From Thalia democratica (Eukaryota), in the NCBI GenBank assembly GCA_965202585.1, contig OZ241829.1, positions 65,968,001 through 66,032,000 of the forward strand: a DNA stretch of 64,000 bases, written 5' to 3'. Under the pieces are notes generated by a model. It was not told the DNA's origin. It saw only the letters and a program-made list of their open reading frames with translations, and did not search any database. Positions 1 to 64,000 of the stretch are shown one piece after another (the first letter of the stretch is position 1; each line of letters opens with the position of its first letter). Position numbers and translations under genes: made by a program.

Positions 1-272
1 TAAAACAAATTTAACCATTATAACTATCCTGAAATAGGTTAATAAAAAATACATTAAAAACATATAAATCAAATTACCACACTAGATAGTTTTGTATAAT
101 TATTAATTTTTTGGTTGTAAACAAAAAACTTTTGTTCGCTTTTTCGATTAGTTTTTCTCAATAAAGCAGCAATATTTTACTGAGTACAGCTTGGTACTTT
201 TTATCTATCTTGCTCAATATTTCATTTTAACGTTTGTTATTGCTTGTAATCAAGTACTCTCAAATCTACTTA

Positions 273-611
273 CAGGTTTGCCACTTTATCTGATAATATA
301 GAAAAACCTGGAATTTTGAAGAAAAATCACCAAAAAACCTGGAATTTTAAACAATTTTTACATGTTATGTCGAAAAATCTTGATATAACGCAAAAAAATT
401 ATCATATAGAATTTTTTTTGGTCATCATCAAAATTAAAAACACATTTAAAGTAGCTTAACCGTATGTTTTCAATGTTTTTATATATTTAACGCAGTTTTT
501 ACCTTAAATTCTACTTAAAACTAAAAATAGACCGAAACATGTGTACTTTTCAAAACTTGGAGGAAATTCTGAAAACCTGGATATTTTTTTTTTAAATGAC
601 TGATAGCTCTG
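273..611. mobile_element. MITE embedded in the macrosatellite unit (representative copy), TA-flanked, Tc1/mariner-like
   Basis: ta|CAGGTTTGCCACT ... ACTGATAGCTCTG|ta. Better-preserved ends in other units: CAGGGTTGTCACT near 34093 and ACTGATAACCCTG|ta near 36063 and 37087. The internal sequence matches the free copy at 29817. Confidence 0.7.
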
Positions 612-1475
612 TACTAACTAACTAATAGCTCATCAAGATCCGCCTTAACTGCGTTGTTAAACTAATATGGTTTTTATATCGTTAGTGATTGTTTCAAAAT
701 TTTTCTTTAAGAAAAAGCCGTTTGTTCATTGATAATGTCAATAAATTATAAAAACTTTGTGAGTAAATAGTTTGGTTTGTATTTTATTAGACAGTTTATT
801 TCTGAGCTCTAATACTTTTTTGATTGAACAAAATTATTAAACTGTCTGAAATTATAATATCTGGAATTTGTTCTGACCCCGGATTTACGGCTTACTTGAA
901 TTTCTACATCTATTTTAAGGTATTATTGGTTTAGTTAAATACATTTATGTGATGTCATAGTTCAGAATACTTCCTCAGTTTTCGATATCAGTCGCTTTCT
1001 TTTTGGGACTTGTATCTTTTTTATGGTGTCATATTAACGGTGTTGTTTTGAGAAAAACTCAAATTATTTTCATTCTATATTTCAGAAAACTCGAATATGT
1101 AAATAATCAAGAATAAGTTTTTGAATAATTCAGTAGTTAAACTGGTTTTTGCATTTTTAAACATTTGTCTGTCTTTTTTAGTCAACTGTAATTGATTAGA
1201 CATACACGACACGGCATAATTACATTTATAAACATTAGTTCTGTAATTTAAAAAAAATCAAAATGGAAGAATAAATCTGTGTCAACAAGGTATTTGAAAT
1301 TTAGCATGATTTTTTTAGTTTAGAAAACATAATAACACGTACAGAAATTTTAAAAGTAATTTAATGATTAGAAATTAATCATTTTGAACGAATTTGTAAT
1401 CTTGCCTTTGTATACTAATGGTTTAATAAATTGTGTGTACAATCTGGCTCAAGTAAAACACCTTAATACTAACAG

Positions 1476-1614
1476 CCTGAAGGAATTGAGCAGTGCTTTT
1501 TGGAATCAGTTATATTCATGAATGAAGACGATGAAGCACTTTCGGACGCATTCGAGATAATTTACCCTGAAAATGTTGTACCAGGATGCGAAAGAGTGTC
1601 ACTGTACATTTACG
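1476..1614 (+). other. 139-nt exon-like conserved core of the macrosatellite unit (representative copy)
   Basis: tactaacag|CCT GAA GGA ... TAC ATT TAC G|gtagga. Reads PEGIEQCFLESVIFMNEDDEALSDAFEIIYPENVVPGCERVSLYIY. No indels in any copy. No protein family recognised. Confidence 0.4.
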
Positions 1615-4600
1615 GTAGGATTGGTTAAATACAGAACTTTCCATTAATTTTTAGACAAATAACTTATTTAAAAAAATATTATATAGTGTGGTCTATTACA
1701 AAAGAAAATTATTTTATAATTTTAAATATATAAACCAAATTTAACCATTATAACTATCCTGAGATAAGTTAATAAAAAATACATTAAAAACATATAAATC
1801 AAATTACCACACTAGATAGTTTTGTACAATTACTTATTTTTTGGTTGTAAACTAAAAACTTTTGTTCGCTTTTTCGATTAGTTTTTCTCAATAAAGCAGC
1901 AATATTTTACTGAGTACAGCTTGGTACTTTTTATCTATCTTGCTCAATATTTCATTTTAACGTTTGTTATTGCTTGTAATCAAGTACTCTCAAATCTACT
2001 TACAGGTTTGCCACTTTATCTGATAATATAGAAATACCTGGAATTTTGAAGAAAAATCAACAAAAAACCTGGAATTTTAAACTATTTTTACATGTTATGT
2101 CGAAAAATCTTGATATAACGCAAAAAAAATTATCATATAGAATTTTTTTTGGTCATCATCAAAATTAAAAACACATTTAAAGTAGCTTAACCGTATGTTT
2201 TCAATGTTTTTATATATTTAACGCAGTTTTTACCATAAACTCAATTTTAAACTAAAAATAGACCGAAACATGTGTACTTTTCAAAACTTGGAGGAAATTC
2301 TGAATACCTGGATATTTTTTTTTTAAATGACCGATAGCTCTGTACTAACTAACTATTAGCTCATTCAGATCCACCTTAACTGCGTTGTTAAACTAAGATG
2401 GTTTTTATATCGTTAGTGATTGTTTCAAAATTTTTTCTTTAAGTTTAAATAAGAAAAAGCCGTTTGTTCATTGATAATGTCAATAAATGATGAAAACTTT
2501 GTGAGTAAATAGTTTGGTTTGTATTTTATTAGACAGTTTATTTCTGAGCTCTAAAGCTTTTTTGATTGAACAAAATTATTAAACTGTCTGAAATTATAAT
2601 ATCTGGAATTTGTTCTGACCCCGGATTTACGGCTTACTTGAATTTCTACATCTATTTTAAGGTATTATTGGTTTAGTTAAATACATTTTTGTGATGTCAT
2701 AGTTCAGAATACTTCCTCAGTTTTCGATATCAGTCGCTTTCTTTTTGGGACTTGTATCTTTTTTATGGTGTCATATTAACTGTGTTGTTTTTGAGAAAAA
2801 CTCAAATTATTTTCATTCTATATTTCAGAAAACTCGAAAATGTAAATAATCAAGAATAAGTTTTTGAATAATTCATTAGTTAAACTCGTTTTTGCATTTT
2901 TAAACATTTGTCTGTCTTTTTTAGTCAACTGTAATTGATTATACATACACGACACGGCATAATTACATTTTATAAACATTAGTTCTGTAATTAAAAAAAA
3001 ATCAAAATGGAAGAATAAATCTGTGTCAACAAGGTATTTGAAATTTAGCTTGATTTTTTTAGTTTAGAAAACATAATAACACGTACAGAAGTTTTAAAAG
3101 TAATTTAATGATTAGAAATTAATCATTTTGAACGAATTTGTATTATTGCCATTGTGTACTAATGATTTAATAAATTGTGTGTACAATCTGGCTCAAGTAA
3201 AACACCTTAATACTAACAGCCTGAAGGAATTGAGCAGTGCTTTTTGGAATCAGTTATATTCATGAATGAAGACGATGAAGCACTTTCGGACGCATTCGAG
3301 ATAATTTACCCTGAAAATGTTGTACCAGGATGCGAAAGAGCGTCGCTGTACATTTACGGTAGGATTGGTTAAATACAGAACTTTCCATTAACTTTTAGAC
3401 AAATTACTTATTTAAATAACGTTTAAAACATTAAAATAATATATTATTTAGTATAACCTATTACAAAAGATATTTGTTTTAGTTTTAAATATATAAACCA
3501 AAGCTAACCATTATAACTATTCTGAAATAAGTTAATAACGAATACATTAAAAACATATAAATTAAATTACCACACTAGATTGTTTTGTATAGTTATATAT
3601 TTTTTGGTTGTTTACGAAAAACTTTTGTTCGCTTTTTTGATTAGCTTTGCTCAATAAAACAGCAGTATTTTATTGATTACAGCTTGATACTTTTTATCTA
3701 CCTTACTCTTTATTTCTTTTTAACATTTGTTATTGCTTGTAATCAAGTACTCTCAAATCTACTTACAGAGTTGCCATTTTACCTGGAATTTTGAATAAAA
3801 ATCACTAAAAAACCTGAAATTTTAATTAATTTTTACATGTTAAGTAGAAATATTTATCATATGAATAATGTTTTGGTCATCATCAAATTTTTTTATTCAT
3901 AAACACATTTAAAGTAGTTTTATAGTATATTTTCAATGTTTTTATACTATTTAACACAGTGTTTTACCTTAAACTCAATTTAAAACTAAAGATAGACCGA
4001 AACATGTGTACTTTTCAAAACTTGGAGGAAATTCTGAAAACCTGGATATATTATTTTAAATGACTGATAGCTCTGTACTAACTAACTAACTATTAGCTCA
4101 TCAAGATCCGCCTTTAATGCGTTGTTAAACTAAGATGGTTTTTATATCGTTAGTGATTGTTTCAAAATTTATTCTTTAAGAAAAAGCCGTTTGCTCATTA
4201 ATAATGTCAATAAATGATGAAAACTTTGTGAGTAAATAGTTTGGTTTGTATTTTATTAGACAGTTTATTTCTGAGCTCTAAAGCTTTTTTGACGGAACAA
4301 AATTATTTAACTGTCTGAAAGAATAATAACAGAAATTTGTTCTGATCCCGGATTTACGGCTTACTTGAATTTCTTTATCTAATTTAAGGTATCATTGGTT
4401 TAGTTAAATACATTTTTGTGACGTCATAATTCAGAATACTTCTTCAGTTTTTGATATCTATAGTTTTCTTTTTTGGTTTTAAATCTTTTCTAAGATGTCG
4501 TTTTAATGGTGTTGATTTTCAGAAAAAAATTATCTTCTTTTTCAGGATGAATGTGAATTTTTATTCAATATCCTTATTTTTCTACGTTTAATTTTCGATA

Positions 4601-5254
4601 ATATATCCCTTTTTCTACAGTATTTGTTTTTAACGTAGTAATCTAGTTCAAGTTTTTTATTATAGAACCAACTAACACGTTTGATGTACTTTTAGTTTAT
4701 ATTAGTGATGAAAGAAACTTTTGTTACTCAAGTTTTTGTAGTTTTATATGGTTGTCTGAACTCAGTGAATACCGCTTGTTCTGTATTTATTTCCTTTCAA
4801 CAACAACAAATAATATTTCTCTATTGTATCTGGTTAGAATCTTTTACAGAACCTTGAAATTGATCTTTATTTGACTTTTGTTCTTCTTAAAATTATTTTA
4901 TATAGTTGTAAATTTATGCAAAGCTGGTTTGTGTTGACCTATCAATTTTACATTTTTGTACGTTTCTTCATTAGCAAACCAAAATGTATTTTTAATTAAG
5001 TTAATAGTTGTTATGTTTTGCGATAAAAATCCACGAATTTCAAAAATGAATTTTGTTATGTTATTTAAATAAGTTTATAATTTAGCTTTGGTTGCAGTGC
5101 AGTTTGTACTTTGCTTTATTTTAAATAAGATTTTTTTTTGACATTGAACAAACAATATTTAATTCTAGTAAGTACGTCTCTTTTTTAAACAGTGTTCTAA
5201 GTAGACTAATTGATTCATTATAATAATATTCAATATAATTCAATATGATAATAA

Positions 5255-5373
5255 GTTTTTATACTATTTAACACATTATCTTACCTTAACTTTAACTTTA
5301 AATTAAAAATAGACCCAAAAAAGTGTACTTTTAAAAACCAGGAAAAAATTTGCCAACAATATTTGGCAACCCT
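5255..5373. mobile_element. Right-end fragment of the CAGGGTTGCCA MITE family
   Basis: Homologous to the right third of the MITE (aaaaatagacccaaaaaagtgtactttt) and ends in TGGCAACCCT. Duplicate at 47013-47131. Confidence 0.6.
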
Positions 5374-8178
5374 ATTTTATGCTATAAACTAGTGTTTTAA
5401 ATATAAAACTAATATTTTTGATTAAAGGGAAAGAAAATCAAACAAATTGAAACTGTAAAGTAAGTTGAACTAAAACTAGATAACACTTAACTAATTTTAA
5501 GTTGAATTTCTCGAATATGTGATTGCTTTTGTGTTAACAATAAAAGTATATATTTCGAAACGCTACTTTTAATTTTGATGCTTTCAAATTTCTTAGTTTT
5601 TACTTATATAATTAAATAACCAACATATCAAGATAGCAAGTTAATCTCAAAATAAACGTTCTCTAAGGTAAATCTATGGTAAATTTTTACAGCTTCAGCT
5701 TAAAAGTTCAACGTTAGTAAAATAGAAATAATAATTTAATATAAAAGCAAGTACTAACTAAATTTTTGAATAAAAGCAAAACTAAATGAACACTTAATTG
5801 AATGAAAATTTTAAACCATTTGTATTTTTGCTGTCATTTTTAAATTTTGTGATGCGCTAAGTTGCAAACTAAGATTTTTAAAGAGTTTCTAACCTATAAC
5901 CGTTCATAAAATTAGTGTTTGACAAAAGTGTGCACATTGAGCAGTAAACTTTGAGAAACCAACTTTAAACTACTTTATTTTTGTTTAATTTTGTATCAAA
6001 CCGTTTCTGAAATTATAAAATTACTGAAGTATTTCTAGAGTATCGAGTTCTTAATTTGCTAAACCTAAATTCTTCGTATATTTTTTAGCTTTAAAATTGA
6101 TATCAAAAGTAAAAGAACAAAAACGTTATGTGTTATTATTAAAATTTTATTTATAAATCTTTTGTTATCCGATTTTTATTTATTTTTCATTCCAGTTTTG
6201 TACCTCAAGTCGTGCTTGTGGCCTCCTTTTCCTGACGCATCTTGTTAGTGTTATTTTACCCATAAAAACAGAACATACTATTAACAGACGAACAATTTTA
6301 TAATTTTACGAAATAGAAACTAAAACTATTTATTATATTTAAAATGTGTAATTTCACAGGTGATCATGAAGAATGACCGAGAAGACGAAAAAAGGACCCG
6401 AGAACCAGAGGCGAAGTAATTAAGAGATACTGAAAATTTGTTCCTACGTCATAGTGTTTCTTACTTTAATAGGTGAATATTGTTTGTTTTCATTTATAAA
6501 TTATAGTTATAGTTGTTAAAATTAGTTGTATTTTAATATTTAAGCATACATTTCAATGTAATTCAGTATAATACAAGTCAAAAGGTAAAATACATTTTAA
6601 AGTAAAGTTTTTTACCATTATTACGTCATTGAATTATTTGGAATGAAGCAGGACCTGACCACAAGGATAGCCTAAACCAGAGGTCGCAGTGAAATTAAAA
6701 AAAAAAAACGTTGTCGCGGTCCACACTTAATTAAATAATTTTAAAAACAAAAATGGGATAAAATATACTATGATAAAGCACTCGTAAATAGTTTTATTAT
6801 GAACATTCAAGTTCTTTTATTTAAAGTAGTGCTTAATGTTATCCGCCATTGAAACTGTCGCTCTACAAACGAAATTTGATTAAATGTTTAGTTATACATA
6901 AAAGTTAAGTGAGCTATCAATTAATTAGCTTCACATGGCGTCAGGTACAAATATGTTGATACTCCTTAAACTTAATTCCTTAATACTCAATAAAAATTAA
7001 AAACCGCAGTCATATTATTCCTGGGCAAAATTATGAGTTAACAGTAGCTTTAAAAGGTCCTAACAGTTCAAAAGAAAAACTTATGGAGTATTTGTTACAT
7101 GTCGTTTTGTTGTAGTAGAAAAATGTAAAAGTTTAAATTACTGTAAACATACATATACACAACTGAATATTTATTTATGTTATTTCGAACATAACCTTTA
7201 GAGTTGTACAACTCAGTACTGTTGACTAAAAAATTTATTTAAGCTTTTTATTTTATAGGTGTTTCGTACTTTTATAAACTAAAAATACATACTCAGCTTG
7301 AATACATTTAATTATATCATTAGTTGTTTAAAAACACAGTAGTAATAAAATTAAAGTTTGCTTTACATTGTTAAGCTTATTAACTGTACCACAAATTTCA
7401 AGTAATTTATTTTTTGATACGCAAAGTTTATGGTAATTTTTAGCTTTGATGATGTTGTTAAAAATATTTTTTTGTTGAGAGTTACTTTTATTATTTACTT
7501 TAAACTTAGAGATTAAAACAAATACAATAATCAAACTTACTATCGAATTTGTAACAACTCAATGAGTAAAAAATGTATTATGTTTATAAAGTTTTCAAAA
7601 TAGTATAGTTATTAATAAAACTTTAAGTACTTTAAAATAAAATATTAAAGTCAAAAACAAAAATAGTGTTGAAGTAAACTTATAAACTGCAGTAATTGTT
7701 ATAAACGAAATTACAAAATGTTAAAAGTTAAATGTTATTAAACTTATATTAATACTTGATCTTTGAAAAATAATAGTTTATCTTAACTTAGATTTAAAAG
7801 TTGTGCAATATTTATATTCTATACAACATTAATTAAACAATTTAAAATTTGAGTTTTTATTCTACACAGTGTTTAATGCGTAATGCAATGATCACGAACT
7901 AAAAACTGTTTAAAGTAAGACTGACAAAGCTATATATACTAAATTATATAAGTCTGTTAAATTGACAAAAATTTCAAAGTCTTAATAACGAATTGAATAA
8001 CTACTACAGAGCTATCATTCAAGTTATTATGAGTGTTAAATTAATTTTTTATACAAAAAACTTATTGGATACAGCTTACAATGAAATGAAAATACAAAAT
8101 ACCAATACGATATAAACACAAGCATAAATGCAACAAACTTAGAAAATGGTAAAATATGCAATTACGGACACGAAAATG

Positions 8179-9660
8179 TTATGATTTTAGATATTTAGCG
8201 AAGTATCTACATTTACCAATTAACTCAGTTCTGGAGTTGAGAGGAGTTTTTGTCAGCGATCGCTATATCCAATTTTTCAATATTATACAGAGTGCATATT
8301 TTGCTCGGTTTGCGTTGATTAATTTTATGCATTATCTTCCATTTAACATTGTTCTTAATCATATGTTCATTGAACTTAGCGGCGTGAAAAAATGAGCTGA
8401 ATTTTGTGGATTCTTTCAGATTTTAATTTCTGCAGCTATGTATATTTTCGTTGTATCTTGTTTTAAAGTTTTTTGCAGTTTCCAAAATAATGCGGTTCTT
8501 TGTTATCATATGAGACAGTAGCTTTGTATATGAAACGTCTGGAAAGGCATTTACCTTCCACTGGGCATGAGATTCTAATTCTACAATTGAAACTTGTTTC
8601 ATTTTTCTTTTTGTTTTTACTTTCCTCTATGATTTTAGACTTGATTTGCTGATTTCGAATTCTATGTTGGGCATACATGAATAACCTATTTTGATTGCCT
8701 CTCTGTTGAGAATTTTATATATATATTTGTTTTTAGGGAAATGCTTATCTACTGATTTAATTTTTTTTTTCCCTATTTTGGTCTTTAATGTTGCTCTAAA
8801 AGGAAGGTTGTAGTATAACACTTGTTTTTTTTTTTTCTATCGCCCCTACCATCATTATGATTTGAGTATTCTAAAACTTTATTAAAACCACTGTTTTTTA
8901 ACGCTTTCTCGTATGATTTCTTGTAATTATCAGACATAGTCTTGTTTTTTGATAAATCAAATAGTATATTTTGTTTCATATTAGTTGGCTCTCTTTTGAC
9001 GCTTGGTTAGATTTTATATTTATGTTTTTTTTCTTTAGCGTTTGGTTTTCTGTGGGGATGATATATCATTCTGTAGATCAAGTAATACATCCAGGAAGTC
9101 TATGTTACTGCTGTCTAATTCAATCTTATTTTTTAAGTTTTGTTCAGAGAAAACCGCTCTAATTTCTTTTCTTGTCTTTTCTATGACTCTTTTTGATCGC
9201 TTTTTAATTTTAGAAATTCCATCATCGCGCTACTACTCGAAGTTATCTTTAGATAAAAATTAGTTTAGGTTATTCAATAGGAACAAAACGATTAACTTGC
9301 AAACTTCAGCGCCATGGTAGCTTCCCATCGGAACGTCAAATAGGTCTTCTTTTGCATTCTTTTTGATCCAAACTTCGTTGACATGCCTGAGAACTGTCTT
9401 GCACGAGTGTAGTATAGTATATATGTCTGAGTATGTTATTTTCATTTATTTTTTTGCAAGTTCGATCGATTTTTTTAGTAACAGATTATTCGAGATACTT
9501 GGGTAGGATTCTTCTATATTAAATTTTATAAACGTGTAACTACTCTTGTTGTTGATTTTATTAAACCATTTTATAACATTATCAATTTTTATCAATTGCT
9601 GTAACTTAGTTTTTTTCTTTAACTTTAATCTAAATTCTTAACAATAATTTAATATTATAA
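8179..9660 (-). mobile_element. Decayed Penelope-like retroelement (RT + C-terminal GIY-YIG endonuclease), 5'-truncated
   Basis: Minus-strand fragments, in order: FIKFNIEESYPSIS (FDIxxFYPSI-like); LFDVPMGSYHGAEVCKLI; **RDDG (9221-9229, decayed YRDD); YSCMPN; FNCRIRISCPVEGKCL..FIYKATV..YFG; LNSRTELIGKCRY with stop at 8179. Many stops and frameshifts. Confidence 0.9.
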
Positions 9661-10432
9661 ACAATCAAATATTAAGTTAAACGCTTGTGCAGCAGCAAAC
9701 AATTAATGTATATGTTATAATACACAACATAAAGGTAATTTTAAAGTAAATAAGATAACTGGTCACTCTTCTTAACATTCTTAAAACTATTGAAAAAATC
9801 AAAGACCTTATGTAAACACAAAAATTTTTTCTTCAATTAAAATATATTGCATTTGGTTTAAATTGTATATTTGTACAAAGTGTTTATCTCCTTCTTTTTA
9901 TTCAAAATTTCATTGCTTGCCTAAGCTTACCGATTTTCTGTATAAGATTCTATTTTTGTTTTGTAGTAACAACTGCCAGAAGTTTTTAAGCAATGGACAT
10001 TAATTAAAACTGAGGATGTTTCTTAAAATCATGTCCTTCATACTAACTTTAAACCTCATAACAGTTTATACTGAAAAAAACTCTATTTATTAAAAATAAG
10101 TAAAGTATTTCAACTAAAACATTAAAAGACTTTAAATTAAAACAGTAATGATAAAACAGAAGCGTTTAAATTTGTGTTATTTTTATCACACATGTTTTAA
10201 TGAATTCACCTTGTTTATATCATAGTTTTAATTATAACTGTATAAAACTATTCGTTTAACTTACAAAAATAACTATTATATACAATAACTTTTACTAACA
10301 ACTTAAAAAGGACTTGGTAATTTGAAACCCTAGGTGATTTAAAATTTTTACAATTATTTTTGTGCAAAAAAAAAACGATGCTCACCTTTTATAACTTAAG
10401 ACGAACTTTCTATAAAAAATAAATAGTCATTC

Positions 10433-11404
10433 TTATGGAAAAAATTAGAAAATTTTGACTCTCTTGAGGTAGCTTACTTAGTAATTTTTGATAAAAAAAA
10501 AGACCTTTCGTCTTTCGACGAAAAGCCTTTAGAAAAAAAAAAGGGAGAAAAAGAAAAAAAAAATGGCGCAAAAAAGCCCCCGACGAGCCGCGGCCGCGGC
10601 TCGTCGGGGGCTTTTTTGCGCCATTTTTTTTTTCTTTTTCTCCCTTTTTCTCTACCAACCGTTCCTTTAACCTCACATTTTTTTCTCAATCCCCAATTTT
10701 TGAAAAAGCAATCCTCCCCCGCTTACTTATAATTGTTTTTTCGAAGCTCCTGCTTCACTTTCAAAATATTTCGCTTCTACTCACCTCTAACTTTTATAGC
10801 GACCATGAGAATAAGCCGCTTTTTCACATGTACTATTTTGAGTGCTTCGCCTTCGCATTTTCTAATATTTCGCCTACTCCGCTTCAGTCGCCCCGGCCGT
10901 AGCTTCACCTCTAGAAATGCTTTAGTTAGTATCACTCAAACGTACTTTTAACTGGGCTGAATCATGTCAGAGCTCGTTCATATACTGCTACGCCTTCTGA
11001 GAGAGCGGCTTCTTTGCTCAACGGCTTGCTTAGGACGGCACGTGCCTTGCTCTCGCTTTACCTTCCCTTGGTGCTTATTCAATCGGCTCTGTTTAATCGC
11101 CTAGCTGCGGTCTTTCGACTCCAGCTCGAGTCGACGGCCACGTCGACTCAAGCTATATGCCTGCAAAAACACTAACACACAACCCGCCTTCACCACGCCT
11201 ACCCGCTTAGACGTCTAGGGATTTATTCATTACAGCTTTACATTGTAAAATCCCTAAGCTGACTAGGTCGTCAGCTCGCTTTCTGGCACACTACAAGTGC
11301 CTCTCTTAATAGTGTAACATTAAGCATACGCGTATGATGCCGAAATGTACGTGTTGAAAAATTTGGCTACCCCAAGAGAGTCAAAATTTTTCTTTCTTTC
11401 ATAA
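10433..11404. mobile_element. ~970-bp inverted-repeat-bounded, hairpin-rich insert (putative non-autonomous element)
   Basis: 10449-10473 aaaattttgactctcttgaggtagc is the reverse complement (24/25) of 11366-11390, extending imperfectly to TTATG...CATAA. The interior is more GC-rich than the flanks, with many stems. No transposase ORF and no clear TSD. Confidence 0.55.
10538..10649. repeat. Perfect 112-bp palindrome with no loop, centred on GCGG|CCGC
   Basis: Checked base by base: all 56 pairs are complementary about the 10593/10594 axis; the first mismatch is 10537/10650. Confidence 0.98.
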
Positions 11405-12148
11405 CATTACATTTTTACAATATTACTTAACTTATATGTGATGCACTTTATATTATCATGTTAACCAACTACACTATACACATCTATAAGGACACTAAGA
11501 GGTACGCATTTGCGTAAAGTACGCACTTACATTAATAATGAGTTAATTTATTAAGTATAAATGTGAAAGTTTTTGCCTTTTTCAAACTTAAATAATGTGT
11601 AACTATATATTATCTTTACTTTATAGCCAAGTACAGTTTTTTTTTCAGTTAAACAGCTATGACGTTTTAGTTGTAACAAATATGGTTCATTTGCATTGCT
11701 AGCTGTTTTAAATATTACAAAGTTACATAAATAAGAAGTTTTTTTTTTAATTAAAACTGAACAAAGATTTTTTATCACATATACATGTTCCTCCTTATAA
11801 CAAACTTAATAACTACATGTGCTTTTATATAACTAACAAGTTTCTAATATAAAATTTTGTTTTATTAATATTTTATTATCTATTAATTAAAAATTAATAT
11901 TTTATTATCTATATGATTTGATTCTTTTAATTTATTTTAATAACATTTTTGAATGTGTGATTATTTTTGAAATTATTATTGTCACTCAGAAAATTTTAAA
12001 AAATAAATGCTAAAGCTTGTTAGCATTTTCATATTAATTAACTTAAATTTCATAACTTAAAACTTATAAATTTTCTTATTAATAATTAATTACAAAACTT
12101 GTAAACTGACTATTTCAATTAAGAAAACATAACCAAACCAGTTTATAA

Positions 12149-15100
12149 ATGATGTATTTTTTTATTAAAAATAAAATTTTGACATGTTATTACTTACTTG
12201 TGCTTTGTGTCATGTTATTCTTATCATGTTCAACAGGGAAAATTTCCATATTCAATTTGCGTCCTCACTGCGGGGAAGCGGGTCCGGCTCACCGCCTTGT
12301 GACCGGTTTCGTGCTGGACGAAAACATCAGTACTTCTGTTAAGAAAAGTTTGCCCTGTTTGTATGTATATTGTATAAATTATCAGTGAACTTTCATAAAT
12401 ATTGCTGAATTATACAAATAAAAACAGTTGTGTATTGTTGACATTTTTTTAATTTTCTTTAATGTTAAATATTTTAAAACGATTACTCATCTAAAACATG
12501 TGGATTCATAATCTTTTCATTGGATAAAACTTAATGAAAGTAGTTGCTTCCTTTTGTTAATAAATAATTTAATTTTTGTATTTTACCCTAAAAAGAATTC
12601 AGAGAGAGCTCTTTTTTATTTTTTTTTTATATGAATTTCATTCAGTTATTAAGATTATGTATATTAACCTAATTAAAAACTACATTTATTTTAACAAAAC
12701 ACTAATGCGCATCTATTTTTAAACTTTGTTTTAATTTTTGTTTTTTTAAATTTTTCTATACTTGTTTTTTAGCTAAACGAGGTTGTATAAACAAAGTAAA
12801 ACAAAAAAATTGTGTAATTTCTTATGTAACCAACAAAGTTGTACAAACCGACAAGTAACTAACAACCTTTTTACGTTTCAGTCTGCCAAGGTGTACCGTC
12901 GTTCGACGGAGCAACGACCCACATCGTCCACCAGCGGCAGCCCCAACTGTCCAGTTTCGTCTACGGCGACGTGCTGACGTTTTCCTGCGACGGCCACAAA
13001 CGTTTTCTTCCTTCCAACCCGTCGCTGACTTGCCAGGAAAACGGAAGGTGGGGACCCGACACGCTGATTGGCTGCGTTGAAGGTAAGAAAAAATCCCCAA
13101 AAGTATGAGTACAATCTAATTTGACTTTTTTTTTACAGATGACGTGTGCCCGTCTCCACCGCAAATCGCCTTTTCCTCGCACCACGACTACTACAGGCCT
13201 CCGACTCCGGCAAACTCTACCGACTCGATGTGGCTTCCGGAAACGATCCTGCATTACGAATGCAGCGATCAGTACCCGATAACCGTTCCCGACGACTTCT
13301 TCGGGGCGAAATGCACCAGCAGCGGCGCGTGGGTGGGCGCGTATGGAAAATACCATCCTTCGCATGAAAAACCTCACGATATTAAAATGAACGACAAGAA
13401 GTTCAAGGAAAAGTTTGGAAAATGCGTCACTGGTATTTTTAATTTTTAATGTTTAGTCAACCTTTTTGTGTTTATAATTCACTTGAAGTAAGCTAGTAGC
13501 AGTTTATAGTTTTTTAGTTAGAAATTACGTTCGAAAAGGTACATGATGTCAATTTCAAGTTATTTTGATTTAAAAACTAAACTGCTACCACCAGTATCTT
13601 TGAAATATGTTGTTCCTAGGTTAACAATTACCACTTCTAATTAAGTTTTTAGCAAGCCTTTATGTTTCCAATTTTAGTTTGTTAAAACTTTTTTTTTACA
13701 ATTGTCTATATTGACCCATGTACGACTCTGTTCTCGGCATGCTTTTTAGAAATTGCGTGGGATTTTTAAAAGGTTTATAAAATAAATTTATTTTAAAAAT
13801 GCAAAATTTATTTCAGAGTGTGAGTTTCCCGATCCACATAACTCAATAAAAACTGTGCTAAAATATCTTGAAGTCAATGCGTCATACTCCATACCTTCAG
13901 TCGTCAGGTACACCTGTAACGAGGGTTACCATTGGACGCGGGTGGCAGTTGTGAGCTGTCGCCACCAAGATATTCAAGATAAAGGTCCTTTCGGAAGATT
14001 AAACACGCTGCTTGGATTCTGTGCACCCGGTTAGCTTCTTTTAGTTTCAAAGATAAATTTTTGTAAACAAATTACAAAACAACTGAATGTTTTAAATTAA
14101 CAACCGTAAGTATTTATCTTTTCTGTTTTTTAATATGTCGAATAATTTAGTTTTGTTAAAGCCTTTCAGCGCAAAGTATTGCTACTGAAGTTTGTACATA
14201 AGTTTAAGGTAAAATAAAAAATTACTAATAACTTTTAGCTTGCCCGCCACTCCCATTTTTAATACGAAACGGGGTTAAGCGAGTTATTAGGCAACCGAAT
14301 CGAAGGAGCTTGGTTTCCTTCTCGACAACCATACACTACTTTTGCAACCAAGGATTCACTCCGACTTTTGTAAACAGCCGATACAGTTGCAACTACGCTG
14401 GGAGCTGGCAAAATTCAGAGCTGAACCCTAGGTGTTTGAGGCGTAAGTTGTAACAATATTGATAAGTGTTTGTTTATCAGTCCACCTACTATTTGACTTT
14501 AAGGCTGCCCTAACCTGCAAAACGATCCGTACGGAAGTCTTGAAGCATCTGTACAAGCTCGGACTAATTTCTATCTGGCCGGTGACCGAGTTGAACTAAG
14601 CTGTGATGATGACTACGTGTTGAGCTCAGACTTAACAGCTTCAAGTACAACTTTGTCCTGCCTGTCAAACGGAAGGTGGAATTACGAAAAAATACCGGTT
14701 TGTATTAAAAGTGAGTTACGCTAATCAAAAACTTTTATTCTTATTCTGTTGAACTTTCATTTATGTAAGAAAAAAATTTAAGACGTTCTTTTATTTTGAC
14801 ACCTACACTTGTTTCAGAAGTTTTTAAGCACTAAAATTAGTGACCTAACAAGTTTAGTTGATTCGTTTTTTCATTAGTTTAAATGCATTTAAACTAATTT
14901 ATTAACTTAATTTTATCTACAATATACTTCTTTTCTACTCAATTTGTTTATTTTAAGGATGTGACGACCCTCCTCGAGGCGACTTTCTAAATTCCACGAT
15001 AAAGTTCAGTCACGCGCAAGGAGAATACTGGTCGTACACCGTAGTGGAGTACGTATGCAAGGAAAAACACACTTTTAAATATCCCGATGAGGACGGGACT

Positions 15101-18100
15101 CGCACTTGTGAAGGAGACGCAAACTGGAGCGATGACTCCCCTCCTGAGTGTGCTCCCGGTTAATAAATGATGAAAATATTATCACTATCCCAACAAATAC
15201 TTTTAGTTATATTTTAATCTGTGTGTAAGAAATAACAAATAAACTACACTTAACAGAATGTGAAACTCCTCCAGCCGTTGAAGGCTCAACAATTAATATT
15301 TTAAACGACTCATTTATTGAATACGAATGTTTAGACGGTTATCACATTGACAACGAGTCGAACAGCGTTTTCGAGTGCAGGCTCGGTCCTGTTTGGTTTC
15401 CCTTGGAAACTCCTGTCTGTCTAAAAGGTAAATAAATACCAGTTTTTACTGCAAACTGTTTGTTAGACAAATTTCAAGCGTCTAAAAAGATCCTCTCAGG
15501 CTCAAATCAATTTCCTACTCTAAAATTTTTTAACGGACTATTTTTAAGTGTCTTGAAATGTTATCAAATTTATTACGAGTTTATCTTTTCTAGAATGCAA
15601 CAGCATACCCGTGTACGATAAAACGTTGCCCGCTGTTGTTACAAAGAATGTTTCAAGGGAGGGCAAGCTTATAACCGGATCATCGTTGAATTTCAGCTGT
15701 CAACCAAACTACGGCCTGATCAACTCGATATCGAGTTGTGGCCTCGACGGCAGATGGACGCCCGAGATCACGTGTGTTCGAGGTATGTATATTTGCACGT
15801 GAAAAAATAAATTAAAAACAACTCATTTTTTTGTTTTTAAAGATTGCGGGAATCCAGACGAGATCGACAACGGATCTTTCCTGGTCAACGAAGAGTCGGA
15901 TGAGTATCCTGAAGGTGAAGAGGAACTGTACAGCAGCAAGTATCCGCACCAGGTGACTTATTCTTGCAACCCGTTTCACTCGACGGTTCCCGGAAGCGAG
16001 ATGGTGTTGAAATGCTCGAATACCAGCTTCACGTTTGAACCTGAGTTGCCGGTCTGCTTGCCAGGTGACCAAGTCGTATACAAATGTTTAAGCTCATGAT
16101 TTGTACTAAATTTTATTAAAAGTTTTAATCGGTTTTTTAAAGTTTTAATGTTTCAATTTATTTTAAAACCACAGAGTGTTCAACCCCGCCAACCAACAAT
16201 TATTCCACGTTTGATTTTTTCATGAGCACTCACCGTGTCTACCTACCGCCGAACAGAATAAAGTACACTTGCGAAGCCGGCTACAGAACTTTGCCTTCAG
16301 GTCTCAGCGTGCTGCAGTGCGGTGATGACGGGGAATGGACATTTGATGATTTCAAAAGCTGCTACACTGGTTAGATTGTTGACTAGGTTTATTTTGATGG
16401 CTTAAAAGTTGAAGTAAAACGGTCAGTTAAAAATATTGCTTAAGTAGTTATAGTATATTTTTATTCTACTAAAAGGTGATTACAAAACTTAATATTATAC
16501 TGCTTTAGTAATAATAAAAACATTTTTAAACAACGTTTTTGTAATTGGAACTATAAAAGATTACTTTAATTACATTGCGTTTTAAAAAAGTATATTTCTA
16601 AAAGCTTTAATACGTCATTCACAATACTTTGAGCAGAGTGTAAACTTTTTTCATAAGTTTTTATATTTAAATAATACTAAACAAATTTAAAACAGTTAAG
16701 CAAAAATTACGGAAAAAATATACAAATACTAATTAAAGTACATTAGTATAACTTTTTCCACAACTTTAATAGAAACAGAATGCAATTCTGCGCCCCCACA
16801 ATTAGACAATGCAACTCAGCATTTCAAATGGCAGTATGAAGGGGTGCATCTTCCAGGCACGCAAGTCAATTATGTTTGCCAGAACGGCTTCATCATGGCC
16901 CCGCAGTTTTTCCAGGGATTTGAATGCAGCGAAAATTCGTTAGAATACGACATTCCTCTCACAACCAGAGAGTCGTTTACTTCTGGTGCTTGCTATCCGG
17001 GTTAGGTTTCAGAATATATATATATTAATTAAAACTTCTTTTTTGCTTTTTTATTTTGTTTTTAAGTTTTTTCCCATTTTGAATTAACAAAATTAACTGG
17101 AAATCTTCAGACTGTGGCGACTGGCCAGACATCCCGAATGGCAAACGGTTCACTGCGGATTCACAGTTTCTATCGGACTTGGTAGGAGAAAGACACGTTT
17201 TGATAATTTCATCCAACTATTTGTGCAACACAGGATATCTTTACACGAGCGCAAATAGCCTTGTAACATGCACTGATTCCTCAAAACCACTAGATGTTAA
17301 AAGTTGCTCTAGAGGTAATATTTTGTTTATAACTATTTACGAACAAAAACATAAAGGTAACTAAAATTAAAAAAATAATATTTAAAAATCTAAACAAAGT
17401 TGAAAAGTGTATGTATTCCAGAATGTAAAAGTTTGCCAATTACAAGTATGGACTTTGCAACCGTCGAATATTACAAAAGGCCAAGGACAGATATTAATGT
17501 GGGAGGAACAGAATTCAGATTTGTTTGCGACCAAGGGTACTTCCTCGTGGACCGTCCTGGCTCGTTGCGTGTGAGCTGTGAAAAGCTACGCGACGGTTTT
17601 CAAGAAGATCTAGGAATATGCGGAGTCATTGGTTTCAGGTGTGATCTTAATGGTATCTGGCACTCTTTGGAAAGATCGCGCTGCATTACAAGTAAATTTA
17701 ACGTACCACTTTGAATTAAACACTAGTATTTTTTGCATCAAACTAATTGGCATGTTTAGTAGTTGAGTGAAACGTGTTTAATGAATTTAATTTAGGTTGT
17801 CTGACACCACCAAGCGACGATTTGGCAACTTGGAAAATTACCAGCACATATTGGGAAGGAAGACTGTTCACCGACACGGTTGTAGAGTACACTTGTCCTG
17901 AAACCCACACGCTGACCAACTTCACTGATTCAACTCGTATATGTGGAAGAGACGGAAGTTGGAGCGATCCTGTTGCACCCAGCTGTATCCCTAGTAATAT
18001 TCGTTATTATTTTTAGTGAACTCTAGTTTCCAGAGCTTATAGTTTTACCTCATTAAATACTTTTAAAGTAACGTGTTACAATACACATAAAACTATTTTT

Positions 18101-21100
18101 CTTAGCTGTTAAATCTCACGTACGATGAAAATAAAAGTTTATGAACACTTTGGACACGCTACCAAAGTAAATTCTAAGGAGTGATAAAGCTAACGTGTAC
18201 TAAGTAATGATAATTATTGAGTATTTAATTTTCAGTTTTAAACCTTTATACTATCAATACTTCTTATGACAATCACTTCTGCATTAAAACATACATATGG
18301 GAAATCAACTACTTTTTTTTGTAAAACTTACTAATTTACGCAGCTTAATGAGTTTAAGGACGTCTGCTTAAGTTTTGTGTTCAATTTAGCTAACTTTAAG
18401 TCTTTTGCATAAAAATTTGGCTTTTAGATGGAAGACAATATATCAAAAAAACTTAATTACTGTTTACAAAAAGTTTGCCTTCTTTGGCAACAAATATAAC
18501 TGTACCAAATATTGATTAGTTATAAAAGTTTTGAAAATTTCAACAAATTTCAGTTTGCGAACTGTTGCCAACTTCCATCGAGAACGGTCAATTCCACCAG
18601 TTGACCGATCAGCATGCCAGCATGAAAGATGTAGAAGGAACAAGGAAGAGTTACGTTTGCGACGAAGGCTACCACCTGCTCATATCCTCTTACTTTCCAG
18701 CTTCTTTTACATTCCACTGCAACCAACAAGTACCTCCGAATGCTGTGCAGTGGAATGAAGTCAGTTCTGGGAGCCAAGTGGCAAAACCGTTGTGCATTAA
18801 AAGTTGGTGTTTTTTTATTAAACGTTGTATATGAAAAGCAATATACGCCTTATTGATAAAAAATTTTCAGGAAAATGTAAAGCGTATCAAATAATAACGG
18901 ATGCTCATTCGTACGATGAGGCAGTTGAAAGGTGCGACAATTTATCTGCAGACCTTCTTGGACCAACCCTTGACGATGTAGATTATGAAAAGTTTGTTTT
19001 AAAACACTTTGCTAACCCTACTACTTTTCTAGTTACGTTTTATAAAAAGAAAAAATTGCATTCAAAACGGTGATTGTTTATTTTCTATAACATTAAAAAT
19101 GTAAACTTATACAACAGGTATTTGAAGGCTATAACTCAGCACATGAGTGATGAAAACTTCGAGTACACTTACATCTACGGAAAGCCAGAATTGATCGACA
19201 CCTTTTTAAACTGGTGTTCAGGCTTCCCAAAACCTTCCGCCTCTTCGATCTGCTATTTCATCCGCACAAACGGCTTCTGCGTTGTTAATTTAGACTGTGA
19301 AAGCAAACGGCCGATTGTATTCGAAGTTGACCGCTTCGAGCTTAGGCCAAGAGAAGAGTCAAACTCATACCAGTTTGCCGACGATGCTTGCAGATCGGTA
19401 GAAGGTACCCTGATGTCTACGACTTTTTTCATCCCTGCTTATATGCCGTAAGTACTTTAGAGAAGTTATCTTTGTTTTTCTTGTTATTTGCATTGACAAA
19501 TTTCGGTACTTGAATAGTGGAAAACGGTAAGTTAAAACATTTTCAAACTGAAATGTTTATTTTTATTAAAGTTCACCTGAGTTGACAAGTCGAGCAAAAA
19601 TAATAATAAGCCGTATTTTGAAAATAGTTATATGAACATCTTTAAAATTTTACCACATTCATAGAGAACAATAATAAAAAACAAGGGTTTATGTTGTCAC
19701 AAAAACATTTTCTCAGGTCAAAATAGTTTTGCTAAACTTTTAAAAACCATACAAATAACTAATTTCTAGAGGTAACATTAAGCACTTAAAATCTACATGT
19801 ATTATACTATACCCAAATTACAGTCGAATAAAGAAGATCATAGACACATTACCAGGAAGCAAGATGTGGACTGGTTTGCAGCGGCCCGGGTCCGATTATT
19901 CCGCAAACGACTTCGTCACCCTGCCCGACGGTAAAAGAATTCTGATATCTCAAATATCGCAGTTCTGCCGGCGCGTGGACTACAACCGAGATCGCGGCTG
20001 TTTGAGCGACTTCGGGTGCTACCAATCCTACCAGGCTTCAATCTGCGAAATTGCCGTCTGCTCAGCTCGAGACGCCAAAGTGCCAAATCTTCCTTACACG
20101 AGATGCAGCAGAGGAAGCTGGTACGTTTCAGCTGACAGATCAGAACGACTTGTCTGTTACGCAGGTACAACAACTGTTTCAAATATCGTTTTAGTATTTT
20201 TTACTATCAATTTTGATTCTTCAGATGTTCAGCATTTGTTATCAGACTTGTATACTACAGTAGAATTATTTTAAGACTAAAAAACATGTTACTATGTAAA
20301 TTTTTCTATATCGTTTTTCAACTTAATGTTTTTTAATTTCCGAAATTACTTAAATGACAACTTATAATTTTTTATAATTTAGTACAATTTAGTAAATATA
20401 TACACGTTTTCGTAAGTTAATTAGGATAAAAGTAAAGTTAAAAGTTGCTTAAAGCTCTCATGAGTTCATTCGTGAGTTTAAAACTTATAAAATATATTCA
20501 AATAGATAAGTATTGCTACCTAAGCTAAAATAAAAGTCAAACTGAATTAAGACTCAAGTAACAAATTATATGAGTTTTGTCTACAATTATTTGTAATTGG
20601 ATTATAAATGCAAGAAAAATAAGTACCGTTTTGAACTAAAATTATAATAACAGTAAAATAAGTGTATTTGCCACAAGCTCATATCAAGTGCTTTATATAA
20701 GCAGTTAAAAGCTTATGATAAAAATTACGCACAAATTCTGCTTGGCTTTTTTGAATAAAGACTTTAAGCATGTAGCATTCTGTTTGTACATTTGTAGACA
20801 AACTACTTATCTAAAAAGAGATGAACTGATCCTTCTCTATATACAATTCATCAACGACATTACTTTATAAAACAGGATTTGACATCAAACTGACAACGGA
20901 AAAAGGAAGTTGGGAAGAAACAAGAGACATGTGCGAAGATATGGGAGGTCAACTGGTCCACAACACTTTGAAGAGATACGTTGGAAGACTTCGTACATCG
21001 TATAAGGAGTAAGTAGCTAAAGAATTTACTCAAGTTAAGTTGTGTATTGCTACTGAGCAAGTGTAATGAACAAGTTTTTAAAATTTGGTATTATCCATTC

Positions 21101-21565
21101 AAGCTCATTAGATTGATTATTTTTATAAATCTTTTGATAAAACGTGTTTTGGACGTGGAATAAAACATGACACTTTAAATTTTTTTTTACCATTTCAAAA
21201 TCTCATTGAGCATAAGTTTTTTCTACATTAATAAAATCTTAAATTAAATATTGAAAAATAAAAATTTTGAAATTTTTCACTTATTCAGTTTGGTGGAAGA
21301 AGCGATTGACAGCAACGATGTTTGGATCGGATGCCAGCGGGCCAAGGACAAAACTTTGAACAGCGAGTTCCAACTGTTGAACGGCGAATATTTGTTCGCT
21401 TCCCGCGCAAACCCGTTTGAACAGCTGCTCTACTATTGGTCGGCTTCAGTGCCACGTGACACCGAACTCGATCAAGCCGTTGTCATAAGGCACGAGAAAA
21501 AAGCGCTCGAAAACTTGCCCAAGTCACAAGAACTTTACGGGCTTTGTGAAATTGGACATTATTGA
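12149..21565 (+). CDS. Secreted multi-sushi (15 CCP/SCR) plus 3 C-type-lectin-like domain protein, 21 exons, ~1540 aa
   Basis: Exons read by hand, all GT-AG and phase-consistent: 12149-12329 (signal peptide), 12882-13082, 13139-13432, 13817-14029, 14239-14442, 14504-14710, 14958-15158, 15257-15427, 15594-15782, 15843-16064, 16175-16369, 16779-17000, 17111-17314, 17422-17691, 17796-17993, 18554-18802 (15 phase 1-1 exons, each with a C-P...C...C..W...C type pattern), then 18871-18991, 19118-19447, 19824-20164, 20876-21008, 21289-21565 (CTL-like: YDEAVERC, MWTGLQR, WEETRDMCEDMGGQL, VWIGCQR, LCEI). Total 4623 nt = 1541 codons, no internal stop, no TM segment. The exon 1 donor (gtactt) is the weakest call. 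Confidence 0.9.
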
Positions 21566-24500
21566 TTTATTCTGTTTTTATTTTTTCTATAAGTTAGTTT
21601 TTTCTATAAAATTCAAACTTGTATCAAATGATTTCTTCTAAAATTGTATAAGATTTAAATTTTAAATTTAGATTTTATAACGATATTTATCGTTTATATT
21701 TTGTCTAGTAGTATGTTTGATATATTAAGATATGGATAATTCAACAAATTAGAAATATTCTGTTTTATTATATTTCAATTTTATTAAGCTTTGCATTTTG
21801 TTAAACTCCCAAAAACTAAATTTTATTTGTCAAACTTTCAAGTATTGGATTATAACAATTTTATAATTGTGTACTTTGAAAAGTTTCACTTGAAACAAAA
21901 GTTGTTTTTTTACTTCGTTGTTTACTTATTATATTTTAGTTTTAAAGGTTTGATTTATAATACTAAAGTTTTGGAGTGTATAAAGCAAAATTATATTTTT
22001 TAAATAATCATAAGTATTTCAAGTTTCTAATATAAACTATAAGCAAATATAAGACTTAAAATAGTTTTCTTAAGGACGCTACAGTTTAAAATAAAAAAGA
22101 CTATTTTTTATAATCAAATTTACCCAAGGTAAGTATTAAATTTTAATATATGTTTCTTAACATTTTTAAGCTACTTAAAAATGTAGCAGTAAGTAAAGTT
22201 TTTGTCTTAGAAAAACAAAAAAGACCTTGTGAGTAATTTTTGTGATAGTTTGTTTTAACTACGACTTAGCATGTTTAAAAATATCACGAAGCAGCAAATA
22301 ATAAATGTAATGAATAAAAACATAACAAATTAATTGATCTTTTAGGTCAAAAAAAAGCTATACTGTTTTCTTTAGTCTTAATAAAAAGTGTAATATGTAA
22401 AAAAGCAAAAAAAAAACTTAAGACTTTTTTAAATTGAATAAAAAATAAAAGTTTCTCTAAATTTATTCGAAACGTTTTGAACTTTATAAATAATAGAAGA
22501 GTAGAAAAATAAGTTGACTTTTAAGATCATGAAATTATTTTTTATTGTTTTGATATAATCGAAACAAAAAACTTATTATCTATAAAGCAAAAATAAACGT
22601 TTAAAATGTTTTTTTAACTTAATACGAACCTTAGGCTCAACTCCTTTATGTTATCTCAAAAATGTGTTTAATTTTATAAAGAATACCCATGTAATAAAAA
22701 TAGATGGGCTCTTATATACAAAAAATGTAGTTTTTGTTTAATCTTAAAACAATTTGTTATACCTATGAAGTTAGATTATTAAGTTTTTTATCTAAACTTT
22801 TTATAAATCATAAGCTCAATTAAGTTTTTTTGAAACGTGTTTATTTTTATAAATATTATCAATTAAAAAATAGTTGAACTTTAGGTCACAAAGTTTTTTT
22901 TGATTACTCTATCTAAAAAAATTTGGTACTGAAAAACCAAGAAGTTTGAGCAAGATCTTTTTTGTTAAAATTGAAAAAAGTTATAAGTGTAACAGATTAA
23001 ATTAAAACTGAGTAAAAGTTAAAAAAAAGTTTTCAAAATGCACAAATATCTAAAAGCTTCTCTTTCCCACTATAATAATATTAAAAGTTGTTTATACTCC
23101 ACCAAGTCGAAAACTATTTAAATTTGTTATAAAATCATGTAAACTTTTCCTTTTAAAATATAGTTTTACAAAAAAAATGTTTTTTTATTTTAAGAAAATT
23201 AATATATCTTTTAAATATTGAAAAATATAAAATACTCGATATGACAACATGCAAGAAAAAAAAAAAATAAATTCATCAATTTTGTTGTCTTCAAAATGTT
23301 GAATTGAATTAACAAAGTCTTAATTAATGTTTAAAAAAAGAAAATTTAAACTTATTTATGAAAATATAAGTAATCAAACTAAATAGTAACGCTAAAAAAA
23401 ATAAGGAATTTTTCTTACTATGACGAAATATACCGATTGAATAAGCAATTAGCAAGGCCTTATAATCGTTCTACATAATGAAAATATGACAAACAATGTT
23501 GTCTGCTGTTTTTTTTTTTTACTTTGAAGTATTTCAAACAACTCATATTGATATTATGAATATTCTTGCGGTACGTTGTAAAAAAGTAGAACGAAAAATA
23601 TAAATTTGTAAAACTTTACATCGGAAAGCTACGAGAATTAGAATATGGTGTATGTCTAGCTTTTAATGATTTAGTTTCTTAAACTTAGATCGTACATCTT
23701 AGAAAATAATTTAGTTAGTGGAACGTCATATACAATGTTTTTTCTAACAAAAATGCCAGCACGGACCAAAAGTTGTTTGATTTCGAAGGAAGAGTTCCAG
23801 AATTAGTTTACTATACCGCCTCAAATCTACTTGAACATAACGTTTTAATAAAAAAAAATGTTTTAGATTTAAAACTCTTTATTTCTGGAAATCTAGCAAT
23901 TCTGCTGGAAAGAATTATTTAAGCTTCCCGCCAAATTCTTGCGATTCAAAACGAATATTTACAATCTAAATACTTTAACAAACGCCGACACGTATTAAGA
24001 AAAAAAAGAATACTGAGGATTAACTAAGAAGTTCATTGTAACTTTTATAATATTCATATACAAACTAGTTTTTAAAAAACGACATATTATTTTTTCGTAA
24101 GATAAAATAGAAAAACGACTTTTAAGATAGTTATTGAAAAAACTTTTATCAAAATATATTTATGAGTTATGTGAAAAAAAAAACATTTATTTTAAGCTTC
24201 TAAGTTTCGAAAAATAACTGTTACATGTTAATTAATGGTTTCAACTGCTGAGCTGATTTTAGTAACAAGTTTAGTTGGGTTACAAGTTGTTGAATATGTT
24301 ATAACATTTTTTTTTATTACAACGATTATTTTCAGGGAAAAAAAAACTTTTCATTAGTTTTTATAATTTCACACTTGAAATTTTATGCTTACTTTGCAAA
24401 TTTTAAGTTGTAACCCAAGACACATTTTACCCAATCTGATTTTTTTCTATAGAAAGTATATTATACTCTTTTTAGTCATTAAAAAACAATAAATTAAAAA

Positions 24501-24981
24501 CCAAAATAAGTGATAGTTTTATAAAACTTATAAGTTTTTTAGTTTATTGAAAACGATACAGAAATTGACATTCGGTAATATAGTCAAGGGAACTGATTTA
24601 TGCTTAAATCTTTAAAAATATCAAAGAATTAAATTAATTAATAAACTCTAAAATTTTTTATACTGTAGATAAATGATTAGAAGAAAATCTACACAAGTGA
24701 CTTGTTGCATTTGCATAAATAATCTGAGTAACTTTTTAACTTTTTTATAACTGTGTTTCTAAAAGTTGGCATAATAGCTTTTAAAAAGTTATTTTACTGT
24801 ATTAGTGCTGATTAAATGTTTTTGTTAAACGTGTTTTAAAAAGAATTTCTTTATTTTTTTTTTGGGTAGATCTCAGCACTTATAACAAAAGAAAAAGTAT
24901 TCAAACTAACAATGTCATAAATATCACTTCATTTCAATTTTAACACAAAACTGTTAAATATTTTTAACAAAATTTATTTTT

Positions 24982-25796
24982 TCACCATTCCTTTATGTTC
25001 TTTTCCGAAGAAACGAATTCACCGTTCGGGGACTCCACCCCGACCGGAAGCGTCGCCAGGTAAACGGGGGCTTCGGCGCCCTGATCGGGCGTCCTCGAGG
25101 CCTTATCCCCGCCCAAGTCCGTCTTCACCCATCCGGGGCACACCGCGTTGATTATGACGTCACTACCCTTTAGCTTCCTGGCCCACACGAAGGTGAGCGC
25201 GGACATGCCGACCTTGGACATTCCGTACGGCTGCTCCACGAACCCGTCTTCCTTGCAAGTCCCCCTCCGGCAGCTCTCGACGAACTCCTCCATCTTCCCC
25301 GTCAGCTCCTCCTCCGTCAGCGTCTCCCTCCTGAAGAACTTTTGGTTCTCCTCGCTCAACTGCTTGAGGTACATGATGCTCAAAGTGCTGGACACGTTGA
25401 CGATCCTGCCACCCCTCCTCACAATAGGAAACAGGATCCTGCTGATGTCGACGGTTCAAGTGTAGTTCGTCCTCACGCAGTCCTCCGCCTTTTTCACTGC
25501 GGCGTCGCGTCGGTCGAGTCGTACGCGATGCCCGCGTTGTTCACGATGACGTCGATGCCCCCGTACTGTGACGTCATGAAGCTTTTGAGCCGCTCGATGC
25601 TCTTGACGTCGCAAACGTCCAATTCGTGGAACTGGGGGTAGAGTCCCTCTCTCTCAAGGGTCTTCACCGCCTCCCTGCCGCGCTGCTCGTTCCTGGACAG
25701 AATGAAGACGTCCCCGTCGAACTTCTGGCACAGCCCCCTGACGATGGCGAGCCCGATGCCCTTGTTGGAACCCGTTACTATGGCAACATTTGTCAT
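24982..25796 (-). pseudogene. CBR1: Intronless carbonyl reductase (NADPH) / SDR, CBR1-like, with a frameshift and a premature stop
   Basis: MTNVAIVTGSNKGIG (TGxxxGxG), DVIVNNAGIA, GRIVNVSS, YGMSK (YxxxK), NAVCPGWVKTDLGG, P.QGAEAPVYLATLP. One base is missing near 25495-25497 (CCG CAG TG- AAA AAG). In-frame TGA at 25458-25456 (TNYT*TV, at a conserved Gly). AATAAA just after the stop (24978-24973). Confidence 0.88.
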
Positions 25797-27198
25797 AATT
25801 TTCTCGTGTTTAAAATTTATCTGTCTTAATTTAAATTTTTTGATATTACATTTATTAATAATAATATTTTCATTTTTTTTCATAGTATGTAATACTAAAT
25901 ACTTTAAAAAAAAAGAAAAGCAAAGTACATGTTGGAAAAATATATTATTTAACATGTTTTACTAACTAGTATGCTAATTAAATGTTTTATACTATTGTTT
26001 CAAAAAGGAACAAAATTTTCAAAAGTACTGTGAATAGTCAGTTTGACTGTTAAAATATTACATCATATAACTTTTTTATGTAAAGTTACTAATTTTCGCG
26101 CGAATGAAAGTTACTATGAATAAAAATTTGTGCATAAAGCATTGAGTCGAATAAACGTGTAAAGAAGTGTTTATACTTAACACATACTATTTATTTAAAT
26201 ATGTAAAATTGTGAAATTTAAGTTACAACAAAAAAGAGTTGTTTTATTTTTGTATTAAATATAAATATTAAAACAGTTGTAAATAATTTTGAGATTTGTT
26301 CAGCATAGTTAGTTTGTTTTCAGGCAAAATTGTAATCTAACTGAATTTGTAAGTAATATATATATTTAATAAAACTTTTTACGAACCGTCTCAATTTTAC
26401 ACACAAAACACTTTGAAAGGTCTTCTGTTTATTTATATAAACATTGTAAATCGTGTTTGAAAAATAAACTACGAACTGATGGTAAAACTAACTAAGTTAA
26501 TTAAGTTTGAATTTAAACAAAAAAAAGCTTAGTTTACTTAACTTAAAAACTTGTAAGTCACTTTCATGTATATTTGTTTACAACTACTGTCAATACATGA
26601 AAATGAAAAGGCAGCACTTGTTGGTTATAAGTAAAGAACTTAAAACCAGTGAATGTTGGTGGATCATAAACTAAATGTTCTGTTTAGTCTTGCTGTCTGA
26701 AGCCAGATTGTCAGTCAGACTTTTCTATACGCTTTACATTAAGACGGGCCAACACTCTAGGGTTTTTCAAATATATAGTTTTATCATTTATGTTAACTTT
26801 GCGTAACAAAACACAAACTAATTTTTTACTAAAGTAAAGTATTATTAAAAGCTTGTAAACTAGACACTATTTAAATTTGAAAAGTAGATACAAATAAATA
26901 AAAATCAGAATCAATACGCTCAACGATTTAATTATAAAAAATTGATTTACTTTTTTGTAACTAAAAAAATATTCACTTTACTAGTCTAAACGGCAAGTGC
27001 AAAATAAATAAGTTGTGAAGCTGCCTAGCTAACCAACTTTCGGTTATAAACGAAATAAAAACAAGCAAGTCGAGTAAATTAATGTTACATCTTTTACTGA
27101 TTCTAAAGAACTTTCTGTTGTAATTAAAAGGTTTTTTTTTAATAAAAAATTTCTTCACAATTTTCCAACACAAACTACCATGCAAATGTTAAAAAATA

Positions 27199-27268
27199 TG
27201 CCACCAGCTGGATTCGATCTCGGTACACTCGAATGGTTATTTTCGTTTTAACCACTCGACCATCATGG
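27199..27268 (-). pseudogene. Degenerate tRNA-like sequence (tRNA pseudogene or tRNA-SINE head)
   Basis: Minus strand reads ..atggtcgagtggttaa (A-box-like) .. gagatcgaatccagctggtggca (B-box/T-arm-like), followed by tatttttt. The anticodon arm cannot be recovered. Confidence 0.45.
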
Positions 27269-29816
27269 TTGATTTAATTAAATCTTGTAACGATTATATA
27301 CTTAGTTTTTATCATCATGTTATGAATATTTGTTGCTTTACCATCACATAAAACCCATTAGAAAATGAACAATTTTCTCTGATACAAGAGATTTTTTCAA
27401 ATAAATACTCTTATTTTGTGAAATAAAGCGACATTAAAAAAAATAAAGTATTTAAGCACAGACTAAACTCCTCTTAGTTAAGCCAGTTAATGTTATTCTT
27501 TTGAAAACTTAATATACGTGTTTACAATAAGAAGTTTTGTATACAATTATTTTTTTTGTTTACAATCATATTCTAAACTGAGAAAACAAAATACTTAATT
27601 TTTATAGTATAAAATAAAAGCCGAAAAAGTGGTTAATGGCTACAGCGAACAAACAACTTTGTGGTTGTTGCAATATAAACATAACAATTGAAATACATAC
27701 TGAAATATGGAATTACAAGTAAAAACTAAACAGATACTTATTGGTATAACAATTATAATAATATATAGTGTAATTGTTGCTCGACACTTCTTTTACAAAT
27801 AGTCAAAGAACATCTTTCTTCAAGTGTTAATTAATAGAACTCTGTCTTAAAATTACATTAGCAAATTCACTAACAGTATAAATAGCATATAAGAATGTAA
27901 ACTTTCTTTAATTTCAAAATTGTTTGTTATGATTCTATTAACAATAATATGAATGTGTTGAAAACTAAGTTTAGTAGGTTATCTTAGTTATGGTAATGAA
28001 AACTTTATTTTAAGGTAATTATAAAGTTGAATTCTTTAAAAAAATAAACTTATACTTTTCAAAACTTCATAGTGAAAAAAAAAATTTTTTTACAGATGAA
28101 CTAAAGCTTTGTCAAAGGTTAATAGACTAAAACAGAAACGATTTACTACTTGCGATTTTTTAAAAGCTGAAAATTAGCTTAAGTTATGTAGTAAAAACAG
28201 TTTGATATAAGTAATTTTACTTTGATAAAGTTGTTTTTTACCTTGAGACAAATACTTCTAAACAAATAGATAACTTTAAGTGTAAAACCAGTAATTAATC
28301 AAAAATAAAACAAAAGCTTTATTCATTTTATTGAGTTTTTTTTTGAAAACTTGTAATCTAAAATTTAATAAAAATATCAACTTTCTTTGCTTTAAGTTCT
28401 TGAACTTTTTCTTTTAAACAATTAATCAGCTTGAATTCATACTATATTATTTACAAAATAAAGTAATTTATTTTAGGCAAGTGATACAGAGTCAATTTTT
28501 TAATAACACAGCTTTTTTCGTTTTATTTTATTTCATGTTTGAGCAATGTTTTTGTAATATTGATTTTCGTAAGGACTTGTTTTGCAATAAACTTAAAACT
28601 TTTATAATGTTTGGAAATCTCCTTTGAAAATATTTTTCCGTGGTGAATTTAAAAATTAAAACTAGTCTAATGTTTTTTTTCTTAAAAATAAATTGCTTTT
28701 TAAGCTTATCAGTGGAAGAATTTTTTTAAGAAAGTTGTTAAAGTGAAAATGTTGTTAAAAAATACTTTCAAAAAATTCTCTACAATAGTAAGTAACTTAA
28801 AAAAAACTTATAATGAAAATGCAGTTTGTAAGCTATTAAATAAACTAAGCAAGGAAAAATATGTCTCAAACAAAATTATAAAAATAACTATATTTTTTAA
28901 TCTTAAGTAATGTTGTACTTTACTAAACTTATTTAACTAGTAACCATTACTTTTTGTTTAAGAACTTTATCGTAAAAGAGATATTGTTTTAAATAAATTA
29001 CAAATGAATTAACATTAATGTTAATCAAATATTTTAAACTCTACTTACAAAGAAAATGATTTTAAAGAACTTTTTGAAAGTTTTTTTTGTTTTTTGACTT
29101 TAAAAATGATTGTAAAATATTTTTGCTGTGTATTAGTAAAAACCGTTAGCTTAAACAACTTTGTTTAACTATTTAATTACAAATCTAGAATATCAATTAA
29201 AAACTAAATGCCACAAGGCTAATTTTTTCGTAAAAAATATGTGAAAACTTTAAATGCTCGTTTTGACCTAAAACTATGAAAAAAATCGTTTAAAAGGGTG
29301 TGCTTTTTTTTAAATTTATATTTCTTTATCTTTTTTAATATTAATTTTAGAGTAGAATATTAAGTTATCGTCATTATTATATTTATCGTTATTTTAAGAA
29401 AAAAAATATTTTACCTTATAGTAAATAAGATTCATACCAAAGATAGTTATACAGTATTAATTAACTTCTAAATTTATAGTTGTTTGAATTAAGATACGAT
29501 AACTCAGTTTTAAGAAATATTCTGTTAACTTATTAAATACTTTAAGATTACGAGAATCTAATAAAAAAACAAAGATTTTATAGTGTAAGCTTTACGCGGT
29601 TAAACTTTGCAGATTCTATTTCATTTTAACATTTTTATAAAAAATGAATTAAGTCTCTACTAAACAGTTTTTTGGACCTGGTTTGAAATTGTAAAGTTTT
29701 AAAATTCTGAAGTTAACTAAAGCTTGACAAAGATAAACACAAGTTTGTAAACATTTGGAGGGAAAATTTATAAGAACTGAAGAAACAGGTTTGTAATTTA
29801 ATATTATTTATATTTA

Positions 29817-30213
29817 CAGGGTTGCAACTTTACCTGGAAACCTGGAATTTGACAATTTAGGCAACAAAACCTAGAATTTGAGAATTTTTGAAAAAAACCT
29901 GGAATTTTGAAAAAAAATCACTAAAAAACCTGGAATTTTAAACAATTTTTACATGTTAAGTAGAAAAATCTAGATTTGACAGAAAAATTCTACCCTAAAA
30001 ATAAAAGTTTTTTGTCATTATCAAAATTTTTTTTATTCAAAAGATTATTTAAATTAGCTTTACCATATCTTTTCAATATTTTTTACTATTTAACACATTT
30101 TTTACCTCAAACTTAATTTTAAACTAAAAATAGACTCTAAAAAGTGTACTTTTAAAAAACTGAAGGAAGTTTTGAAAACCTTGAAAAATTTTTGAAAATA
30201 CAGTGGTCATGCT
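29817..30213. mobile_element. Free-standing copy of the CAGGGTTGCCA MITE family
   Basis: ta|CAGGGTTGCAACTTTACCTGGAAACCTGGAA ... CAGTGGTCATGCT|ta (degenerate right end). Internal aaaacctggaatttt repeats are shared with the satellite-embedded copies. Confidence 0.7.
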
Positions 30214-31648
30214 TAACTTTAGGTGAGGACGCTTTGGTTCAATATACAGGAAATTCTCAGCATTATTTTCAATGATATTCAATTTTATTTTGAAATTTAT
30301 TCATATTAATTATTTATATTACTGAATGTAATTTTAGCTGGCACTTTAGGTGGCTTTTCAACAATGCAACTTTCTAATAACAAAGTTTTTGTATTTTTTT
30401 TTGTATTCTAATAACAAAAATTTTACTAAAGTCAGTTTTAAATTAAAACATCAAAATCAACATTTTCTGTGAAATAATTGGTAGTTACCTGGCATGATGT
30501 TGCATTAATATCGAACTGAATCTATATATTGAAAATAACCATAGTTTTAGGCTAAATATGACATTTTTAAAAAAGTTAAAAATAAAATCAAACTTTTTAT
30601 TTATCATAAAGTAATAAAACTTGATTATGCAATGATGCTATGAGCATGATATTGCTATGATTTAACATTATAAATCGATCACATCAATACAATGTTTATT
30701 TTTTATATCACTACAAATCTAAAAAAAAAAATTGACTAAATGTTTAGTTTTATTAGTTTATTAGAAACAAAATTAATTCTACTTATGTATTTATAAAGCT
30801 TGGTTAAAATAAAGTATTTTTTTCAGAATATATTAAGCTTTAAACATAGTTTACAGCCTAAAATTATGGTTAAAATGAACATTGAAATTAATTTATTTTC
30901 AGTTCGATATTGGTGCGACAGTAAATAGTTACTAAATATTTTTACCTGTTTTAAATTGCTAATATTATGATTTTTTAAAGTGTACAAGATTATTTTAAAG
31001 TATTTTTACAGTTTTCACCTTTTAGTACATAAATTTTCAAGTTTATGATAATCTCAGGCTGAATCATAAAGATATTGAGTAAAATTTTTCAGGCTAGTTA
31101 AAACATTTTTGATAGTGTTTGCTTACATATTTGTAGTAGCATTACATTATCTTTTTTATTAACATAGCATTGTTTGAAAAAACATCTTTTATTTTAGATT
31201 TAAAGTTATATAAATAAAGACAAGAAAAATTTAAAAATCCTGGCAGAATATTTAAAAACTTAAAACATAGTTCTAAAAAGCCAGTGGCCATCCTGTTAAG
31301 ACATAAATTTCAGACATTTAAGGGTTAAAACATTTTGTCATTAGGTTATTTTTAGTAGCTCTTCTCATTATATAGTTTTTATGATAAGTTTCTAATTTTA
31401 AACAATATATTGATATTATCAGTTGGTTAATAACAAAACTACTGCAGATCCACTGCTCTAATACCATTTATGACTAATAATTTAAACAAATTTATTACTA
31501 TATAATTTTAGGCTTAAAATAAAGGTTGATGACAGTATTAATGTTTAAATAAGCTAAAAAAAGGAATAAAAGGATAATGTAATTACATAGAGTTGCACTG
31601 TTGTTTTGTATTTTGTTTTTAATTGTCTTTACTAGTTTTGGTAATTAC

Positions 31649-32053
31649 CAGGGATGTCCACCAATATCAAGCTGAAACTGTTTTCGATGTCTTTTTAAAA
31701 CAATTTTAAAATAAGAATTTGTATTTTATACATGCAAAAAATCAATTAAACTTATTTATCATAAACTAGTAAAACTGAAATATTCGATCACTTTTATTTA
31801 TAATGTAAAGCGATTATATAAATGAATTAGTTTATATCGATTACAATAATACTGTGATATAAAATCTATTAAATATTTTAGTTAGTAATAAATTTAATTA
31901 TTTCTATTAAATAATGTAACGAGTTCAAAACAAAGTATCTTTTTAGATTAAACATAATAGGCTTAAAACATTGATATTTAGCTTAAAAGTATGGTAAAAT
32001 AGATATCGAATATAGTATAATTTCAGCTTGATATTAGTGCGACATCACCCTAG
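31649..32053. mobile_element. ~400-bp MITE with TIR GATGT(CG)CACCAATATCAAGCTGAAA (hAT-like), middle copy
   Basis: Left cagggatgtccaccaatatcaagctgaaa versus right tttcagcttgatattagtgcgacatcaccctag. Confidence 0.65.
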
Positions 32054-32055
32054 GT

Positions 32056-32269
32056 CAGGGGTTGGCAGGTCAAAAAAGGAACGTTTTTTATTTGGTTTAA
32101 AAAACACATTTAAAGATAATTTTTTGATTATTAATAATTTAGGCGAGAGATAATCCTTTAAAGATAACACTGAAATTTAACTTTTGTTTTTTGAGAATGT
32201 TAATATATCAAACTAGTTGAAAAAAAAAAAGTTTAATGCGGATCGCGGACCGCAGTTTGTCAACCCCTG
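32056..32269. mobile_element. 214-bp hAT (Buster/Charlie-type) MITE
   Basis: TIRs CAGGGGTTGGCA / TGTCAACCCCTG. 8-bp TSD ccctaggt (32048-32055) / ccctagat (32270-32277). Empty site in the paralogous unit at ~33200. Confidence 0.85.
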
Positions 32270-32788
32270 CCCTAGATAGTTACTTATATTTATAGTAGAA
32301 TTGCATTATCTTTTTATTAATATAGCACTGTTTAAAAAATAATTTAGTTTTAGAATTAAGGTTATATAAAAATGACAAGAGAAGTTTCAAAATCCTGGCA
32401 GAAAATCTAAAAACTTAAAAGATAGTTCTGTAAAGCTAGTTGCAATCCTGTTTAGACATAAACTTGGATTTTATTTGTCATTAGGTTATTTTAGGTAGCT
32501 CTTTTCATTAAATAGTTTTTATGATAAGTTTCTAATTTTAAATAATATATTAATACTATCAATTGCTTAATATTTAAACTACTGCAGATTCAATACTCTA
32601 ATACCATTTATGACTAATAATTTAAAGAAATTTATTACTATATAATTTTAGACTTGAAATAAAGGTTGATGACAGTATTAATGTTTAAATAAGCTAAAAA
32701 AAGGAATAAAAGGATAATGTAATTACATAGAGTTGCACTGTTGTTTTGTATTTTGTTTTTATCTGTCTTTACTAGTTTTGGTAATTAC

Positions 32789-33205
32789 CTAGGATGATGT
32801 CCACCAATATCAAGCTAAATTTATATTACATTCGATGTCTTTTTTAACTATAATTTTTACATATAAGTTTCTACTTTATATACACAAAAATATAATCTAA
32901 TTTATTTATCATCAACTAATAAAACTAAAAAATTTGATCTTTTTTATTTACAATATCAAGCGATTATATAAATGAAATAATTTGTATCAATTAAGATGTT
33001 GTGAGATGAAATCGATTAAATATTTAAGTATGTACTAATTTATTTTTATTAATACTATTAATTTTCGTAGCCAGTTTGAAACAAAGTATCTTTTTAGATT
33101 AAACAAAATAGGTTTAAAACATTGGTTTTTAGCTTAAAAATGTAGTTAAAAAAACGTCGAATATAGTATATATTTCAGCTTGATACTGGTGCAACATCAT
33201 CCTAG
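32789..33205. mobile_element. ~415-bp hAT-like MITE, best-preserved copy
   Basis: gtaattac|CTAGGATGATGTCCACCAATATCAAGCT ... AGCTTGATACTGGTGCAACATCATCCTAG|gtagttac: long TIRs plus an 8-bp TSD with one mismatch. A third degenerate copy lies at ~30489-30927. Confidence 0.75.
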
Positions 33206-33299
33206 GTAGTTACCCTTATTTCAATTAACTAATTTTAAAAATTTAAAGGAATATTTAAGATTTGTTAGAATAAATTAAAAGAATTTAATTAGTTGCTTT

Positions 33300-36200
33300 A
33301 AAAAAACTCAAAATGAAAGTATAAATCTGTGCCAACAAGGTATTTGAAATTTAGTTACATAGACTACTATATTTGTGTTTTGAATGATTTTATTAGTTTA
33401 GAAAACATAATAACACGTACAGAAGTTTTAAAAGTCATTTGCTGATTAAAAATAAAACCAATAAAAATTCATTTTGAACAAGTTTGTAATCTTGCCATTG
33501 TATACTAATGGTTTAATAAATTGTGTGTACAATCTGGCTCAAGTAAAACACCTTAATACTAACAGCCTGAAGGAATTGAGCAGTGCTTTTTGGAATCAGT
33601 TATATTCATGAATGAAGACGATGAAGCACTTTTGGACGCAGTCGAGATAATATACCCTGAAAATGTTGTACCAGGATCCGAAAGAGTGTCGCTGTAAATT
33701 TACGGTAGGATTGGTTAAATACAGATCTTTCCATTAAATCTTAGACAAATTACTTATTTAAAAAAAATATTTTATAGTATGGTCTATTACAAAAGATAAC
33801 TCTTTATAGTTTTAAATATATAAACCAAAGTTAACTATTATAACTATCCTGAAATAAGTTAATAACAAATACAGTAAAAACATATAAATTAAATTACCAC
33901 ACTAGATAGTTTTGTATAATTATTTATTTTTCGGTTGTTTACGAAAGACTTTTGTTAACTTTTTTGATTAGTTTTGCTCAATAAAACAGCAGTTTTTTAT
34001 TGATTACAGCTTGATACTTTTAATCTCCCTAACTCTTTATTTCTTTTTAACATTTGTTATTGCTTGTAATCAAGTACTCTAAATCTACTTACAGGGTTGT
34101 CACTTTACCTGGAAACATTGAAAAACCTGTAATTTTGAAGAAAATCACTAAAAAACCTAGAATTTTAAACAATTTTTATATGTTATGTTGAAAAATCTAG
34201 ATATGACGCAACAAATTTATCATATATATATTTTTTTGATCATCATCAAAAATTTCCATTCAAAAACACATTTAAAGTAGCTTAACCGTATATTTTTAAT
34301 GTTTTTATACTATTTAACACAGTTTTTACCTTAAACTCAATTTTAAACTAAAGATAAACCAAAAAATGTGCACTTTACAAAACTTGGAGGAAATTCTGAA
34401 AACCTGGATATTTTTTTAAAATGACTGATAATCCTGTACTAACTAACTATTAGCTCATCCAGATCCGCCTTAAGTGCGTTGTTAAACTAAGATGGTTTTT
34501 ATATCGTTAGTGATTGTTTCAAAATTTATTCATTAAGAAAAAGCCGTTTGCTCATTGATAATGTAATAAATGATGAAAACTTTGTGAGTAAATAGTTTAG
34601 TTCGTATTTTATTAGACAATTTATTTTAGAGCTCTAAAGCTTTTTTGATTGAAAAAAATTAATTAACTGTCTGAAAGAATATTAACATAAATTTGTTCTG
34701 ATCCCGGATGTACGGCTTACTTGAATTTATTCATCTACTTTAAGGTATAATAGTTTTAGTGTTGTTTTCAGAAAAACAAATTATTTTTATTCTATCTTTC
34801 AGAAAATTCGAAAATGTATATAACTAAGAATAAGTTTTTGAATAATTTTGTAGTTACACTGGTTTTTGCATTTTTAAACATTTGTCTGTGTTTTTTAATC
34901 AACTGTAATTGATTTTACATACAAGTCTCTGCTTAATTACATTTTATAAAAATAAGTTTTCTAATATAAAAAAAAATCAAAATGGAAGAATAAACCTTTT
35001 CCAACAAAGTATTTGAAATTTAGTTACAAAGATTCTGTAACTTTATTATTTGTGTTTTAAATGATTTTATTAGATTAGAAAACATAATAACCCGTACAGA
35101 AGTTTTAAACGTAGTTTTCTGATTAAAAATAAGACCAGTATCTATTCATTTTGAACGAATTTGTATTATTGCCATTGTGTACTAATGGTTTAATAAATTG
35201 TTCGTACAGTCTGGCTTAAGTAAAACACCTTAATACTAACAGCCTGAAGGAATTGAGCAGTGCTTTTTGTAATCAGTTATATTCATGAATGAAGACGATG
35301 AAGCACTTTCGGACGCATTCGAGATAATTTACCCTGAAAATGTTGTACCAGGATCCGAAAGAGCGTCGCTGTACATTTACGGTAGGATTTGTTAAATACA
35401 GAACTTTCCATTGATTTTTAGACAAATAACTTTTTTAAATAAAACATTATATAGTGTGGTCTATTACAAAAGATAACTCTTTATAGTTTTAAATATATAA
35501 ATCAAAGTTAACCATTATAACTATTCTGAAATAAGTTAATAACAAATACAAACATATAATTAAATTACCACACTAGATAGTTTTGTATAATTATTTGTTT
35601 TTTGGTTCTTTACGAAAAACTTTTGTTAGCTTTTTCGATTAGTTTTGCTCAATAAAGTAGCAGTTTTTTATAGATTACAGCTTGATACTTTTTATCTACC
35701 TTACTCTTTATTTCTTTTTAACGTTTGTTATTGCTCGTGATCAAGTACTCTCAAATCTACTTACAGGTTTCCCATTTTACCTGGAAACATAGAAAATCCT
35801 GTATTTTTGAATAAAAATCACTAAAAAACCTGAATTTTTAATTAATTTTTACATGTTAAGTAGAAAAATTTATCACTTAAATAATTTTTTGGTCATCATC
35901 AATTTTTTTTATTCATAAACACATTCAAAGTAGCTTTACAGTATGTTTTCAATGCTTTTATACTAGTTGAAAAAGTTTTTTTTTACCTTAAAATTAACTT
36001 GAAACTAAAAATACACCCTAATATGTGTACATTTAAAACCTGTAAAAATTTTGTTAAATGCCACTGATAACCCTGTACTAACTAACTGTTAGCTCATCAA
36101 CATTTTAAAGATTTTTCTGTGTTTTTTAATCAACTGTATTTGATTTTACATACAAGTCTCGGCTTAATAACATTTTATAACTATAGCATTACTAATTAAA

Positions 36201-39200
36201 AAAAAATTAAAATCGAAGAATAAACCTTTGCCAACAAGGTATTTGAAATTTAGTTACATAGATTACTATATTTGTGTTTTAAATGATTTTATTAGTTGAG
36301 AAAACATTGTGACACATATAGAAGTTTTAAAAGTAATTTGCTGATTGGAAATAAGACCGGTAAAAATTCATTTTGAACGAATTTGTAATATTCCTACTGT
36401 ACACTAATGGTTTAATAAATTGTGTATACAGTCTGGCTCAACTAAATACCTTAATACTAACAGCCTGAAGGAATTGAGAAGTGCTTTTTGAAATCAGCTA
36501 TATTCATGAATGAAGACGATGAAGCACTTTTGGACGCATTCGAGATAATTTACCCTGAAAATGTTGTACCAGGTTCCGAAAGAGCGTCGCTGTACATTTA
36601 CGGTAGGATTGGTTAAATACAGAACTTTCCATTAATTTTTAGACAAATAACTTATTTAAATAAAATATTGTATAGTATAATCTATTACAAAAGATAATTT
36701 TATATAGTTTTAAATATATAAACCAAAGCTAACCATTATAACTATCCTGAAATAAGTTAATAACAAATACATTAAAAACATATAAATTAAATACAACACT
36801 AGATAGTTTTGTATAATTATTTATTTTTTGGTTGTTTACAAAAAATTTTTACATGTTATGTCGAAAAATCTTGATATGACGCATAAATTATCATATAGAA
36901 TTTTTTTTGGTCATCATCAAAATTAAAAACACATTTAAAGTAGCTTAACCGTATGTTTTTAATGTTTTTATACTATTTAACGCAGTTTTTACCTTAAACT
37001 CAATTTTAAACTAAAAATAGACCGAAGAATGTGTACTTTTAAAAACTTGGAGGAAATTCTGAAAACCTGGATATTTTTTTTAAATGACTGATAACCCTGT
37101 ACTAACTAACTATTAGCTCATCAAGGTCCGCCTTTACTGCGTTGTTAAACTAAGATGGTTTTTATATCGTTAGTGATTGTTTCAAAATTTATTCTTTAAG
37201 AAAAAGCCGTTTGCTCATTGATAATGTCAATAAATGATGAAAACTTTGTGAGTAAATAGTTTGGTTTGTATTTTATTAGACAGTTTATTTCTGAGCTCTA
37301 AAGCTTTTTTAATTGAACAAAATATTTTAACTGTCTAAAATTATAATATTTGGAATTTGTTCTGACCCCGGATTTACGTCTTACTTGAATTTCTTTATCT
37401 ATTTTAAGGTATTATTGGTTTATTTAAATACATTTTTGTGATGTCATAATTCAGAATACTTCCTCAGTTTTCGATATCAGTCGCTTTCTTTTTGGAACTT
37501 GTATCTTTTTTATGGTGTCATATTAACGGTGTTGATTTTCAGAAAAACAAATTATTTTTATACTATTTTTCAGAAAACTCGAAAATGTATATAACTAAGA
37601 ATAAGTTTTTAAATAATTTTGTAGTTACACTGGTTTTTGCATTTTTAAACATTTGTCTATGTTTTTTAATCAACTGTAATTGATATTACATACAAGTCTC
37701 TGCTCAATTACATTTTATAAAAATAAGTTTTCTAATATAAAAAAAATCAAAATGGAAGAATAAACCTTTTACAAAAAAGTATTTGAAATTTAGTTACAAA
37801 GATTACTATATTTGTGTTTTAAATGATTTTATTAGTTTAGAAAACATAATAACCCGTACAGAAGTTTTAAACGTAGTTTTCTGATTAAAAATAAGACCTG
37901 TATCAATTCATTTTGAACGAATTTGTAATCTTGCCATTGTATACTAATGGTTTAATAAATTGTGTGTACAATCTGGCTCAAGTAAAACACCTTAATACTA
38001 ACAGCCTGAAGGAATTGAGCAGTGCTTTTTGGAATCAGTTATATTCATGAATGAAGACGATGAAGCACTTTCGGACGCATTCGAGATAATTTACCCTGAA
38101 AATGTTGTACCAGGATCCGAAAGAGTGTCGCTGTACATTTACGGTAGGATTTGTTAAATACAGAACTTTCCATTAAATTTTAGACAAATAACTTATTTAA
38201 ATAAAATATTATATAGTGTGGTCTATTACAAAAGATAACTCTATATAGTTTTAAATATATAAACCAAATTTAACCATTATAACTATCCTGAAATAAGTTA
38301 ATAAAAAATACGTTAAAAACATATAAATCAAATTACCACACTAGATAGTTTTGTACAATTATTTATTCTTGGTTGTAAACAAAAAACTTTTGTTCGCTTT
38401 TTCGATTAGTTTTTCTCAATAAAGCAGCAATATTTTACTGAGTACAGCTTGGTACTTTTTATCTATCTTGCTCAATATTTCATTTTAACGTTTGTTATTG
38501 CTTGTAATCAAGTACTCTCAAATCTACTTACAGGTTTGCCACTTTATCTGATAATATAGAAAAACCTGGAATTTTGAAGAAAAATCACCAAAAAACCTGG
38601 AATTTTAAACAATTTTTACATGTTATGTCGAAAAATCTTGATACGACGCAAAAAAATTATCATATAAATTTTTTTTTGGTCATCATCAAAATTAAAAACA
38701 CATTTAAAGTAGCTTAACCGTATGTTTTCAATGTTTTTATATATTTAACGCAGTTTTTACCTTAAACTCTATTTAAAACTTAAATTAGACCGAAACATGT
38801 GTACTTTTCAAAACTTGGAGGAAATTCTGAAAACCTGGATATTTTTTTTTTAAATGACTGATAGCTCTGTACTAACTAACTATTAGCTCATCCAGATCCA
38901 CCTTAACTGCGTTGTTAAACTAAGATGGTTTTTATATCGTTAGTGATTGTTTCAAAATTTTTTCTTTATGAAAAAGCCGTTTGTTCATTGATAATGTCAA
39001 TAAATTATAAAAACTTTGTGAGTAAATAGTTTGGTTTGTATTTTATTAGACAGTTTATTTCTGAGCTCAAATACTTTTTTGATTGAACAAAATTATTAAA
39101 CTGTCTGGAATTATATCTGGAATTTGTTCTGACCCCGGATTTACGGCTTACTTGAATTTCTACATCTATTTTAAGGTATTATTGGTTTAGTTAAATACAT

Positions 39201-42200
39201 TTTTGTGATTTCATAGTTCAGAATACTTCCTCAGTTTTCGATATCAGTCGCTTTCTTTTTGGGAATTGTATCTTTTTAATGGTGTCATATTAACGGTGTT
39301 GTTTTTGAGAAAAACTCAAATTATATTCATTCTATATTTCAGAAAACTCGAAAATGTAAATAATCAAGAATAAGTTTTTGAATAATTCAGTTGTTAAACT
39401 GGTTTTTGCATTTTTAAACATTTGTCTGTCTTTTTTAGTCAACTGTTTTTGATTATACATACACGACACGGCATAATTACATTTTATAAACATTAGTTCT
39501 GTAATTAAAAAAAAATCAAAATGGAAGAATAAATCTGTGTCAACAAGGTATTTGAAATTTAGCATGATTTTTTTAGTTAAGAAAACATAATAACACTTAC
39601 AGAAGTTTTAAAAGTAATTTAATGATTAGAAATTAATCATTTTGAACGAATTTGTATTATTGCCATTGTGTACTAATGGTTTAATAAATTGTGTGTACAA
39701 TCTGGCTCAAGTAAAACACCTTAATACTAACAGCCTGAAGGAATTGAGCAGTGCTTTTTGGAATCAGTTATATTCATGAATGAAGACGATGAAGCACTTT
39801 CGGACGCATTCGAGATAATTTACCCTGAAAATGTTGTACCAGGATGCGAAAGAGCGTCGCTGTACATTTACGGTAGGATTGGTTAAATACAGAACTTTCC
39901 ATTAACTTTTAGACAAATAACTTATTTAAATAACGTCTAAAACATTAAAATAATATATTATTTAGTATAACCTATTATAAAAGCTAATTGTTTATAGTTT
40001 TAAATATATAAACCAAATTTAACCATTATAACTATCCTGAAATAGGTTAATAAAAAATACATTAAAAACATATAAATCAAATTACCACACTAGATAGTTT
40101 TGTATAATTATTAATTTTTTGGTTGTAAACAAAAAACTTTTGTTCGCTTTTTCGATTAGTTTTTCTCAATAAAGCAGCAATATTTTACTGAGTACAGCTT
40201 GGTACTTTTTATCTATCTTGCTCAATATTTCATTTTAACGTTTGTTATTGCTTGTAATCAAGTACTCTCAAATCTACTTACAGGTTTGCCACTTTATCTG
40301 ATAATATAGAAAAACCTGGAATTTTGAAGAAAAATCACCAAAAAACCTGGAATTTTAAACTATTTTTACATGTTATGTCGAAAAATCTTAATATAACGCA
40401 AAAAAATTATCATATAGAATTTTTTTTGGTCATCATCAAAATTTAAAACACATTTAAAGTAGCTTAACCGTATGTTTTCAATGTTTTTATATATTTAACG
40501 CAGTTTTTACCTTAAATTCTATTTAAAACTAAAAATAGACCGAAACATGTGTACTTTTCAAAACTTGGAGGAAATTCTGAAAACCTGGATATTTTTTTTT
40601 AAATGACTGATAGCTCTGTACTAACTAACTAATAGCTCATCAAGATCCGCCTTAACTGCGTTGTTAAACTAAGATGGTTTTTATATCGTTAGTGATTGTT
40701 TCAAAATTTTTCTTTAAGAAAAAGCCGTTTGTTCATTGATAATGTCAATAAATTATAAAAACTTTGTGAGTAAATAGTTTGGTTTGTATTTTTTAGACAG
40801 TTTATTTCTGAGCTCTAATACTTTTTTGATTGAACAAAATTATTAAACTGTCTGAAATTATAATATCTGGAATTTGTTCTGATCCCGGATTTACGGCTTA
40901 CTTGAATTTCTACATCTATTTTAAGGTATTATTGGTTTAGTTAAATACATTTTTGTGATTTAATAGTTCAGAATACTTCCTCAGTTTTCGATATCAGTCG
41001 CTTTCTTTTTGGGACTTGTATCTTTTTTATGGTGTCATATTAACGGTGTTGTTTTTGAGAAAAACTCAAATTATTTTCATTCTATATTTCAGAAAACTCG
41101 AAAATGTAAATAATCAAGAATAAGTTTTTGAATAATTCAGTAGTTAAACTGGTTTTTGCATTTTTAAACATTTGTCTGTCTTTTTTAGTCAACTGTAATT
41201 GATTAGACATACACGACACGGCATAATTACATTTTATAAACATTAGTTCTGTAATTAAAAAAAAATCAAAATGGAAGAATAAATCTGTGTCAACAAGGTT
41301 TTTGAAATTTAGCATGATTTTTTTAGTTAAGAAAACATAATAACACGTACAGAAGTTTTAAAAGTAATTTAATGATTAGAAATTAATCATTTTGAACGAA
41401 TTTGTATTATTGCCATTGTGTACTAATGGTTTAATAAATTGTGTGTACAATCTGGCTCAAGTAAAACACCTTAATACTAACAGCCTGAAGGAATTGAGCA
41501 GTGCTTTTTGGAATCAGTTATATTCATGAATGAAGACGATGAAGCACTTTCGGACGCATTCGAGATAATTTACCCTGAAAAAGTTGTACCAGGACGCGAA
41601 AGAGCGTCGCTGTACATTTACGGTAGGATTGGTTAAATACAGAACTTTCCATTAAATTTTAGACAAATAACTTATTTAAATAACGTTTAAAACATTAAAA
41701 TAGTATATTATTTAGTATAACCTATTATAAAAGCTAATTGTTTATAGTTTTAAATATATAAAACAAATTTAACCATTATAACTATCCTGAAATAGGTTAA
41801 TAAAAAATACATTAAAAACATATAAATCAAATTACCACACTAGATAGTTTTGTATAATTATTAATTTTTTGGTTGTAAACAAAAAACTTTTGTTCGCTTT
41901 TTCGATTAGTTTTTCTCAATAAAGCAGCAATATTTTACTGAGTACAGCTTGGTACTTTTTATCTATCTTGCTCAATATTTCATTTTAACGTTTGTTATTG
42001 CTTGTAATCAAGTACTCTCAAATCTACTTACAGGTTTGCCACTTTATCTGATAATATAGAAAAACCTGGAATTTTGAAGAAAAATCACCAAAAAACCTGG
42101 AATTTTAAACAATTTTTACATGTTATGTCGAAAAATCTTGATATAACGCAAAAAAATTATCATATAGAATTTTTTTTGGTCATCATCAAAATTAAAAACA

Positions 42201-45200
42201 CATTTAAAGTAGCTTAACCGTATGTTTTCAATGTTTTTATATATTTAACGCAGTTTTTACCTTAAATTCTACTTAAAACTAAAAATAGACCGAAACATGT
42301 GTACTTTTCAAAACTTGGAGGAAATTCTGAAAACCTGGATATTTTTTTTTTAAATGACTGATAGCTCTGTACTAACTAACTAATAGCTCATCAAGATCCG
42401 CCTTAACTGCGTTGTTAAACTAATATGGTTTTTATATCGTTAGTGATTGTTTCAAAATTTTTCTTTAAGAAAAAGCCGTTTGTTCATTGATAATGTCAAT
42501 AAATTATAAAAACTTTGTGAGTAAATAGTTTGGTTTGTATTTTATTAGACAGTTTATTTCTGAGCTCTAATACTTTTTTGATTGAACAAAATTATTAAAC
42601 TGTCTGAAATTATAATATCTGGAATTTGTTCTGACCCCGGATTTACGGCTTACTTGAATTTCTACATCTATTTTAAGGTATTATTGGTTTAGTTAAATAC
42701 ATTTATGTGATGTCATAGTTCAGAATACTTCCTCAGTTTTCGATATCAGTCGCTTTCTTTTTGGGACTTGTATCTTTTTTATGGTGTCATATTAACGGTG
42801 TTGTTTTGAGAAAAACTCAAATTATTTTCATTCTATATTTCAGAAAACTCGAATATGTAAATAATCAAGAATAAGTTTTTGAATAATTCAGTAGTTAAAC
42901 TGGTTTTTGCATTTTTAAACATTTGTCTGTCTTTTTTAGTCAACTGTAATTGATTAGACATACACGACACGGCATAATTACATTTATAAACATTAGTTCT
43001 GTAATTTAAAAAAAATCAAAATGGAAGAATAAATCTGTGTCAACAAGGTATTTGAAATTTAGCATGATTTTTTTAGTTTAGAAAACATAATAACACGTAC
43101 AGAAATTTTAAAAGTAATTTAATGATTAGAAATTAATCATTTTGAACGAATTTGTAATCTTGCCTTTGTATACTAATGGTTTAATAAATTGTGTGTACAA
43201 TCTGGCTCAAGTAAAACACCTTAATACTAACAGCCTGAAGGAATTGAGCAGTGCTTTTTGGAATCAGTTATATTCATGAATGAAGACGATGAAGCACTTT
43301 CGGACGCATTCGAGATAATTTACCCTGAAAATGTTGTACCAGGATGCGAAAGAGTGTCACTGTACATTTACGGTAGGATTGGTTAAATACAGAACTTTCC
43401 ATTAATTTTTAGACAAATAACTTATTTAAAAAAATATTATATAGTGTGGTCTATTACAAAAGAAAATTATTTTATAATTTTAAATATATAAACCAAATTT
43501 AACCATTATAACTATCCTGAGATAAGTTAATAAAAAATACATTAAAAACATATAAATCAAATTACCACACTAGATAGTTTTGTACAATTACTTATTTTTT
43601 GGTTGTAAACTAAAAACTTTTGTTCGCTTTTTCGATTAGTTTTTCTCAATAAAGCAGCAATATTTTACTGAGTACAGCTTGGTACTTTTTATCTATCTTG
43701 CTCAATATTTCATTTTAACGTTTGTTATTGCTTGTAATCAAGTACTCTCAAATCTACTTACAGGTTTGCCACTTTATCTGATAATATAGAAATACCTGGA
43801 ATTTTGAAGAAAAATCAACAAAAAACCTGGAATTTTAAACTATTTTTACATGTTATGTCGAAAAATCTTGATATAACGCAAAAAAAATTATCATATAGAA
43901 TTTTTTTTGGTCATCATCAAAATTAAAAACACATTTAAAGTAGCTTAACCGTATGTTTTCAATGTTTTTATATATTTAACGCAGTTTTTACCATAAACTC
44001 AATTTTAAACTAAAAATAGACCGAAACATGTGTACTTTTCAAAACTTGGAGGAAATTCTGAATACCTGGATATTTTTTTTTTAAATGACCGATAGCTCTG
44101 TACTAACTAACTATTAGCTCATTCAGATCCACCTTAACTGCGTTGTTAAACTAAGATGGTTTTTATATCGTTAGTGATTGTTTCAAAATTTTTTCTTTAA
44201 GTTTAAATAAGAAAAAGCCGTTTGTTCATTGATAATGTCAATAAATGATGAAAACTTTGTGAGTAAATAGTTTGGTTTGTATTTTATTAGACAGTTTATT
44301 TCTGAGCTCTAAAGCTTTTTTGATTGAACAAAATTATTAAACTGTCTGAAATTATAATATCTGGAATTTGTTCTGACCCCGGATTTACGGCTTACTTGAA
44401 TTTCTACATCTATTTTAAGGTATTATTGGTTTAGTTAAATACATTTTTGTGATGTCATAGTTCAGAATACTTCCTCAGTTTTCGATATCAGTCGCTTTCT
44501 TTTTGGGACTTGTATCTTTTTTATGGTGTCATATTAACTGTGTTGTTTTTGAGAAAAACTCAAATTATTTTCATTCTATATTTCAGAAAACTCGAAAATG
44601 TAAATAATCAAGAATAAGTTTTTGAATAATTCATTAGTTAAACTCGTTTTTGCATTTTTAAACATTTGTCTGTCTTTTTTAGTCAACTGTAATTGATTAT
44701 ACATACACGACACGGCATAATTACATTTTATAAACATTAGTTCTGTAATTAAAAAAAAATCAAAATGGAAGAATAAATCTGTGTCAACAAGGTATTTGAA
44801 ATTTAGCTTGATTTTTTTAGTTTAGAAAACATAATAACACGTACAGAAGTTTTAAAAGTAATTTAATGATTAGAAATTAATCATTTTGAACGAATTTGTA
44901 TTATTGCCATTGTGTACTAATGATTTAATAAATTGTGTGTACAATCTGGCTCAAGTAAAACACCTTAATACTAACAGCCTGAAGGAATTGAGCAGTGCTT
45001 TTTGGAATCAGTTATATTCATGAATGAAGACGATGAAGCACTTTCGGACGCATTCGAGATAATTTACCCTGAAAATGTTGTACCAGGATGCGAAAGAGCG
45101 TCGCTGTACATTTACGGTAGGATTGGTTAAATACAGAACTTTCCATTAACTTTTAGACAAATTACTTATTTAAATAACGTTTAAAACATTAAAATAATAT

Positions 45201-46290
45201 ATTATTTAGTATAACCTATTACAAAAGATATTTGTTTTAGTTTTAAATATATAAACCAAAGCTAACCATTATAACTATTCTGAAATAAGTTAATAACGAA
45301 TACATTAAAAACATATAAATTAAATTACCACACTAGATTGTTTTGTATAGTTATATATTTTTTGGTTGTTTACGAAAAACTTTTGTTCGCTTTTTTGATT
45401 AGCTTTGCTCAATAAAACAGCAGTATTTTATTGATTACAGCTTGATACTTTTTATCTACCTTACTCTTTATTTCTTTTTAACATTTGTTATTGCTTGTAA
45501 TCAAGTACTCTCAAATCTACTTACAGAGTTGCCATTTTACCTGGAATTTTGAATAAAAATCACTAAAAAACCTGAAATTTTAATTAATTTTTACATGTTA
45601 AGTAGAAATATTTATCATATGAATAATGTTTTGGTCATCATCAAATTTTTTTATTCATAAACACATTTAAAGTAGTTTTATAGTATATTTTCAATGTTTT
45701 TATACTATTTAACACAGTGTTTTACCTTAAACTCAATTTAAAACTAAAGATAGACCGAAACATGTGTACTTTTCAAAACTTGGAGGAAATTCTGAAAACC
45801 TGGATATATTATTTTAAATGACTGATAGCTCTGTACTAACTAACTAACTATTAGCTCATCAAGATCCGCCTTTAATGCGTTGTTAAACTAAGATGGTTTT
45901 TATATCGTTAGTGATTGTTTCAAAATTTATTCTTTAAGAAAAAGCCGTTTGCTCATTAATAATGTCAATAAATGATGAAAACTTTGTGAGTAAATAGTTT
46001 GGTTTGTATTTTATTAGACAGTTTATTTCTGAGCTCTAAAGCTTTTTTGACGGAACAAAATTATTTAACTGTCTGAAAGAATAATAACAGAAATTTGTTC
46101 TGATCCCGGATTTACGGCTTACTTGAATTTCTTTATCTAATTTAAGGTATCATTGGTTTAGTTAAATACATTTTTGTGACGTCATAATTCAGAATACTTC
46201 TTCAGTTTTTGATATCTATAGTTTTCTTTTTTGGTTTTAAATCTTTTCTAAGATGTCGTTTTAATGGTGTTGATTTTCAGAAAAAAATTA
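33300..46290 (+). repeat. Macrosatellite array, ~13 kb, 8 core-containing units of 1.2-1.75 kb
   Basis: Core cctgaaggaattgag at 33566, 35243, 36464, 38005, 39734, 41484, 43234, 44978 (spacings 1677, 1221, 1541, 1729, 1750, 1750, 1744). The short spacings reflect internal deletions near 36100 and 36840. Confidence 0.95.
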
Positions 46291-49200
46291 TCTTCTTTTT
46301 CAGGATGAATGTGAATTTTTATTCAATATCCTTATTTTTCTACGTTTAATTTTCGATAATATATCCCTTTTTCTACAGTATTTGTTTTTAACGTAGTAAT
46401 CTAGTTCAAGTTTTTTATTATAGAACCAACTAACACGTTTGATGTACTTTTAGTTTATATTAGTGATGAAAGAAACTTTTGTTACTCAAGTTTTTGTAGT
46501 TTTATATGGTTGTCTGAACTCAGTGAATACCGCTTGTTCTGTATTTATTTCCTTTCAACAACAACAAATAATATTTCTCTATTGTATCTGGTTAGAATCT
46601 TTTACAGAACCTTGAAATTGATCTTTATTTGACTTTTGTTCTTCTTAAAATTATTTTATATAGTTGTAAATTTATGCAAAGCTGGTTTGTGTTGACCTAT
46701 CAATTTTACATTTTTGTACGTTTCTTCATTAGCAAACCAAAATGTATTTTTAATTAAGTTAATAGTTGTTATGTTTTGCGATAAAAATCCACGAATTTCA
46801 AAAATGAATTTTGTTATGTTATTTAAATAAGTTTATAATTTAGCTTTGGTTGCAGTGCAGTTTGTACTTTGCTTTATTTTAAATAAGATTTTTTTTTGAC
46901 ATTGAACAAACAATATTTAATTCTAGTAAGTACGTCTCTTTTTTAAACAGTGTTCTAAGTAGACTAATTGATTCATTATAATAATATTCAATATAATTCA
47001 ATATGATAATAAGTTTTTATACTATTTAACACATTATCTTACCTTAACTTTAACTTTAAATTAAAAATAGACCCAAAAAAGTGTACTTTTAAAAACCAGG
47101 AAAAAATTTGCCAACAATATTTGGCAACCCTATTTTATGCTATAAACTAGTGTTTTAAATATAAAACTAATATTTTTGATTAAAGGGAAAGAAAATCAAA
47201 CAAATTGAAACTGTAAAGTAAGTTGAACTAAAACTAGATAACACTTAACTAATTTTAAGTTGAATTTCTCGAATATGTGATTGCTTTTGTGTTAACAATA
47301 AAAGTATATATTTCGAAACGCTACTTTTAATTTTGATGCTTTCAAATTTCTTAGTTTTTACTTATATAATTAAATAACCAACATATCAAGATAGCAAGTT
47401 AATCTCAAAATAAACGTTCTCTAAGGTAAATCTATGGTAAATTTTTACAGCTTCAGCTTAAAAGTTCAACGTTAGTAAAATAGAAATAATAATTTAATAT
47501 AAAAGCAAGTACTAACTAAATTTTTGAATAAAAGCAAAACTAAATGAACACTTAATTGAATGAAAATTTTAAACCATTTGTATTTTTGCTGTCATTTTTA
47601 AATTTTGTGATGCGCTAAGTTGCAAACTAAGATTTTTAAAGAGTTTCTAACCTATAACCGTTCATAAAATTAGTGTTTGACAAAAGTGTGCACATTGAGC
47701 AGTAAACTTTGAGAAACCAACTTTAAACTACTTTATTTTTGTTTAATTTTGTATCAAACCGTTTCTGAAATTATAAAATTACTGAAGTATTTCTAGAGTA
47801 TCGAGTTCTTAATTTGCTAAACCTAAATTCTTCGTATATTTTTTAGCTTTAAAATTGATATCAAAAGTAAAAGAACAAAAACGTTATGTGTTATTATTAA
47901 AATTTTATTTATAAATCTTTTGTTATCCGATTTTTATTTATTTTTCATTCCAGTTTTGTACCTCAAGTCGTGCTTGTGGCCTCCTTTTCCTGACGCATCT
48001 TGTTAGTGTTATTTTACCCATAAAAACAGAACATACTATTAACAGACGAACAATTTTATAATTTTACGAAATAGAAACTAAAACTATTTATTATATTTAA
48101 AATGTGTAATTTCACAGGTGATCATGAAGAATGACCGAGAAGACGAAAAAAGGACCCGAGAACCAGAGGCGAAGTAATTAAGAGATACTGAAAATTTGTT
48201 CCTACGTCATAGTGTTTCTTACTTTAATAGGTGAATATTGTTTGTTTTCATTTATAAATTATAGTTATAGTTGTTAAAATTAGTTGTATTTTAATATTTA
48301 AGCATACATTTCAATGTAATTCAGTATAATACAAGTCAAAAGGTAAAATACATTTTAAAGTAAAGTTTTTTACCATTATTACGTCATTGAATTATTTGGA
48401 ATGAAGCAGGACCTGACCACAAGGATAGCCTAAACCAGAGGTCGCAGTGAAATTAAAAAAAAAAAACGTTGTCGCGGTCCACACTTAATTAAATAATTTT
48501 AAAAACAAAAATGGGATAAAATATACTATGATAAAGCACTCGTAAATAGTTTTATTATGAACATTCAAGTTCTTTTATTTAAAGTAGTGCTTAATGTTAT
48601 CCGCCATTGAAACTGTCGCTCTACAAACGAAATTTGATTAAATGTTTAGTTATACATAAAAGTTAAGTGAGCTATCAATTAATTAGCTTCACATGGCGTC
48701 AGGTACAAATATGTTGATACTCCTTAAACTTAATTCCTTAATACTCAATAAAAATTAAAAACCGCAGTCATATTATTCCTGGGCAAAATTATGAGTTAAC
48801 AGTAGCTTTAAAAGGTCCTAACAGTTCAAAAGAAAAACTTATGGAGTATTTGTTACATGTCGTTTTGTTGTAGTAGAAAAATGTAAAAGTTTAAATTACT
48901 GTAAACATACATATACACAACTGAATATTTATTTATGTTATTTCGAACATAACCTTTAGAGTTGTACAACTCAGTACTGTTGACTAAAAAATTTATTTAA
49001 GCTTTTTATTTTATAGGTGTTTCGTACTTTTATAAACTAAAAATACATACTCAGCTTGAATACATTTAATTATATCATTAGTTGTTTAAAAACACAGTAG
49101 TAATAAAATTAAAGTTTGCTTTACATTGTTAAGCTTATTAACTGTACCACAAATTTCAAGTAATTTATTTTTTGATACGCAAAGTTTATGGTAATTTTTA

Positions 49201-49936
49201 GCTTTGATGATGTTGTTAAAAATATTTTTTTGTTGAGAGTTACTTTTATTATTTACTTTAAACTTAGAGATTAAAACAAATACAATAATCAAACTTACTA
49301 TCGAATTTGTAACAACTCAATGAGTAAAAAATGTATTATGTTTATAAAGTTTTCAAAATAGTATAGTTATTAATAAAACTTTAAGTACTTTAAAATAAAA
49401 TATTAAAGTCAAAAACAAAAATAGTGTTGAAGTAAACTTATAAACTGCAGTAATTGTTATAAACGAAATTACAAAATGTTAAAAGTTAAATGTTATTAAA
49501 CTTATATTAATACTTGATCTTTGAAAAATAATAGTTTATCTTAACTTAGATTTAAAAGTTGTGCAATATTTATATTCTATACAACATTAATTAAACAATT
49601 TAAAATTTGAGTTTTTATTCTACACAGTGTTTAATGCGTAATGCAATGATCACGAACTAAAAACTGTTTAAAGTAAGACTGACAAAGCTATATATACTAA
49701 ATTATATAAGTCTGTTAAATTGACAAAAATTTCAAAGTCTTAATAACGAATTGAATAACTACTACAGAGCTATCATTCAAGTTATTATGAGTGTTAAATT
49801 AATTTTTTATACAAAAAACTTATTGGATACAGCTTACAATGAAATGAAAATACAAAATACCAATACGATATAAACACAAGCATAAATGCAACAAACTTAG
49901 AAAATGGTAAAATATGCAATTACGGACACGAAAATG

Positions 49937-51418
49937 TTATGATTTTAGATATTTAGCGAAGTATCTACATTTACCAATTAACTCAGTTCTGGAGTTGAGA
50001 GGAGTTTTTGTCAGCGATCGCTATATCCAATTTTTCAATATTATACAGAGTGCATATTTTGCTCGGTTTGCGTTGATTAATTTTATGCATTATCTTCCAT
50101 TTAACATTGTTCTTAATCATATGTTCATTGAACTTAGCGGCGTGAAAAAATGAGCTGAATTTTGTGGATTCTTTCAGATTTTAATTTCTGCAGCTATGTA
50201 TATTTTCGTTGTATCTTGTTTTAAAGTTTTTTGCAGTTTCCAAAATAATGCGGTTCTTTGTTATCATATGAGACAGTAGCTTTGTATATGAAACGTCTGG
50301 AAAGGCATTTACCTTCCACTGGGCATGAGATTCTAATTCTACAATTGAAACTTGTTTCATTTTTCTTTTTGTTTTTACTTTCCTCTATGATTTTAGACTT
50401 GATTTGCTGATTTCGAATTCTATGTTGGGCATACATGAATAACCTATTTTGATTGCCTCTCTGTTGAGAATTTTATATATATATTTGTTTTTAGGGAAAT
50501 GCTTATCTACTGATTTAATTTTTTTTTTCCCTATTTTGGTCTTTAATGTTGCTCTAAAAGGAAGGTTGTAGTATAACACTTGTTTTTTTTTTTTCTATCG
50601 CCCCTACCATCATTATGATTTGAGTATTCTAAAACTTTATTAAAACCACTGTTTTTTAACGCTTTCTCGTATGATTTCTTGTAATTATCAGACATAGTCT
50701 TGTTTTTTGATAAATCAAATAGTATATTTTGTTTCATATTAGTTGGCTCTCTTTTGACGCTTGGTTAGATTTTATATTTATGTTTTTTTTCTTTAGCGTT
50801 TGGTTTTCTGTGGGGATGATATATCATTCTGTAGATCAAGTAATACATCCAGGAAGTCTATGTTACTGCTGTCTAATTCAATCTTATTTTTTAAGTTTTG
50901 TTCAGAGAAAACCGCTCTAATTTCTTTTCTTGTCTTTTCTATGACTCTTTTTGATCGCTTTTTAATTTTAGAAATTCCATCATCGCGCTACTACTCGAAG
51001 TTATCTTTAGATAAAAATTAGTTTAGGTTATTCAATAGGAACAAAACGATTAACTTGCAAACTTCAGCGCCATGGTAGCTTCCCATCGGAACGTCAAATA
51101 GGTCTTCTTTTGCATTCTTTTTGATCCAAACTTCGTTGACATGCCTGAGAACTGTCTTGCACGAGTGTAGTATAGTATATATGTCTGAGTATGTTATTTT
51201 CATTTATTTTTTTGCAAGTTCGATCGATTTTTTTAGTAACAGATTATTCGAGATACTTGGGTAGGATTCTTCTATATTAAATTTTATAAACGTGTAACTA
51301 CTCTTGTTGTTGATTTTATTAAACCATTTTATAACATTATCAATTTTTATCAATTGCTGTAACTTAGTTTTTTTCTTTAACTTTAATCTAAATTCTTAAC
51401 AATAATTTAATATTATAA
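49937..51418 (-). mobile_element. Decayed Penelope-like retroelement (duplicate copy)
   Basis: Same as 8179-9660 at +41,758; ORF fragments 50221-51203 are identical. Confidence 0.9.
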
Positions 51419-52190
51419 ACAATCAAATATTAAGTTAAACGCTTGTGCAGCAGCAAACAATTAATGTATATGTTATAATACACAACATAAAGGTAATTTT
51501 AAAGTAAATAAGATAACTGGTCACTCTTCTTAACATTCTTAAAACTATTGAAAAAATCAAAGACCTTATGTAAACACAAAAATTTTTTCTTCAATTAAAA
51601 TATATTGCATTTGGTTTAAATTGTATATTTGTACAAAGTGTTTATCTCCTTCTTTTTATTCAAAATTTCATTGCTTGCCTAAGCTTACCGATTTTCTGTA
51701 TAAGATTCTATTTTTGTTTTGTAGTAACAACTGCCAGAAGTTTTTAAGCAATGGACATTAATTAAAACTGAGGATGTTTCTTAAAATCATGTCCTTCATA
51801 CTAACTTTAAACCTCATAACAGTTTATACTGAAAAAAACTCTATTTATTAAAAATAAGTAAAGTATTTCAACTAAAACATTAAAAGACTTTAAATTAAAA
51901 CAGTAATGATAAAACAGAAGCGTTTAAATTTGTGTTATTTTTATCACACATGTTTTAATGAATTCACCTTGTTTATATCATAGTTTTAATTATAACTGTA
52001 TAAAACTATTCGTTTAACTTACAAAAATAACTATTATATACAATAACTTTTACTAACAACTTAAAAAGGACTTGGTAATTTGAAACCCTAGGTGATTTAA
52101 AATTTTTACAATTATTTTTGTGCAAAAAAAAAACGATGCTCACCTTTTATAACTTAAGACGAACTTTCTATAAAAAATAAATAGTCATTC

Positions 52191-53162
52191 TTATGGAAAA
52201 AATTAGAAAATTTTGACTCTCTTGAGGTAGCTTACTTAGTAATTTTTGATAAAAAAAAAGACCTTTCGTCTTTCGACGAAAAGCCTTTAGAAAAAAAAAA
52301 GGGAGAAAAAGAAAAAAAAAATGGCGCAAAAAAGCCCCCGACGAGCCGCGGCCGCGGCTCGTCGGGGGCTTTTTTGCGCCATTTTTTTTTTCTTTTTCTC
52401 CCTTTTTCTCTACCAACCGTTCCTTTAACCTCACATTTTTTTCTCAATCCCCAATTTTTGAAAAAGCAATCCTCCCCCGCTTACTTATAATTGTTTTTTC
52501 GAAGCTCCTGCTTCACTTTCAAAATATTTCGCTTCTACTCACCTCTAACTTTTATAGCGACCATGAGAATAAGCCGCTTTTTCACATGTACTATTTTGAG
52601 TGCTTCGCCTTCGCATTTTCTAATATTTCGCCTACTCCGCTTCAGTCGCCCCGGCCGTAGCTTCACCTCTAGAAATGCTTTAGTTAGTATCACTCAAACG
52701 TACTTTTAACTGGGCTGAATCATGTCAGAGCTCGTTCATATACTGCTACGCCTTCTGAGAGAGCGGCTTCTTTGCTCAACGGCTTGCTTAGGACGGCACG
52801 TGCCTTGCTCTCGCTTTACCTTCCCTTGGTGCTTATTCAATCGGCTCTGTTTAATCGCCTAGCTGCGGTCTTTCGACTCCAGCTCGAGTCGACGGCCACG
52901 TCGACTCAAGCTATATGCCTGCAAAAACACTAACACACAACCCGCCTTCACCACGCCTACCCGCTTAGACGTCTAGGGATTTATTCATTACAGCTTTACA
53001 TTGTAAAATCCCTAAGCTGACTAGGTCGTCAGCTCGCTTTCTGGCACACTACAAGTGCCTCTCTTAATAGTGTAACATTAAGCATACGCGTATGATGCCG
53101 AAATGTACGTGTTGAAAAATTTGGCTACCCCAAGAGAGTCAAAATTTTTCTTTCTTTCATAA
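52191..53162. mobile_element. Inverted-repeat-bounded insert (duplicate copy)
   Basis: Same as 10433-11404 at +41,758. Confidence 0.55.
52296..52407. repeat. Perfect 112-bp palindrome (duplicate copy)
   Basis: Same as 10538-10649 at +41,758. Confidence 0.98.
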
Positions 53163-53906
53163 CATTACATTTTTACAATATTACTTAACTTATATGTGAT
53201 GCACTTTATATTATCATGTTAACCAACTACACTATACACATCTATAAGGACACTAAGAGGTACGCATTTGCGTAAAGTACGCACTTACATTAATAATGAG
53301 TTAATTTATTAAGTATAAATGTGAAAGTTTTTGCCTTTTTCAAACTTAAATAATGTGTAACTATATATTATCTTTACTTTATAGCCAAGTACAGTTTTTT
53401 TTTCAGTTAAACAGCTATGACGTTTTAGTTGTAACAAATATGGTTCATTTGCATTGCTAGCTGTTTTAAATATTACAAAGTTACATAAATAAGAAGTTTT
53501 TTTTTTAATTAAAACTGAACAAAGATTTTTTATCACATATACATGTTCCTCCTTATAACAAACTTAATAACTACATGTGCTTTTATATAACTAACAAGTT
53601 TCTAATATAAAATTTTGTTTTATTAATATTTTATTATCTATTAATTAAAAATTAATATTTTATTATCTATATGATTTGATTCTTTTAATTTATTTTAATA
53701 ACATTTTTGAATGTGTGATTATTTTTGAAATTATTATTGTCACTCAGAAAATTTTAAAAAATAAATGCTAAAGCTTGTTAGCATTTTCATATTAATTAAC
53801 TTAAATTTCATAACTTAAAACTTATAAATTTTCTTATTAATAATTAATTACAAAACTTGTAAACTGACTATTTCAATTAAGAAAACATAACCAAACCAGT
53901 TTATAA

Positions 53907-56900
53907 ATGATGTATTTTTTTATTAAAAATAAAATTTTGACATGTTATTACTTACTTGTGCTTTGTGTCATGTTATTCTTATCATGTTCAACAGGGAAAA
54001 TTTCCATATTCAATTTGCGTCCTCACTGCGGGGAAGCGGGTCCGGCTCACCGCCTTGTGACCGGTTTCGTGCTGGACGAAAACATCAGTACTTCTGTTAA
54101 GAAAAGTTTGCCCTGTTTGTATGTATATTGTATAAATTATCAGTGAACTTTCATAAATATTGCTGAATTATACAAATAAAAACAGTTGTGTATTGTTGAC
54201 ATTTTTTTAATTTTCTTTAATGTTAAATATTTTAAAACGATTACTCATCTAAAACATGTGGATTCATAATCTTTTCATTGGATAAAACTTAATGAAAGTA
54301 GTTGCTTCCTTTTGTTAATAAATAATTTAATTTTTGTATTTTACCCTAAAAAGAATTCAGAGAGAGCTCTTTTTTATTTTTTTTTTATATGAATTTCATT
54401 CAGTTATTAAGATTATGTATATTAACCTAATTAAAAACTACATTTATTTTAACAAAACACTAATGCGCATCTATTTTTAAACTTTGTTTTAATTTTTGTT
54501 TTTTTAAATTTTTCTATACTTGTTTTTTAGCTAAACGAGGTTGTATAAACAAAGTAAAACAAAAAAATTGTGTAATTTCTTATGTAACCAACAAAGTTGT
54601 ACAAACCGACAAGTAACTAACAACCTTTTTACGTTTCAGTCTGCCAAGGTGTACCGTCGTTCGACGGAGCAACGACCCACATCGTCCACCAGCGGCAGCC
54701 CCAACTGTCCAGTTTCGTCTACGGCGACGTGCTGACGTTTTCCTGCGACGGCCACAAACGTTTTCTTCCTTCCAACCCGTCGCTGACTTGCCAGGAAAAC
54801 GGAAGGTGGGGACCCGACACGCTGATTGGCTGCGTTGAAGGTAAGAAAAAATCCCCAAAAGTATGAGTACAATCTAATTTGACTTTTTTTTTACAGATGA
54901 CGTGTGCCCGTCTCCACCGCAAATCGCCTTTTCCTCGCACCACGACTACTACAGGCCTCCGACTCCGGCAAACTCTACCGACTCGATGTGGCTTCCGGAA
55001 ACGATCCTGCATTACGAATGCAGCGATCAGTACCCGATAACCGTTCCCGACGACTTCTTCGGGGCGAAATGCACCAGCAGCGGCGCGTGGGTGGGCGCGT
55101 ATGGAAAATACCATCCTTCGCATGAAAAACCTCACGATATTAAAATGAACGACAAGAAGTTCAAGGAAAAGTTTGGAAAATGCGTCACTGGTATTTTTAA
55201 TTTTTAATGTTTAGTCAACCTTTTTGTGTTTATAATTCACTTGAAGTAAGCTAGTAGCAGTTTATAGTTTTTTAGTTAGAAATTACGTTCGAAAAGGTAC
55301 ATGATGTCAATTTCAAGTTATTTTGATTTAAAAACTAAACTGCTACCACCAGTATCTTTGAAATATGTTGTTCCTAGGTTAACAATTACCACTTCTAATT
55401 AAGTTTTTAGCAAGCCTTTATGTTTCCAATTTTAGTTTGTTAAAACTTTTTTTTTACAATTGTCTATATTGACCCATGTACGACTCTGTTCTCGGCATGC
55501 TTTTTAGAAATTGCGTGGGATTTTTAAAAGGTTTATAAAATAAATTTATTTTAAAAATGCAAAATTTATTTCAGAGTGTGAGTTTCCCGATCCACATAAC
55601 TCAATAAAAACTGTGCTAAAATATCTTGAAGTCAATGCGTCATACTCCATACCTTCAGTCGTCAGGTACACCTGTAACGAGGGTTACCATTGGACGCGGG
55701 TGGCAGTTGTGAGCTGTCGCCACCAAGATATTCAAGATAAAGGTCCTTTCGGAAGATTAAACACGCTGCTTGGATTCTGTGCACCCGGTTAGCTTCTTTT
55801 AGTTTCAAAGATAAATTTTTGTAAACAAATTACAAAACAACTGAATGTTTTAAATTAACAACCGTAAGTATTTATCTTTTCTGTTTTTTAATATGTCGAA
55901 TAATTTAGTTTTGTTAAAGCCTTTCAGCGCAAAGTATTGCTACTGAAGTTTGTACATAAGTTTAAGGTAAAATAAAAAATTACTAATAACTTTTAGCTTG
56001 CCCGCCACTCCCATTTTTAATACGAAACGGGGTTAAGCGAGTTATTAGGCAACCGAATCGAAGGAGCTTGGTTTCCTTCTCGACAACCATACACTACTTT
56101 TGCAACCAAGGATTCACTCCGACTTTTGTAAACAGCCGATACAGTTGCAACTACGCTGGGAGCTGGCAAAATTCAGAGCTGAACCCTAGGTGTTTGAGGC
56201 GTAAGTTGTAACAATATTGATAAGTGTTTGTTTATCAGTCCACCTACTATTTGACTTTAAGGCTGCCCTAACCTGCAAAACGATCCGTACGGAAGTCTTG
56301 AAGCATCTGTACAAGCTCGGACTAATTTCTATCTGGCCGGTGACCGAGTTGAACTAAGCTGTGATGATGACTACGTGTTGAGCTCAGACTTAACAGCTTC
56401 AAGTACAACTTTGTCCTGCCTGTCAAACGGAAGGTGGAATTACGAAAAAATACCGGTTTGTATTAAAAGTGAGTTACGCTAATCAAAAACTTTTATTCTT
56501 ATTCTGTTGAACTTTCATTTATGTAAGAAAAAAATTTAAGACGTTCTTTTATTTTGACACCTACACTTGTTTCAGAAGTTTTTAAGCACTAAAATTAGTG
56601 ACCTAACAAGTTTAGTTGATTCGTTTTTTCATTAGTTTAAATGCATTTAAACTAATTTATTAACTTAATTTTATCTACAATATACTTCTTTTCTACTCAA
56701 TTTGTTTATTTTAAGGATGTGACGACCCTCCTCGAGGCGACTTTCTAAATTCCACGATAAAGTTCAGTCACGCGCAAGGAGAATACTGGTCGTACACCGT
56801 AGTGGAGTACGTATGCAAGGAAAAACACACTTTTAAATATCCCGATGAGGACGGGACTCGCACTTGTGAAGGAGACGCAAACTGGAGCGATGACTCCCCT

Positions 56901-59900
56901 CCTGAGTGTGCTCCCGGTTAATAAATGATGAAAATATTATCACTATCCCAACAAATACTTTTAGTTATATTTTAATCTGTGTGTAAGAAATAACAAATAA
57001 ACTACACTTAACAGAATGTGAAACTCCTCCAGCCGTTGAAGGCTCAACAATTAATATTTTAAACGACTCATTTATTGAATACGAATGTTTAGACGGTTAT
57101 CACATTGACAACGAGTCGAACAGCGTTTTCGAGTGCAGGCTCGGTCCTGTTTGGTTTCCCTTGGAAACTCCTGTCTGTCTAAAAGGTAAATAAATACCAG
57201 TTTTTACTGCAAACTGTTTGTTAGACAAATTTCAAGCGTCTAAAAAGATCCTCTCAGGCTCAAATCAATTTCCTACTCTAAAATTTTTTAACGGACTATT
57301 TTTAAGTGTCTTGAAATGTTATCAAATTTATTACGAGTTTATCTTTTCTAGAATGCAACAGCATACCCGTGTACGATAAAACGTTGCCCGCTGTTGTTAC
57401 AAAGAATGTTTCAAGGGAGGGCAAGCTTATAACCGGATCATCGTTGAATTTCAGCTGTCAACCAAACTACGGCCTGATCAACTCGATATCGAGTTGTGGC
57501 CTCGACGGCAGATGGACGCCCGAGATCACGTGTGTTCGAGGTATGTATATTTGCACGTGAAAAAATAAATTAAAAACAACTCATTTTTTTGTTTTTAAAG
57601 ATTGCGGGAATCCAGACGAGATCGACAACGGATCTTTCCTGGTCAACGAAGAGTCGGATGAGTATCCTGAAGGTGAAGAGGAACTGTACAGCAGCAAGTA
57701 TCCGCACCAGGTGACTTATTCTTGCAACCCGTTTCACTCGACGGTTCCCGGAAGCGAGATGGTGTTGAAATGCTCGAATACCAGCTTCACGTTTGAACCT
57801 GAGTTGCCGGTCTGCTTGCCAGGTGACCAAGTCGTATACAAATGTTTAAGCTCATGATTTGTACTAAATTTTATTAAAAGTTTTAATCGGTTTTTTAAAG
57901 TTTTAATGTTTCAATTTATTTTAAAACCACAGAGTGTTCAACCCCGCCAACCAACAATTATTCCACGTTTGATTTTTTCATGAGCACTCACCGTGTCTAC
58001 CTACCGCCGAACAGAATAAAGTACACTTGCGAAGCCGGCTACAGAACTTTGCCTTCAGGTCTCAGCGTGCTGCAGTGCGGTGATGACGGGGAATGGACAT
58101 TTGATGATTTCAAAAGCTGCTACACTGGTTAGATTGTTGACTAGGTTTATTTTGATGGCTTAAAAGTTGAAGTAAAACGGTCAGTTAAAAATATTGCTTA
58201 AGTAGTTATAGTATATTTTTATTCTACTAAAAGGTGATTACAAAACTTAATATTATACTGCTTTAGTAATAATAAAAACATTTTTAAACAACGTTTTTGT
58301 AATTGGAACTATAAAAGATTACTTTAATTACATTGCGTTTTAAAAAAGTATATTTCTAAAAGCTTTAATACGTCATTCACAATACTTTGAGCAGAGTGTA
58401 AACTTTTTTCATAAGTTTTTATATTTAAATAATACTAAACAAATTTAAAACAGTTAAGCAAAAATTACGGAAAAAATATACAAATACTAATTAAAGTACA
58501 TTAGTATAACTTTTTCCACAACTTTAATAGAAACAGAATGCAATTCTGCGCCCCCACAATTAGACAATGCAACTCAGCATTTCAAATGGCAGTATGAAGG
58601 GGTGCATCTTCCAGGCACGCAAGTCAATTATGTTTGCCAGAACGGCTTCATCATGGCCCCGCAGTTTTTCCAGGGATTTGAATGCAGCGAAAATTCGTTA
58701 GAATACGACATTCCTCTCACAACCAGAGAGTCGTTTACTTCTGGTGCTTGCTATCCGGGTTAGGTTTCAGAATATATATATATTAATTAAAACTTCTTTT
58801 TTGCTTTTTTATTTTGTTTTTAAGTTTTTTCCCATTTTGAATTAACAAAATTAACTGGAAATCTTCAGACTGTGGCGACTGGCCAGACATCCCGAATGGC
58901 AAACGGTTCACTGCGGATTCACAGTTTCTATCGGACTTGGTAGGAGAAAGACACGTTTTGATAATTTCATCCAACTATTTGTGCAACACAGGATATCTTT
59001 ACACGAGCGCAAATAGCCTTGTAACATGCACTGATTCCTCAAAACCACTAGATGTTAAAAGTTGCTCTAGAGGTAATATTTTGTTTATAACTATTTACGA
59101 ACAAAAACATAAAGGTAACTAAAATTAAAAAAATAATATTTAAAAATCTAAACAAAGTTGAAAAGTGTATGTATTCCAGAATGTAAAAGTTTGCCAATTA
59201 CAAGTATGGACTTTGCAACCGTCGAATATTACAAAAGGCCAAGGACAGATATTAATGTGGGAGGAACAGAATTCAGATTTGTTTGCGACCAAGGGTACTT
59301 CCTCGTGGACCGTCCTGGCTCGTTGCGTGTGAGCTGTGAAAAGCTACGCGACGGTTTTCAAGAAGATCTAGGAATATGCGGAGTCATTGGTTTCAGGTGT
59401 GATCTTAATGGTATCTGGCACTCTTTGGAAAGATCGCGCTGCATTACAAGTAAATTTAACGTACCACTTTGAATTAAACACTAGTATTTTTTGCATCAAA
59501 CTAATTGGCATGTTTAGTAGTTGAGTGAAACGTGTTTAATGAATTTAATTTAGGTTGTCTGACACCACCAAGCGACGATTTGGCAACTTGGAAAATTACC
59601 AGCACATATTGGGAAGGAAGACTGTTCACCGACACGGTTGTAGAGTACACTTGTCCTGAAACCCACACGCTGACCAACTTCACTGATTCAACTCGTATAT
59701 GTGGAAGAGACGGAAGTTGGAGCGATCCTGTTGCACCCAGCTGTATCCCTAGTAATATTCGTTATTATTTTTAGTGAACTCTAGTTTCCAGAGCTTATAG
59801 TTTTACCTCATTAAATACTTTTAAAGTAACGTGTTACAATACACATAAAACTATTTTTCTTAGCTGTTAAATCTCACGTACGATGAAAATAAAAGTTTAT

Positions 59901-62900
59901 GAACACTTTGGACACGCTACCAAAGTAAATTCTAAGGAGTGATAAAGCTAACGTGTACTAAGTAATGATAATTATTGAGTATTTAATTTTCAGTTTTAAA
60001 CCTTTATACTATCAATACTTCTTATGACAATCACTTCTGCATTAAAACATACATATGGGAAATCAACTACTTTTTTTTGTAAAACTTACTAATTTACGCA
60101 GCTTAATGAGTTTAAGGACGTCTGCTTAAGTTTTGTGTTCAATTTAGCTAACTTTAAGTCTTTTGCATAAAAATTTGGCTTTTAGATGGAAGACAATATA
60201 TCAAAAAAACTTAATTACTGTTTACAAAAAGTTTGCCTTCTTTGGCAACAAATATAACTGTACCAAATATTGATTAGTTATAAAAGTTTTGAAAATTTCA
60301 ACAAATTTCAGTTTGCGAACTGTTGCCAACTTCCATCGAGAACGGTCAATTCCACCAGTTGACCGATCAGCATGCCAGCATGAAAGATGTAGAAGGAACA
60401 AGGAAGAGTTACGTTTGCGACGAAGGCTACCACCTGCTCATATCCTCTTACTTTCCAGCTTCTTTTACATTCCACTGCAACCAACAAGTACCTCCGAATG
60501 CTGTGCAGTGGAATGAAGTCAGTTCTGGGAGCCAAGTGGCAAAACCGTTGTGCATTAAAAGTTGGTGTTTTTTTATTAAACGTTGTATATGAAAAGCAAT
60601 ATACGCCTTATTGATAAAAAATTTTCAGGAAAATGTAAAGCGTATCAAATAATAACGGATGCTCATTCGTACGATGAGGCAGTTGAAAGGTGCGACAATT
60701 TATCTGCAGACCTTCTTGGACCAACCCTTGACGATGTAGATTATGAAAAGTTTGTTTTAAAACACTTTGCTAACCCTACTACTTTTCTAGTTACGTTTTA
60801 TAAAAAGAAAAAATTGCATTCAAAACGGTGATTGTTTATTTTCTATAACATTAAAAATGTAAACTTATACAACAGGTATTTGAAGGCTATAACTCAGCAC
60901 ATGAGTGATGAAAACTTCGAGTACACTTACATCTACGGAAAGCCAGAATTGATCGACACCTTTTTAAACTGGTGTTCAGGCTTCCCAAAACCTTCCGCCT
61001 CTTCGATCTGCTATTTCATCCGCACAAACGGCTTCTGCGTTGTTAATTTAGACTGTGAAAGCAAACGGCCGATTGTATTCGAAGTTGACCGCTTCGAGCT
61101 TAGGCCAAGAGAAGAGTCAAACTCATACCAGTTTGCCGACGATGCTTGCAGATCGGTAGAAGGTACCCTGATGTCTACGACTTTTTTCATCCCTGCTTAT
61201 ATGCCGTAAGTACTTTAGAGAAGTTATCTTTGTTTTTCTTGTTATTTGCATTGACAAATTTCGGTACTTGAATAGTGGAAAACGGTAAGTTAAAACATTT
61301 TCAAACTGAAATGTTTATTTTTATTAAAGTTCACCTGAGTTGACAAGTCGAGCAAAAATAATAATAAGCCGTATTTTGAAAATAGTTATATGAACATCTT
61401 TAAAATTTTACCACATTCATAGAGAACAATAATAAAAAACAAGGGTTTATGTTGTCACAAAAACATTTTCTCAGGTCAAAATAGTTTTGCTAAACTTTTA
61501 AAAACCATACAAATAACTAATTTCTAGAGGTAACATTAAGCACTTAAAATCTACATGTATTATACTATACCCAAATTACAGTCGAATAAAGAAGATCATA
61601 GACACATTACCAGGAAGCAAGATGTGGACTGGTTTGCAGCGGCCCGGGTCCGATTATTCCGCAAACGACTTCGTCACCCTGCCCGACGGTAAAAGAATTC
61701 TGATATCTCAAATATCGCAGTTCTGCCGGCGCGTGGACTACAACCGAGATCGCGGCTGTTTGAGCGACTTCGGGTGCTACCAATCCTACCAGGCTTCAAT
61801 CTGCGAAATTGCCGTCTGCTCAGCTCGAGACGCCAAAGTGCCAAATCTTCCTTACACGAGATGCAGCAGAGGAAGCTGGTACGTTTCAGCTGACAGATCA
61901 GAACGACTTGTCTGTTACGCAGGTACAACAACTGTTTCAAATATCGTTTTAGTATTTTTTACTATCAATTTTGATTCTTCAGATGTTCAGCATTTGTTAT
62001 CAGACTTGTATACTACAGTAGAATTATTTTAAGACTAAAAAACATGTTACTATGTAAATTTTTCTATATCGTTTTTCAACTTAATGTTTTTTAATTTCCG
62101 AAATTACTTAAATGACAACTTATAATTTTTTATAATTTAGTACAATTTAGTAAATATATACACGTTTTCGTAAGTTAATTAGGATAAAAGTAAAGTTAAA
62201 AGTTGCTTAAAGCTCTCATGAGTTCATTCGTGAGTTTAAAACTTATAAAATATATTCAAATAGATAAGTATTGCTACCTAAGCTAAAATAAAAGTCAAAC
62301 TGAATTAAGACTCAAGTAACAAATTATATGAGTTTTGTCTACAATTATTTGTAATTGGATTATAAATGCAAGAAAAATAAGTACCGTTTTGAACTAAAAT
62401 TATAATAACAGTAAAATAAGTGTATTTGCCACAAGCTCATATCAAGTGCTTTATATAAGCAGTTAAAAGCTTATGATAAAAATTACGCACAAATTCTGCT
62501 TGGCTTTTTTGAATAAAGACTTTAAGCATGTAGCATTCTGTTTGTACATTTGTAGACAAACTACTTATCTAAAAAGAGATGAACTGATCCTTCTCTATAT
62601 ACAATTCATCAACGACATTACTTTATAAAACAGGATTTGACATCAAACTGACAACGGAAAAAGGAAGTTGGGAAGAAACAAGAGACATGTGCGAAGATAT
62701 GGGAGGTCAACTGGTCCACAACACTTTGAAGAGATACGTTGGAAGACTTCGTACATCGTATAAGGAGTAAGTAGCTAAAGAATTTACTCAAGTTAAGTTG
62801 TGTATTGCTACTGAGCAAGTGTAATGAACAAGTTTTTAAAATTTGGTATTATCCATTCAAGCTCATTAGATTGATTATTTTTATAAATCTTTTGATAAAA

Positions 62901-63323
62901 CGTGTTTTGGACGTGGAATAAAACATGACACTTTAAATTTTTTTTTACCATTTCAAAATCTCATTGAGCATAAGTTTTTTCTACATTAATAAAATCTTAA
63001 ATTAAATATTGAAAAATAAAAATTTTGAAATTTTTCACTTATTCAGTTTGGTGGAAGAAGCGATTGACAGCAACGATGTTTGGATCGGATGCCAGCGGGC
63101 CAAGGACAAAACTTTGAACAGCGAGTTCCAACTGTTGAACGGCGAATATTTGTTCGCTTCCCGCGCAAACCCGTTTGAACAGCTGCTCTACTATTGGTCG
63201 GCTTCAGTGCCACGTGACACCGAACTCGATCAAGCCGTTGTCATAAGGCACGAGAAAAAAGCGCTCGAAAACTTGCCCAAGTCACAAGAACTTTACGGGC
63301 TTTGTGAAATTGGACATTATTGA
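53907..63323 (+). CDS. Second complete copy of the 15-CCP plus 3-CTL gene
   Basis: All exons at +41,758 (53907-54087, 54640-54840, ... 63047-63323). ORF-track translations are identical to copy 1. Confidence 0.9.
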
Positions 63324-64000
63324 TTTATTCTGTTTTTATTTTTTCTATAAGTTAGTTTTTTCTATAAAATTCAAACTTGTATCAAATGATTTCTTCTAAA
63401 ATTGTATAAGATTTAAATTTTAAATTTAGATTTTATAACGATATTTATCGTTTATATTTTGTCTAGTAGTATGTTTGATATATTAAGATATGGATAATTC
63501 AACAAATTAGAAATATTCTGTTTTATTATATTTCAATTTTATTAAGCTTTGCATTTTGTTAAACTCCCAAAAACTAAATTTTATTTGTCAAACTTTCAAG
63601 TATTGGATTATAACAATTTTATAATTGTGTACTTTGAAAAGTTTCACTTGAAACAAAAGTTGTTTTTTTACTTCGTTGTTTACTTATTATATTTTAGTTT
63701 TAAAGGTTTGATTTATAATACTAAAGTTTTGGAGTGTATAAAGCAAAATTATATTTTTTAAATAATCATAAGTATTTCAAGTTTCTAATATAAACTATAA
63801 GCAAATATAAGACTTAAAATAGTTTTCTTAAGGACGCTACAGTTTAAAATAAAAAAGACTATTTTTTATAATCAAATTTACCCAAGGTAAGTATTAAATT
63901 TTAATATATGTTTCTTAACATTTTTAAGCTACTTAAAAATGTAGCAGTAAGTAAAGTTTTTGTCTTAGAAAAACAAAAAAGACCTTGTGAGTAATTTTTG

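Follow-up and report, generated by a model that had tools for sequence, protein, structure and literature searches.

How should an animal genome be read where more than 22 kb of sequence recurs without a single change? The window considered here is the whole stretch of Thalia democratica DNA that was analysed (64,000 bp, placed at C5:65968001-66032000 by a perfect exact match). When its first 22,242 bp were aligned exactly with its last 22,242 bp, all 22,242 of 22,242 positions were equal at an offset of 41,758 bp, with 0 mismatches and no indel, as a preliminary description of the window had claimed, and no N or gap occurs anywhere within the 64 kb. Chance cannot be the source of an identity of this length. 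Two details that the same description had attached to the repeat fared less well. The long A/T homopolymers it cited are present but modest (11 runs of at least 10 bases in the 22,242-bp overlap, the longest of 12, and one short AT microsatellite), so their stability dates the duplication event only weakly; and the start of the repeat inside a macrosatellite, proposed there as the crossover substrate, is an effect of the window edge, as the identity runs on leftwards into the preceding units as far as U7.

The answer lies largely outside the window. A check for further periods beyond its ends, which had been proposed at the outset, recovered the repeated unit 12 times on C5 and 18 times in the assembly, and the window (unit U9 and the head of U10, ~1.5 units) probably lies within the young core of a tandem array that is itself old, runs head-to-tail and sits on a scaffold of chromosome scale. 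As mapped from 16 loci of 8 kb and from hit tables, the array comprises 12 gene-bearing units and one gene-less remnant over ~470 kb (C5 ~65.66-66.13 Mb), with all 12 units head-to-tail on the + strand of the one chromosome (threshold, at least three). Six further units lie on four unplaced contigs (C47, C173, C423 and C1616), which consist of array units only and some of which differ from each other by 2-3 positions per 8 kb; three short unique probes were each found in exactly 18 copies in the assembly. Long queries through the macrosatellite or the transposon-rich parts were dominated by repeats, leaving no more than 1-4 scored matches.

Identity among the C5 units is mosaic (95-100%) and their periods vary, the outer units being 95-99% identical at periods of 30-60 kb. 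The gene part of U3, U5 and U11 is ~100% identical and their reductase part only 96%, and across units the ORF parts of the gene diverge by 0.1-0.35% vs. 0.3-1.0% for the rest of the unit. Such graded, mosaic identity is a sign of repeated exchange rather than of a single event. Within this array, U7-U10 form a near-identical core at exact 41,758-bp spacing, as marker copies at C5:65906784, 65948542, 65990300 and 66032058 give that interval three times. The very recent tandem copy-number gain suggested earlier thus holds as a gain, but not as a simple two-copy doubling, since what is seen is a four-unit core in a 12-unit array. Every unit combines a multi-sushi gene on the + strand, whose 3' part is predicted to be lectin-like, with an intronless reductase gene that runs convergently to it on the - strand, and further contains a 1.75-kb macrosatellite and some gene relics (Table 1).

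Table 1. Features of the array unit, in window coordinates.
Feature	Position	Strand	Remarks
First exact-repeat copy	1..22242		Unit U9, 5' 22.2 kb (cut at the window edge)
Full array period, 41,758 bp	1..41758		Separates U7/U8, U8/U9 and U9/U10
AMP deaminase exon relic ORF	12149..12385	+	PF19326, 30 bits, cut-off 27; second copy 53907-54143
Sushi/lectin-like gene	12863..21565	+	Multi-exon: 15 sushi/CCP-type exons, then three predicted lectin-like modules; second copy 54621-63323
Left edge of identical block, equivalent position in U7	13134..13135		Last U7 difference at 13134
RNA-supported 3' exons	..18802, 18871-18991, 19118-19447, 19824-20164, 20876-21008, 21289-21565 (stop)	+	Spliced contig X13
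U8 gene-conversion patch	18850..19350	+	6 substitutions vs. U7/U9/U10; covers the first predicted lectin-like module
33-bp (11-codon) in-frame deletion in predicted lectin-like exon	19973..19975	+	Private to the four core units
Diagnostic site 21971	21971..21971		T in U7, U9, U10 only; G in U8
Second U8-distinguishing site	24654..24654		A in U8, T in the other three core units
Short-chain dehydrogenase gene, carbonyl reductase-like, intronless	24985..25796	-	Pfam adh_short; inactivated in core units
Empty target site in the window's units	30453..30462		U10 and C47 unit 3 carry an insertion there
Macrosatellite	33300..46298		~7 units, period ~1.75-1.77 kb, neighbours 92-93% alike; self-BLAST
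Second exact-repeat copy	41759..64000		Head of unit U10

The larger of the two genes encodes secreted-type cysteine-rich modules, one exon each, and ten of its exon ORFs matched Pfam Sushi (PF00084) at or above the cut-off of 20.7 bits, with three more below it. Support for the 3' exons comes from a spliced metatranscriptome contig (X13); the frame stays open at every splice between them, with GT..AG borders, and the 3' UTR extends to about 22333. Being a wild transcript, this contig demonstrates expression of the gene family. No 5' end or signal peptide was found for the gene, and it showed neither an EGF domain nor a membrane anchor. Tested singly, the lectin-like exons gave no Pfam match (Lectin_C, PF00059, included), and a PDB sequence search of three of them returned only noise; these searches were run exon by exon, unspliced, and each predicted lectin-like domain is split over two exons. 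The assignment is suggested by language-model features, its one source, which for two separate exons of this kind listed Lectin_C in 95 and 96 of 100 matches (scores of 0.91-0.92).

Sushi/CCP and C-type lectin-like modules occur together in the selectins and other proteins, and polymorphic CCP genes such as vCRL1 are known from ascidians. The present gene resembles these CCP and lectin proteins in its Pfam-confirmed sushi repeats, its predicted lectin-like modules and its secreted type, but differs from them in module order, with many CCP modules first and three predicted lectin-like modules last.

What sets the core apart within the array are lesions that its members share. A 100-base query across the deletion junction in the lectin-like part matched at 100% in exactly 4 of 18 units (U7-U10), the other 14 being longer by 33 bases, and the longer form was also the one found in contigs of X1, X3 and X13. 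The reductase gene of the core is broken twice, by a nonsense change at 25458 (TGA replacing a Gly codon) and by a 1-bp deletion at 25498, and is intact (271 aa) in C47, C423 and C173. A genome search recovered 12 full-length, stop-free reductase copies, and all of U7-U10 split with the TGA. The copy on C47 has an open frame and a full-length adh_short match (PF00106, E-value 9e-35, 271 aa); the other intact copies likewise combine adh_short with an open frame, which the broken copies of the window do not. The encoded protein, which we take to resemble human CBR1, is like carbonyl reductase-type short-chain dehydrogenases in that adh_short spans all of its 271 residues, and unlike them in being intronless, amplified as a passenger and dead in the four core units. 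As the deletion, the nonsense change and the frameshift are derived changes of one progenitor shared by the young copies U7-U10 and private to them, it was one already-mutated unit that was amplified about four-fold.

The core has two distinct edges. On the left, U7 is 91-99% identical to the window upstream of position 13135 and 100% identical downstream. On the right, U10 is identical up to the equivalent of window position 30462, its match stopping at C5:66040220, before an insertion of ~4.5 kb flanked by a ~10-bp duplication. C47 unit 3 also has an insertion at this site, which makes that contig longer by 4,486 bases and overlaps by 10 bases.

Between these edges, U8 is the one member that departs from the others. 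Over the parts compared with the core (~27 of the 41.8 kb of U8, and ~15.7 kb of U7), it differs from U7, U9 and U10 by 9 substitutions and no indel, six of them within 501 bases; 7 differences fall in 17001-22300, and a further site that sets U8 apart lies upstream, in 4601-10500. The interval one period before the window (C5:65926243-65990242) differs from it at both diagnostic sites of Table 1, and by 1 and 7 mismatches in two other segments. When the patch was used as a query, U8 scored 877 bits vs. 904, and the same score of 877 was returned by U4, U12 and C47 unit 1. At the two sites read singly, the letters of U8 are alleles shared with other units: the A at 24654 is common to U8, C47 unit 2 and C173, and the G at 21971 occurs in seven other units (from a single-mismatch score in a 100-base query or from the letter read), the remaining seven units having 2-4 differences in that query, five of them with no direct reading at 21971.

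The array, its boundaries, the shared lesions and the patch of U8 are shown by the sequence; that the exchange was an unequal crossover, that it was recent and that the assembly has the right count of unmarked units (U9) is our inference. A progenitor unit would first have acquired the 11-codon deletion in its predicted lectin-like part and the two lesions that kill the reductase, and would then have been amplified to four adjacent copies (the 3' part of U7, U8, U9 and U10) by unequal exchange between sister chromatids or homologues whose neighbouring units had misaligned. The middle copies would then be hybrids, with a 5' part from the right-hand parent and a 3' part from the left-hand one, which would explain why the period is exactly 41,758 bp, why U7 keeps its own diverged 5' end, and why only U10 retains the ~4.5-kb insertion and an expanded macrosatellite. 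Gene conversion from distant units would later have patched U8. The shared derived lesions thereby order the events, with mutations first, four-fold amplification second and the conversion patch last. Taken as a whole, we consider it likely that the near-identical core is an ordinary product of unequal crossing-over, with its copy number as assembled.

The most serious challenge concerns U9, the only core unit that has no private marker, the others being anchored by the 5' end of U7, the patch of U8 and the insertion of U10. The amplification could be real and U9 still be an extra pass of the assembler round a 41.8-kb graph loop, or more such units could have been collapsed. U9 is equal to U10 for 30,462 bases and to U7 wherever the two were compared, so that from the last marker of U8 to the insertion of U10 some 89 kb pass with no known difference, and the array-only unplaced contigs, some of them near-identical, mark the region as hard to assemble. 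Against this, assemblers usually collapse identical tandem units and seldom add any, and U9 does have a private combination of states, the core allele at the upstream site together with the empty insertion site, which lie 20-26 kb apart and thus within the span of long accurate reads.

Independent data also bear on the number of core units. Of the 19 sequencing runs, all in the form of Logan contigs in which word depth is not copy number, X1 yielded 283 contig pieces on 6 kb of the unit at 95-100% identity, with a summed word depth near 1,000. Both T (word depth about 108) and G (649) occur there at 21971, and the resulting T share (~108/756, about 14%) is close to the 3/18 units of the assembly and argues against a superfluous U9, if as a weak measure, since such contigs drop minority paths. 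The core 33-bp deletion and the core alleles at 18873-19321 were absent from the X1 and X3 contigs, which hold the majority path only, and the window letters at 18873-19321 and 22262 are missing from X1 though several assembled units carry them. On balance, we regard a spurious or miscounted U9 as unlikely.

Less probable still is that the copies are real and their zero divergence overstated, with polishing or consensus over multi-mapping reads having erased a few true differences. The 0 differences over 30 kb, homopolymer runs included, are what such erasure would leave. The assembly has, however, retained the 9 single-base differences of U8, from which it follows that the assembler did separate the copies, and other near-identical units still differ in it at 2-10 positions per 8 kb; small differences were thus not generally erased.

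Haplotype false duplication, a frequent fault when heterozygous animals are assembled from long reads and another of the readings first offered, would place two parental alleles of one unit in series. The core does share with such errors its adjoining identical copies, a difficult repeat-rich region and extra unplaced contigs with units of the same array. However, the copies number four, not two, and three of them are anchored by private features. The window is gap-free and displays neither the gap nor the haplotype pattern of a false duplication, and the candidate allelic contigs C47 and C423 stand 0.1-0.9% apart from the core and carry neither the deletion nor the reductase lesions, which means that the alleles of the assembled individual are not identical. 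We therefore consider this reading very improbable. A concatemer of a 41.8-kb circle (eccDNA or rolling-circle, free or misassembled into the scaffold), also raised at first, would account for the exact period and the identity of the copies and for nothing else, and it can be rejected with near certainty given the diverged units of the same family and orientation that flank the block on both sides, the block edges at different unit positions (13135 vs. 30462), the conversion patch and 9 substitutions of U8, and the 14 further diverged units.

Amplification by unequal crossing-over places the locus among well-known systems. Tandem segmental-duplication arrays shaped by unequal crossing-over and conversion include the human amylase and opsin clusters, RNU2 and other macrosatellite gene arrays, and the present array resembles them in its head-to-tail units of tens of kb that range from identical to several percent diverged, in its mosaic identity and edge hybrids, in its dead or truncated copies, and in exons more homogeneous than spacers. 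Nothing essential differs, and the array reveals no new mechanism; what is unusual is that in all four of the youngest copies the passenger gene is dead and the main gene lacks 11 codons. The locus adds a large, recently active tandem array, and with it an expanded sushi/lectin-like family that is expressed in a pelagic tunicate. It is also a worked example of how a 64-kb view mistakes a many-unit array for a two-copy duplication, and of a region in which long reads are needed before the copy number of the assembly can be relied on. It is tempting to speculate, if with a slim chance of being right, that the core is a haplotype-specific and still expanding amplification of an 11-codon-deleted variant of the secreted sushi/lectin-like recognition gene, with conversion between units shuffling its lectin exons, as in the patch of U8. 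On this view, the array would be polymorphic in copy number and would diversify as a recognition locus, immune or self/non-self, in a pelagic tunicate that is clonal and forms chains.

Among the remaining content of the unit, the macrosatellite spans the arbitrary unit boundary, with its tail also at 1-4540, and appears in self-BLAST as offsets of 1767, 3517, 5267 and so on. TRF (periods up to 500) reported no array in the unit except one 29-bp mini-repeat, and the macrosatellite thus escaped it. Pfam found nothing in four ORF pieces at 8.4-9.6 kb. The short ORF upstream of the sushi exons was considered as a signal-peptide exon and set aside, as its Pfam match is to AMP deaminase and the ORF is disrupted or changed in U7, U2, C47 and C423; relatives of it at 80-83% identity occur in other arrays on C2, C5 and C6.

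Broadly speaking, the direct repeat contained in the window belongs to a much larger tandem array. An exact comparison of window positions 1-22242 and 41759-64000 found the same base at 22,242 of 22,242 positions (0 N, 0 indel), which bears out the preliminary description of a direct repeat without visible divergence. The long homopolymers noted there are present but modest (11 runs of ≥10 bases in the overlap, the longest of 12, plus one short AT microsatellite), so that the lack of differences from slippage is only a weak guide to the age of the event. The window matches C5:65968001-66032000 (C5 being the scaffold that carries the array) perfectly in every test. The locus one period to the left, C5:65926243-65990242, has G for T at 21971 and A for T at 24654, and shows 1 and 7 mismatches in two other segments; placing the window there shifts genome coordinates by 41,758 bases.

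Looking beyond the window for further periods, as had been proposed, revealed 12 head-to-tail units on C5 (U1-U12): two 5-kb unit markers each have 12 copies at 65.66-66.13 Mb, all on the + strand, with start-to-start distances of ~37, 49, 30, 40, 40, 36, 41.77, 41.758, 41.758, 60.5 and 33 kb. The same markers also occur on the unplaced contigs C47 (3 units), C173, C423 and C1616, and each of three short unique probes gives an assembly-wide total of exactly 18 copies. Hence the tandem gain initially considered stands, but a simple doubling does not, given 12 units on C5 and 18 in the assembly. The features of the unit, and the substitutions that distinguish U8, are collected below.

Features of the array unit and substitutions that set U8 apart in the core comparison (window coordinates)
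Feature	Position	Strand	Remark
Sushi-type exon ORFs (n=15)	12863-18831	+	Pfam Sushi at or above cut-off in 10, weaker in 3
Short-chain dehydrogenase (reductase) gene, intronless	24985-25796	-	Convergent to sushi gene
1.75-kb macrosatellite	33300-46298		
U8 substitutions	4601-10500		1
U8 substitutions	18850-19350		6
U8 substitutions	21971		1
U8 substitutions	24654		1

Within this array, U7-U10 form a core in which a reductase marker recurs at C5 65906784, 65948542, 65990300 and 66032058, so that all three intervals measure exactly 41,758 bp. In U7, the sequence 5' of the position corresponding to 13134 has only 91-99% identity, and from 13135 to at least 28800 the unit is identical. U9 equals U10 from 1 to 30462. 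At 30453-30462, U10 and the third unit of C47 carry an insertion of ~4.5 kb flanked by a ~10-base duplication (the break in U10 is at C5:66040220); U7, U8 and U9 have this site without the insertion, which makes it a useful marker for unit ancestry. The edges at 13135 in U7 and 30462 in U10 therefore delimit a near-perfect block of ~142.6 kb, or 3.4 periods. U8 is unchanged in length, with 9 substitutions over the 27 kb compared. Its 501-base patch at 18850-19350 covers lectin-like exons and scores exactly as U4, U12 and C47 unit 1, and at 21971 and 24654 it has letters that other units also carry. U8 is therefore a separate copy patched by gene conversion, and can be put down neither to a consensus error nor to a graph loop.

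Lesions shared by the four core units and present in none of the others are an in-frame deletion of 33 bp in lectin-like module 2 and two changes in the reductase gene (Gly to stop at 25458 and a 1-bp deletion at 25498). The reductase frame is open over 271 codons in 12 other, non-core units, and contigs from three sequencing runs (X1, X3 and X13) have the long form at the 33-bp deletion site. Since the lesions are common to the core units only, one unit diverged, lost its reductase gene and then multiplied. The 0 differences between U9 and U10 in 30 kb argue for a very recent amplification. The pattern of units fits the simplest model of unequal exchange that we infer for this locus, in which U7 would retain its own 5' end, U10 would retain the insertion and the expanded macrosatellite, and the middle units would combine the 5' part of the right-hand parent with the 3' part of the left-hand parent.

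The outer units are mosaic, with 95-99% identity to the window. In U3, U5 and U11 the reductase part is only 96% identical and the gene part ~100%, and the gene marker lacks its first ~650 bases in U1, U5, U12 and C47 unit 1. Between U10 and U11, a truncated unit (C5:66065118-66072657) has the ~9830 equivalent fused directly to ~25364, so that the sushi gene is missing entirely and the reductase gene in part. The 428 bases at 6606-7033 are single in the core, U11 and U3, and a tandem pair in many others (U2, U4, U6, U7, C47, C173). Overall, the locus is a tandem segmental-duplication array of the usual type, with a core that was amplified recently and conversion that continues, and represents a new example rather than a new kind; its main value lies in the corrected picture, the order of events, and a precise list of markers for copy number.

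How far assembly could have shaped this picture differs among units. Private features anchor three core units; U9, the first copy in the window, has none and is marked only by the joint occurrence of states that lie 20-26 kb from each other, so its existence and number rest on the assembler. Over 6 kb, 283 Logan contig pieces from X1 aligned at 95-100% identity, and their word depths sum to about 1,000. At 21971, the T private to U7, U9 and U10 had a word depth of ~108 vs. 649 for G, which is weakly compatible with 3 of 18 units because contigs drop minority paths. The four unplaced contigs consist of array units only and some are nearly identical to one another (2-3 substitutions in 8 kb for C47 vs. 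C423 and for C47 vs. C173), which indicates a region hard to assemble; such pairs represent either additional units of near-identical sequence or a single unit assembled more than once. Duplication of a unit through retained haplotypes is unlikely: C47 unit 3 and C423, which look allelic, differ from the core in one segment by 7-10 substitutions per 8 kb and in another by ~75, and are without the core lesions. A concatemer of a circular molecule is incompatible with the chromosomal flanks, with edges that fall at different unit positions, and with U8.

The cargo of the tandem unit comprises the sushi gene, the reductase gene, the macrosatellite and unclassified ORF debris. Distant intronless relatives of the reductase (39-58% identity) lie on C4, C5, C8 and C10. 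The 3' part of the sushi gene, after the sushi exons, spans 399 codons in a frame open through GT..AG introns, and its exons are backed by a spliced X13 contig (2,255 bases; 2016 wild marine metatranscriptome) that runs through the final six exons and the 3' UTR (window 18690-22333), with alleles of the C47 unit 2 type and not the core type. Moreover, 23-37% of sampled words of the gene region are present in several marine metagenomes; the animal is therefore common in seawater samples. From its sequence, this 3' part looks like a set of three C-type-lectin-like modules with a short cysteine linker, a resemblance as yet unproven: single lectin-like exons found no match in Pfam and PDB sequence searches, and two of the exons gave language-model features indicative of Lectin_C. 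Across units, divergence is 0.1-0.35% in the ORF parts of the sushi gene and 0.3-1.0% in the rest of the sequence, which fits purifying selection, homogenisation, or both.

The ORF at 12149-12385 (copy at 53907-54143) was rejected as a signal-peptide exon, as it matches AMP deaminase (Pfam, 30 bits) and is broken in other units. Copies of this exon relic at 80-83% identity are found, apparently as other tandem arrays, at intervals of ~26-31 kb and in both orientations on C2 (92.68-93.59 Mb), and also on C5 (0.72-0.78 Mb) and C6 (19.6-19.7 Mb). Finally, TRF reported no tandem at window 22313-22990, and these ~700 bases 3' of the gene are 66-71% similar to short tandem arrays with a ~188-base step on C6-C10.
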